Assembly (NCBI GenBank): GCA_964522845.1 | Contig: CAZFZQ010000002.1 | Location: 1-39,097 of the forward strand | Direction: 5' to 3' | DNA: 39,097 bases | From: an uncultured Gammaproteobacteria bacterium | Lineage (GTDB): Bacteria > Patescibacteriota > Patescibacteriia > GCA-002772895 | Shown: piece by piece, positions 1-39,097 of the stretch | How the letters are laid out: each line of letters starts with the position of its first letter | Position numbering within the stretch: the stretch's first letter is position 1 | Made by a program: the position numbers and the translations under genes | The notes under the pieces: generated by a model | Told to the model about the DNA's origin: nothing | The model's input: only the letters and a program-made list of their open reading frames with translations | The model's database searches: none

Positions 1-119
1 TGCCAAAATTGAAAGTATACGGCCGGGATGGGGAGAAGTGTTTGCGGTGCGGCGGGAAAATAAAAAAAATAAAATCCGCCGGCCGCGGCACCTACTTCTG
101 CCCGAATTGCCAGAAGTAG
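1..119 (+). CDS. mutM: Fpg/Nei-family DNA glycosylase, C-terminal zinc-finger end (5' part lies outside the window)
   Basis: Frame 3 reads PKLKVYGRDGEKCLRCGGKIKKIKSAGRGTYFCPNCQK-stop. The CxxC...CxxC finger and the FCPNCQ ending are typical of the Fpg C-terminus. Confidence 0.6.
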   Translation, partial: PKLKVYGRDGEKCLRCGGKIKKIKSAGRGTYFCPNCQK

Positions 120-179
120 CGGTTTTTTATTAGTTTTGATAAACTATAATTAGTACAGTCGAGATTAGGAGGTGCTATT

Positions 180-701
180 TTGAAAACAAGAAAAAAGAAA
201 CAGCATATTTTAAGGCGATACCTGTCCGAATCAATTGGTCATGAGAAACAAGTTGAGCTTTTTGAGGCTATTGATGAATTTGCTATAAAGTATCCAAATG
301 GGAAGGTAGCGTTATTTATTAATAGTCCGGGGGGTATTGCCGAGTGTGCCTTTGCCATACGCGATTATATTGAAGCATGTCCGCTTCAGATAAATACTGT
401 TGTGCAAGGAGAAGTCGGTTCGGCCGCCGTGATTGTCTTTTTGGTGGGCAAAGAAAGGTTTATGAGCAAAAGTTCGGTTATCGTTTTTCATAGACCTTGG
501 AAAAAAACGGACTCTCTTTTATTCGCCGAGGATGCGCGTTGGATTGCGAATGATTTAGACAGAATTGAAAATGGAATGCTGGAATTGATTTGCGAAAAAA
601 CCGGTAAAGATAGAGAGGCAGTAAAGAACGATTTAAACCGTTTTAGAATTTTTAGCGCGCAAGAAGCGTTGGAGTACGGTCTCGTGCACAGAATCATCTA
701 A
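180..701 (+). CDS. ClpP-family serine protease-like protein (short, 173 aa, TTG start)
   Basis: AGGAGG lies 6 nt upstream. ClpP-like motifs present: INSPGG, GEVGSAAV (Ser), VFHRPW (His), FSAQEALEYGLV. Confidence 0.7.
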   Translation: MKTRKKKQHILRRYLSESIGHEKQVELFEAIDEFAIKYPNGKVALFINSPGGIAECAFAIRDYIEACPLQINTVVQGEVGSAAVIVFLVGKERFMSKSSVIVFHRPWKKTDSLLFAEDARWIANDLDRIENGMLELICEKTGKDREAVKNDLNRFRIFSAQEALEYGLVHRII

Positions 702-735
702 TCCGTTCTTCTATAAACTTAGGACGGATTTTTTA
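700..735 (+). terminator. Rho-independent terminator
   Basis: AATCCGT...ACGGATT stem followed by a T-run. Confidence 0.6.
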
Positions 736-805
736 TTTGACAGAAACCGATTAAAATTAGAATATGGATGCAGGGGATTATGCTCATTAACAAAGAGGTA
801 AAATC

Positions 806-2062
806 ATGGACGACCTTGAAAAATACAGGATAGAGCAATGTGTACTGGACAATGGATTAAGGGTGATTGTGAAGCGTCTGCTATCCGGTGGCATAAGCGG
901 AGTTGTGGCTGTAAGATGTGGATCAATATATGAAACTAAGGGCGGTAATAATGGAATTTCGCATTTTTTGGAGCATTTAATTTATTCCGGTGGAATTAGG
1001 CGTAGCCGCCGAAATTCGCCAATCTATAAAATTGAGAAAACAGGCGCTGATGTTAATCCTACGACTTCCAGGTTTTGGACCGAATATCCGTTTAACCTTT
1101 TGCAGAGGTGCTGGAAATCCAATTTTAGGATGTTGCTTGATACTATAGGCAGCGTAGATTTTTCCAAGGCAATTTTTCTGCTGGAACAAAAAATTGTGGC
1201 GAACGAAAAAATAAACGACACCGATGATCTTGATAGCGTAATGGAAAGCCGTATTTTTCCGCGTCATTCTTTTAGTTTACCAGTAGATGGGATAATTAAG
1301 ACGGTTAATGCGTTAACGCCAAGGCGATTAAAAAATTGGCACCGCCGTTTTTATCGTCCAGAAAGGACAACGGTTATTGTTGTTGGCGATACCAGTATTG
1401 GGGAAGTTGTTTCTATCATAAAGAAAACTGCAATTTGGCAGATGGCCGATGTCTCCAGTATTACCATTAAAGAACCACCCCCCGCTTTTATTAATTGGGA
1501 CGCGTCGTCTACGGGCGGCACTCTTGATACAAACGCAATGAGGATTGTTTTTTCCGCGCCGGTCAACCCTTGTGATATTGTTTTGTTTTATTATATTGTT
1601 GATATGATTAATGATTTGTCAGTGGTCGGAATGGGCTGGAAAATTATCCAGAATTTGGGTCTTCATGAGGGAATGGGTATTGATGAGGATAAAAATATAG
1701 AGCTTAACAGTTTGTGTAATTATTTTGTTATTGATTTTTGGGCGCCATCTCATAAAAGATTGAGAAGTATGGAGCGCGCATTTTTTTCCTGGGTGAAGAA
1801 AGTTAACGAGGGCGGATTAACCCGGAATAGTTTTGTACGCATATACAATCAACATCTGGAATACATAAGATTGGGTGTGAATGACGAGCGCTGGTGGGGA
1901 AAGCTTTTAGCTAAAATGGTTACGCAGAATTTTTCGCAAGCTCTGGAAATATGCATAAACCCGGATATTCACGGCGCGGTTGAGATAAAAAAAGAGGTTG
2001 ATCGTGTATTTCGCGCCACGGTGGGCGATAAGCATGTTGTTTTCAGGAATTTTAAAAAATAA
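806..2062 (+). CDS. M16 (pitrilysin/insulinase) family zinc peptidase
   Basis: HFLEH (HxxEH) zinc motif near the N-terminus. Length and layout are typical of M16. Confidence 0.8.
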   Translation: MDDLEKYRIEQCVLDNGLRVIVKRLLSGGISGVVAVRCGSIYETKGGNNGISHFLEHLIYSGGIRRSRRNSPIYKIEKTGADVNPTTSRFWTEYPFNLLQRCWKSNFRMLLDTIGSVDFSKAIFLLEQKIVANEKINDTDDLDSVMESRIFPRHSFSLPVDGIIKTVNALTPRRLKNWHRRFYRPERTTVIVVGDTSIGEVVSIIKKTAIWQMADVSSITIKEPPPAFINWDASSTGGTLDTNAMRIVFSAPVNPCDIVLFYYIVDMINDLSVVGMGWKIIQNLGLHEGMGIDEDKNIELNSLCNYFVIDFWAPSHKRLRSMERAFFSWVKKVNEGGLTRNSFVRIYNQHLEYIRLGVNDERWWGKLLAKMVTQNFSQALEICINPDIHGAVEIKKEVDRVFRATVGDKHVVFRNFKK

Positions 2063-2073
2063 TAATTATTCTC

Positions 2074-2101
2074 AACAGCTGGCAATCCGGCTGTTTTTTT
2101 G
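2074..2101 (+). terminator. Rho-independent terminator
   Basis: CAGCTGG-caat-CCGGCTG hairpin followed by T8. Confidence 0.7.
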
Positions 2102-2114
2102 TTAAGATATTTAT

Positions 2115-3167
2115 ATGAAAAGAATTGTTAGATGGTGCGCAATTATTTTGATTTTAGCGGTTTTTGCCGGAGTGATTTTTTCCGGTTATTTTTTGAATGA
2201 ACTTTTTTTCAAGCGCCCGGCGCAGGGCGCGGAGGCGGTGGCTTTTTCCGTGACAAAAGGCGAGAGCGTGAAAAAAATCGCTGGCGAATTACAAAGAACG
2301 GGAATTATTCCGAACGCTTTTGTTTTTTCAAGCTACGTCCGGCTGATTCAGGCGGAAGATATTTTTCAAGCCGGCGATTACAAGCTTTTGTCCGGGTCGT
2401 CAATCAGTGCTCTTGTGGAAGTTCTTACTTCCATCAACATAAAAGAAAACAGATTTACTTTGATTGAAGGCTGGTCGCTAAAAGACATAGTGGACTATTT
2501 GGTTACTAAAAAAACCATAAACCGCGCGAGTGATTTTTATTTTTTAACCGGACGCCCGGCTGTGGATTACAGAAAAACAAAAATAGATTTTGTCAAGAAT
2601 TGGACTTATGATTTTTTGGCTGACCGGCCGGCATACGCCACGCTGGAAGGCTACGTTTATCCGGACACCTACCGCGTGCTGGATGAAGCGGGAGCGGAAG
2701 GGTTGATAAAAAAATCGCTGGATAATTTTGGAAAAAAATTAACGCCGGAATTGCGCGCGGAAATCGCGCGGCAAGGAAAAACAATTCATCAGGTCGTGAC
2801 CATGGCATCTGTCGTGGAAAACGAAGTGAGAAATTATGAAGACAGGCGGATAGTGGCGGATTTATTTTGGCGCCGGTTGAAAATCGGGATGCCTCTTCAG
2901 GCCGACTCAACTATTAATTATGTAACACAATCCGGCCGCGACCGCTCAACTTACGATGATTTAAAAATTGATTCGCCGTGGAATACTTATAAATATGGCG
3001 GCTTGCCCTTGGGACCTATTTGCAATCCATCCATTGAAGCAATCCGCGCGGTGATTTATCCGACGCCAAACAGTTATTTATATTTTTTAACCGATAAAGA
3101 CGGCGCGGTGCATTATGCCAAGACCACAGCCGAACACGCGAACAATCGGGTCAAGTATTTGAAATAA
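2115..3167 (+). CDS. mltG: Endolytic murein transglycosylase MltG (YceG-like)
   Basis: N-terminal transmembrane segment. YceG motifs present: LEGYVYPDTY, LQADSTINY, SPWNTYKYGGLPLGPICNP. Confidence 0.9.
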   Translation: MKRIVRWCAIILILAVFAGVIFSGYFLNELFFKRPAQGAEAVAFSVTKGESVKKIAGELQRTGIIPNAFVFSSYVRLIQAEDIFQAGDYKLLSGSSISALVEVLTSINIKENRFTLIEGWSLKDIVDYLVTKKTINRASDFYFLTGRPAVDYRKTKIDFVKNWTYDFLADRPAYATLEGYVYPDTYRVLDEAGAEGLIKKSLDNFGKKLTPELRAEIARQGKTIHQVVTMASVVENEVRNYEDRRIVADLFWRRLKIGMPLQADSTINYVTQSGRDRSTYDDLKIDSPWNTYKYGGLPLGPICNPSIEAIRAVIYPTPNSYLYFLTDKDGAVHYAKTTAEHANNRVKYLK

Positions 3168-3168
3168 T

Positions 3169-3198
3169 TTGACAGCAAAACAGTAACTCTGTTATTAT
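3169..3198 (+). promoter_or_regulatory. Sigma-70-like promoter for the riboswitch transcript
   Basis: TTGACA (3169-3174), then a 17-18 nt spacer, then TTATTAT. Confidence 0.5.
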
Positions 3199-3218
3199 AG
3201 AATTAAGTTTGAAAATTT

Positions 3219-3345
3219 AACATATCAAGAGTGATGGATAGCTTCGCCATGCGGAGCAAGAGAACTAGCTCTAAGCCATCCGGCAACCTATTTTATACAA
3301 ATAAACAAGGTGCCACTTCTAGCCCCATGGGGAAAGATAGTCAGT
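3219..3345 (+). promoter_or_regulatory. SAM-I (S-box)-like riboswitch aptamer with an atypical expanded P2
   Basis: UAUCAAGAG (3223-3231), GAUGG/CCAUC P2, CGGCAACC (3281-3288), AAGGUGCCA (3307-3315), P4 CCCC-AU-GGGG (3323-3332), and AAAGAUA closing P1. Confidence 0.6.
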
Positions 3346-3354
3346 TATTTTAAT

Positions 3355-3381
3355 CCTCCCCCTGCGGAGGTTTTGTGTTTT
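3355..3381 (+). terminator. Riboswitch expression-platform terminator
   Basis: CCTCC-ccctgc-GGAGG followed by TTTTGTGTTTT. Confidence 0.55.
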
Positions 3382-3453
3382 ATGGAGTGAAAATTGAAAA
3401 GAAGGCGTTTTTAATTTTCACCTCATAAAGAGGTGCGCAAAAGGAGGCACATA

Positions 3454-4311
3454 GTGGGCGCTTTCATTAACATTTCTACTGATGATTTGCGGAAAAGAAT
3501 TTGGTGTCCTGCCATCAACGAAATTTTTCACGCGACTAAAAGCCGTGTTATAGCCGAGTCGGACGATGTGTCCGTCCAAATTAAGCTGGCGAATGCGGAT
3601 AGGGTTTGGCTGAGATACAAGTTGCGCGACAGAAGATTTGACGGGCCGGGATGGAAGGGATCGCCGCTTACCGACTGGACATACGGCGGAGCGGACGACG
3701 TCTTCCCGTTTGGCAGCGCGGTGGAAGAGTCAATCTATTGTCTTGACCCGCGATATCCTTTGACGGATGCCTTCACGGCCAGGCAGGCGCAATTCATCAC
3801 AAATCCCTTTGAGGAGCTACCATACTCCAATCCGACTAAGGACGCCTTAAGCGATTGGTTCCGAAGATGGCAAGAAATTGTTAATAAAAATAATGTTCCT
3901 TATCCGGGATATTTCTATCTGAACAATATTCCCGGCGTAAGACGCTATGTGCATGAAAATATTACCGTTCTTTTGAAAGAAAAAGGTTATAAATACCTTA
4001 CAGCCGTGCCCACTTGGTGGCATACCGCTCGCATTTGCGCGCATCTCGGTTTTGTTTTCCAATGCGAAGAAGACGAATTGGTTATTGATAAGCTAAACAC
4101 GCGATTGAATTTTTCGACAAAAGAAGAATGCGCGCGTTCGAGTTGGATTGTTATGCTGCAATTTTGGGTTGAGCTGGTTTGCGGGGCCGGTTTTTCGCTT
4201 TCGGAAGATTTTCCGGAAGCCGTATCGCTGGTCCTCCGCGATGAGCGCGGCGCACACCTTACTTTTCCTTTGTCGCCGCAAAGAAACCTCTGGTTGAATT
4301 ATAAGATTTGA
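3454..4311 (+). CDS. Hypothetical protein with no recognisable family, downstream of the SAM-like riboswitch
   Basis: A GTG start at 3454 has AAGGAGG 6 nt upstream, so it is preferred over the track start at 3433. Long open frame with protein-like composition. Confidence 0.7.
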   Translation: MGAFINISTDDLRKRIWCPAINEIFHATKSRVIAESDDVSVQIKLANADRVWLRYKLRDRRFDGPGWKGSPLTDWTYGGADDVFPFGSAVEESIYCLDPRYPLTDAFTARQAQFITNPFEELPYSNPTKDALSDWFRRWQEIVNKNNVPYPGYFYLNNIPGVRRYVHENITVLLKEKGYKYLTAVPTWWHTARICAHLGFVFQCEEDELVIDKLNTRLNFSTKEECARSSWIVMLQFWVELVCGAGFSLSEDFPEAVSLVLRDERGAHLTFPLSPQRNLWLNYKI

Positions 4312-4340
4312 CAAGGGGCCGCGCTCCTTTTTTAAATAAT

Positions 4341-5396
4341 ATGGACATTCTAAAAATTTATTATAAAAAAATATTGCGGTTTCGGCGTGATTTGGACAAA
4401 ATCGCGGAATTAAGTTGGCAAGAAGAAAAAACCAAAAAATACATAATCAAAAATTTAGGTAAAGATTATTATTGGACAAAAAAAACAGCCGTGATTTACA
4501 AAATCGGCTGCGGAATCCCCGTATTTTTCAGGGCTGAATTGGATGCTTTGCCCACGCGCCGCGGGCCGAGGCATGTTTGCGGGCACTCGGCGCATTCGGC
4601 CGCTTTAATGGGTGCATATTTATATTTTAAAAAACATCCAGTCCGGGATTTTGCAGTTTATTTTGTTTTCCAACCATCTGAAGAATCTTTTCCCAGCGGA
4701 GCGGATTTTATATCAAAAAATTTCAAGGAGATAAATAAATGCCGCGCCGGTTTCGGTTTTCATGTCTTGCCGAATTTCCGTTTGGGCGAACTTGCCAGTC
4801 CCGTCTTTGCCGCAGGCGATTATTTTGAAATTAGAATTACGGGCCGGTCAGGGCATATTAAAGATAAAAATAAACGAAGGGGCGGAGATGCAATTTTGAT
4901 TGCCGGGAAATTGGCAAAAAAAATAAATGCTGATAAGAAAGAAAATTTCGTTATTAATGTTGGATTGATTAAAGGCGGGGAAGCGCCCAATAAAATTGCC
5001 GGTTCCGCGTTTTTGGCGGGCGATGTAAGAACCCTTGCGGCAAGCGGCAGTGTTTCCGCGCGACTCTGGCTTTCCGATTTGTGCCATAAATTGGAGAAGC
5101 AAAATTTTGCAAGTAAAGTTAACCTGCGCTATTGTAAGGGATACCCGCTTTTCAGAAATGATAAAAAAATATTTGAAAAAATCAAAAAAATTTTTAGGAT
5201 AAAAAAAGAAGTCAAAACTTTCGGCACGGAAGATTTTTCCATGTATCGTCCGCCAAAAATATTTTTATTGATCGGCGTTGGAAAAAGCGCGGAACTTCAT
5301 ACGGATAAATTTTATGTAAGAAATGGGGTTATAACAAAACTTTTTGAATACTGGGTAAAAATAATAAATAATTTAGAAATAATCGTCGGACTGTAA
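4341..5396 (+). CDS. M20-family amidohydrolase (N-acyl-amino-acid amidohydrolase / peptidase M20D-like)
   Basis: Motifs HVCGHSAHSAALMGA and FQPSEESFPSGA. ATG at 4341 is preferred to the TTG at 4308. Confidence 0.75.
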   Translation: MDILKIYYKKILRFRRDLDKIAELSWQEEKTKKYIIKNLGKDYYWTKKTAVIYKIGCGIPVFFRAELDALPTRRGPRHVCGHSAHSAALMGAYLYFKKHPVRDFAVYFVFQPSEESFPSGADFISKNFKEINKCRAGFGFHVLPNFRLGELASPVFAAGDYFEIRITGRSGHIKDKNKRRGGDAILIAGKLAKKINADKKENFVINVGLIKGGEAPNKIAGSAFLAGDVRTLAASGSVSARLWLSDLCHKLEKQNFASKVNLRYCKGYPLFRNDKKIFEKIKKIFRIKKEVKTFGTEDFSMYRPPKIFLLIGVGKSAELHTDKFYVRNGVITKLFEYWVKIINNLEIIVGL

Positions 5397-5433
5397 TAAG
5401 TTCTTTATCAGCAGTACCGTAAAGGAGGGAGAG

Positions 5434-5652
5434 ATGGCAAAACTGCTCACTTTTCAAGAACGCAACAGGATTTTGGAGCAATATACGCACACGATTGAAA
5501 TATTTTCCAATGAAGAAGATATTGACGCTTCGCCGGAAGTCCAGCAATTTGAAGAAGAATATGCGTATGATGAAGAGCTCTCGGCTCAGATGCGAAGAGC
5601 CAAAGAAAAGAAAAAGAATTTTTTGAAAATAATGAGCGGCAAGATGAATTAA
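5434..5652 (+). CDS. Small acidic hypothetical protein (72 aa)
   Basis: AAAGGAGGG SD 5 nt upstream, followed by a strong terminator. Confidence 0.55.
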   Translation: MAKLLTFQERNRILEQYTHTIEIFSNEEDIDASPEVQQFEEEYAYDEELSAQMRRAKEKKKNFLKIMSGKMN

Positions 5653-5694
5653 ATGGGGGCTTACGTCCTCGCTGGACAGCCCCCATTATTTTTG
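5653..5694 (+). terminator. Rho-independent terminator
   Basis: ATGGGGGCT...AGCCCCCAT 9-bp stem followed by a T-run. Confidence 0.8.
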
Positions 5695-5724
5695 TTAAGA
5701 TTTTTATAATTAAATACTACCAAT

Positions 5725-5813
5725 GTCATTCCCGACACCGAAGCGACAGCGCAGGTAATATTTGGGAATCCGGAGATATAATAAGCCTGGATTCCCGCCT
5801 TCGCGGGAATGAC
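5725..5813. repeat. Nested palindromic repeat element (GTCATTCCCG...CGGGAATGAC)
   Basis: Outer 10-bp inverted repeat plus inner GGGAATCC/GGATTCCC arms. Shadow ORFs across it read VIPAKAGIQ and SFPRRRESR, strings I recognise from dispersed repeats in many bacterial genomes. Confidence 0.7.
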
Positions 5814-5822
5814 AAATAAATT

Positions 5823-6866
5823 ATGGCAATTAAAACAGTGGAGTCCGTAACCGAAGGGCATCCGGATAAAGTTTGCGACCAAATATCCGATGCTCTTTTG
5901 GATGAATACTTAAAACAAGATCCTAACTCGCGCGTAGCCGTGGAAACGTTTGGCGGACACGGGCTTGTTTTGGTTGGCGGCGAAGTAACGACCAACGCGG
6001 TGGTAGAGCCGGAATTTATTATCAACCGCCTTTACCGCGAAATCGGCTATAATGATACTTTAGAAATTTTATCCCATATTCAAAAACAATCGCCGGATAT
6101 TGCCATGGGCGTGGATACGGGCGGCGCGGGCGACCAGGGAATTATGTACGGATATGCTACCGGAGAAACGCAAGAATTTTTGCCGCGTCCGATTGTGACG
6201 GTCCATAATCTTACAAAACGCCTGGCGTTTTTGCGGAAAAATCATCCCAAGTTTTCATGGTTGGGGCCGGATGGAAAGGCACAGGTAACGTATGACGGCG
6301 ATCAATTAAAAACAGTTTTGGTTTCTACTCAGCATCTGCAGGATTTGGGCAATGAAATGATGCGCCAGCTTTTGATTTCACATTTAATTGAACCGGTTAT
6401 TGGCGACCTTAATGGCGTGGAAATTTTGATAAATCCGACCGGCCGTTTTGTGCAAGGCGGATTTGAAGCTGACACCGGATTGACCGGCAGAAAAATAATG
6501 GTTGATACTTACGGAGGATTGATCCCGCATGGCGGCGGCGCGTTTTCCGGAAAAGACGCGACAAAAGTGGACCGTTCCGCGGCGTACATGGCGCGTTTTT
6601 CCGCAAAAAATATCGTCGCAAACGGTTTGGCGAAAAATTGTTTAGTGTCCGTGGCTTACGCTATTGGCAAAGCCGAGCCCTTGATGCTTCGCGCGGTTTC
6701 GGGCGATGGAAAAGATTTGTCAAAAATTGTGGCTGATAATTTTGATTTCCGGCCAAAAGCGATTATTGAACGATTGGGACTGAGGCGTCCGATATATTTA
6801 AAAACCGCTTCTTACGGCCATTTTGGAAAAGACGATCTGCCGTGGGAAGAAATTGTTAGTTTGTAG
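5823..6866 (+). CDS. metK: S-adenosylmethionine synthetase (compact, 347 aa)
   Basis: ESVTEGHPDKVCDQISDA, GAGDQG and GGGAFSGKD motifs. Confidence 0.95.
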   Translation: MAIKTVESVTEGHPDKVCDQISDALLDEYLKQDPNSRVAVETFGGHGLVLVGGEVTTNAVVEPEFIINRLYREIGYNDTLEILSHIQKQSPDIAMGVDTGGAGDQGIMYGYATGETQEFLPRPIVTVHNLTKRLAFLRKNHPKFSWLGPDGKAQVTYDGDQLKTVLVSTQHLQDLGNEMMRQLLISHLIEPVIGDLNGVEILINPTGRFVQGGFEADTGLTGRKIMVDTYGGLIPHGGGAFSGKDATKVDRSAAYMARFSAKNIVANGLAKNCLVSVAYAIGKAEPLMLRAVSGDGKDLSKIVADNFDFRPKAIIERLGLRRPIYLKTASYGHFGKDDLPWEEIVSL

Positions 6867-6892
6867 TTAGTAGTGAGTAGTAAGTAGTTAAG

Positions 6893-6926
6893 AAAATGCG
6901 CTCCAAACGGGGCGCATTTTTATTTT
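6893..6926 (+). terminator. Rho-independent terminator
   Basis: AAAATGCGC...GCGCATTTT followed by a T-run. Confidence 0.75.
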
Positions 6927-6961
6927 GCTTTATTTAGCGATTTTTATTACAATACAGATAT

Positions 6962-7132
6962 ATGGAAGAAGAACCGCGATACAAAAGTCACGATTTAAGG
7001 ACGCTTTTGATTTTGATATTTATTTTAGTTGCCATCGCGGGAGTGGTATGGTTTTTTGGTTGGGGAGCGTATCAGTTTGATATTATAAAACAAGGAGAAC
7101 CAATTATTATTTATACTAATGTCTCTCCATAA
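6962..7132 (+). CDS. Possible 56-aa single-pass membrane protein (below the ORF-track cutoff)
   Basis: ATG...TAA frame reads MEEEPRYKSHDLRTLLILIFILVAIAGVVWFFGWGAYQFDIIKQGEPIIIYTNVSP. It overlaps the next gene by 14 nt. No clear SD. Confidence 0.3.
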   Translation: MEEEPRYKSHDLRTLLILIFILVAIAGVVWFFGWGAYQFDIIKQGEPIIIYTNVSP

Positions 7133-8288
7133 TAGAAAAAGCAAATTTTATTTTTTATCCGCGATTATATTTATTCTGGCCTGTTTTAATGTTGTTTTAT
7201 TTTTAATAAACCACAACGCGATTCCCGGCTGGAACTTGGTATTTAAGCCGGACGCGCCGGCCGTGTCGCAACACATAAAAAAACCGGATGAAGTGCGCGG
7301 TATTTATATTACCGCTTACACCGCGGGAGTAAGCCGATTCGGCGAGCTGGTTGATTTTGTAAAAAATAATAATCTCAATGCCGCGGTGGTGGATATAAAA
7401 AGCCCCAAGGGCGAGCCCGCGTTTCTTTTGAAGGACAGCTTTCTTGCGCAATACAATATGTCGCGCCCGCTTTACAGTGTTGAAAATATTATTGCCAAAC
7501 TGCATCAGAATAATATTTATGCCATCGCGCGCATCGCGGTTTTTCAGGATCCGTATTTGGTGTCAAAAGAGCCGGCGCTTGCCTTGCAGTGGAAAAATGG
7601 CGGCGTTTGGACTGATTATAAGGGTGTGAAGTGGCTTGATCCCACGGCGTTTGGCGTTTGGCAATACAATGTCACTTTGGCGCGCGAAGCGTACGAACGG
7701 GGATTTGATGAAATCCAGTTTGATTATATCCGTTTTCCTTCCGACGGAAATATAGAAGCAATAAAATATGTCAAATGGGACGGCAAAACGCCAAAGGCGG
7801 TGGAAATGGAAAAATTTTTCAGTTATGTCGGCGGGATTTTGCGCCGCGAAAAAATTCCCGTGTCCGCGGATTTGTTCGGCCTGGTTTGTTGCATGGAAAA
7901 TTATGATTTGGGAATAGGGCAAGTGCTGGAACGCGCGCTTCCGCATTTTGATTATGTTTCGCCCATGATGTATCCGTCGCATTATTCGCCCGGGTTTGTT
8001 GGCAAAAAAAATCCCGCTTCTTATCCGTATGAAGTTGTAAAATACAGCATGGACATGGCAAATGGAAAAATTACGCGCTTCGCCGCGTCCTCCACCCCAC
8101 TTCGCCGAGGCTCCGCGGGGCAGGCCGTGCCTCTGGCGAAACTTCGGCCATGGATTCAGGATTTTGATATTGGTGATATTTATGATACGGCAAAAGTGCA
8201 GGCGCAAATAAAAGCAACGCGCGACACGAAGGCGGAAGGATTTTTGATTTGGAACGCGAGAAATGTTTATACGGAGTTGGTGCACTAA
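7119..8288 (+). CDS. Putative glycoside hydrolase-like protein (DUF4015/GHL family), membrane anchored
   Basis: N-terminal transmembrane segment, then RGIYITAY...AAVVDIK...FDEIQFDYIRFP motifs. Confidence 0.65.
   Translation: MSLHNRKSKFYFLSAIIFILACFNVVLFLINHNAIPGWNLVFKPDAPAVSQHIKKPDEVRGIYITAYTAGVSRFGELVDFVKNNNLNAAVVDIKSPKGEPAFLLKDSFLAQYNMSRPLYSVENIIAKLHQNNIYAIARIAVFQDPYLVSKEPALALQWKNGGVWTDYKGVKWLDPTAFGVWQYNVTLAREAYERGFDEIQFDYIRFPSDGNIEAIKYVKWDGKTPKAVEMEKFFSYVGGILRREKIPVSADLFGLVCCMENYDLGIGQVLERALPHFDYVSPMMYPSHYSPGFVGKKNPASYPYEVVKYSMDMANGKITRFAASSTPLRRGSAGQAVPLAKLRPWIQDFDIGDIYDTAKVQAQIKATRDTKAEGFLIWNARNVYTELVH
8095..8125. repeat. Intragenic GC-rich element, family 1 (CCCCACTTCGCC..AGGCT.CGCGGGGCA.GC)
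   Basis: Near-identical copies at 18767 and 33160. Encodes STPLRRGSAGQA in frame. Confidence 0.7.
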
Positions 8289-8323
8289 TTTCTGCCTTCT
8301 GCTCCACTCCCGTTGCCATCTCT

Positions 8324-8424
8324 ATAAATTATTACTCGTGTAAAATACTTCCAAAATTTATATAACTCACCCTCGCTCGCTCGGGCTCGGACAATATAAA
8401 TTTTGGACACGAGCAATAATTTAT
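8324..8424. repeat. Long imperfect inverted repeat with a GC-rich loop
   Basis: ATAAATTATTACTCGTGT..CCAAAATTTATAT pairs with ATATAAATTTTGG-ACACGAG-CAATAATTTAT. The loop is CTCACCCTCGCTCGCTCGGGCTCGG. Confidence 0.6.
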
Positions 8425-8547
8425 TACGAGCTGGCGGGCACAAGTCGTGGAGATAAGGCATAAATTATGCACCAAGAATAATGAGAATGGGGGAAAAGGT
8501 TGACATAGCCGGCGGGCTGTGTTAGTTTATATTTGAGGAGGTGGGAG

Positions 8548-8850
8548 ATGAAGAAGTGTGCGAAACAGAGCTGTGCTTTGGGTGCGTATGGTGGCGGCCT
8601 TTTTGCGGATGATGATAGTTATTGTTCAAATTGCGGCGGGAAATTGGTACCCAAAGAAGATGACCATTGCCAATGCGGCCATCGTTTAGGGGACAGTGAT
8701 AAGTTTTGTTCCGGTTGCGGACTTCCGCGCGAGGAGGCGGTGAAAAAAGAGACGGGCACCAAGCAGTCACGCCCGTGGATTTGTCTAAATTGCCATTCAG
8801 CAGTTAGGGCTGATCGCAATCATTGCCCAAGATGCGATCCAAATAAGTGA
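8548..8850 (+). CDS. Multi-zinc-ribbon protein (100 aa)
   Basis: GAGGAGG SD upstream of ATG 8548. Repeated CxxC pairs: CSNCG, CQCGH, CSGCG, CLNC, CPRC. Confidence 0.65.
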   Translation: MKKCAKQSCALGAYGGGLFADDDSYCSNCGGKLVPKEDDHCQCGHRLGDSDKFCSGCGLPREEAVKKETGTKQSRPWICLNCHSAVRADRNHCPRCDPNK

Positions 8851-8880
8851 CCAAGTTCATAAACTTGGTTTTTTTATTTT
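8851..8880 (+). terminator. Rho-independent terminator
   Basis: CCAAGTT-cata-AACTTGG followed by T7. Confidence 0.8.
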
Positions 8881-8892
8881 TGGCGTGGTAGA

Positions 8893-10965
8893 ATGATAGG
8901 AACATTAAATATGATTGATTATCAAAAAGAATTAAACCCGGAACAATTGGCAGTGGTGAAGGGCGGCGATGGGCCGTGCTTGGTCTTGGCCGGCGCGGGT
9001 AGTGGAAAAACGCGGACGATTATTTATCGTCTGGCGTATTTATTGGAAAAAGGCGCGGATCCGAGAAATATTTGTCTCGTCACTTTCACCAACAAAGCGG
9101 CGAAAGAAATGACAACCCGAGCCGAAGCGCTTTTGGGATATAAGCCGCAAGGAATGATTGCCGGCACTTTTCATCATCTGGCAAATTTTTTACTCCGCCG
9201 TTACGGAAAAAGAATCGGGCTGGAACCGAATTTTACCATTCTTGATGAAGACGATAAAAAATCTTTAATCAAAGCGTCTATTGGCGAATCAGGCGTGGAT
9301 ACAAAAAAGAAACGCTTTCCCATGCCCGCGGTGCTAAAAGAAATTTTCAGCTACGCAAAAAACAGCCGTAATAATTTGGAGCAGGTGATTGATTTGAAAC
9401 ATCCGAATTTTTTGCCCCTGCAGGAAGAAATTGCATCGGTCCGTCGGATTTATGAGAAAAAAAAGAAAGATGGAAATATGGTTGATTTTGATGATTTGCT
9501 GACTGCGACCTTAAATCTTTTAGAAACGCAAACTGACATTCGCGAAGGCTTGGCGCGCCATTTTCAATATTTATTGGTTGATGAATACCAGGACACCAAT
9601 CCGGTACAAGCCGCGATTTTGTACCACCTTTCGTCGCACTACAAAAATATACTGGTCGTGGGCGACGACGCGCAGAGTATTTATTCTTTTCGCGCCGCGG
9701 ACATAAAAAATATTTTGGATTTTAACAAAACCTATCCGGAAGCGAAAATGTTCAAGCTGGAAACCAATTATCGTTCCACGCCAAATATTTTGGATTTGGC
9801 CAATGACGTAATTTCTAAAAATTTTAATCAGTTTCCGAAAAATTTGAAATCGCTTCGGCCAAAATTATCCGCGCCGTCGTTGCTCTCGGCCGGAAGCCAA
9901 AATGATGAGGCAAAATTTATCGCTGATAAAATTTTGGAACTGCGCGGAGAGGGCGTGGAATTGAAAAATATGGCCGTGCTTTTTCGCGCCTCGTATCATT
10001 CGCAGGTTTTGGAAATGGAGCTCACGCGCCGCGATATTCCGTATGAGTATCGCGGGGGTGTGAAATTTTTTGAACGCTCGCACATCAAAGATGTAATTTC
10101 ATATTTACGCGCTTTTTTTAATCCTAAGGATGAGGCGGCGTGGACGCGCATTTTAAGTTTTGGCGTGGGCGTGGGGCCGGTCGCGGCGCAAAATATTTTT
10201 AACACGGTGGCGCAAAAAAATACCCCGCAAGAGATTGCGCAAATCACATCCTCCAATTTCGGTGCCAAAGCCGGCCTGCCTCGTGTTGGAGTCAAGGCGG
10301 GCAATTCTTGGAACGATATTTTGCGTCTGTGGCAAAAATTTTTAAATCTCGCTCCTGCTCCCAATAATTTTATTGAAGCGGTTTTATCATCACATTATCG
10401 CGATTATATGGAACACACTTATGATAATTTTGAAGATCGGTTAAATGATTTGATGGAGCTCGCGGCCTTTTCTTCAAAATATGAAAATCTGGAAAATTTT
10501 TTGACAGAAATAACTTTATTTGAAGATGTAGCGGTAAAAAATGACGGCGGAGCTTCATATGACCGCGAAAAAATGGTTTTATCAACCATCCATCAGGCCA
10601 AAGGCTTGGAGTGGAATACGGTTTTTATCATCAATTTGATTGATGGCGCGTTTCCCAATCGCCGCGCGCTCTTGGAAGACGGGGGAGTGGAGGAGGAGCG
10701 GCGGCTTTTTTACGTAGCTTGCACGCGCGCCAAAGAAAATTTGTTTTTGTCATACGCGTTTACGGGCGGTGGCGGCGATTTTGGCGGGATGAATTTTAAT
10801 GAGCCGTCAATTTTTTTGCGCGAAATGAAAGGAAGTTTAGTCAATAAAATTGATGGCAATGATGAAGACGATTTGCCGGTGATTGATATTGACGCGGATG
10901 ATATTGGAGACCGCAAAAAATTGCCCCGCAAAAGTTATCTGCAGGATATAAATTTGGATTTTTAA
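8893..10965 (+). CDS. pcrA: UvrD/PcrA/Rep-family ATP-dependent DNA helicase
   Basis: AGAGSGKT Walker A, LLVDEYQDTN, VGDDAQSIYSFRAA, TIHQAKGLEW, YVACTRAK. Confidence 0.9.
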   Translation: MIGTLNMIDYQKELNPEQLAVVKGGDGPCLVLAGAGSGKTRTIIYRLAYLLEKGADPRNICLVTFTNKAAKEMTTRAEALLGYKPQGMIAGTFHHLANFLLRRYGKRIGLEPNFTILDEDDKKSLIKASIGESGVDTKKKRFPMPAVLKEIFSYAKNSRNNLEQVIDLKHPNFLPLQEEIASVRRIYEKKKKDGNMVDFDDLLTATLNLLETQTDIREGLARHFQYLLVDEYQDTNPVQAAILYHLSSHYKNILVVGDDAQSIYSFRAADIKNILDFNKTYPEAKMFKLETNYRSTPNILDLANDVISKNFNQFPKNLKSLRPKLSAPSLLSAGSQNDEAKFIADKILELRGEGVELKNMAVLFRASYHSQVLEMELTRRDIPYEYRGGVKFFERSHIKDVISYLRAFFNPKDEAAWTRILSFGVGVGPVAAQNIFNTVAQKNTPQEIAQITSSNFGAKAGLPRVGVKAGNSWNDILRLWQKFLNLAPAPNNFIEAVLSSHYRDYMEHTYDNFEDRLNDLMELAAFSSKYENLENFLTEITLFEDVAVKNDGGASYDREKMVLSTIHQAKGLEWNTVFIINLIDGAFPNRRALLEDGGVEEERRLFYVACTRAKENLFLSYAFTGGGGDFGGMNFNEPSIFLREMKGSLVNKIDGNDEDDLPVIDIDADDIGDRKKLPRKSYLQDINLDF
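10275..10301. repeat. Intragenic GC-rich palindromic element (CCTGCCTCG...CAAGGCGGG)
   Basis: Related to the 16630 and 23143 elements. Encodes GLPRVGVKAG inside the helicase. Confidence 0.5.
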
Positions 10966-10972
10966 CAATCAA

Positions 10973-11007
10973 TTTGTAATTCTTACTAAATTAGTAAGAA
11001 TTACAAA
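10973..11007. repeat. 35-nt perfect palindrome between convergent genes
   Basis: TTTGTAATTCTTACTAA-A-TTAGTAAGAATTACAAA. No T-run on either strand. Confidence 0.8.
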
Positions 11008-11012
11008 AAAAG

Positions 11013-11043
11013 AAATAAAAAATCCCCTGTATTATCAGGGGGG
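11013..11043 (-). terminator. Rho-independent terminator for the 11052-11252 gene
   Basis: Minus strand reads CCCCTG-ataata-CAGGGG followed by a T-run. Confidence 0.7.
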
Positions 11044-11051
11044 CAGATAGA

Positions 11052-11252
11052 TTAATCGCTATCGCAGTCGCAGTCACAATCGGAAGAAGAATCAAAGGAA
11101 GAGCTTATGGCAATATCTACAAGATCGTCCGTCATTCCTAACCTACTAAGATGTTTTGTTCTCCGAGATTTGGCAATATACGCGATAATCAAGATAAAAG
11201 GAACAATAGCTACCGACGCCAAGAGAATTGTTACCACAGCTGTTGTTTCCAT
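11052..11252 (-). CDS. Small membrane protein with a Ser/Asp/Cys-rich tail ending SDCDCDCDSD
   Basis: N-terminal transmembrane helix, AAAGGA SD, own terminator. Confidence 0.55.
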   Translation of the reverse strand: METTAVVTILLASVAIVPFILIIAYIAKSRRTKHLSRLGMTDDLVDIAISSSFDSSSDCDCDCDSD

Positions 11253-11344
11253 GGTTACATTCCTTTCTTATGTGTGAGTTTGTATATACGGTAGGATATA
11301 ACTAATCTAACATTTTGTCAAGATGCAGGTACGAATAGAAATTA

Positions 11345-11373
11345 TAAAAAAATCCCGGGTGTTAGGCGGGATT
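11345..11373 (-). terminator. Rho-independent terminator for the 11382-11693 gene
   Basis: Minus strand reads ATCCCG...CGGGAT followed by T7. Confidence 0.65.
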
Positions 11374-11381
11374 GCGTGATT

Positions 11382-11693
11382 TTATTTTGCGACAAAACCG
11401 TTTTCACTTTTCATATTTTCTTTTCCGCATTTATCGCAATAATATTTCGGCGGATTGTACAATATTTCCCATAGCATAGCCTGGCAGCAGCCGCTCCGCT
11501 CAGTAATGATTGGCGTAAATTTTTCCGGCTTAAAGTATGGATGGCGTTCTTGCCACTGCTTCCTCATCCGCGTTACAAAGGACATTCTTGGTTGGCGCGT
11601 GGCGTACCAGATAATACTTCCGGCGGTAGAAAAAAGAATGATGAAAACAAACATGCCGCCAAGAACAATACTGAAGATCTCCAACCCTCTCAT
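11382..11693 (-). CDS. Membrane-anchored protein with a C-terminal CC...CxxC Cys cluster
   Basis: N-terminal transmembrane helix, then GCCQAM...YYCDKCG. Confidence 0.55.
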   Translation of the reverse strand: MRGLEIFSIVLGGMFVFIILFSTAGSIIWYATRQPRMSFVTRMRKQWQERHPYFKPEKFTPIITERSGCCQAMLWEILYNPPKYYCDKCGKENMKSENGFVAK

Positions 11694-11724
11694 TTTTCAC
11701 CTCCATAGTGTATAATATTAATAT

Positions 11725-12405
11725 ATGAATGATAAAAAGTCAATAGTTATTTCGCTTGGCGGGTCGCTTATTATCCCAAAAGAAGGAATAGATGTTAAGT
11801 TTTTAAAAAGTTTTAAAAATTTTATAGAGAAATCGGACAGCCGGTTTATTTTAGTTTGCGGCGGAGGAAGAACGGCGCGCGAATATATTAAGGCGGCAAA
11901 AAGCATTTCCAAATTTTCGGCCGATGATTTAGATTGGATTGGAATTGAAGCCACGCGTTTGAATGCCAAACTGGTGCAAATGATGTTTAAACAGATTGCT
12001 CATTCGCAAATTTCCATCGATCCGACCAAGAAATTAAATTTTCAAGAAAAAGTTTTAATCGCATCCGGCTGGAAACCGGGCTGGTCCACGGATTATGATG
12101 CCGTGCTTTTGGCAAAAACTTATGGCGCGAAACAAGTTATTAATTTGACGAATATTGATTATTTATATGACAAAAATCCAATAATTTATCCGGATGCGAA
12201 AAAAATAAAAGAAATTGATTGGTTGGGTTTCCGCAAGATTGTGGGCGACAAATGGGTTTCGGGCGCCAACACTCCTTTTGATCCTATTGCCAGCCGCGAA
12301 GCGCAAAAGCTGGGGCTGGAATTAATTTTGGCTAACGGAAAAAAAATAAACAACTTGAAAAAAATAATAAAAGGTGATAAGTTTATAGGGTCAATCGTTC
12401 ATTAA
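11725..12405 (+). CDS. pyrH: Amino-acid-kinase-fold UMP kinase, archaeal-type
   Basis: IVISLGGSLI and VCGGGRTAREYI motifs. 226 aa, as in archaeal-type PyrH. Confidence 0.7.
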   Translation: MNDKKSIVISLGGSLIIPKEGIDVKFLKSFKNFIEKSDSRFILVCGGGRTAREYIKAAKSISKFSADDLDWIGIEATRLNAKLVQMMFKQIAHSQISIDPTKKLNFQEKVLIASGWKPGWSTDYDAVLLAKTYGAKQVINLTNIDYLYDKNPIIYPDAKKIKEIDWLGFRKIVGDKWVSGANTPFDPIASREAQKLGLELILANGKKINNLKKIIKGDKFIGSIVH

Positions 12406-12420
12406 TGGAAGGAGAAGAAT

Positions 12421-12873
12421 ATGGAAAACCAAACAAGAGTCGGTATTGGCATAATGATTACAAAAGATAGAAGGGTTCTGCTTGGTAAGCGCAAGGGTTC
12501 ACATGGCGCGGGAGAATATGCTTTTCCCGGCGGACATTTGGAGTATATGGAATCTTTTAAGACATGTGTTCTGCGCGAGCTGGCGGAAGAATGTGGTGAG
12601 ATGCTGCAAATTAAAAATATCCAATTTATTCATGTCGCCAATATCATGGAATACGCGCCAAAACATTATACACATATCGGGCTTTCCGCACTTTGGGAAA
12701 GCGGCGAACCGCAAGTAATGGAACCGCAAAAATGCGAAGGTTGGGATTGGTACGATTTGTACCATCTTCCCGCGCCACTCTTTCAACCAACTCAACTGAC
12801 TTTGGAATGTTATAAACAAGGGGTGCCTTATCTGGATTCGGGTGAAATAGGGGAATTCCTTTCCAAACCATAA
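12421..12873 (+). CDS. NUDIX hydrolase
   Basis: Nudix box GGHLEYMESFKTCVLRELAEECG. GGAAGGAG SD. Confidence 0.85.
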   Translation: MENQTRVGIGIMITKDRRVLLGKRKGSHGAGEYAFPGGHLEYMESFKTCVLRELAEECGEMLQIKNIQFIHVANIMEYAPKHYTHIGLSALWESGEPQVMEPQKCEGWDWYDLYHLPAPLFQPTQLTLECYKQGVPYLDSGEIGEFLSKP

Positions 12874-12898
12874 ATCCCCCCAAATTCGGGGATTTTTT
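12874..12898 (+). terminator. Rho-independent terminator
   Basis: ATCCCC...GGGGAT followed by T6. Confidence 0.8.
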
Positions 12899-12910
12899 AA
12901 TCAGATTTTT

Positions 12911-12966
12911 ATGTTCAGAGCTCAACTCTGCACATAGGGGAATGTTAAGAGTTGAGCTCTGAACAT
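12911..12966. repeat. Perfect 19-bp inverted repeat with an 18-nt spacer
   Basis: ATGTTCAGAGCTCAACTCT...AGAGTTGAGCTCTGAACAT, followed by the direct repeat CATTATACA x2. Confidence 0.8.
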
Positions 12967-12988
12967 TATACAAACATTATACAAGGAT

Positions 12989-13017
12989 TTGACACTTTTT
13001 ACGCATTGTGCTAATAT
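12989..13017 (+). promoter_or_regulatory. Promoter of the rplJL operon
   Basis: TTGACA-17 nt-TAATAT. Confidence 0.65.
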
Positions 13018-13027
13018 AAGTTTATAA

Positions 13028-13140
13028 ATAGTCGTAGACAGCGGGGCCTGAAAGGGTCAAACAAGAAACCCCGCCGAGACCACAATTAGCTCTTGCTAAT
13101 TATTCCTCGCGTTCTACGGCCCAAAAGGTCGTTTTTTGTT
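13028..13140 (+). promoter_or_regulatory. Structured rplJ leader with a terminator/anti-terminator layout (L10-leader-like)
   Basis: P1 GTCGTAGA/TTCTACGG, P2 GCGGGG/CCCCGC, P3 AATTAGC-tctt-GCTAATT. A terminator ACGGCC-caaaa-GGTCGT+T6 has a 5' arm that overlaps the P1 3' strand. Confidence 0.5.
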
Positions 13141-13222
13141 TAGCCTGTAGCTTGTAGCTAGTTAGCTAGTTAGGGAGTTTAAACCTAAGTAGCTAAATAG
13201 CTAAGTAGCTAAATAGCTAATT
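13141..13222 (+). repeat. Word-array spacer hairpin (TAGCT words) ending at the rplJ ATG
   Basis: The left arm repeats TAGC(C/T)(T)G. The right arm repeats TAGCTAA(A/G). Core TTAGG/CCTAA. Confidence 0.6.
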
Positions 13223-13732
13223 ATGCCAAAAACAAGAGAAAGAAAACAAAAAGACGTAAAAGGGATAGCTACCCAGCTTGAAGGAAGCCAGAATATGGTG
13301 TTTGCCAACTTTTACGGCTTGAAAGTAAAAAACGTGGAAGAGCTCCGCAGAAAATGCCGCGAAGCCAACCTTTCTTGCGTGGTTGCCAAAAAGACCCTCC
13401 TTTCTTTAGCTTTGAAAGACAAAGAAAAAGAAATAAAAAATTTGCAGGGTGAAGTAATGGTGATCGCAGGCAAGGATGAAGTGGCGGCGGCAAAAATCGC
13501 GGCCGAATTTGGAAAAAAGAACGAGTCCTTAAAACTCTTGGCCGGTATTTCGCAAGGAAAATGGGCGGGTTTGGCGGAAATTACCGCTTTATCCAAACTT
13601 CCTTCAAAAGAAGAATTACTGTCAAGACTTGTTGGCAGTTTGAATGCGCCAGTCTCCGGCTTTGTTCGGGTGCTGTCAGGAAATTTGCGAGGGCTTGTTT
13701 GTGCGTTGAATGCAATTAAAGATAAAAAATAA
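13223..13732 (+). CDS. rplJ: 50S ribosomal protein L10
   Basis: Position upstream of rplL and an L10-like sequence. Confidence 0.9.
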   Translation: MPKTRERKQKDVKGIATQLEGSQNMVFANFYGLKVKNVEELRRKCREANLSCVVAKKTLLSLALKDKEKEIKNLQGEVMVIAGKDEVAAAKIAAEFGKKNESLKLLAGISQGKWAGLAEITALSKLPSKEELLSRLVGSLNAPVSGFVRVLSGNLRGLVCALNAIKDKK

Positions 13733-13735
13733 ATT

Positions 13736-13806
13736 GAGCGTATAGCGTATAACGTGTAGCGTATAGTGAAAGTCTAAACGCTAATCGCTAAAAGCTAATC
13801 GCTAAT
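13736..13806 (+). repeat. Word-array spacer (TAGCGTA x5 then CGCTAAT x4) filling the rplJ-rplL gap
   Basis: 7-nt periodic words. Words in the right arm are reverse complements of those in the left arm. Confidence 0.6.
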
Positions 13807-13811
13807 ATAAT

Positions 13812-14204
13812 ATGGAAGAGAAAAATGTTGTAGTGCCGGAAAAGTTCAAGGCACTTGTAAGCGAAATAGAGAAAATGTCCGTGTTGGCCCTTTCAGAACT
13901 TGTGAAAGTTTTGGAAGATAAATTTGGCGTTTCCGCCGCCGTTCCGGTCGCGGTAGCAGCCGCTGGCGTAGCCGCCGCTCCGGTTGAAGAAAAAACATCA
14001 TTTGATGTTGAATTGACTGCCGCTGGCGCGAGCAAAATCGCAGTTATCAAAGTTGTGAAAGAAGCTGCCGCTCTCGGTTTAGCCGAAGCCAAGGCTTTGG
14101 TTGATGGCGCTCCGAAAATGGTAAAAACCGGTTTGAAGAAAGACGAAGCTGAGGCCTTAAAAGCCAAGCTCGTTGAAGCCGGCGCGACCGTGACATTGAA
14201 ATAA
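13812..14204 (+). CDS. rplL: 50S ribosomal protein L7/L12
   Basis: Ala-rich hinge and a C-terminal [29 protein letters not shown]-type domain. Confidence 0.95.
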
Positions 14205-14221
14205 AAATCAAAACATAAAAT

Positions 14222-14252
14222 AAAATCGCCTCGTAAGGGGCGATTTTGTTTT
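14222..14252 (+). terminator. Rho-independent terminator
   Basis: AAAATCGCC...GGCGATTTT followed by a T-run. Confidence 0.8.
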
Positions 14253-14254
14253 AT

Positions 14255-14326
14255 TCCTCCCTTTGGAAAAGGGAGGCGAGGAGGGATTTATAAATCCTCC
14301 CTAACCCTCCTTTTCCAAAGGAGGGG
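14255..14326. repeat. Triple-hairpin G/C-tract palindromic element (CCTCCC..GGGAGG family)
   Basis: Contains CCTCCCTTTGGAAAAGGGAGG, GGAGGGATTTATAAATCCTCC and CCCTCCTTTTCCAAAGGAGGGG. Confidence 0.7.
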
Positions 14327-14406
14327 ATTGGAAAGCGGTTTTATTTTTTAAAATTTTTTAACCATTCTCTAATTCGCGCGAATAGGCGAATAGTTGGGTA
14401 TGGGCA

Positions 14407-14435
14407 TTGACAAAAATAAAAACTTATAATACAAT
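14407..14435 (+). promoter_or_regulatory. Promoter
   Basis: TTGACA-17 nt-TACAAT. The ORF-track TTG start at 14407 is the -35 box itself. Confidence 0.6.
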
Positions 14436-14460
14436 CTCGACAAGCTCAAGGGAGGATAGC

Positions 14461-15039
14461 ATGGGCAACGTTAATGTTTTTGTTAACGGTTATGGCGCGC
14501 CAAAAGATCCTCTTTCTGATGGAAATCTTTGCGGATATATGTGCGCAATAAGTGAGTACATGGATTTGCATCATGACGATGTCTTCACGCTTTACTTGGC
14601 CGGCGGAATTACCAACAGAAAAGATATGACCGAAGCGCGTGCCATGAAAGTGTGGTTTGATGCGCACGGGCTTCCGGCGAATGTTACAGAAGTTGTCTTG
14701 ATAGAAGAGTCAACAACCGCGCGCGACAACGTCGCTCTTTATTCAAGAAAAGTTGACCAAGGAAAGCCGTCCGTTTTTTTCTTTGAGTATTCCCGCCGAC
14801 TTCAGATGATTTTTTTGGTCAAGCAGTATTTTAACCGGCATTTTCACAGGCTTTACAAGTTTTGCGGCGTTAAGTTCGATGAGCCGTCCATGGAACTTAG
14901 AAATCGTTTGAAGCAGTATTTCTTGCGATTTCCTCTGGAAGTTCTGTCCTGGTACCTTCCTTCCGTCAGGGAAAAAATATCAAAACCTCTCCGTGCGCGC
15001 CACATCGCGCGAGCCAGGCAAGATTATAACAAATCTTAA
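14461..15039 (+). CDS. DUF218 (YdcF/ElyC-like) family protein
   Basis: AGGGAGGA SD upstream of ATG 14461. Motif LAGGITNRKDMTEARAM...IEESTTARDN. Confidence 0.65.
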   Translation: MGNVNVFVNGYGAPKDPLSDGNLCGYMCAISEYMDLHHDDVFTLYLAGGITNRKDMTEARAMKVWFDAHGLPANVTEVVLIEESTTARDNVALYSRKVDQGKPSVFFFEYSRRLQMIFLVKQYFNRHFHRLYKFCGVKFDEPSMELRNRLKQYFLRFPLEVLSWYLPSVREKISKPLRARHIARARQDYNKS

Positions 15040-15049
15040 GACACTCATC

Positions 15050-15077
15050 CCCAGCCATTTTGGTTGGGTTTTATTTT
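15050..15077 (+). terminator. Rho-independent terminator
   Basis: CCCAGCC-attt-GGTTGGG followed by a T-run. Confidence 0.7.
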
Positions 15078-15126
15078 TGGTAAAAGTATGTTAATGTGTT
15101 TATTGAAAAATGAAAAGGAGGAAAAG

Positions 15127-15381
15127 ATGCCGGTTTCGAAAGTAAAAGCGTTGATGGTGCAAAAAAAGTTCATTGCTCAATATTACGATCCGGCATATAT
15201 CAAAAAGTGCGAGGTTTCTTTGGTTGGCGTATGCGATGGGAAGGTTGTAGGCGATGAGCGCCAGGATTATTGTCTTGTTGTTACGCTTCGCACCACGCCT
15301 TCATTCAAGATTCCAAAAGAATTGGATGGTGTCCGGGTTTATGTCCGAATAGGCACTGAAGACAAACCGTTTCATAGCTAA
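15127..15381 (+). CDS. Hypothetical protein (84 aa)
   Basis: AAAGGAGGA SD upstream of ATG 15127. Own terminator. Confidence 0.55.
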   Translation: MPVSKVKALMVQKKFIAQYYDPAYIKKCEVSLVGVCDGKVVGDERQDYCLVVTLRTTPSFKIPKELDGVRVYVRIGTEDKPFHS

Positions 15382-15399
15382 CTCGTGTTAGCTTTTTTA
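15376..15399 (+). terminator. Rho-independent terminator
   Basis: AGCTAAC-tcgt-GTTAGCT followed by T6. Confidence 0.75.
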
Positions 15400-15430
15400 T
15401 TTATGTGTAATGTGCTAATTTATAATCACT

Positions 15431-16750
15431 ATGACAGATTTATTTGACCAAAATTTAAAAAATAAGAATACCCCGCTTGCCGAGAGATTAAGGCCAAAGG
15501 ATTTTTCCGATTTCGCCGGACAGGAACACTTGGTGGGCGAGGGCGCGCCGCTCCGGACTTTGATTGAAAAAGATGAAATTCCGTCAATGATTTTTTGGGG
15601 GCCGCCGGGCACGGGCAAAACCACGCTTGCGGAAATTATCGCCAAAAAAACCGGCTCGCGTTTTGTGGTTTTGGAAGCGACGTCTTCCGGAAAAGCGGAT
15701 TTAAAAAAAATAATGGAAGAGGCGATGGGGCTTTTGAAATTTCAAAATCGCCGGACGATTTTATTTATTGATGAAATCCACCGTTGGAACAAAGCCCAAC
15801 AAGATGCGCTGTTGCCGTATGTAGAACGCGGGCTTCTAACTTTGATCGGCGCCACCACGGAAAATCCTTCGTTTGAAGTGGTGGGCGCGCTTTTGTCCCG
15901 CACCCGCGTTTTTACGCTTAACGCGTTTTCCAAAGACGACATGCTTTTGATTTTGAAGCGCGCGTTGCGCGAAGTTTTTCAAAGCGATAAACTGAAGATT
16001 CAATTTGAAATCGGCGCGCCGGACTTATTGATCGGTTTGGCCGGCGGCGACGCGCGTTCACTCCTCGGCGCGTTTGAAATTCTCCTCAAATCCAAAACTG
16101 TAGGGGTTGCGAAGCCCTACAGTGGGGAGGAGGATAAAAATGTGCTATTATTAAAGAAAGAAGATATAAAGCGGGCATATCTTTCCGCCAATATTTTGTA
16201 TGACAAAGGCGGGGAGGAACATTACAATATTATTTCCGCTCTGCACAAATCAATGCGCGGGTCGGATGCGGATGCCGCGCTCTATTGGCTGGCGAGAATG
16301 TTGGAGTCGGGCGATGACCCTTTATACGTGGCAAGAAGGCTTGTTCGTTTTGCATCCGAAGATATCGGCTTGGCCGACCCGGAAGCGTTAAATCAGGCTG
16401 TTTCCGCGTATCAGGCGGCGCATTTTCTAGGCATGCCGGAGTGCAACGTTATTTTGGCCCAGGCCGTGGCTTATCTGGCGCGCGCGCCAAAATCAAACGC
16501 GCTTTATATGGCGTACGGCGAAATCCAAAAAGATATTAAAGAATTGCCGCGCGATCCGGTGCCGCTCCATTTGCGGAACGCGCCAACAAATTTGATGAAA
16601 GATTTGGGGTATGGAAAAGAATACAAGTACCCGCCTCGACTCGCGGAGACTCGTCGACGCGAGGCGGGTAATCCGAATTTTAAAGAGCCGGTGGAGCAAG
16701 ATTATTTGCCGCCGGGATTGAGAGGAAAAAAGTATTTAAAAGATAAATGA
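15431..16750 (+). CDS. rarA: Replication-associated recombination protein A (AAA+ ATPase)
   Basis: GPPGTGKTT Walker A, LFIDEIHR, GATTENPSF, ALHKSMRGSD and DALYWLARM motifs. Confidence 0.9.
   Translation: MTDLFDQNLKNKNTPLAERLRPKDFSDFAGQEHLVGEGAPLRTLIEKDEIPSMIFWGPPGTGKTTLAEIIAKKTGSRFVVLEATSSGKADLKKIMEEAMGLLKFQNRRTILFIDEIHRWNKAQQDALLPYVERGLLTLIGATTENPSFEVVGALLSRTRVFTLNAFSKDDMLLILKRALREVFQSDKLKIQFEIGAPDLLIGLAGGDARSLLGAFEILLKSKTVGVAKPYSGEEDKNVLLLKKEDIKRAYLSANILYDKGGEEHYNIISALHKSMRGSDADAALYWLARMLESGDDPLYVARRLVRFASEDIGLADPEALNQAVSAYQAAHFLGMPECNVILAQAVAYLARAPKSNALYMAYGEIQKDIKELPRDPVPLHLRNAPTNLMKDLGYGKEYKYPPRLAETRRREAGNPNFKEPVEQDYLPPGLRGKKYLKDK
16100..16120. repeat. Intragenic GC-rich hairpin (GTAGGG-gttgcgaag-CCCTAC)
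   Basis: Encodes VGVAKPYSG within rarA. Confidence 0.45.
16630..16668. repeat. Intragenic GC-rich palindromic element, family 2 (CCCGCCTCG...CGAGGCGGG)
   Basis: Shares its termini and the CTCGCGGA core with the copy at 23143. Encodes PRLAETRRREAGN in rarA. Confidence 0.7.
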
Positions 16751-18480
16751 ACTATAAATACGGCAAAAAGAAAGCATTGATAAATGACAAGCGTTTATTT
16801 TTGCTTTCCATTATTATAGTGATGGCGGCCATGGTTATTGTGTCGCGCCTTTTTGTTTTGCAAATTATCCGCGGCGGAAAATATAGCGAACTCGCTTCCG
16901 GACGCCATAGTTTTTCTGAAGAGCTTACTGCCAAGCGAGGCGATATTTTTATAAAAGAATTCGGTTCGGACGCAACATATCCCGCGGCTACAAATCTTAC
17001 CATGTATTTGGCCTATGCCGAGCCGTCAAAAATACAAAATAAAAATAATACGGCGCGCGTTTTGGCGGAAGCCTTGAGTTTGGATGAAAAAGAATTGCTA
17101 AAAAATTTATCTGAAAATATTCCATATAAAGTGTTAGCGCACTTTGTGCCGGCCGAAACAATGGAAAAAATAAAAAGTTATAAATTTCCCGGCGTGGGTT
17201 TTGAAGAAGAAACAAAAAGAATTTATCCGGAAAAAGGTTTTGGGGGGCAGATTGTGGGATTTGTGGGATCAAACGGAAACAGTATCAGCGGCCGCTATGG
17301 GCTGGAAGGATATTTTGATAAAGATTTGACGGGAAAATCCGGATACTTGAAAGCGGAAAAAGATGCTTTGGGCCGGCTTATACCGTGGAGCGATGGAACT
17401 ACGGAGCAGGCGATGGACGGAATGGATTTATATCTAACAATTGACCGCAATATTCAATTTTATATTTGCAATAAAATCAAGGAGGGTGTGGCTAAATATG
17501 ACGCGGAATCCGGTACGATTATCATAATGGAGCCCGCGAGTGGAAAAATTTTGGCCATATGTTCTTACCCGGATTTTGATCCTAATAATTATAGCAAAAT
17601 CGCGGACCAATCAATATTTAATAATCCGGCGGTTTTCAGCCAGTATGAACCGGGTTCGGTTTTCAAAGCCATTACCATGGCCGCGGGCGTTGACGCGGGG
17701 CTGGTCAGTCCGGAAACAACCTACACGGACGAGGGAAGTATTTTTATAAAACCACATACCATTAAAAATTCTGATCATAAAACAAATGGCGTGCAAACCA
17801 TGACGCAGGTGCTGGAAAAATCATTAAACACGGGCGCGGTTTATGTGGCGCGGCTTTTGGGCCCGCAAAAATTTCGTGAATATGTGGAAGGTTTTGGTTT
17901 TGGAAATTTGACCGGCGTGGAATTGGATGGCGAAGCGCTGGGGGATGTGAGTTCGTTAAAAAAACGCGGTGAAATTTGGCCGGCTACGGCTTCTTTCGGG
18001 CAAGGCGTTTCCGTTACGTCGCTGCAGATGTTAAATGCTGTCAACGTGATTGCCAATGGCGGAAAATTGATGCAACCATATATTGTTGAAAAAGAGGTTG
18101 ACGCTTCGGGCGCAGTTCATGATATTCAGCCTAAAGCCATACGGCAGGCAATATCTTCCCGCACTTCCACGCTTTTGCGGGGCATGCTGACTTCGGTGGT
18201 GGAAAACGGCCATGGGAAAAAAGCCGGCGTACAGGGATATTTTGTGGGCGGCAAAACCGGCACGGCGCAGGTTTCTAAAAAAGAAGGCGGAGGGTATGAA
18301 GAAGGCAAAACTATCGGTTCTTTTATTGGTTTTGCGCCTGCGGATAATCCGGTTTTTTCCTTGCTTGTGAAAATTGATAATCCAAAAACCGTGCAATGGG
18401 CGGAATCGTCAGCCGCGCCCGTATTTGGCGAAATTGCCAAATATCTGCTAAATTATTATAAAGTTCCTCCTGAGAGATAA
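16747..18480 (+). CDS. Penicillin-binding protein 2/FtsI-type peptidoglycan D,D-transpeptidase
   Basis: N-terminal transmembrane segment, SVFK (SxxK) and KTGTA motifs. ATGA overlap with rarA. Confidence 0.9.
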   Translation: MNYKYGKKKALINDKRLFLLSIIIVMAAMVIVSRLFVLQIIRGGKYSELASGRHSFSEELTAKRGDIFIKEFGSDATYPAATNLTMYLAYAEPSKIQNKNNTARVLAEALSLDEKELLKNLSENIPYKVLAHFVPAETMEKIKSYKFPGVGFEEETKRIYPEKGFGGQIVGFVGSNGNSISGRYGLEGYFDKDLTGKSGYLKAEKDALGRLIPWSDGTTEQAMDGMDLYLTIDRNIQFYICNKIKEGVAKYDAESGTIIIMEPASGKILAICSYPDFDPNNYSKIADQSIFNNPAVFSQYEPGSVFKAITMAAGVDAGLVSPETTYTDEGSIFIKPHTIKNSDHKTNGVQTMTQVLEKSLNTGAVYVARLLGPQKFREYVEGFGFGNLTGVELDGEALGDVSSLKKRGEIWPATASFGQGVSVTSLQMLNAVNVIANGGKLMQPYIVEKEVDASGAVHDIQPKAIRQAISSRTSTLLRGMLTSVVENGHGKKAGVQGYFVGGKTGTAQVSKKEGGGYEEGKTIGSFIGFAPADNPVFSLLVKIDNPKTVQWAESSAAPVFGEIAKYLLNYYKVPPER

Positions 18481-18485
18481 AATAT

Positions 18486-19862
18486 ATGAAAAAAATATTA
18501 CAACAAATTCTCAAATATCTCGCGCGAAAAATTTTACAAAAATATAAGCCCGAGGTCATTGCCATCACCGGATCGGTGGGTAAGACCTCGGCCAAGGAAA
18601 CGATTCACACTGTTTTGATGAACACATTTTTAGTTCAACAGAATATTAAAAATTATAATAATGAATTGGGCGTGCCGCTTACGATTATCGGCGCGGAAGC
18701 GGCAGGAAAAAATATTTTCAAATGGCTCGGAGTATTTTTGAAAGCTGTTAAACTTTTGATGAGCGACCCCACTTCGCCCGTCCTCCGCACAAGGCTACGG
18801 AACGGCACAGCAAGGCTACGCGGGGCAAGCGCCAACTATCCAAAGGTTTTAATTTTGGAACTGGCCGTGGACAAGCCCGGCGACATGGATTATTTATTGG
18901 ATTTTGTGAAGCCCAGGATCGGAGTTTTGACGCGCATCGGACCAGTTCACTTGGAATTTTTCGGCACGCAAGAAAAGATTTTGCAAGAAAAATCAAAATT
19001 GATAAAAGCCTTGCCGCAAAACGGTTTTGCGGTTTTAAATTATGATTATAAAGATGTTTTGAGTTTGTGCGATATAACAAAAGCAAAGTGTATCACCTAT
19101 GGTTTTGACGAAGGCGCGGACGTGCGGGCGAAAAATATTTTATACGGCCGCGGGCCGGCCTCGACTGGCGCGAGTCCAGGCGGGCAGACGACTTTTACTC
19201 TGGAATACGGCGATAAAACATCGGCCGTGGTTCTTTTGCGCGCGGCTGGCAAACCGCAAATTTACGCTATATTGGCGGGTATTTGTTGCGGCATTGTGAA
19301 AGGAATGGATTTGGAAAAAATAAAAGAAGCGTTAAAAAGTTATGTGCCGCCAAAAGGCAGGGGCAATGTTTTAAAGGGTATAAAAAATACATTGATTATT
19401 GATGAAACTTACAATGCTTCGCCCCAAGCCGTGGAAGCGGCTCTGGAAAATTTGGCCCGTCTTTTTCCTCCCACCCTTGATAAGGGGGGGATAAGGGGGG
19501 GTAGAAGTGTCGCCGTCTTGGGCGACATGCTTGAACTCGGCCCCATTACACGCGACGCCCATCTATCGGTTGGAAAAAAAGCCGCGGAATTGGAATTGAA
19601 TTATCTTTTTACCGTAGGTTTGCGTGCTAAAGATATTGCCCGCGGTGCGCGCGAAGCCGGTATGATAAAGGATCGCATTTTTGAATTTTCCGACAACTTA
19701 TCTCTTGGCAAATTTTTGCAAGAAAAAATAGAAGAAGGGGATATTATTTTGGTCAAAGGTTCGCAAGGCGCGAGAATGGAAAAAGTTGTCAAAGAAATTA
19801 TGGCCGAGCCGGAGAGAGCCCATGAGCTTTTAGTAAGGCAAGATAAACAGTGGCAAGTATAA
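18486..19862 (+). CDS. murF: UDP-N-acetylmuramoyl-tripeptide--D-alanyl-D-alanine ligase
   Basis: ITGSVGKTS P-loop and Mur ligase middle and C-terminal motifs (DETYNASP, VKGSQGARME). Confidence 0.85.
   Translation: MKKILQQILKYLARKILQKYKPEVIAITGSVGKTSAKETIHTVLMNTFLVQQNIKNYNNELGVPLTIIGAEAAGKNIFKWLGVFLKAVKLLMSDPTSPVLRTRLRNGTARLRGASANYPKVLILELAVDKPGDMDYLLDFVKPRIGVLTRIGPVHLEFFGTQEKILQEKSKLIKALPQNGFAVLNYDYKDVLSLCDITKAKCITYGFDEGADVRAKNILYGRGPASTGASPGGQTTFTLEYGDKTSAVVLLRAAGKPQIYAILAGICCGIVKGMDLEKIKEALKSYVPPKGRGNVLKGIKNTLIIDETYNASPQAVEAALENLARLFPPTLDKGGIRGGRSVAVLGDMLELGPITRDAHLSVGKKAAELELNYLFTVGLRAKDIARGAREAGMIKDRIFEFSDNLSLGKFLQEKIEEGDIILVKGSQGARMEKVVKEIMAEPERAHELLVRQDKQWQV
18767..18830. repeat. Intragenic GC-rich element, family 1 (expanded copy)
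   Basis: CCCCACTTCGCC...AAGGCTACGG..AAGGCTACGCGGGGCAAGC. Encodes PTSPVLRTRLRNGTARLRGASA. Confidence 0.7.
19146..19190. repeat. Intragenic GC-rich element, family 2-like
   Basis: GCCGGCCTCGACTGGCGCGAGTCCAGGCGGGC. Encodes GRGPASTGASPGGQT. Confidence 0.5.
19467..19501. repeat. Intragenic G/C-tract element (CCTCCC...GGGGGGG family)
   Basis: CCTCCCACCCTTGATAAGGGGGGGATAAGGGGGGG. Encodes PPTLDKGGIRGG. Confidence 0.5.
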
Positions 19863-19863
19863 T

Positions 19864-20625
19864 ATGAAAATCCTTTTTTTGGATATTTTAACCGGCAATC
19901 CGGAATTGCGGAAAAATATCAATCAAAAAATATATAAAGGCGGGTCGTACGGCGAGCATTTGCGCAAATTATTCAGTTTGAAAAAGAGCGAATGGGCGGA
20001 GGTTGACGCTTCGCAAAAAATTCCATCGGATTTTTTAAAATTTGACGGCATTGTTATCGGCGGGTCAACGGAAGATCCGATGCCGGGCAGTGAAAAGCCC
20101 TGGATGAAAAAAATTTATCCGGCCATAAGAAAAATAATAAAAAATAAAATTCCTCTCTTGGGCATTTGCGGCGGCCTGCAATTTACGGCCAGAGCCCTGG
20201 GCGGAAAAGTTATTTTAAATCCAGGGGGGCGCGAGTTTGGAAGTGTAAAAATTACACTAAGTCAAGACGGAAAAAAAGATTTTCTTTTTTGCGGAATCTC
20301 AAAAAACTTTACTGCGCAATCCAGCCATAAATGCATGGTGGAAAAAATCTTGCCCGGTTCGCGGCTTTTGGCGTCTTCCGATATGTGCGGATTGCAGGCG
20401 CTATCTTTGGGCGATCGCGCGCGGCTTTTGCAATTTCATCCGGAAAAAACAAAAGCGCAATTGAAATCTTTGGCTAAAATGCGAAAATCAGCGCTTATTG
20501 CGGAGGGATTTGTACAGGACGAAAAGGACTTTAAAAAATTTTTAGCATCCATAAAAAATACGGAAACAGCAGGCAAAAAAATATTGAAAAATTTTATAAA
20601 TTTTGTTAAATTTGACAGCATTTAG
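19864..20625 (+). CDS. Class I glutamine amidotransferase-like protein
   Basis: GICGGLQ nucleophile elbow and LQFHPE His/Glu. The start is 1 nt after the murF stop. Confidence 0.8.
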   Translation: MKILFLDILTGNPELRKNINQKIYKGGSYGEHLRKLFSLKKSEWAEVDASQKIPSDFLKFDGIVIGGSTEDPMPGSEKPWMKKIYPAIRKIIKNKIPLLGICGGLQFTARALGGKVILNPGGREFGSVKITLSQDGKKDFLFCGISKNFTAQSSHKCMVEKILPGSRLLASSDMCGLQALSLGDRARLLQFHPEKTKAQLKSLAKMRKSALIAEGFVQDEKDFKKFLASIKNTETAGKKILKNFINFVKFDSI

Positions 20626-20739
20626 TTGGTTTGATACATTGTAATTATATGGTTCGCATGGCAAAAAATTATTGGTTTTATTTTACCTCTTTAGAGAAAG
20701 GGAATTTTTGCGCAATGTAAATTTTAAAAAAATTTTCGC

Positions 20740-20768
20740 AAAAACCTCTTTCTCGGAAGAGGTTTTTT
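20740..20768. terminator. Bidirectional-type terminator hairpin
   Basis: AAAAACCTCTT-tctcgg-AAGAGGTTTTTT. Confidence 0.75.
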
Positions 20769-20801
20769 AAATCTCTCCGAAACGTTCATTAACAATTCAG
20801 C

Positions 20802-20831
20802 CATTCTCTCATTCGTACGAATGAGAGAATG
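20802..20831. promoter_or_regulatory. Perfect 30-bp palindrome just upstream of, and overlapping, the first ligase start region
   Basis: CATTCTCTCATTCGT|ACGAATGAGAGAATG. No T-run follows. Confidence 0.6.
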
Positions 20832-20846
20832 AGAAAGGGAGCTGGA

Positions 20847-21602
20847 ATGAAGCGGAATGAATTTTTTGGGCTTTTCAAATTCAAAAAAGAACTGGCCGGA
20901 TTTGTCGGGGTTGAACGAGAGCATTTTCTTGTCGCGCAAAATGGCGAGACGGTTCCGAGGTCAAAAGATTTTTTGAAGGCGATTGGCGATCCGCGCTGGA
21001 CATACGAGCTTTCCGCCTGCCAGGTTGAGTCAAGAACGCGGCCGCAGAAAGATTTGTCAGCCATAGAACTGGAACTTTTGGAAAACGATAATAATGGCTG
21101 CCTCGTTGCTCGGAATTTAAATCTGCGCCTCGCGAATTTGGAAGTCGCACCGAATGATATGCCTTTGGATGTTTATCCCTTGCCGCGATATTTGGAGATT
21201 GTGAGCCGAATCAGCAAAACGGAACTTTTGGCCGCCTGCCAGGTTACCGGCACGCATCTTCATTTGGGAGTAAGAAATATGGCGGAGGCGATCGCGCTCT
21301 ATAATAGTTTGATCCCGTGCTTGGAAAAATTGTGCGAACTGGGTGATCATTCCGCGGGCGAACGGCTGAAGAGATACAAAAGGATGGCGAAAAATTGGCT
21401 GCCGCCTGTTTATGGAGGCACGGAAGACTTTTACGAAACGGCGATAGAACAAGGATTCGCTGAAAATCCGAAGAATTGTTGGCACCTGATTCGTATCAGC
21501 GCCCATGGCACGGTGGAACTGCGGATGTTTGGAGTGACGGATAATTTGGATGAGATTATTCTCTGGATCGAATCTGTGAAGCGGAAAGGAGGCGCGAAAT
21601 GA
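20847..21602 (+). CDS. GCS2-family carboxylate-amine ligase (compact, about 251 aa; alternative start at 20829)
   Basis: GVEREHFLV, ELSACQVESRT, GTHLHLGV, WHLIRISAHGTVELRMFG. Confidence 0.75.
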   Translation: MKRNEFFGLFKFKKELAGFVGVEREHFLVAQNGETVPRSKDFLKAIGDPRWTYELSACQVESRTRPQKDLSAIELELLENDNNGCLVARNLNLRLANLEVAPNDMPLDVYPLPRYLEIVSRISKTELLAACQVTGTHLHLGVRNMAEAIALYNSLIPCLEKLCELGDHSAGERLKRYKRMAKNWLPPVYGGTEDFYETAIEQGFAENPKNCWHLIRISAHGTVELRMFGVTDNLDEIILWIESVKRKGGAK

Positions 21603-21697
21603 GCGACCAAAATCTAAAAAGCGAGACCAAGAAGACGAGCGAACGGCAAGAAAAGGAAATACGCGCGGCGTATATATGGCGCAAGCGGAAAAAATAA
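21599..21697 (+). CDS. Micro-ORF, 32 aa, highly basic (MSDQNLKSETKKTSERQEKEIRAAYIWRKRKK)
   Basis: AAAGGAGG lies 6 nt upstream. ATGA overlap with the upstream stop and TAATG overlap with the downstream start. Confidence 0.5.
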   Translation: MSDQNLKSETKKTSERQEKEIRAAYIWRKRKK

Positions 21698-22974
21698 TGG
21701 CTAGCCCGGAGAGATTTCAAAAAGACGGCACCAAACTGCCGGTCGGACTTGAATCGGAAGTGGCGATTTACAAGCTCGGACTCGCGCCGGAAAATTACGA
21801 GGCGCTAAGAGACGCGATTCTGCGGGATGCGTCCGGGTTCACGGATGTGGAGCTGGGCGCGGCGCAGATTGAGTTACGCACATCGCCGGTTGATATTCTG
21901 TCCGTCTCCGGATTTAATCATCTGGGCGAGGAATACCAAAGGAATTTCGCCCAAGTAAAGAAAGCGGCGGAAGCGCGCGGCGCGAAAATTTTGCGCTTCG
22001 GGTCGAATCCATATTTGCCGATTAGGAATACGCCGCGCACCAACAAACCCAAGTATCGGCTGGTTCCGGATTTCTATAATGAAAACCGGAGGAAAGATGC
22101 TGATACGGTAATCGGCCTGGGAAGGTGCAGGGTTGATATTGGCGATGCGGCGATTGTTTCCTTGTTCCAGTCGTTTCAAGTGAATATGGAGGCATCGTCG
22201 TTTGAAGATGCCATCCGTAAAATGAACATTTCTTTCGCCATCGCTCCGTACCTTTTGGGATTTTCCGCCAATTCGCGCTACCTCGGGGGCTTTGATTTGG
22301 AAATCCAGGATATGAGGATGATTTCTTGGGAAAAAAGCCACGATACGAGAATCCAGGATTTGCGCATGATCGCGTGGGAAAAAAGTTTTGATGTAAGAAC
22401 GAGAGAAGAAATCCGCGCCGGCCGGATGCTCCGCGTGGGACTTCCGGAGCGATACTTCATTGATATGGCTGATTATCTGGGGCGCGCCGGACAATTTCCG
22501 TTTATTCTGCATAATCCTAACGCTGCACTTGCAATTGCGATTGGTATGACTTGGCTTGATACGCGGGTAAAATTCATTCAGGATTCATTGGTAGTGGAAT
22601 TGCGCCTTTTGCCGACTCAGCCAACCATAGAAGAAGAATTATTGATTACGCTTTTCTATATTGGCAGAGTGCGCGACGCTATTTTGAGGGATGAACAATT
22701 GCTGCCGTTTGAATGTGTCCGCGAAAATCGCCTGGCGGCAATGCTTTACGGAATGCATCGGCCGATGTGGTTTTTGCGGGATGATGGTGCGTTGAAAAAA
22801 ATGCCGTATCGGATGGGCATGCGCTTGGAGATTGAAAGGGCGGAGCGGGGGTTGCGGGAGCTCGGACTTTTACGTTATTTTGATACGGAGCTCTTGGCTG
22901 AAAATTTTGTTCGCGGCACGCCGTCGGACAGATTGGCAAAAAAACTTGCACAAGGAGGCCGCAATGCGCGATAA
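21697..22974 (+). CDS. GCS2/glutamate-cysteine-ligase-like carboxylate-amine ligase (alternative start at 21676)
   Basis: GLESEVAIY, ELGAAQIELRTSP, FQVNMEA, GFSANSRYL, WLDTRVKF..VVELRLLP. Confidence 0.75.
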   Translation: MASPERFQKDGTKLPVGLESEVAIYKLGLAPENYEALRDAILRDASGFTDVELGAAQIELRTSPVDILSVSGFNHLGEEYQRNFAQVKKAAEARGAKILRFGSNPYLPIRNTPRTNKPKYRLVPDFYNENRRKDADTVIGLGRCRVDIGDAAIVSLFQSFQVNMEASSFEDAIRKMNISFAIAPYLLGFSANSRYLGGFDLEIQDMRMISWEKSHDTRIQDLRMIAWEKSFDVRTREEIRAGRMLRVGLPERYFIDMADYLGRAGQFPFILHNPNAALAIAIGMTWLDTRVKFIQDSLVVELRLLPTQPTIEEELLITLFYIGRVRDAILRDEQLLPFECVRENRLAAMLYGMHRPMWFLRDDGALKKMPYRMGMRLEIERAERGLRELGLLRYFDTELLAENFVRGTPSDRLAKKLAQGGRNAR

Positions 22975-23044
22975 AAGAAGAGAAAAACGGATAGAAATTT
23001 TTCGCGCCTTTAACGAATGGCTTGAAAAAAATAGAGCCAAATAG
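22964..23044 (+). CDS. Micro-ORF, 26 aa, highly basic (MRDKRREKRIEIFRAFNEWLEKNRAK)
   Basis: AAGGAGG lies 5 nt upstream. Overlaps the ligase end by 11 nt. A terminator follows. Confidence 0.5.
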   Translation: MRDKRREKRIEIFRAFNEWLEKNRAK

Positions 23045-23047
23045 ACC

Positions 23048-23075
23048 AACCGCCTTTTTTATAAGGCGGTTTTTA
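23048..23075 (+). terminator. Rho-independent terminator
   Basis: AACCGCC...GGCGGTT followed by a T-run. Confidence 0.8.
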
Positions 23076-23118
23076 TATTGACTATTTGTAATTTTTTTGC
23101 TATTGTATTTGCATAAAT

Positions 23119-23212
23119 GCGGCCCCTTCGTCTAACGGTTAGCCCGCCTCGACTCGCGGACGTCGTCGACTCGCCTCGATTCGGCGAAGCGGGCGCGAGG
23201 CGGGGACGCGAT
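23119..23212 (+). pseudogene. tRNA-Glu-like 5' fragment (acceptor plus D-arm) with a repeat element in the D-loop, truncated at the anticodon stem
   Basis: GGCCCCTTCGTCTAACGGTTAG...[insert]...GGACGC matches the 5' third of a tRNA-Glu. No anticodon arm, T-arm or 3' acceptor strand follows. Confidence 0.55.
23143..23204. repeat. Composite GC-rich palindromic element (family 2 carrying the CTCGCCTCGATTCGGCGAAGCGGGCG core also seen at 32047)
   Basis: CCCGCCTCGACTCGCGGA...CGAGGCGGGG. Confidence 0.7.
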
Positions 23213-23217
23213 ATCTT

Positions 23218-23469
23218 ATGTATTCTATTTATTGGTTAGTAGATGAAACTAAAACAAGAACTTATGTTGGGTTCTCTGATGATTTATTTAGGCGGTTGTC
23301 TGAGCATAAAAACGGTAAAGTAAAAACGACCAAAAACTTTGGCGCTTTTCAATATAAAATATTGGAAGAAGTACAAACAGAAAATGAAGCAAGACAAAAA
23401 GAGCTCTACTGGAAGTCTTGCGCTGGAAGAAAAAAATTAAAGAAATTATTTCACGCCGCCATCGTCTAA
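23218..23469 (+). CDS. Small GIY-YIG nuclease-family protein (UPF0213/YhbQ-like, 83 aa)
   Basis: YIYWLVD..TYVGFSDDLFRRLSEHKNG...ARQKELYWK pattern. Confidence 0.75.
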   Translation: MYSIYWLVDETKTRTYVGFSDDLFRRLSEHKNGKVKTTKNFGAFQYKILEEVQTENEARQKELYWKSCAGRKKLKKLFHAAIV

Positions 23470-23529
23470 TGGTTAGGACGCTAGGTTCTCAACCTGGTAA
23501 TCGGAGTTCGATTCTCCGTGGCGGTACCA
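23455..23529 (+). tRNA. tRNA-Glu (anticodon CUC) with encoded CCA
   Basis: Manual cloverleaf: acceptor GCCGCCA/TGGCGGT, D-arm GTCT-AATGGTTA-GGAC, anticodon arm CTAGG-TTCTCAA-CCTGG, T-arm CGGAG-TTCGATT-CTCCG. Confidence 0.85.
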
Positions 23530-23530
23530 C

Positions 23531-23558
23531 AAAAAATCCAACACTCGTTGGATTTTTT
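23531..23558 (+). terminator. Rho-independent terminator
   Basis: ATCCAAC-actc-GTTGGAT followed by T6. Confidence 0.8.
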
Positions 23559-23599
23559 GATTTGAAAAAAAACACGGAAATTGGTAAGGTTATAGCACT

Positions 23600-24367
23600 A
23601 TGATATCTCTTTTTTGGAATGAATACTTATATCGCCCGCTTTTCAATATCTTGATCTATTTTTATAACGGCATTGCGGTGCAGAATATGGGCATGTCCGT
23701 TATTTATTTGACAATTCTTTTGCGCACGGCGCTTCTGCCGTTTTCTATCGCCAGCGTTTGGAACCAGGGATTTTACGCAAAATTATCGCACGAAATTTCC
23801 AAAATTGCCGCGACTCACAAAAATGATCCTATTTTGCAAAATCAGGAAATCAGGGAATTTTTGAAAAAGCACCGCGTTAATCCGTGGTCTAAGGCAATCG
23901 TGCTTGGCGTTCAGGCGCTAACTCTCGTTTTGCTGTACCAAGTTTTTATGGGCGGCATCAGGGGAAATAAATTTAACCAGTTATACGACTGGGTCAGGCG
24001 CCCGGATTTTGTGAATATCAGTTTCATGGGTTTTGATATCGGCGCGCGCAGCTTGTTATGGCCGGCTATCGTGGCGGTTTTTTTATTTATTGAAATAAGC
24101 TGGGAACAGCGGAAAAAGAAAGCGTTTCTTTTGAATACGGATATTGTGTACAAATATTTTTTTCCATTTTTTGTTTTTGTGACGCTTTATTTTTTGCCCA
24201 TGGCCAAGTCGCTTTTTATCTTGACTTCGCTCATCTTCTCAGCTATTGTGGTAGGAGGAATAGAGATGCTGTTTAAGGTGATAAATGCCGGGCCGGACGC
24301 GCTGGAGGCGGATGAAGATGAAGGGGAAGGCGAGAAAAAAAAAGAAAAAGGCGGAGGAAGTGATTAA
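23600..24367 (+). CDS. yidC: YidC/Oxa1-family membrane protein insertase (short form)
   Basis: Multi-pass membrane profile, YLTILLRTALLPFS and NPWS motifs, charged tail. Confidence 0.7.
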   Translation: MISLFWNEYLYRPLFNILIYFYNGIAVQNMGMSVIYLTILLRTALLPFSIASVWNQGFYAKLSHEISKIAATHKNDPILQNQEIREFLKKHRVNPWSKAIVLGVQALTLVLLYQVFMGGIRGNKFNQLYDWVRRPDFVNISFMGFDIGARSLLWPAIVAVFLFIEISWEQRKKKAFLLNTDIVYKYFFPFFVFVTLYFLPMAKSLFILTSLIFSAIVVGGIEMLFKVINAGPDALEADEDEGEGEKKKEKGGGSD

Positions 24368-24378
24368 GTTTTTTTATG

Positions 24379-24526
24379 CCCAGTAAGACCAACTTTGACC
24401 CCGATTATGCCTTTGGCATAATCGGAAAAAATCAATCTTGATTTCATTGGGTAAATATAGTAATTGGATAATTTTGATATAAGCTAAAAAGATCGGGTTA
24501 ATTATTTTCAAAGTTGTCTTACTGGG
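24379..24526. repeat. Spacer-spanning inverted repeat (19-20 nt arms) with an internal hairpin
   Basis: CCCAGTAAGACCAACTTTGA (24379-24398) pairs with TCAAAGTTGTCTTACTGGG (24508-24526). Inner hairpin CCGATTATGC-ctttg-GCATAATCGG. Confidence 0.7.
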
Positions 24527-24527
24527 T

Positions 24528-25148
24528 ATGGCCGATTCATTGGATAAAATTGTCTATTCGTTCGTGATGGAAGATGTCCTAAAGGGTTTGTTTATTCATG
24601 TCCCGCCCGGATATGTGGCATGTGTTTATGATTTGGGCCAGGGCGTTTTGAAAAAGGTTTTGACAGCCGGCTTGCATCTCAAAATTCCATTTTGGCAAAA
24701 AGCGAAATTATTTAACATTCAAACATTGGAGTACGGCATCTCAAACGAATTTAATCCGGAAAATATCAAGGGCTTGGGCGATACGCCGATTACGGCCGCC
24801 ACATCCGACGGCAAAGACATTCATATCCAGGGCACCATACTTTTGCGTTTGGACATTGAATACATTCCAATGATTTGGCAATGGGTGGGCGAGGACTTTG
24901 TGGCCAAAATCGTGCGGCCCACGGTAAGAAGCCGCCTGCGCCTTATTGCTTCGCGCTACGCGCACCAAGAGATCGTAACTTCCATGCGCGACGAGGTGGA
25001 GGTGGAGATAAAAAAAGAATTGGAACGTATTTTTTCTCCGCGCGGAATTCGAGTTGAAAACGTTTTACTTTCGGAAATAACCAAATCCGAAGGGTCGGGA
25101 GAAAAACCAAAAAGCGATTTGGAAAGATTTTATGAAAACAGGAGATAA
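24528..25148 (+). CDS. SPFH/Band 7 (prohibitin-like) domain protein
   Basis: VPPGYVACVYDLGQGV...GLHLKIPF and later SPFH-like segments. Confidence 0.7.
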   Translation: MADSLDKIVYSFVMEDVLKGLFIHVPPGYVACVYDLGQGVLKKVLTAGLHLKIPFWQKAKLFNIQTLEYGISNEFNPENIKGLGDTPITAATSDGKDIHIQGTILLRLDIEYIPMIWQWVGEDFVAKIVRPTVRSRLRLIASRYAHQEIVTSMRDEVEVEIKKELERIFSPRGIRVENVLLSEITKSEGSGEKPKSDLERFYENRR

Positions 25149-25169
25149 ATAATCTTGTGAAAAAAATTT

Positions 25170-25598
25170 ATGCGAGCGGATAGTGAATATAAAAAAACGA
25201 TAAGTGCCGGGGGCGTAGTCGTTAATAAAAATGGTGAAGTGCTGGTTGTCAGTCAGCATGGAACATCGTGGTCGCTCCCCAAAGGACACATAGACGAAGG
25301 AGAAGATGCAATAATTGCCGCGGAAAGGGAAATTTATGAAGAATCCGGAGTGAAGTCCTTAGAACTCATAAAAGAGCTGGGTAGTTACGAACGATACAAG
25401 ATTGATGAAAATGGCGGTGAAGATATGTCGGAATTAAAAAAGATCATCATTTTTTTATTTAAGACAAAAGAATTTTTTTTGCAGCCAGTGGATACCGAAA
25501 ACCCCGAAGCGAAATGGGTGGATAAGGAAAAAGTTGCAAATTTATTAACCCATCCAAAAGATAAAGAATTTTTTTTGCGGATTATCAAAGAAATATAA
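25170..25598 (+). CDS. NUDIX hydrolase
   Basis: Nudix box PKGHIDEGEDAIIAAEREIYEESGV. Confidence 0.85.
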   Translation: MRADSEYKKTISAGGVVVNKNGEVLVVSQHGTSWSLPKGHIDEGEDAIIAAEREIYEESGVKSLELIKELGSYERYKIDENGGEDMSELKKIIIFLFKTKEFFLQPVDTENPEAKWVDKEKVANLLTHPKDKEFFLRIIKEI

Positions 25599-27133
25599 TG
25601 TTTTTTATGGAAAAGTTTTATATCACAACGCCAATTTATTATATCAACGACAAGCCGCATATCGGCCACGCGTACACCACGATAACGGCTGACGTGCTTG
25701 CCAACTATAATCGCCTAAAAGGGCGAGATGTTTATTTTTTGACGGGTACGGACGAGAATTCGCAAAAAAATATTGAGGCCGCGAAAAAATTTTATAAAAA
25801 AGAAGATTTGTCTAAAGATGAAATTAAAAAATATTTGGACGGGATGGCGGCGACTTGGAAGGCCGCCTGGGAGAAATTAAAAATATCGAACACGGATTTT
25901 GTTCGGACAACCGAACCGCGGCACATTGAGGCGGTGCAGAAATTTTTCAAGCTCGTTTGGGACAAGGGCGATATTTACAAAGGATTTTACGAGGGCTATT
26001 ATTGCGAAGCGTGCGAAGAATTCAAAAGCGAAAAAGATTTGGTGGAGGGCTTTTGTCCAATTCATAAAACCGCGGTCAAAAAAATAAAAGAAGAAAATTA
26101 TTTTTTCCGTCTGACAAAATACCGCGAAAAACTTTTGAAGCATATAGAAAAAAATCCTGATTTTATAATGCCGGAATCGCGGAAGCATGAAGTGATAAAT
26201 TATATCAAAGATTTTTCTTCCGATATAAGCATCACGCGCGAATCAATGAAGTGGGGCATAGAAGTGCCGGAGATGCCCGGCCAAGTGCTTTATGTTTGGT
26301 TTGACGCGCTGATAAATTATTTATCAGGAATCGGATTTGGAGAAAATAACAACCCTTCTTCGCGTAAAGCTACGAAGGGCGCAAATCAATTTGCGAAATA
26401 TTGGCCCGCGGATCTGCATTTGGTGGGCAAGGATATTATTAAGTTTCATTGCGCGCTTTGGCCGGCCATGTTGCTGTCGGCAGGGCTTCCGCTTCCGAAG
26501 CAAGTTTTTGCGCACGGATTTTTTACCGTTGCCGGAGAAAAAATGTCCAAGTCGCTGGGAAATGTTGTTGATCCGGTTGCGGCGGCGGAAAAATACGGCC
26601 GCGATGCCCTACGGTATTATTTGTTGCGCGAAATTTCGTTCGGCGAGGACGGCGATTTTTCTTTCGCGCGATTGGAAGAAAGATATAATTCCGATTTGGT
26701 AAACGGCTTGGGAAATCTTGTCGCGCGTGTTTTTGCGCTGGCGGAAAAACATTTGGAAAAAATGCCAAAAGAAAAAGAAAGCTATCTTGAGGACTTTTGG
26801 AAAGAGTATGAAAAGAATATCTGCGAATTGAAATTGCATACCGCTTTGACCTTGATTTGGGAGGAGATTTCCAAGTGTGATATAATAGTAGATAAGGAAA
26901 AGCCGTGGGAGCTGGCAAGCACACAAAAGCATGGAAGCAAAAAAACAAAGAAGCAAGAAGACGAAGATAGAGAGAAATTGACTAAAGTTTTGAACGATTT
27001 ATTGGAAAGAATCAGGCAAATCGCTTTGGCTCTCCGTCCATTTTTGCCGGAAACCGCGGAAAAGATTTTGAATAAATTTGAAGGCAAGGAGCCGTTGAAA
27101 GGCGAACTATTATTTCCAAGATTAGAAAAATAA
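25598..27133 (+). CDS. metG: Methionyl-tRNA synthetase (core form; alternative start at 25607)
   Basis: TPIYYINDKPHIGHAYT (HIGH), KMSKS, and Zn knuckle CEACEE..CPIH. Confidence 0.95.
   Translation: MFFMEKFYITTPIYYINDKPHIGHAYTTITADVLANYNRLKGRDVYFLTGTDENSQKNIEAAKKFYKKEDLSKDEIKKYLDGMAATWKAAWEKLKISNTDFVRTTEPRHIEAVQKFFKLVWDKGDIYKGFYEGYYCEACEEFKSEKDLVEGFCPIHKTAVKKIKEENYFFRLTKYREKLLKHIEKNPDFIMPESRKHEVINYIKDFSSDISITRESMKWGIEVPEMPGQVLYVWFDALINYLSGIGFGENNNPSSRKATKGANQFAKYWPADLHLVGKDIIKFHCALWPAMLLSAGLPLPKQVFAHGFFTVAGEKMSKSLGNVVDPVAAAEKYGRDALRYYLLREISFGEDGDFSFARLEERYNSDLVNGLGNLVARVFALAEKHLEKMPKEKESYLEDFWKEYEKNICELKLHTALTLIWEEISKCDIIVDKEKPWELASTQKHGSKKTKKQEDEDREKLTKVLNDLLERIRQIALALRPFLPETAEKILNKFEGKEPLKGELLFPRLEK
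26353..26379. repeat. Intragenic GC-rich hairpin, family 3 (CCCTTC...GAAGGG)
   Basis: Encodes NPSSRKATKGA in metG. A sister copy lies at 28608. Confidence 0.55.
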
Positions 27134-27136
27134 TAT

Positions 27137-27652
27137 ATGGCCATTATTGATTTTATATTATTATTAGTCCTCTTTGGTTTTATTCTCTCCGGTTTTTGGT
27201 TTGGCTTGATGCATACTTTGGGCGCGCTCGTGGGCACAGTACTGGGCGTTTATTTATCCAGCCGATGGTATGAAGGAACGGCTCTCTGGGCGCAAAGCCA
27301 TCTCGCGGGATCGTTAAATGTTTGGAAGGTGATCGTTTTTATTTTGCTTTTTATTTTGATAAACCGTTTAATCGGTTTATTGTTTTATATTTTAGAAAAG
27401 ACCTTTGGCATTATTACCAATTTGCCGTTCCTTAAATCTATAGACAGATTGGCAGGCGCGGTGATGGGATTATTGGAAGGCGCGGTTGTCTTGGGAGGTT
27501 TGATTTTTATTGCCGATAGATTTCCGTTCGGACTGGAAGAAAAATTATTCGCCGTTTCGGCTTTGAAAAATTATTTTCTCGGAGTATTCAACATCCTTAT
27601 GCCTCTCGTGCCGGAAGTGCTGAAAACCGCGGATGGGCTGATAAAGAAGTAG
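27137..27652 (+). CDS. cvpA: CvpA-family membrane protein
   Basis: Four transmembrane segments and a CvpA-like N-terminus IIDFILLLVLFGFILSGFWFG. Confidence 0.7.
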   Translation: MAIIDFILLLVLFGFILSGFWFGLMHTLGALVGTVLGVYLSSRWYEGTALWAQSHLAGSLNVWKVIVFILLFILINRLIGLLFYILEKTFGIITNLPFLKSIDRLAGAVMGLLEGAVVLGGLIFIADRFPFGLEEKLFAVSALKNYFLGVFNILMPLVPEVLKTADGLIKK

Positions 27653-27704
27653 TAAGTAGCAAATAGAAGGTAGTAAGCAAAAAGCCTCTTGGCTTTCTTT
27701 TATT

Positions 27705-28823
27705 ATGAAGAATACAATTAAGAAAAAGGTTTTTGTAGCTTTATCCGGCGGGGTGGATTCGTCGGTGTCTTTATATTTATTAAAGAAAGCAGGTTATGAC
27801 GTGACTGCGGTTTTTATAAAAATCGGCGAAGAGATTGAACGGGCGGAAGGCGATGAAGTCAATGTTGATAAATGCTGGATAGGGGAGCGCAGAGACGCTA
27901 TGCGGGTCGCGGCTTATTTGGATGTGCCATTTTTAACTTTTGATTTTGATAAGGAGTATAAGAGTCAGGTGTTGGATTATTTTTATCGCGAATACAAAGC
28001 CGGCCGGACGCCGAATCCCGATGTAATGTGTAATAGAAAAATAAAATTTCCATTATTTTGGAAAAAAGCCAAAGCATTGGGCGCGGATTTTATGGCAACG
28101 GGGCATTACGCCCGAATTGCCAAAGGCAATCCGGGAAATTTCAAATTGTTGAAAGGAAAAGATAAAGAAAAAGACCAATCGTATTTTTTATATAACCTAA
28201 CATCGCGCGACCTTGAACACATTTTGTATCCGATTGGAAATTTAACAAAACCGGAAGTCCGGCGGATCGCCAAAGAAGCCGGACTTCCCACGGCGGAGAA
28301 AAAAGAAAGCCAGGGCCTGTGTTTTGTGGGACAAGTCAATATTCGCAATTTTTTGAAAACAAAAATCAAGCCAAAAAAAGGAAAAGTAGTTGATATGGCG
28401 GGAAAAATTGTTGGCGAACACGAGGGTTTGTATTATTACACCATTGGCCAGCGGCACGGCGTGGGCGTTTCCGGCGCGAGCGAGCCATATTTTGTCATTG
28501 GAAAAAATATCAAAAAAAACGAACTTGTTGTCGCCCCGCAAAAAGATGAAAAAAAGTTTTATAAAAAAGAACTGGCAGTCAGCGATTTAACTTGGGTTTC
28601 CGGCCTGCCCTTCGAAGCTTCAGCGAAGAAGGGTGCTCCTAAATTTCCCTTAAATTGTTCCGCCCGCATCCGCTATCGCGCGCCGCTCCAAAAATGCGAA
28701 GTGAAAAAGCGCGGCAAAGATTATGTTGTTAAATTTTTCTCCCCCCAGCGTGCCATCACGCCCGGCCAGTCGATCGTCTTTTACAAAGGCGAGGAAGTCC
28801 TTGGCGGCGGCATCATAGAATAA
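27705..28823 (+). CDS. mnmA: tRNA 2-thiouridine(34) synthase MnmA
   Basis: VALSGGVDSSVS PP-loop, NPDVMCN and QSYFLY motifs. Confidence 0.95.
   Translation: MKNTIKKKVFVALSGGVDSSVSLYLLKKAGYDVTAVFIKIGEEIERAEGDEVNVDKCWIGERRDAMRVAAYLDVPFLTFDFDKEYKSQVLDYFYREYKAGRTPNPDVMCNRKIKFPLFWKKAKALGADFMATGHYARIAKGNPGNFKLLKGKDKEKDQSYFLYNLTSRDLEHILYPIGNLTKPEVRRIAKEAGLPTAEKKESQGLCFVGQVNIRNFLKTKIKPKKGKVVDMAGKIVGEHEGLYYYTIGQRHGVGVSGASEPYFVIGKNIKKNELVVAPQKDEKKFYKKELAVSDLTWVSGLPFEASAKKGAPKFPLNCSARIRYRAPLQKCEVKKRGKDYVVKFFSPQRAITPGQSIVFYKGEEVLGGGIIE
28608..28633. repeat. Intragenic GC-rich hairpin, family 3 (CCCTTC...GAAGGG)
   Basis: Encodes LPFEASAKKGA in mnmA. Confidence 0.55.
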
Positions 28824-28866
28824 ACGTACGCAAGGTAATTTTATTATTTTGTCAGATAATTCTTTT

Positions 28867-28900
28867 TTGATATAATACTGCTATAGCACAATTATATCAA
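28867..28900. promoter_or_regulatory. Palindromic site 1 (TTGATATAAT-N14-ATTATATCAA) overlapping a -10 box
   Basis: 10-bp perfect inverted arms. TTGTCA-16 nt-TATAAT promoter geometry. Lies 9 nt before the regulator ATG. Confidence 0.6.
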
Positions 28901-28909
28901 AATTAACTT

Positions 28910-29455
28910 ATGGAGAAAAAATATAAAAAATTAGAAAAGTTTAAAAATAAATTATGTTTTGCTTTGAATGAAATCAACCTTTTTTTATTGCAATGGAAGC
29001 AAGCGATGGACTCTGTGCCCGGGACGATATATCCCGCAAAAATGCCGAAAGATTGGCGTTTTTATCAATTAGTCAGGCAAAAGTACATAATACGCGCCAA
29101 GGATAAAGACGGAAGGCATTTTTGGCGGCTGACGACCAAGGGTATGAATGTAGCGGAACTTTTGGCATTTAAATTGAATAAAGAAAAATGGGATAAGCAC
29201 TGGCGCATTTTAATATTTGATATACCGGAAAGGAGGAAAAAGTATCGTGAATTTTTAAGAAGAAAATTAAAAGAACTCGGGTTTTGCCAATTGCAAAAAA
29301 GCGTGTGGGTAACGCCGCATCCGATACCGGAATCGTTTGCGTGGTTTTTGAATAATTATAAGTTAGCCGATGATGTTCATTATATTGTGGCTGAAGAAAT
29401 CAGTAACAATAAGCGACTGGAAAATTTTTTTAAATTGAATCGGTCAAAAAAGTAA
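28910..29455 (+). CDS. PaaX-like (Cas2-fold middle domain) putative transcriptional regulator
   Basis: WRILIFDIPERRKKYREFLRRKLKELGFCQLQKSVWVTPHP signature. Confidence 0.65.
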   Translation: MEKKYKKLEKFKNKLCFALNEINLFLLQWKQAMDSVPGTIYPAKMPKDWRFYQLVRQKYIIRAKDKDGRHFWRLTTKGMNVAELLAFKLNKEKWDKHWRILIFDIPERRKKYREFLRRKLKELGFCQLQKSVWVTPHPIPESFAWFLNNYKLADDVHYIVAEEISNNKRLENFFKLNRSKK

Positions 29456-29457
29456 TT

Positions 29458-29491
29458 TAGATATAATACTGCTATCGCACGATTATATCAA
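29458..29491. promoter_or_regulatory. Palindromic site 2 (TAGATATAAT-N14-ATTATATCAA), a near-copy of site 1
   Basis: 31 of 34 positions are identical to 28867-28900. Lies 2 nt after the regulator stop. Confidence 0.6.
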
Positions 29492-29502
29492 GGATGAGTC
29501 AT

Positions 29503-29556
29503 TTGCAAAAAAATAAAAAAATAAAAAATAAAAAAGCTTGGAGAATTTCCAAGCTT
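29503..29556 (-). terminator. Rho-independent terminator (copy A of a duplicated terminator module)
   Basis: Minus strand reads AAGCTTGGA-aattc-TCCAAGCTT followed by a long T-rich run. Confidence 0.75.
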
Positions 29557-29576
29557 GAGGTTTATTCCATAGGGTT

Positions 29577-29650
29577 CCGGGTTGGCACCAGCCTAAGCGG
29601 ACGCATCACGCACTTTGAGGCATTGACGACGGGCTTGGTGACAGACCCGG
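29577..29650. other. GC-rich, strongly self-complementary element of unknown function in the 3' region of the minus-strand gene
   Basis: CCGGGTTGGCACCAGCC (29577-29593) pairs with GGCTTGGTGACAGACCCGG (29632-29650). About 17 bp with one mismatch and one bulge. Confidence 0.45.
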
Positions 29651-29696
29651 TTATTCGCCCCTTTAGGTAAAAAATATCCACCCTGCATCCAATGTA

Positions 29697-30167
29697 TTAT
29701 TCATCATCGTATCCCGGAAAAGGCCCAATAAATGATAGCGTATTGTTCGGCTCCGGGATTAGCAGTTTTTTCCTATCCCAAGAGTTCCAGTCATTATCTG
29801 CAACGCTCATATCTTTCAGTTTCATAAGGAGCAGCACGTAATCTTTGTTGTTATGGGGGAGTGTCGGTTCAATCGTATAATAAATTTTAGTTGAAGTGCT
29901 GCCCCCGCGCTTTACTACATGGGGGCATGTACTTTTTTCTTTGATAATAAATTCATTATTACAGAAATCATATATATGGAAGGTGGCGGTTTTAACTAGT
30001 TTTATTTGTGTGAGCTCGCCTTGGATTTTATAAATTTTTTTTGGTTCCAGCCAAAGAAGCAGATGGAGCGATAAAAAAATAATTATCAGCGGACTAGCTA
30101 ATACACATATGACGACGACGGCAGGATATTTTTCCCCAAAACTTTTTATTTTTTGTAATGAACCCAT
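29697..30167 (-). CDS. Membrane-anchored hypothetical protein (156 aa)
   Basis: AAGGAGGA SD, TTGACA-type promoter upstream, N-terminal transmembrane helix. Confidence 0.65.
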   Translation of the reverse strand: MGSLQKIKSFGEKYPAVVVICVLASPLIIIFLSLHLLLWLEPKKIYKIQGELTQIKLVKTATFHIYDFCNNEFIIKEKSTCPHVVKRGGSTSTKIYYTIEPTLPHNNKDYVLLLMKLKDMSVADNDWNSWDRKKLLIPEPNNTLSFIGPFPGYDDE

Positions 30168-30218
30168 GTAATCCTCCTTGTCCTTGCATACAATCTATCA
30201 CAAGAATCGATTCTGTCA

Positions 30219-30251
30219 ATAAAAAAAAGCCCGCATTGATATTATGTGGGC
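30219..30251 (-). terminator. Rho-independent terminator
   Basis: Minus strand reads GCCCAC...GCGGGC followed by T8. Confidence 0.65.
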
Positions 30252-30265
30252 CACAGGTAATATAT

Positions 30266-30622
30266 CTAACGGGTTTGTTTGCGGACTTCTTCTGCTCCAT
30301 AATCGACGCCGAGAAACGGGTCGTCATTTTTGTTAATTCCTTCTTGTGTTTCAATCCACAGCTGAAGGAGGTTCTCGTCGCCAATAACCTCCAAAACTGT
30401 GTTTCGATACATCAGAATTTTGCAAGGTGTCCTGGATCTATCAAAGAAGATTTTTGCGGGCACTCTTCTTGTAAATTTCTTTACGCAACGAAAAACCCGT
30501 TCGCGCCCTTGGTTATCTTTTCGCACTTGGAAGGAGATAACCGCCGCAGGTTCTTTTCGCCATCCCCAACCCGCGCTCCATATTCCCGACTCTTGAATGA
30601 ACTCGCTGGCCAGTTTGTACAT
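30266..30622 (-). CDS. Hypothetical cytoplasmic protein (118 aa)
   Basis: GGAGG lies 6 nt upstream of the ATG. Preferred over the Cys-rich + strand shadow ORF 30158-30730. Confidence 0.55.
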   Translation of the reverse strand: MYKLASEFIQESGIWSAGWGWRKEPAAVISFQVRKDNQGRERVFRCVKKFTRRVPAKIFFDRSRTPCKILMYRNTVLEVIGDENLLQLWIETQEGINKNDDPFLGVDYGAEEVRKQTR

Positions 30623-30685
30623 ATTGCCTCCATTTCGGCCGCTTGTAATTTTATATCACATGCTTGGCAAAATGTCAACAATCGC

Positions 30686-30719
30686 GAAAATAAAAAAAGC
30701 TTGGAGATTTTCCAAGCTT
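30686..30719 (-). terminator. Rho-independent terminator (copy B of the duplicated module)
   Basis: Same AAGCTTGGA/TCCAAGCTT hairpin as at 29534-29556, followed by a T-run. Confidence 0.75.
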
Positions 30720-30752
30720 GGGTTATGTAAAGAATTGGGTGGCCGAATATCC

Positions 30753-31391
30753 TTATTCGCCGCACACTGAGGCGTCAATTCTTGGATTTTGCCACCAAGG
30801 ATGTGTCTTCAAAAAATAGCTCCTTAAGAAGTATGCTTTAATTTTGCATCCTTTTTTTAGGTGGTTTACGTTTTTTGGATAAAGGATTCGATTATTATAA
30901 AACTTTTTTTCCAGCGGAAGGGTATCGCTATTGAACCATCCGGTTTTTTCAAATGCTTCTGCGGATATTTCTCGTGTTTTTCCACCAATATCCAAAAAAG
31001 AGGCTTTTATGTTGTAACCAACATATGTATCACATTGGGTATCCTGAGTTTTGGCTTCGCCATTTTTAAACATAATTTTTACAGGGCCATGACAAATTGT
31101 TTTTGTTTGTGCCTTACCAACATAAGTAATGATGCCATCTGAAGTATATAGCTGGTTTGGTTCACAAGTATAAAACAACCATCCAAGGCATGCGCAAACT
31201 CCAATAATTTTTATACTTTTTGCTGATAATCTACTCCAATCTATTGGCTGTCGCGGCTGTTTCGGCTTTTTGGGAACAGGATTTTGCAATTTGTGAATGA
31301 GCTGATTTTTTTCTTTCAGTTCTTTTTCGAGCTGAATGATGCGTTCTTGTGCGGCAACTTCATTATCCCTCAGGGGATTCATGTTGGTCAT
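30753..31391 (-). CDS. Hypothetical protein with an N-terminal coiled-coil, one transmembrane helix and a Cys-containing extracytoplasmic domain (212 aa)
   Basis: Long ORF with its own terminator, divergent from alaS. Confidence 0.65.
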   Translation of the reverse strand: MTNMNPLRDNEVAAQERIIQLEKELKEKNQLIHKLQNPVPKKPKQPRQPIDWSRLSAKSIKIIGVCACLGWLFYTCEPNQLYTSDGIITYVGKAQTKTICHGPVKIMFKNGEAKTQDTQCDTYVGYNIKASFLDIGGKTREISAEAFEKTGWFNSDTLPLEKKFYNNRILYPKNVNHLKKGCKIKAYFLRSYFLKTHPWWQNPRIDASVCGE

Positions 31392-31501
31392 TTTCCGTCC
31401 TCCTACTACATATATAATATAAAACTAACCGCTTGTCAAGCCAAGGGAAATGCTGTAAATTATAAGGTAGCCCCTCGATTTGCTCGGGGATTATAATTTT
31501 T

Positions 31502-33322
31502 ATGACCGTAAAAGAATTGCGGCAAAAATATTTGGAATTTTTTAGAGAAAAAGGGCATGCGATAATACCTTCGTCGTCTTTGGTTCCGGAAAACGACCCG
31601 ACCACTCTTTTTATTACCGCGGGAATGCACCCTTTGGTTCCATATCTTTTGGGGCAAAAACATCCGCAAGGCACACGGCTCGCCAGCGTGCAAAAATGCA
31701 TCCGCACAACCGACATTGATGAAGTTGGCGACGCTACGCATCTTACTTTTTTTGAAATGCTGGGCAATTGGTCCTTGGGTGATTATGGAAAAAAAGAAGC
31801 CATAGAAATGAGTTTTGAATTTTTAACTTCTCCCAAGTGGTTGGGGATTCCATTAGAAAAATTGGCGGTTACTGTCTTCGAAGGGGCGGAGGGAATTCCA
31901 AAAGATGATGAAGCCGCGTCTGTTTGGCAAAAATTGGGAATGCCCAAAAACAGAATTGCTTTCATGGGCAAGAAAGATAATTGGTGGGGGCCGGCCGGCA
32001 TAACCGGACCGTGCGGACCGGATACGGAAATGTTTTTTTATGTTGGCTCGCCTCGATTCGGCGAAGCGGGCGAGGGCAAGCCGTCCGCAACAAGCAATCC
32101 CAAAACCGCGCCCAAAGAATGGGTGGAAATTTGGAATGATGTCTTCATGATTTATAACAAAACAAAAGATGGCAAGTACGAAGATTTGAAACAAAAAAAT
32201 ATTGATACGGGCATGGGGCTGGAGCGGACCGCGGCCGTGCTTCAAGGAAAAAAATCCGTTTATGATATAGAGTTATTTTCCCCGCTTTTTAATCAATTGG
32301 AAAAAGTTTGCGGGAAAAAATATGCCGACCGGCCCAAAGAATTCCGTATTGTTGTCGACCATGTACGCGCCGCGTCATTTATTTTGGCCGAGGGTGTGAC
32401 GCCATCAAATATTGATAGAGGATATGTTTTGCGCCGGCTTATTCGCCGCGCTTATCGGTATGGAAAACTTTTAGGCATTGAAGGAGAGTTTTTAATGAAG
32501 CTCACGGAAATTATTGTAAATCAGATGCGGAGCGAATATCCGGAACTGCAAGAAAATTTGCAATTTATCACTTCGCAATTGGCGCAAGAAGAAGACCGTT
32601 TCCAGGCGACACTGGAACGCGGATTGCGCGAATTTTCCCGTATGAGCGCGGGAGGGAAACTTTCCGGGCAAGAAGTGTTTACGCTTTTTTCCACCTATGG
32701 TTTTCCTTATGAAATGACGGAAGAATTGGCAAAAGAAAAAAATATTTCCGTAAATAAAAAAGAATTTGATGAAGAATTTTCCAAGCATCAAGAATTGTCG
32801 CGCAAGGGTGCGGAAGGAAAATTCAAAGGCGGACTGGCGGACACGGAAGAAGCAACAAAAAAATTGCACACCGCGACCCATCTTTTGCAGGCAGCGCTCC
32901 GCAAAGTTTTAGGAGATCGTGTGCAACAGCGCGGTTCCAACATCACGGCCGAGCGTTTGCGTTTTGATTTTGTCCATCCGGAAAAAATGACCGCGGAACA
33001 ATTAAAAAAAGTTGAAGAATTGGTGAATGGCGCCATCGCGGCGGATTACAAAGTGGAATGCCGTGAGATGCCGACTGCGGAAGCGGAAAAATCCGGCGCC
33101 CTGGGATTTTTCGGACATAAATACGGCGATACGGTAAAAGTATATACCGTTGGGGCGGGCCCCACTTCGCCAAGGCTTCGCGGGACAAGCAAAGACGTTT
33201 TTTCAAAAGAAATTTGCGGCGGTCCGCACGCTGAGCACACAGGCGAGCTTGGAAAATTCAAAATCTTAAAAGAAGAAGCCGTCTCCGCGGGCGTGAGAAG
33301 AATCAAGGCGGTGCTGGAGTAG
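31502..33322 (+). CDS. alaS: Alanyl-tRNA synthetase, truncated form (606 aa, no C-Ala domain)
   Basis: Class II core (FTNAGM-like FITAGMHP), editing motifs HTATHLLQAAL and CGGPH. Ends right after the editing domain. Confidence 0.9.
   Translation: MTVKELRQKYLEFFREKGHAIIPSSSLVPENDPTTLFITAGMHPLVPYLLGQKHPQGTRLASVQKCIRTTDIDEVGDATHLTFFEMLGNWSLGDYGKKEAIEMSFEFLTSPKWLGIPLEKLAVTVFEGAEGIPKDDEAASVWQKLGMPKNRIAFMGKKDNWWGPAGITGPCGPDTEMFFYVGSPRFGEAGEGKPSATSNPKTAPKEWVEIWNDVFMIYNKTKDGKYEDLKQKNIDTGMGLERTAAVLQGKKSVYDIELFSPLFNQLEKVCGKKYADRPKEFRIVVDHVRAASFILAEGVTPSNIDRGYVLRRLIRRAYRYGKLLGIEGEFLMKLTEIIVNQMRSEYPELQENLQFITSQLAQEEDRFQATLERGLREFSRMSAGGKLSGQEVFTLFSTYGFPYEMTEELAKEKNISVNKKEFDEEFSKHQELSRKGAEGKFKGGLADTEEATKKLHTATHLLQAALRKVLGDRVQQRGSNITAERLRFDFVHPEKMTAEQLKKVEELVNGAIAADYKVECREMPTAEAEKSGALGFFGHKYGDTVKVYTVGAGPTSPRLRGTSKDVFSKEICGGPHAEHTGELGKFKILKEEAVSAGVRRIKAVLE
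32045..32082. repeat. Intragenic GC-rich element (CTCGCCTCGATTCGGCGAAGCGGGCGAG)
   Basis: Same core as 23170-23195. Encodes GSPRFGEAGEGKP. Confidence 0.65.
33160..33190. repeat. Intragenic GC-rich element, family 1
   Basis: CCCCACTTCGCCAAGGCTTCGCGGGACAAGC encodes GPTSPRLRGTSK just before the conserved ..SKEICGGPH. Confidence 0.7.
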
Positions 33323-33337
33323 GAAAAACATAAAGTC

Positions 33338-33778
33338 ATGATAGGTAGAATATTTATAAAGTGGCTATATCCGTTCGCTAAATTATATTGGTTTATTTTT
33401 AGACCGGAAACTTTTGGTGTGAGGGGCGTGGTTGAGTGCGACGGCAAAATTATCATGATAAGGAATACATATGGTAATAGTAAAATTTGGATGTTTCCCG
33501 GTGGTGGGATTAAAAAAGGCGAAAGTCCTGAAAAGGCATTTGCAAGAGAAATTAAAGAAGAGACGGGACTGGATATAAAAGATATCAAGAAGATCGGTAC
33601 ATATGCATCAACTATTGAATATAAGAGAGATAATGTTGAAGTTTTTGCAGGAAAAAGCGAGGAAAGTAATCTAAAAATTGAGCCATTGGAAATTCTTGAA
33701 GCTGAATGGTTTGAACCCAACAATTTGCCGGAAATTTCACCTAATTCGAAGAAGATTTTATCTATGTGGATGAATTAA
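33338..33778 (+). CDS. NUDIX hydrolase
   Basis: Nudix box PGGGIKKGESPEKAFAREIKEETG. Confidence 0.85.
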   Translation: MIGRIFIKWLYPFAKLYWFIFRPETFGVRGVVECDGKIIMIRNTYGNSKIWMFPGGGIKKGESPEKAFAREIKEETGLDIKDIKKIGTYASTIEYKRDNVEVFAGKSEESNLKIEPLEILEAEWFEPNNLPEISPNSKKILSMWMN

Positions 33779-33793
33779 TAAGTTATAAGAAGC

Positions 33794-34123
33794 ATGAGCA
33801 CAAAATTTGTATTCAAAAATGACAGATTTAAGAAGGCGCGAGGCGGATATTCCCGATGGTTATTGATAAGCTGCGAGAAGTGTAAAAATAAAATTTTATT
33901 TTACCAAAAAGACGGCCCAGGGATTCTTAAGCGTCTTTATCTTGACCGGATAATCGTTTCTAAAAATTTTTCAGACAAAAATTTGACCTGCAAAAAATGT
34001 AAAACAGTGCTTGGTGCCCGCACCATCTATAAAAAAGAGAATCGACCTGCCTATAGATTGTTCGTTGGGGCAGTAGGTAAGAAGATCATTAAAGAAGATG
34101 GGCTGTCGAAAATAAATTCGTAG
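33794..34123 (+). CDS. Basic zinc-ribbon protein (109 aa), unknown function
   Basis: CEKCKN...CKKCKT pair. Embedded between NUDIX genes. Confidence 0.6.
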   Translation: MSTKFVFKNDRFKKARGGYSRWLLISCEKCKNKILFYQKDGPGILKRLYLDRIIVSKNFSDKNLTCKKCKTVLGARTIYKKENRPAYRLFVGAVGKKIIKEDGLSKINS

Positions 34124-34131
34124 TCCCCCAT

Positions 34132-34581
34132 ATGGAAATTAAAGACCGCTTTAAATTGATTCCGGAAGTGTATTTAATTCTTGTTGAAAATGAAAAGATT
34201 TTATTGTTAAGAAGATTTCAAACCGGGTATGAGGACGGAAATTATAGTATGGTGGCCGGACACGCGGACGGCAATGAAACGATGAGAGAGGCCATCGCGC
34301 GGGAAGCCAGAGAAGAAGCGGGCATCAAAATCGATCCCATGAAATTGGAACATATTTTGACCATGCATCGATGGTGCGAAGACCATGAAAGAATTGGATT
34401 ATATTTTATGGCAAAAAATTGGGACGGTGAAATTAAAAATTCAGAGCCGAATAAATGTGATGATTTATCATGGTTCTCACTTGCCGAATTGCCAAAAAAT
34501 ACCATTCCCTATGTAGCGACCGCAATTGACTGTTATCAAAACGGAGTAAAATATTGTGAGTTTGGGTGGAATAATATTTGA
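34132..34581 (+). CDS. NUDIX hydrolase
   Basis: Nudix box AGHADGNETMREAIAREAREEAG. Confidence 0.85.
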   Translation: MEIKDRFKLIPEVYLILVENEKILLLRRFQTGYEDGNYSMVAGHADGNETMREAIAREAREEAGIKIDPMKLEHILTMHRWCEDHERIGLYFMAKNWDGEIKNSEPNKCDDLSWFSLAELPKNTIPYVATAIDCYQNGVKYCEFGWNNI

Positions 34582-34583
34582 TT

Positions 34584-35108
34584 ATGAATTTAGAATGGAA
34601 GAAGGTCAATGAAAAGATAATTAGAGACGGTTACAGAAAAATATCTCTTAAAACATTTATTTTGCCGGATGGAAAACAGAAAGATTTTGAAATAAAAAAA
34701 GAAGGCGAGTGTGTTTGTGTTTTGCCAATAACGGCGGATAACAAGATTATTTTAGCAAAACAATTTCGTCCGGGTCCGGAAAAAGTATTAATGGAATTAC
34801 CCGGCGGAGGTTCGGGTGATGATACTCCGATTGAAGCGGCAAAAAGAGAGCTGTTGGAAGAAACTGGATATACGGGTGATTTTCAGTATGTGGCGACGCC
34901 GTGTGAGTGTGCTTATTCAACCATCAAAAGACATGCGTTTGTCGCGACTAATTGCAAAAAGGTTCAAGAACAAAATTTAGATGATTCAGAATTTATTGAG
35001 ATAGTAGAAATGACATTGCCGGAGTTTAGAAAACATTTGCAAACCGGTCAACTCTCGGATGTTGAAATAGGTTATTTGGGTTTAGATTTTTTGGGGTTGT
35101 TAAAGTGA
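34584..35108 (+). CDS. NUDIX hydrolase (ADP-ribose pyrophosphatase-like)
   Basis: Nudix box PGGGSGDDTPIEAAKRELLEETG. ATG 34584 is preferred to the TTG at 34578. Confidence 0.85.
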   Translation: MNLEWKKVNEKIIRDGYRKISLKTFILPDGKQKDFEIKKEGECVCVLPITADNKIILAKQFRPGPEKVLMELPGGGSGDDTPIEAAKRELLEETGYTGDFQYVATPCECAYSTIKRHAFVATNCKKVQEQNLDDSEFIEIVEMTLPEFRKHLQTGQLSDVEIGYLGLDFLGLLK

Positions 35109-35133
35109 TAAAAAGTTTGTTAGCGGGTATTAT

Positions 35134-35256
35134 CACCCCTTTGCCCGATAACGGGCACTTCCCCTCTAAAGAGGGGCAAAGGGAAGAGAATATATTCCTC
35201 CTTCCGCCTCTTCCCCCTTTTAAGGGGGAAGTGCCCCGTCCGCGGGGCGAAGGGGG
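35134..35256. repeat. Block of G/C-tract palindromes flanking DUF559 (left)
   Basis: CCCTTTGCCC..GGGCAAAGGG, CCCCTCTAAAGAGGGG, CTTCCCCCTTTTAAGGGGGAAG, GCCCCG..CGGGGC. Confidence 0.7.
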
Positions 35257-35619
35257 ATGAAAAATATGAAAGAAAAAATAAGCAATATCCCGTCTTTGAA
35301 AAATATCAGAAGAACGCTACGTCAGAATGCAACGCCGCAAGAAGTTATTCTATGGTCGCGTTTGAAAAATGAACAGCTCGGCTATAAGTTTCGCCGCCAG
35401 CATTCGTTTGGAAAATATGTCGCTGATTTTTATTGCCGAGAGAAAGCTCTTGTGATAGAAATTGACGGTTCGCAACATTTGGAGCAAAAAGAATATGATG
35501 ATAAAAGAAGTGATTTTTTTGAGCAACAAGGGCTTCATGTTTTAAGATTTTGGGATAATGAAATTAACACTAGTATCAGTGGTGTGATGGAGAAAATTAT
35601 TGAAGTTTTGGAAAAATAA
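35257..35619 (+). CDS. DUF559 (Vsr-like endonuclease fold) domain protein
   Basis: LRQNATPQEVILW..L......KFRRQH..G.YVADFYC......IEIDG..H pattern. Confidence 0.8.
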   Translation: MKNMKEKISNIPSLKNIRRTLRQNATPQEVILWSRLKNEQLGYKFRRQHSFGKYVADFYCREKALVIEIDGSQHLEQKEYDDKRSDFFEQQGLHVLRFWDNEINTSISGVMEKIIEVLEK

Positions 35620-35620
35620 A

Positions 35621-35670
35621 CACCCCCTCTGCCCTGCGGGCATCTCCCCCTCTAAAGAGCGGGGAGAGGG
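35621..35670. repeat. G/C-tract palindromes flanking DUF559 (right)
   Basis: CCCTCTGCCCTGCGGGC and CTCCCCCTCTAAAGAGCGGGGAGAGGG. Confidence 0.65.
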
Positions 35671-35726
35671 ATACTCGGAAAATTTTGAGTATAAAACACC
35701 CCTAAAAACCGCTATTTTTACAGCTC

Positions 35727-35755
35727 TTGACATTTTTTAGGAAATATTCTATAAT
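35727..35755 (+). promoter_or_regulatory. Consensus promoter for the infA-rpmJ-rpsM... operon
   Basis: TTGACA-17 nt-TATAAT (perfect hexamers). Confidence 0.75.
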
Positions 35756-35779
35756 ACTAAAAGTAATAAACATATATAA

Positions 35780-36028
35780 ATGAATAAGAATAGAGATGAG
35801 CAAGTGGCCGCGGCGGGTTCCAAGGACTTCCTTGAAGAGCGCGGCGAAGTAATTGAACTATTGCCAGCCGCAACTTTCAGAGTGCAGCTGGAAAATGGGC
35901 ATATCATTTTGGCGCATCTTGCCGGAAGAATGCGGATGAATAAAATCCGTCTTTTGCCCGGCGATAAAGTGAAGGTGCAGATAACACCGTACGATTTGAC
36001 AAAAGGGAGGATTACTTATCGGTTTTAA
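35780..36028 (+). CDS. infA: Translation initiation factor IF-1 (with an N-terminal extension)
   Basis: [49 protein letters not shown]. Confidence 0.95.
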
Positions 36029-36109
36029 TATTTATTAGCGCCGAAAGATATGTGCCGCGTGATGTACGCCAGGGCAGCGTACTATTTTAATACTACTTAA
36101 TAATTTGTT

Positions 36110-36223
36110 ATGAAGGTTAGGGCATCAGTTAAAAAAATTTGCAAAGATTGCAAAGTGGTCAGACGCAAGAAACGCGTCTGTGTTATCTGTAAAAATCCTC
36201 GGCACAAACAGCGCCAAGGATAA
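36110..36223 (+). CDS. rpmJ: 50S ribosomal protein L36 (37 aa, below the ORF-track cutoff)
   Basis: [37 protein letters not shown]. Confidence 0.9.
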
Positions 36224-36235
36224 ATTTTCAATTCA

Positions 36236-36321
36236 AGGTGAATAGGCGGATAGGTTTATAGGTGATTAGGAAAAACCTTCCGAAACCTATCAACCTACTT
36301 AACCTAATAACCTATCAACCT
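36236..36321 (+). repeat. Word-array spacer hairpin (AGGnnnAT x4 / CCTAnnAA x4) between rpmJ and rpsM
   Basis: The left arm 36236-36270 aligns with the reverse complement of the right arm 36286-36321 at about 25 of 35 positions, plus G-U pairs. Confidence 0.65.
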
Positions 36322-36327
36322 AAATTT

Positions 36328-36717
36328 ATGGCTAGAATTTCAGGAGTCAACTTACCGCTAAATAAAAGAATTGTAATAGCTCTTACATATTTATATGGCG
36401 TGGGCAAACAGAATGCCGCCGTTATTTTGAAAGCGGCAGGCGTTGACGAAAATATCAGAACCAAGGATTTGTCCGAAGCCGATGCCAATAAAATCAGAGA
36501 AATTGTTGAAAAGAAATATGTAACCGAAGGCGAACTTCGCCGCCAGATCACGGCTAATATCAGACGTTTGAAAGAAATCGGTTCTTATCGCGGAAGCCGC
36601 CACAGCAAAGGATTGCCGGTGCGCGGACAAAGAACGAAAACCAATTCCAGAACGGTGCGCGGCAACAAACGCCTGACCGCGGGTTCAGGTCGCAAAGCGG
36701 CGGGACAAAAAACCTAA
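36328..36717 (+). CDS. rpsM: 30S ribosomal protein S13
   Basis: MARISGVNLP start. The track start at 36262 lies inside the spacer repeat. Confidence 0.95.
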   Translation: MARISGVNLPLNKRIVIALTYLYGVGKQNAAVILKAAGVDENIRTKDLSEADANKIREIVEKKYVTEGELRRQITANIRRLKEIGSYRGSRHSKGLPVRGQRTKTNSRTVRGNKRLTAGSGRKAAGQKT

Positions 36718-36730
36718 CCACTGATTTTTA

Positions 36731-36805
36731 AGACACAGATAACACAGATGAAGGCAAGGAAAATTTAGAAAAGAATCTGTGTAATCTGTGATAATATATC
36801 TGTGG
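36731..36805 (+). repeat. Word-array spacer hairpin (ACACAGAT / ATCTGTG words) between rpsM and rpsK
   Basis: AGACACAGATAACACAGAT pairs with ATCTGTGTAATCTGTG...ATCTGTGG. Confidence 0.6.
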
Positions 36806-36826
36806 TTGTTACAACTAATTAAATTT

Positions 36827-37228
36827 ATGGCAAAACCTCAAGTTAAAAAAGCGGTCAGAAAAAAGAAAAAAACATATAAACAAGTCGCCTTGGGCAAGGC
36901 CTACATTCAAGCTACCTATAATAATACCCTCGCCACTTTGACGGATTTGAACGGCAATGTGCTGGCATGGTCTTCGGCCGGACTTTGCGGATTTAAGGGT
37001 CCAAAAAAATCAACGCCTTACGCGGCTACGGTTATTATTAAAGACGTGGTGGCAAAAGCGGCTCCGTACGGATTAAAAGATGTGCACGTTCTCGTGAAAG
37101 GCGTGGGACAGGGCAGAGAATCCGCCGTGAGATCGTTAAATGCCAATGGATTATCAATTTTAAGCATTAAAGATATGACCCCGATCCCTCACAACGGCCC
37201 AAAGCCGCCGAGGCCGAGACGGGTATAA
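36827..37228 (+). CDS. rpsK: 30S ribosomal protein S11
   Basis: MAKPQVKK... start and an S11 core. Confidence 0.95.
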   Translation: MAKPQVKKAVRKKKKTYKQVALGKAYIQATYNNTLATLTDLNGNVLAWSSAGLCGFKGPKKSTPYAATVIIKDVVAKAAPYGLKDVHVLVKGVGQGRESAVRSLNANGLSILSIKDMTPIPHNGPKPPRPRRV

Positions 37229-37231
37229 AAT

Positions 37232-37858
37232 ATGCCGGGAATCAATGACAAATGCTCGCTTTGCAGACGCCAGGGAGATAAGCTTTTTTTGAAGGGCGAC
37301 CGTTGTTTTACCGCAAAATGCGCTATTATTAAGAGAAAATATCCGCCCGGGATGCACGGCCAAAAAAGACAGCCGAAACTTACTGACTACGGGCGGGAGC
37401 TTCGCGACAAACAAGCGGCCAAGCGCCTTTATGGCCTCCGCGAAAAACAATTTTCAAATTACGTGGAAAAAGCCATGAAGAAAAAAGAAAACACTAATGA
37501 GCTTTTGGTGAGATATTTGGAATCGCGCCTGGACAATGTTATTTATCGTTTGGGTTTCGTCACTTCCCGCGCCGCGGCCAGGCAATTTGTGGGCCACGGT
37601 TTTGTTTTTGTGAATGGCAAAAAAGTGAATATCCCGTCTTACCAAGTAAGGCCGAAAGATATTATTACCGTGAATCCGGTCAAAGCCAACAAAAAAATTC
37701 TCAACGAAATAAAAGAAAGAGTAAAATCAAAAGAAATGCCGATTTGGATAAGTTTTGACAAACAGAAACTGGAAGCCAAAATTATTGAGGCGCCGCATTT
37801 GGCGGAAAACGAAAAGTCATTCAACGTCCAGACCGTGGTGGAATTTTACTCACGTTAA
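37232..37858 (+). CDS. rpsD: 30S ribosomal protein S4 (Cys4 N-terminal type)
   Basis: CSLCRRQG..CFTAKC and an S4 domain. Confidence 0.95.
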   Translation: MPGINDKCSLCRRQGDKLFLKGDRCFTAKCAIIKRKYPPGMHGQKRQPKLTDYGRELRDKQAAKRLYGLREKQFSNYVEKAMKKKENTNELLVRYLESRLDNVIYRLGFVTSRAAARQFVGHGFVFVNGKKVNIPSYQVRPKDIITVNPVKANKKILNEIKERVKSKEMPIWISFDKQKLEAKIIEAPHLAENEKSFNVQTVVEFYSR

Positions 37859-37867
37859 AAATAATTA

Positions 37868-37937
37868 TAGTTGTTAGTTATGGAGGAATTAGGGTTCGCC
37901 CTAATTAACTAAGAAACTAATCAACTAATTTACTAAC
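37868..37937 (+). repeat. Word-array spacer hairpin (TAGTT / AACTA words) between rpsD and rpoA
   Basis: Core AATTAGGG-TTCG-CCCTAATT (37887-37906) flanked by word arrays. Confidence 0.65.
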
Positions 37938-37939
37938 TT

Positions 37940-38698
37940 ATGGAACCGATACTTTTGCCATCAAAAATAGAGTTTAGAAAAGGCGCCAATTCCAACGAAT
38001 CGGTCTTGGAAATGGAACCGTGCTATCAGGGCTACGGCGTAACCATCGGAAACGCGCTTCGCCGCGTACTTTTGTCGTCTTTGCCGGGCGCGGCCATTAC
38101 TTCGGTAAAATTTGACGGCTTGACGCATGAATTTTCCGCGGTTCCCGGAGTACTGGAAGACGCTTTGCAGGTTATTTTAAATTTAAAACAAGTCCGTTTG
38201 CGCACTTATTCTGACGAGCCGGTAAGATTGAAACTTTCCGTTTCCGGCGAAAAAGAAGTCACGGCCGGAGATTTTGAAAAAAATTCCCAGATTGAAATTT
38301 CCAATCCGGATCAGCATATCGCCACTTTGACTGACGCTAAAAGCGAGCTAAGTATGGAAGTTATAGTTGAAGCGGGCCGCGGATACCTTGTGACCGAAGA
38401 AAGAGATAAATCAAATTTGGAAGCCGGGATGGTTGCAATTGACGCGATATTTACACCCATTAGAAATGTGGCCATCAAAGTGGAAAGCGTGCGCGTGGGA
38501 CAAATTACCAACTATGATAAATTAATTTTGACGGTGGAAACCGACGGCACCATTACTCCTGAAGAAGCGGTGAACGATGCTTCTAAGATTTTAATCAATC
38601 ATTTTGCTTTGCTTTCCGAGGCGAAAAAGGAAGAAAAAAAGCCGAGAAAGAGCAAAAAAGCAAAAGAAGCGGAAGAAGTTGTTGAAGCCCCTTTATGA
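37940..38698 (+). CDS. rpoA: DNA-directed RNA polymerase alpha subunit, N-terminal domain only (252 aa)
   Basis: Alpha-NTD sequence GNALRRVLLSSLPGAA. Ends in a K/E-rich tail. The rplQ ATG overlaps its stop. Confidence 0.9.
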   Translation: MEPILLPSKIEFRKGANSNESVLEMEPCYQGYGVTIGNALRRVLLSSLPGAAITSVKFDGLTHEFSAVPGVLEDALQVILNLKQVRLRTYSDEPVRLKLSVSGEKEVTAGDFEKNSQIEISNPDQHIATLTDAKSELSMEVIVEAGRGYLVTEERDKSNLEAGMVAIDAIFTPIRNVAIKVESVRVGQITNYDKLILTVETDGTITPEEAVNDASKILINHFALLSEAKKEEKKPRKSKKAKEAEEVVEAPL

Positions 38699-39048
38699 GA
38701 CACGGAAACAAGAAAAAAATATTCGGCAGAAAAGCCGCACCGAGAAAAGCTTTGACCAGAAATTTGGCCACGAGCTTGGTTTTGTATGAAAAGATTAAGA
38801 CCACGGAAACCAAAGCCAAGTATATCCGCCCCTATGTTGAAAAACTTATCACTTTGGGCAAAAAGAATACTTTGCACACCAGGCGCGAGCTTTTAGCAAA
38901 ATTATTTGTTGATTCAGCGGTTAAGAAAGTCTTAGAAGAGTTATCGCCGAGATATAAAGACAGAAAAGGCGGCTACTTGAGAATTACAAAATTAGGTTTC
39001 CGCCAAGGAGACGCCGCTAAAGTAGTAAGAATTGAATTTGTTAAATAA
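38695..39048 (+). CDS. rplQ: 50S ribosomal protein L17
   Basis: MRHGNKKKIFGRK... typical of L17. Confidence 0.95.
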   Translation: MRHGNKKKIFGRKAAPRKALTRNLATSLVLYEKIKTTETKAKYIRPYVEKLITLGKKNTLHTRRELLAKLFVDSAVKKVLEELSPRYKDRKGGYLRITKLGFRQGDAAKVVRIEFVK

Positions 39049-39097
39049 TAGGGATGCTAATTACGAATAATTTACGAATATACGAATTACGAAAATA
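39049..39097 (+). repeat. Start of another word-array spacer (TACGAAT words), cut by the window edge
   Basis: TTACGAATAATTTACGAATATACGAATTACGAAAATA. Confidence 0.5.

Follow-up and report, generated by a model that had tools for sequence, protein, structure and literature searches.

Elements in the window

The window analysed here, a stretch of 39,097 nucleotides, comes from the ultra-small bacterial genome of a member of Patescibacteria (CPR). Short GC-rich elements lie within its DUF4015, uvrD, rarA, murF, metG, mnmA and alaS genes, and one is intergenic. Their GC content is 56–81%, against the background of 42% (39–51% per kb across the window). The first-pass annotation had described them as repeats that keep the frame of the host genes. 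Each sequence was recovered at its coordinate, and all copies in the named ORFs are stop-free. Motifs shared among the copies occur 4–5 times versus 0–0.15 times in shuffles, and the similarity between copies exceeds compositional expectation, the shuffles yielding approximately zero. The pattern GCCTCG-N(3-30)-GGCGGG matches the window five times (0.05 expected), CCC..CTTCGC…CG..GGG four times (0.0 in 100 shuffles), and CTCGCCTCG…GCGGGCG twice (0.0 expected); a 26-nt string is identical at 23170 and 32047. The observation of GC-rich repeats inside genes is confirmed as real. The recurrence stood, but the original division into four families did not, and the copies were regrouped as families A, B, C and D.

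Family A has the consensus CCCCACTTCGCyrarGCTnCGCGGGGCArGC. It takes in the copies with the CCCTTC..GAAGGG stem, which had been assigned to a separate family: these two belong to the CCCCAC family and carry compensatory stem changes (CAC/GCG replaced by TTC/GAA), the copy at 28608 being reversed. On the forward strand, A copies are found in the DUF4015 gene (8095..8125, encoding TPLRRGSAGQ, 49 bits with the model R1), in murF (18767..18830, encoding DPTSPVLRTRLRNGTARLRGAS, R1 39.6 bits), in metG (26353..26384, a variant with the stem CCCTTC/GAAGGG encoding NPSSRKATKGA, R1 36.7 bits) and in the editing domain of alaS (33160..33190, encoding PTSPRLRGTS, R1 51.2 bits). The mnmA variant (site 28608; 28603..28633, R1 46.5 bits) lies on the reverse strand, so that the gene reads LPFEASAKKGA, and is paired with the copy at 8095 by the inverted-repeat match I4.

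Family B is defined by CCCGCCTCG…CGAGGCGGG. Its palindrome in rarA (16630..16668) encodes PPRLAETRRREAG and has a DNA folding energy of −14.5 kcal/mol (z = −2.6). Two B-like hairpins were assigned by pattern match, one in uvrD (10275..10301, encoding AGLPRVGVK), whose host site, AARGCSGG, is similar to the 3’ end of B, and one in murF (site 19146; 19155..19184, encoding GPASTGASPG). Family C is a 24-nt unit. One copy occupies the catalytic domain of alaS (site 32045; 32047..32070, forward strand, encoding GSPRFGEA); an identical one (23170–23193) is nested in the loop of a B palindrome, forming the intergenic composite at 23143..23205 with a folding energy of −21 kcal/mol. Without these 24 nt the composite is a B copy almost identical to that at 16630; its insertion site is a 5’ fragment resembling tRNA-Glu. 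Family D, of the CCCC…GGGG type, is represented in murF (19467..19502, forward strand, CCC..GGGGGG type, encoding PPTLDKGGIRGG). The rarA hairpin GTAGGG-GTTGCGAAG-CCCTAC (16100..16122, forward strand, −6.8 kcal/mol, z = −3.9) was retained as a candidate insertion only.

Filled and empty sites in relatives

Insertions were identified in protein and codon alignments with close relatives, the syntenic ones having AlaRS 72–88% and MurF 63–85% identical to the proteins encoded here. Nine sites are clean lineage-specific insertions, filled in the window and empty in relatives. The orthologue in L121 lacks the 30-nt insert at 8095, while both L120 and L121 lack those at 10275 (27 nt) and 16630 (39 nt). 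The 60-nt insert at 18767, in which a degenerate A-like copy is nested at the centre after CTTCGCC, is carried by 0 of 18 aligned MurF relatives. The murF insert at 19146 (30 nt) is shared by P0123 only and is missing in L120, L121 and most other relatives. Two 33-nt inserts are missing in L117, L118 and L119 (metG, 26353) and in three relatives (mnmA, 28608). None of the 22 aligned AlaRS relatives carries the 24-nt insert at 32047; the one at 33160 (30 nt) is shared with the closest relative (L117/P0002) and missing in 21 others. Since some inserts are common to separate assemblies (L117, P0123), an assembly artefact is excluded. The 19467 site, a tenth, is patchy, being empty in L121 and many relatives and occupied in several others by different D-type variants. 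The segment at 16100 is common to L121 and is longer only relative to Escherichia coli MgsA, by 9 aa, hence its recent insertion is not demonstrated. Relatives bear their own element copies at other positions. The filled and empty sites support the proposed in-frame insertion into housekeeping genes in the manner of Rickettsia palindromic elements (RPEs), as far as behaviour is concerned.

All nine clean insertions have lengths that are multiples of three (24, 27, 30, 30, 30, 33, 33, 39 and 60 nt) and contain no stop codons, and this holds for the genic copies that persist, in the frame used. The combination points to read-through. Conversely, the segments might be removed before or during translation (intron-like, bypassed or intein-like) and be absent from the proteins. 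There is a precedent in the Magnusiomyces ‘byp’ elements, GC-rich mobile inserts of yeast mitochondrial genes that are skipped by the ribosome. However, removal would impose no such filter on frame and stop codons, and 8–13 residues are far below intein size, which makes this reading barely credible.

The peptides are rich in Pro, Arg, Gly, Ser and Ala, as had been noted. One nucleotide repeat, read in differing frames and orientations, yields PTSPRLRG, PLRRGSAGQ and, from the reverse strand, LPFEASAKKG; CPR-wide A peptides include PHFAKASRG, PTSPRLRGA, PLRQGFAGQA and PREALAKWG. Both AlaRS inserts, when placed on the AlphaFold model, fall in coil with pLDDT <50 (residues 186–190 for the insert at 32047 and 553–564 for that at 33160). 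Judging from the frame and stop-codon filtering, the inserts are probably translated as loops of 8–13 residues at permissive surface positions.

Folding and nesting

The elements had been described as hairpin-forming. For family A, pairing is supported by covariation rather than by energies. Of the cells in the model alignment, 98.8% are paired, and seven of nine pairs show double changes, a result matched by 0 of 500 shuffles; at the two free positions, 12 and 15, a Watson-Crick pair is present in 102 of 116 copies (51 expected). By nearest-neighbour energies, the DNA hairpin of A is not unusually stable (z = +0.8 to +1.6), and its failure to be singled out in this way counts against the explanation favoured below. 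As RNA, one strand folds at −12.8 kcal/mol and the other at −8.8 kcal/mol. The hairpin formed by RNA of the sense orientation is the weaker of the two, since an A·C mismatch takes the place of the G·U pair present on the opposite strand.

Nesting of A in A is seen at 18767 and in L033 and L041. Family C, of which metagenome contigs carry at least 120 exact copies, lands preferentially in the loops of other hairpins, its own copies included: the flanks pair mutually at −6 kcal/mol or better for 39% of 123 copies and for 2% of controls. Tandem C arrays also occur, e.g. in L217.

Distribution of the elements

A census with an exact pattern of 20 specified bases gave at least 115 matches of family A in approximately 90 CPR assemblies; the ends of these copies are sharp and their flanks unrelated. 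The copies are near-identical over about 26–31 nt, and the assemblies bear at least 19 candidate lineage names. No target-site duplications were found at the copies, which are discrete insertions with constant ends, genic and intergenic, in either orientation. If the segments arose locally, by slippage during replication or by a template switch at quasi-palindromes, or if they were ordinary variable loops whose likeness reflects GC-rich codon bias, this would explain why some junctions overlap arm-like host sequence (uvrD AAGGCGGG, murF CGCGGG, alaS CGAGG) and why several sites fall in loops that also vary among distant homologues. A local origin of this kind is nevertheless very improbable, given identical 24–31-nt strings at unrelated loci in the A-bearing assemblies, the number of C copies in metagenome contigs, a chance expectation of about zero, and a sequence whose copies are read on either strand and in three different frames. 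We regard it as already refuted by the exact recurrence with unrelated flanks.

Of 116 A copies, 73 (63%) fall within open frames that span 150 codons or more, with all three frames in use. The CCCCAC strand is sense in 56 of them and antisense in 17, a bias for which selection acting on either the mRNA or the peptide is the best explanation. Housekeeping genes host these copies, namely those for class I aminoacyl-tRNA synthetases (aaRS), UvrC, RNR, GatB and TGT. In orthologous UvrC, TGT and aaRS, lineages far apart have the same permissive sites filled, at times with the element reversed and in orthologues only 38% identical. This would require a hot spot, or targeting, or else inserts of ancient date that are kept homogeneous, and it counts against the explanation favoured below.

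Near-identity of A across candidate-phylum-level lineages is unusual for neutral selfish repeats and counts against the explanation favoured below; it points to strong constraint, frequent transfer or function. Known REP sequences differ from species to species. Family A could instead be more than a selfish repeat, namely a conserved cis-acting signal for a CPR-wide protein (for instance in DNA uptake or self-recognition, or in replication or repair), kept uniform by selection or uptake-driven molecular drive and tolerated inside genes. Besides this uniformity and the shared sites in diverged orthologues, such a reading is consistent with the absence of matches to A in 2.9 million viral contigs, with the lack of any recurrent neighbour gene linked to A copies, and with the biology of CPR bacteria, which need imported nucleotides and carry competence genes. 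Yet A copies are sparse: the window has 5 in its 39 kb and approximately one extra copy per 22 kb occurs elsewhere, whereas uptake sequences of Neisseria and Haemophilus occur about once per kb. Moreover, compensatory stem changes indicate a folded single strand and not a duplex motif, A copies arise as discrete insertions while uptake sequences arise mainly by substitution, and families B, C and D behave alike without equal breadth of conservation (B and C had no matches in a further 0.8 Mb of CPR DNA). We consider a signal function unlikely as the explanation.

Family A extends across the CPR radiation, and hairpins of its type are found within genes for RNase P RNA as well as immediately next to tRNA genes. 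An origin in a structured-RNA module (a P3-like or peripheral hairpin of RNase P RNA, or a tRNA leader hairpin), with spread by an RNA intermediate or gene conversion, would account for the conservation. Strong G·U-forming A-type hairpins with GNRA loops are present at P3, P13 and P16/17 of RNase P RNA (RF00010 scores of 100.4 bits for L085 and 99.1 bits for L090), one being an extra 27-nt insert in two lineages; the copies at tRNA 5’ ends have the same G·U-forming orientation, and the strand present in these RNAs folds best (−12.8 to −17.2 kcal/mol). On the other hand, the three hairpins of one RNase P RNA are more alike than such helices elsewhere in bacteria and, set against the Rfam model, one of them is an insertion, which fits invasion of the RNA gene, not origin in it. 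Dispersed A copies have CUUG or UUUA-type loops and not GNRA, genic copies are mostly in the opposite orientation, and a link to reverse transcriptase was not seen, leaving this origin quite improbable.

Comparison with known systems

The RPEs were reportedly described by Ogata et al. in 2000; they are about 100–150 nt long and confined to Rickettsia. Like the present elements, they are palindromic repeats of a small reduced genome, inserted in frame in conserved protein genes and also in RNA genes, tolerated at surface positions and devoid of their own coding capacity. The present elements differ in being 3–5 times shorter (24–39 nt) and GC-rich and in nesting in each other, and A spans the CPR radiation. 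The resemblance is one of behaviour only, and we claim no homology. RPEs are mentioned in PMC1779305 and PMC3767692.

REP elements share with A an imperfect GC-rich palindrome of 20–40 nt that has conserved mismatches and, on one side, a short conserved tag left unpaired, high copy number, lack of target duplication and non-autonomy. They differ in being extragenic by definition, whereas A is mostly intragenic, in their tags (GTAG or CGTC versus GCARGC), and in being usually paired or clustered and species-specific, whereas the copies here are mostly solitary and conserved across candidate phyla. For REP/REPIN elements see PMC3733652 and PMC3184786.

Organellar GC-rich palindromes are likewise short hairpins spread in AT-richer compact genomes, entering coding regions and their own copies. 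They include yeast mitochondrial GC clusters, byp elements and double-hairpin elements of Allomyces, and we know of no transposase for them. Bypassing by the ribosome distinguishes byp from the elements of this free bacterial chromosome, where frame and stop filtering suggests read-through. Related cases are the palindromes of Volvox organelles (PMC2670323), the coding palindromes of Nematomorpha and the hairpins of placozoan mtDNA (PMC6649704, PMC7813641).

The preference of family C for loops of existing stem-loops has a parallel in hairpin-targeting insertion sequences. IS1397 and ISKpn1 enter REP loops, and class C group II introns insert after terminators; these elements are kilobase-sized and autonomous, whereas C is itself a 24-nt hairpin. 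Finally, the ERIC/RU sequences are also small non-autonomous repeats that at times lie inside ORFs and add peptide segments, but they are 100–170 nt long, have MITE-like inverted-repeat structure and are mainly intergenic. These enterobacterial small mobile sequences have been found intragenically (PMC2759123, PMC2229807).

Mobility and interpretation

A search short of whole CPR genomes revealed no transposase, no RAYT and no other enzyme that could mobilise the elements, a result that counts against the explanation favoured here. The likeliest route of mobility, proposed tentatively and with less than even confidence, would be a single-stranded DNA hairpin intermediate processed by a structure-specific enzyme acting in trans. 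REP/REPIN elements are mobilised by RAYT (HUH Y1) transposases, and the ends of IS200/IS605 are hairpins; REP with RAYT, or IS200/IS605 ends with an HUH Y1 transposase, could serve as a model. Such a mechanism would fit the 24–31-nt size, the imperfect palindromes, in which the internal loop (TTC/TNC) is conserved, the likewise conserved tail GCARGC, unpaired and present on just one side of A, the lack of duplications, and insertion into single-stranded hairpin loops.

A literature search returned no published description of such elements for CPR bacteria. They are best read as hairpin elements that are ultra-short and non-autonomous, behave like RPEs and have the size of REPs. It is likely that this CPR genome has been colonised by several GC-rich hairpin families of this kind, which are copied to new sites.

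Source organism and repeat families of the window

The window belongs to a 54-kb metagenome contig of ENA (ERZ27284381 k139_871625). It has a GC content of about 42% and a positive GC skew throughout, and nearly all of its genes lie on the plus strand. These are housekeeping genes reduced in size, e.g. the encoded AlaRS has 606 aa. The nearest relatives are MAGs labelled "Patescibacteria group" or Parcubacteria, and therefore the source organism is a bacterium of the Patescibacteria radiation (CPR).

All thirteen GC-rich sequences listed in the first-pass annotation were found at the positions assigned to them, inside the named ORFs and free of stop codons. Their mutual similarity exceeds compositional expectation by far: GCCTCG-N(3-30)-GGCGGG has 5 matches in the window vs 0.05 expected, CCC..CTTCGC…CG..GGG has 4 matches vs none in 100 shuffles, and the 26-nt string CTCGCCTCGATTCGGCGAAGCGGGCG occurs twice with 0 expected. 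The sequences were assigned to four families of short hairpin repeats. Family A (CCCCACTTCGCyrarGCTnCGCGGGGCArGC) is represented at 8095, 18767, 26353, 28603 (minus strand) and 33160; family B (CC(C/T/G)GCCTCG…AGGCGGG), at 10275, 16630, 19155 and 23143; and family C (CTCGCCTCGATTCGGCGAAGCGGG, 24 nt), at 23170 and 32047. Family D, of the CCCC…GGGG type, is represented at 19467 and by intergenic copies. CCCTTC..GAAGGG, initially regarded as a family of its own, shares its core (TTCGC…GCTnCG…GGGC) with the CCCCAC family and was merged into A: in its copies the stem is altered on both sides (CAC/GCG to TTC/GAA), and the copy at 28608 is a reverse complement. The units are 24–39 nt long, and nested composites reach 60–63 nt.

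A scan of the window at Rfam gathering thresholds yielded tRNA-Glu as the sole match; the repeats match no curated covariance model, and a known RNA family was rejected. Two intergenic double hairpins at 14253–14328 and 35153–35236 (e.g. CCTCCCTTTGGAAAAGGGAGG and CCCCTCTAAAGAGGGG / CCCCCTTTTAAGGGGG) are of the D type, to which the murF insert at 19467 also belongs, as do inserts seen in the MnmA and RarA of relatives. An AT-rich inverted repeat at 12911–12966 (25-nt arms, 92% complementary, 6 nt apart), following the ORF that ends at 12873, is unrelated to the GC-rich families. A 73-nt direct repeat (28865–28937 and 29456–29528, 75% identical) brackets a PaaX_M-like ORF at 28910–29455; the palindrome TTGATATAATACTGCTATAGCACAATTATATCAA within this repeat is possibly an operator for the PaaX_M-like regulator.

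Filled and empty sites

Sites with and without an insert at the same gene position were compared using relatives of AlaRS and MurF and syntenic contig DNA from two related MAGs, GCA_017973895.1 (loci L117, L118 and L120) and GCA_043808725.1 (L119 and L121). Protein and codon alignments bear out the proposal of lineage-specific in-frame insertion in seven genes, with nine clean cases. In alaS, the 24-nt insert at 32047, encoding GSPRFGEA, is unique among 23 AlaRS, and the 30-nt insert at 33160 recurs only in the closest relative (P0002/L117). The 33-nt inserts at 26353 in metG and at 28603 in mnmA are each missing from three relatives. In murF, the 60-nt insert at 18767 is unique among 19 MurF and the 30-nt insert at 19155 recurs only in the relative P0123. 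The 39-nt rarA insert at 16630 and the 27-nt uvrD insert at 10275 are missing from L120 and L121, and the 30-nt insert at 8095 in the DUF4015 gene, from L121. The D-type site of murF at 19467 is empty in many relatives and holds different D variants in others. The relatives bear copies of their own elsewhere, such as PTSHEASRG in the L119 AlaRS and several inserts in MnmA.

The rarA hairpin at 16100 also occurs in L121 and appears as additional sequence only relative to E. coli MgsA; it may be an older feature rather than a recent insertion. A 40-nt AT-rich lysine-coding segment of metG (26917–26956, …STQKHGSKKTKKQEDE…) is absent from L118 and L120, hence lineage-specific insertions in this genome are not all GC-rich hairpins.

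Introns, inteins and bypass elements are removed or skipped, whereas the lengths of all nine clean intragenic inserts are multiples of three and none contains a stop codon, which argues, at the level of sequence, for translation through the inserts. For AlaRS the expectation that the inserts form surface loops agrees with the AlphaFold model (mean pLDDT 80.6), where both inserts (residues 186–190 and 553–564) are in coil with pLDDT below 50. Compared with solved structures, segments 182–205 of the alaS product and 328–338 of the murF product are additional residues.

Junctions and nesting

No target-site duplication was seen at the insert junctions in codon alignments with relatives, the boundaries being ambiguous by at most 1–3 nt; the first C of A and of B may be assigned to the host codon. 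Copies of B are preceded by host sequence resembling the B 3'-end (AARGCSGG in uvrD, CGCGGG in murF), and CG(C)GAGG follows both C copies of the window on the 3' side. For family A, no upstream target motif was found: position −1 is weakly purine-rich, and the flanks do not pair with the tail.

Deletion of the 24-nt C unit from the composite at 23143 restores a B palindrome almost identical to the rarA copy, thus C had entered the loop of B. Nesting is also seen at 18767, with a degenerate A-like copy in the center of another A. A tRNA-Glu-like gene is represented by a 5' fragment of 24 nt (GCGGCCCCTTCGTCTAACGGTTAG…GACGCG), which the B/C composite at 23143 splits, and on its 3' side an ORF of 83 aa of the GIY-YIG type (23218–23469) overlaps the start of an intact tRNA-Glu(CTC) gene at 23455–23529. 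The whole segment 23119–23529 resembles the scar left by a small element that carried GIY-YIG and was integrated at the tRNA gene.

Structure of family A and its copies at RNA genes

Family A consists of 26 nt and a 5-nt tail. Positions 12 and 15, left free in the search pattern, form Watson–Crick pairs in 102 of 116 copies, vs 51 expected from marginal frequencies, mostly C-G (55) or T-A (44). A covariance model built from 26 copies recovered all five copies of the window with no other strong match there; applied to the first 100 CPR loci (700 kb), it detected another 31. In the resulting alignment 98.8% of cells pair, 7 of 9 pairs are changed on both sides, and none of 500 shuffles and no slid control comes close, the alignment being fitted to the model and two master sequences being able to explain part of this signal. 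The fold begins with an outer stem of 6 bp, followed by a conserved 3×3 internal loop (TTC/TNC) and an inner stem of 3 bp that is capped by a tiny loop. The complementary strand has G·U (G·T in DNA) in place of the A·C mismatch, its internal loop reads GNA/GAA and its tiny loop is CUUG or UUUA; as RNA this strand folds at −12.8 kcal/mol vs −8.8 for the other.

The complementary strand also contains the heptamer GCGNAGC, which forms very stable DNA mini-hairpins. The covariation of positions 12 and 15 favors the extended hairpin over such a mini-hairpin. By DNA nearest-neighbor energies A is not unusually stable (z from +0.8 to +1.6), so that the claim of a hairpin for A rests on covariation; B, C and the 16100 hairpin are stable (z from −2.5 to −3.9).

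Clusters of matches to the A model lie in RNase P RNA genes, L085:3300–3673 (100.4 bits with RF00010) and L090:3227–3608 (99.1 bits). Three A-type hairpins are present in each of the two genes, at the positions of P3 or J5/7, P13 and P16/17; they have GNRA loops and the strong orientation, and one of them is an insertion of 27 nt when compared with the Rfam model. Both RNAs score at the Rfam gathering threshold (100 bits), and such A-bearing genes may escape routine annotation. Copies of A also abut tRNA genes to the base, in the strong orientation on the 5' side (L065, L083, L097, L077) and in the other orientation on the 3' side (L077, L016).

Distribution of family A

A pattern with 20 specified bases found family A at no fewer than 115 loci of a species-representative genome collection. 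Among the matches listed, all hosts are CPR genomes, and at least 19 CPR lineages are named in the titles of A-bearing records: Berkel-, Sacchari-, Woese-, Davies-, Gottesman-, Levy-, Shapiro-, Beckwith-, Nomura-, Zambryski-, Staskawicz-, Wildermuth-, Vogel- and Uhrbacteria, Peribacteria, Kazan, Paceibacterota, Parcubacteria and Minisyncoccia, as well as one bin labelled Nanoarchaeia. Several TPA 'binchicken' MAGs (about 23 loci) are titled "Gammaproteobacteria" or "Pseudomonadales"; these titles are unreliable and the MAGs are evidently CPR. One locus so titled, L048, is syntenic to a Gottesmanbacteria contig (L082), with proteins 83–94% identical, and another mis-titled record, OZ246414.1, is a 915-kb chromosome.

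The copies have unrelated flanks and a sharp 5' boundary, and the 3' tail GCARGC is partly conserved. Of the 116 copies listed, 73 lie within open frames of at least 150 codons (56 sense, 17 antisense) and are read in all three frames (PHFAKASRG, PTSPRLRGA, PLRQGFAGQA). The host genes include those of class I aaRS, UvrC, ribonucleotide reductase, GatB and TGT. Replication-strand bias was rejected as the cause of the preferred orientation: intergenic copies are unbiased relative to local GC skew (15 against 21), and the genic bias follows the orientation of the gene. The simplest explanation of this genic bias is that selection disfavors the stronger hairpin in the mRNA, or else the peptides of the other strand, which contain Cys/Trp.

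The same site of orthologous proteins is filled by A in distant lineages, sometimes in the opposite orientation, tail included. Such sites were found in UvrC (L057 vs L073), TGT (L076 vs L086, 38% protein identity) and class I aaRS (L023 vs L101 and L043 vs L052). Such coincidences may be due to targeting, to a very small number of permissive sites or to old inserts whose uniformity has been maintained. In-situ flipping was rejected for the UvrC and TGT sites, as the unpaired tail is inverted too; this favors independent insertions or excision with re-insertion.

An all-against-all comparison of 1,713 ORFs from the 115 A loci revealed no linked mobilizing gene: no family was shared by more than 10 loci, and those that recurred are housekeeping genes, in many cases the very genes that host the repeat. 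Six of the 115 A loci contain a GIY-YIG ORF and, as noted for 23143, a small one adjoins the nested element of the window; six loci are too few to argue for linkage of such genes to the repeats. Spread by phages was likewise rejected, given that the A pattern has no match in 2.9 million viral contigs.

Family C and other repeats

The exact C 24-mer was found in at least 120 metagenome contigs (median GC 41% among the matches listed). These contigs mostly lack A (5 weak matches in 705 kb, among those listed), and neither B nor C was found in 0.8 Mb of A-bearing CPR loci; hence the families differ in host range. Among the listed copies of C, 77 of 123 lie in open frames of at least 150 codons, and 39% of the 123 have mutually pairing flanks (−6 kcal/mol or better), vs 2% of controls. 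By eye, most listed copies lie in the loop of another hairpin (B-type, D-type, unique stem-loops or another C), and the CCTGCCTG…CCGGCAGGCAGG element is a recurrent host. Family A shows no such enrichment of pairing flanks. C also forms head-to-tail tandem arrays, with four consecutive copies in L217 (about 455–550, minus strand; three exact pattern matches and a flanking unit) and two units each in L139 and L195. The relatives hold more repeat families between genes and at gene ends, of the GTCATTCCCG…CGGGAATGAC and GTCATTGCGAG… types (e.g. L118:7412–7533 and L120:5672–5772), which are present in other CPR loci as well.

Discussion

In behavior the elements are RPE-like, at the size of REPs. 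Like Rickettsia palindromic elements (RPE), for which such behavior was first described, they are palindromic repeats that sit in conserved protein genes without shifting the frame and that also occur in RNA genes, with A present in RNase P RNA; RPEs are about 100–150 nt long, whereas the units described here have 24–39 nt, and the likeness is one of behavior. With REP/REPIN-RAYT systems they share an imperfect GC-rich palindrome of 20–40 nt in many copies (26 nt plus tail for A, 24 nt for C). REPs carry a conserved GTAG or CGTC tetranucleotide at one end (PMC3733652), whereas the A tail is GCARGC (GCYTGC on the reverse strand), with neither. Moreover, REPs are extragenic, unlike the genic copies counted here (73/116 for A and 77/123 listed for C), and no gene recurs beside the copies in the 116 A loci, which were covered as 8-kb pieces of CPR genomes. 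MITEs have terminal inverted repeats, target-site duplications and lengths of 50–500 nt, in contrast to 24–39 nt and no duplication here. Uptake motifs (DUS/USS) are duplex, occur about once per kb and arise mainly by substitution, whereas A occurs once per 8–22 kb as discrete insertions with compensatory stem changes.

That coding sequence can tolerate selfish palindromes is already known from Rickettsia, organelles and enterobacterial repeats. The present elements stand out in being extremely short, in nesting within hairpin loops, in occurring in RNase P RNA and at the borders of tRNA genes, and in being conserved throughout the radiation. No published description of these elements was found in the papers searched by descriptive terms or by exact nucleotide and peptide strings; a paper on insertion sequences in CPR rRNA deals with introns and IVS-type inserts, not with these hairpins. 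To our knowledge, the elements are among the smallest discrete insertions with constant ends.

The repeats enter new sites as discrete units with constant ends, in either orientation, in and outside genes, without target duplication. The genic copies are retained in frame and stop-free, hence the constraint on the repeat acts at the nucleic-acid level, the predicted peptide being a by-product. We favor mobilization via a single-stranded hairpin intermediate by a putative trans-acting structure-specific enzyme, for which RAYT or IS200/IS605 types are candidates. This preference is based on four features: the palindrome is imperfect and has a conserved internal loop, a conserved tail is present on one side only, targets are not duplicated, and C prefers single-stranded loops.

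Hardest to explain is why A should be nearly identical across a radiation of ancient lineages. This near-identity leaves room for two minority possibilities, that A is a functional signal or that it is an RNA-derived module related to P3 of RNase P. We propose tentatively, as a reading that we consider possible but rather unlikely as a whole, that A, a hairpin of ~31 nt conserved radiation-wide, represents a previously undescribed ultra-short class, either a structure-seeking mobile element or a domesticated cis-signal that a CPR-wide protein recognizes. It would repeatedly remodel surface loops of essential proteins, add or replace peripheral helices of RNase P RNA and border tRNA genes, its uniformity would be due not to recent common descent but to active maintenance by targeted insertion, gene conversion or selection, and it may originate from a P3-like hairpin of RNase P.

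Much of bacterial diversity is accounted for by CPR bacteria, whose tiny, streamlined genomes are usually described as repeat-poor. Dense colonization of essential genes by hairpins of 24–39 nt would explain many odd Pro/Arg/Gly-rich segments in CPR protein predictions, and would have consequences for homology searches and alignments as well as for CPR phylogenies and predicted structures. The radiation-wide 31-nt A could serve as a diagnostic marker. Because the elements land in hairpin loops, their mechanism is open to experiments in the few Saccharibacteria that are tractable, and A would provide a handle on an unknown DNA/RNA transaction in organisms that are nearly impossible to culture.

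Follow-up and report, generated by a model that had tools for sequence, protein, structure and literature searches.

The window, by which the whole analyzed stretch of 39,097 nucleotides is meant, carries on its plus strand a series of genes in the order rarA, class B PBP, murF, class I GATase, ligase 1, sORF1, ligase 2, GIY-YIG, yidC and others. The host genome is a MAG of 90 contigs that is 94% complete, has a size of 0.9 Mb and a GC content of 43.7%, and is A-rich and Lys-rich. The features around the two ligases are listed in Table 1. Ligase 1 was recognized by Pfam PF04107 with 27.8 bits and by TIGR02050 with E=1e-12, and ligase 2 by PF04107 with 37.3 bits at a cut-off of 21. The stop codon TGA of ligase 1 (21600-21602) is overlapped by the ATG at 21599, which results in ATGA at 21599-21602. 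A perfect 30-bp palindrome, detected as a BLAST self-match with the opposite strand, is located just 5' of ligase 1 at 20802-20831.

Table 1. Features of the region from ligase 1 to ligase 2, with positions in the window.
Feature	Position	Strand	Description
Ligase 1	20829..21602	+	GCS2/YbdK-type carboxylate-amine ligase, 257 aa (251 aa from ATG 20847)
Shine-Dalgarno sequence AAAGGAGG	21585..21592	+	6 nt 5' of ATG 21599
sORF1	21599-21697	+	32 aa, ends CGG AAA AAA TAA
sORF1 codons 1-25	21599..21673	+	probable displaced true 5' end of ligase 2
ATA (Ile) codon	21659..21661	+	position of the family-invariant Met in the N-terminal helix
TATATATG	21671..21678	+	frame-break site; 2 extra nt, nominally AT 21674-21675
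Ligase 2 body	21676..22974	+	GCS2/YbdK-type; 432 aa (ATG 21676) or 425 aa (ATG 21697)
A6 + TAA + TG	21689..21699	+	in the ligase frame (G)AA AAA ATA ATG = E-K-I-M

The letters at the junction between sORF1 and ligase 2 are as an earlier note on this DNA had given them, with CGG AAA AAA TAA at 21686-21697, an ATG that overlaps the stop codon and a ligase 2 frame at -1 relative to sORF1 (GCG GAA AAA ATA ATG). The A6 run occupies positions 21689-21694 and the TAA positions 21695-21697, and the last base of the TAA is the first base of the ATG at 21697-21699. The note had interpreted this arrangement either as a dnaX-like -1 frameshift site or, more simply, as a site of termination and reinitiation, with the two frames mechanistically tied in both cases. 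Absent from it is an earlier in-frame ATG of ligase 2 at position 21676. Reading of the ligase frame 5' of 21676 revealed no further start codon, and no good Shine-Dalgarno sequence was seen before ATG 21676 or ATG 21697. In the host genome, the A6-stop motif is no more frequent than chance. There are 29 copies of AAAAAATAA in the window and 428 in the 0.9-Mb genome when both strands are considered; AAAAAATAATG was counted 15 times in the genome, and 26 of the 721 genomic ORFs of at least 150 aa end with AAA AAA followed by a stop. The commonest codon of the genome is AAA (66.5 per 1000) and the commonest stop is TAA. ARAGORN identified 43 tRNAs in the genome including tRNA-Lys(CUU), but no tRNA-Lys(UUU), though it corresponds to the commonest codon; its gene is probably located in the unassembled part of the MAG.

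Searching 5.8 billion proteins with ligase 2 yielded more than 100 homologues from Parcubacteria/Patescibacteria-type metagenomes. The ligase 2 body shares 45-67% identity with these proteins, which are about 460 aa long, and the closest intact homologue is at 67%. Excluding a near-identical 425-aa copy, full-length homologues comprise 431-485 aa; most of those sharing about 50% identity or more have 459-478 aa. Their extra length is mostly N-terminal, and this extension is missing from the 425/432-aa product of the window. Among 40 related genomes searched, no ligase 2 homologue was present besides the one in the window's own genome, which suggests a patchy, accessory distribution of this long GCS2 paralogue.

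A genome-contig scan provided 2 related loci and a metagenome scan 38. In all 38 related loci covering the 5' end of ligase 2, the N-terminal motif and the ligase body are encoded in a single frame as one protein of about 460 aa, i.e. a peptide resembling sORF1 is fused to ligase 2. The earlier note had proposed to look in relatives either for the arrangement A6-TAA-TG or for such an in-frame fusion, and it is the fusion that was found. The relatives share the pattern E-x-E-M-x-x-[A/S]-F, followed by exactly 8 codons and then by x-x-x-[D/E]-R-F; the spacing between F/Y and x-x-x-[D/E]-R-F is exactly 8 codons in 30 of 30 non-redundant loci. Two homologues, P0013 and P0005, read ...QEKEMRAAF-REQTGRIL-AFPERF and ...QEKEMRSEY-RKQAREII-ASPERF at their N-termini. 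In the window the same elements are distributed over two frames, with ...QEKEIRAAY in the sORF1 frame (codons 17-25, 21647-21673; QEKEM-x-x-A-F in the family) and MAQAEKIM-ASPERF in the ligase frame. At the corresponding place A6-TAA-TG occurs in 0 of the 30 non-redundant relatives, an absence that the earlier note itself had named as grounds against its proposal, and (TA)3 likewise in 0 of 30. Runs of six or more A were detected in two of the 30, at other positions. Opposite the E-K-I-M of the window, the relatives harbor R-E-I-I, R-K-I-M, R-T-I-V and similar residues, which are encoded by different codons.

The region upstream of ligase 2 is also comparable. In relatives a ligase 1 gene is located directly 5' of ligase 2, and its stop codon overlaps the start of ligase 2 (by 1-11 nt) or abuts it, with a GGAGG-type site at the same distance as the Shine-Dalgarno sequence of the window. 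Since the perfect Shine-Dalgarno sequence and the ATGA overlap match this arrangement, ATG 21599 appears to be the orthologous start of ligase 2, and AAAGGAGG would represent its ancestral ribosome-binding site. The nearly invariant Met of the motif was considered as the real start codon of the family and was rejected, as the relatives possess starts led by a Shine-Dalgarno sequence 6-9 codons further upstream. A short (about 257 aa) and a long (about 460 aa) GCS2 paralogue form a conserved adjacent pair with overlapping stop and start codons on many Parcubacteria-type contigs (e.g. loci L004, L005, L007, L013 and L039), to which a class I GATase is sometimes adjoined.

The AF2 model of homologue P0013 (pLDDT 90.4, pTM 0.91) matches the YbdK structures 1tt4 and 1r8g with E=3e-12 and a target-normalised TM of 0.78-0.81; plant glutamate-cysteine ligase was matched as well. 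Based on the YbdK match, ligase 2 is predicted to be a YbdK-like carboxylate-amine ligase carrying extra helices at its termini. The family thus resembles the YbdK/GCS2 ligases in its PF04107 score above threshold and in the superposition of the homologue model at a TM of about 0.8, whereas its members are about 100 aa longer than YbdK and possess an additional helix at the N-terminus, a segment duplicated internally and a helix at the C-terminus; in Parcubacteria-type genomes they always adjoin a GCS2 paralogue of shorter length. The duplicated segment is encoded at 22303-22398 in the window (Q-D-M-R-M-I-S-W-E-K-S-H-D-T-R / I-Q-D-L-R-M-I-A-W-E-K-S-F-D). It is present in all homologues inspected and is thus an old feature of the family rather than a local event. 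In the P0013 model, residues 4-23 form a helix of high confidence and a short one covers P-E-R-F; confidence is low at residues 238-254. The sequence MAQAEKIM in the ligase frame of the window continues the N-terminal helix of the family, and the 32-aa remnant carries half of this helix alpha-1. Judged from the model, the break in the window would cut the long N-terminal helix in the middle.

The position of the break was determined by codon-by-codon comparison with the 30 loci. In the window, 8 codons and a further 2 nt lie between the two halves of the motif, and between TAT (21671-21673) and GCG (21679-21681) the five nucleotides ATATG are found in place of the single codon of the relatives. 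As the spacing in the relatives is always 8 codons, the 2 additional nt place the break inside TATATATG, about 15 nt 5' of the A-run. The simplest event at this site would be the insertion of TA (or AT). Alternative joins were scored against a family HMM that was built without the window sequence, and 200 controls with a shuffled sORF1 part were included. Joining the two frames by skipping TA gave 687.7 bits, and the -1 join at the A-run gave 679.5 bits, 8 bits less; starts at ATG 21676 and ATG 21697 scored 673.2 and 666.0 bits, respectively. The shuffled controls reached 675.8 +/- 1.3 bits with a maximum of 682.4. Adding the 25-codon part of sORF1 to the ligase body therefore contributed 14.5 bits (z=9.1 against the 200 shuffles). 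This ranking indicates that residues 1-25 of sORF1 are homologous to the N-terminus of the family and that the junction lies at the TA repeat, and not at the A-run where the earlier note had placed a -1 frameshift. The -1 join at the A-run also requires a one-residue insertion in the alignment and swaps six helix residues. In BLASTP, the N-terminal part of sORF1 aligned with P0013 with 7 of 10 residues identical and 10 of 10 positive, and hhalign, when run with the 32-aa peptide by itself against the family profile, gave nothing but a spurious internal match. Thus, sORF1 and ligase 2 correspond to consecutive, collinear parts of one protein of the relatives, and the gap between them is not a multiple of three. 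Homology and collinearity of the two parts, where the indel lies and how large it is, and the absence of conservation at the A-run all come directly out of these comparisons.

Taken together, ligase 2 is most readily explained as a single gene that starts at ATG 21599 and whose frame is broken by two extra bases in TATATATG, with the A-run and the stop codon being incidental (probability roughly 0.8). Its translation would start at the ATG led by the Shine-Dalgarno sequence, coupled to the stop of ligase 1 via ATGA as in the relatives. With the two extra bases in the TA repeat, codons 1-25 would no longer share a frame with the remainder of the gene, and the shifted frame would read seven more codons before it encounters its first stop, the TAA at 21695-21697. 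In the ligase frame, the letters of this stop belong to the codons ATA ATG and those of the A6 run to GAA AAA. The locus thus resembles other genes split by an indel in a repeat, in that adjacent ORFs in different frames form consecutive parts of one protein and the indel, not a multiple of three, is located in a short tandem repeat, (TA)3. It differs from the usual split gene in that only 25 codons are cut off, the catalytic body is undecayed and an in-frame AUG that overlaps the new stop could rescue a truncated enzyme.

The strong Shine-Dalgarno sequence of sORF1 and its stop/start overlaps at both ends, as well as its annotation as a 32-aa gene in a second assembly, would be in agreement with a genuine, selected gene for a small basic protein that is coupled to both ligases via ATGA and TAATG. 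However, sORF1 has no family match of its own, and none of the relatives contains a separate ORF at this place, as in all 38 loci the sequence belongs to ligase 2. Its first 25 residues represent the N-terminus of the relatives' ligase 2, and its basic tail IWRKRKK is an out-of-frame reading of MAQAEK(I). An independent sORF1 is therefore hardly credible.

The A-run was also compared with an established recoding site. Frameshifting in dnaX depends on A AAA AAG together with an upstream Shine-Dalgarno sequence and a downstream hairpin (PMC5389563). The site in the window resembles dnaX in having two Lys codons in an A-run and a downstream frame at -1, but its heptamer starts with G. The sORF1 frame gives G AAA AAA, which does not conform to the slippery pattern X XXY YYZ. 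On this heptamer, re-pairing in the A site would be perfect, whereas the P-site tRNA would face GAA; due to this mismatch, only the slip of a single tRNA with the stop codon in the A site fits. No stimulator similar to a Shine-Dalgarno sequence was found about 10-14 nt upstream, the 20 nt at 21669-21688 (CGTATATATGGCGCAAGCGG) containing neither GGAG nor AGGA. The 76 nt downstream (21695-21770) fold with -19.8 kcal/mol (z=-1.14), and 27 of 200 shuffled sequences fold as well; the sole local hairpin begins about 30 nt downstream of the A-run. Unlike in dnaX, the A-run site and the layout in two frames are not conserved among orthologues, and homology places the frame junction 15 nt 5' of the A-run. 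The two stimulators of the dnaX type are thus missing, and of the earlier interpretation the tie between the two frames persists, since they are fused in the relatives, but the role of the A-run as their junction or signal does not.

Full-length ligase 2 might nevertheless be produced by recoding, through a -1 slip of tRNA-Lys on A6 or through tRNA-Tyr shifting by +2, from UAU 21671-21673 to the overlapping UAU 21673-21675. Either shift would restore the frame with perfect P-site re-pairing, the +2 join would give exactly the spacing of the family, and the fully conserved body could also reflect that a full-length product is still being made. A stop codon following a slippery run favours low-level shifting, which likewise counts for recoding. 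Against this, all relatives are in frame and none of the 30 has either motif; the heptamer, the missing upstream element, the insignificant downstream fold and the lower score of the A-run join with its additional residue and six replaced helix residues, all described above, point in the same direction. At 16.9 per 1000, the codon AUA that follows UAU is not a rare one, and the genome has a tRNA-Ile(UAU), so that no pause is expected at UAU AUA; a hungry-codon rationale for a shift at this site was ruled out on these grounds. The loss of an otherwise invariant Met from the N-terminal helix, by which this part is apparently no longer selected, also argues against recoding, which is highly improbable as the source of full-length ligase 2. 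A single-tRNA -1 slip or a +2 shift of tRNA-Tyr is chemically feasible and may happen at background level.

All of the 59 aligned homologues have this Met, and a crude count gave 81 of 84. Its replacement by Ile at 21659-21661 is the sole loss among 34 family-invariant residues in the window and argues that the N-terminal segment is no longer under selection, indicating a loss of constraint that is real and not brand-new. The body of ligase 2 shows no decay. Of the 34 invariant residues the protein keeps 33, of the 49 near-invariant ones 47, and it lacks three conserved residues compared with 3.1 in the average member. The conservation of the body indicates that the catalytic core is either still under selection or only recently orphaned.

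It was also considered that the extra bases are artefacts of assembly or consensus building and that the organism possesses TATATG and an intact ligase 2 of 457 aa. The window is drawn from a 90-contig MAG, and the well-conserved body and N-terminal motif are as expected for an intact gene. However, the same TATATATG, as well as an identical A6-TAATG, is present in a second assembly, ENA ERZ27284381, on a different contig of 54 kb that has two SNPs in 7278 bp relative to the window; the two assemblies may stem from related samples and are not fully independent. The replacement of Met by Ile in the same helix is a second lesion which an indel artefact leaves unexplained. In addition, a 2-nt insertion in a three-unit dinucleotide repeat is atypical as a short-read consensus error. 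Exact look-ups of ligase 1 and sORF1 retrieved the two known contigs and no others, and an intact allele is thus not on record. An assembly error is therefore unlikely, and the insertion of 2 nt is most likely real. A mixed population of (TA)2 and (TA)3 may exist at TATATATG. The two SNPs are located at 19085 (A/C) and 22319 (T/C), the latter changing Met to Thr in ligase 2.

For the frame-broken gene, translation may proceed as follows. Ribosomes that come from ligase 1 or load at AAAGGAGG would translate the 32-codon remnant and terminate at UAA. Part of them would reinitiate at AUG 21697, which overlaps this stop; a start at AUG 21676, which no Shine-Dalgarno sequence precedes, is less likely. 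Reinitiation would yield a ligase of 425 aa from which most of helix alpha-1 is missing; alternatively, the gene would be newly inactive. A truncated enzyme may thus be formed via reinitiation at UAAUG. The locus resembles other cases of overlap coupling (AUGA, UAAUG), as ATGA ties ligase 1 to ATG 21599 and TAATG (21695-21699) ties the remnant to Met 21697. In contrast to the conserved, ancestral ATGA junction, the TAATG occurs only in the window's genome, where it arises from ATA ATG read out of frame; it is the overlap between ligase 1 and ligase 2 alone that is conserved in relatives. Termination-reinitiation, the simpler reading of the earlier note, thus remains plausible as a present-day route, while the TAATG overlap appears to be an accident of the frameshift and not a design kept by selection. 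A functional bypass of the lesion, in which a low-level -1 or +2 shift supplies the full-length protein or the 32-aa remnant and the 425-aa core act in trans as a split GCS2 of a reduced CPR genome, is very unlikely.

A gene disrupted by a frameshift is an ordinary kind of lesion. With regard to annotation, the locus should be recorded as a single GCS2 ligase gene with a frameshift. A micro-protein entry for sORF1 is not warranted, nor is a listing of A6-TAA as a candidate recoding site. The comparison also defines the true start and the conserved N-terminal helix (E-x-E-M-x-x-A-F) of an uncharacterised Parcubacteria-type family of GCS2 ligases. An operon reading of the form ligase / micro-ORF / ligase / micro-ORF is undercut by the single-gene result. 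The second basic micro-ORF, at 22964-23044, encodes 26 aa, is led by a Shine-Dalgarno sequence (AAGGAGG upstream) and overlaps the stop codon of ligase 2. It was considered as a displaced C-terminal tail of ligase 2 and rejected, since no homology was detectable (HMM z=-0.35). The C-terminus of ligase 2 itself (region 22936-23044) lacks the conserved helix M-x-x-A-L-x-E-T-x-M-L of the family. In the window, 12 residues follow P-S-D-R-L compared with 25-27 in homologues, which makes this tail the shortest of 69.
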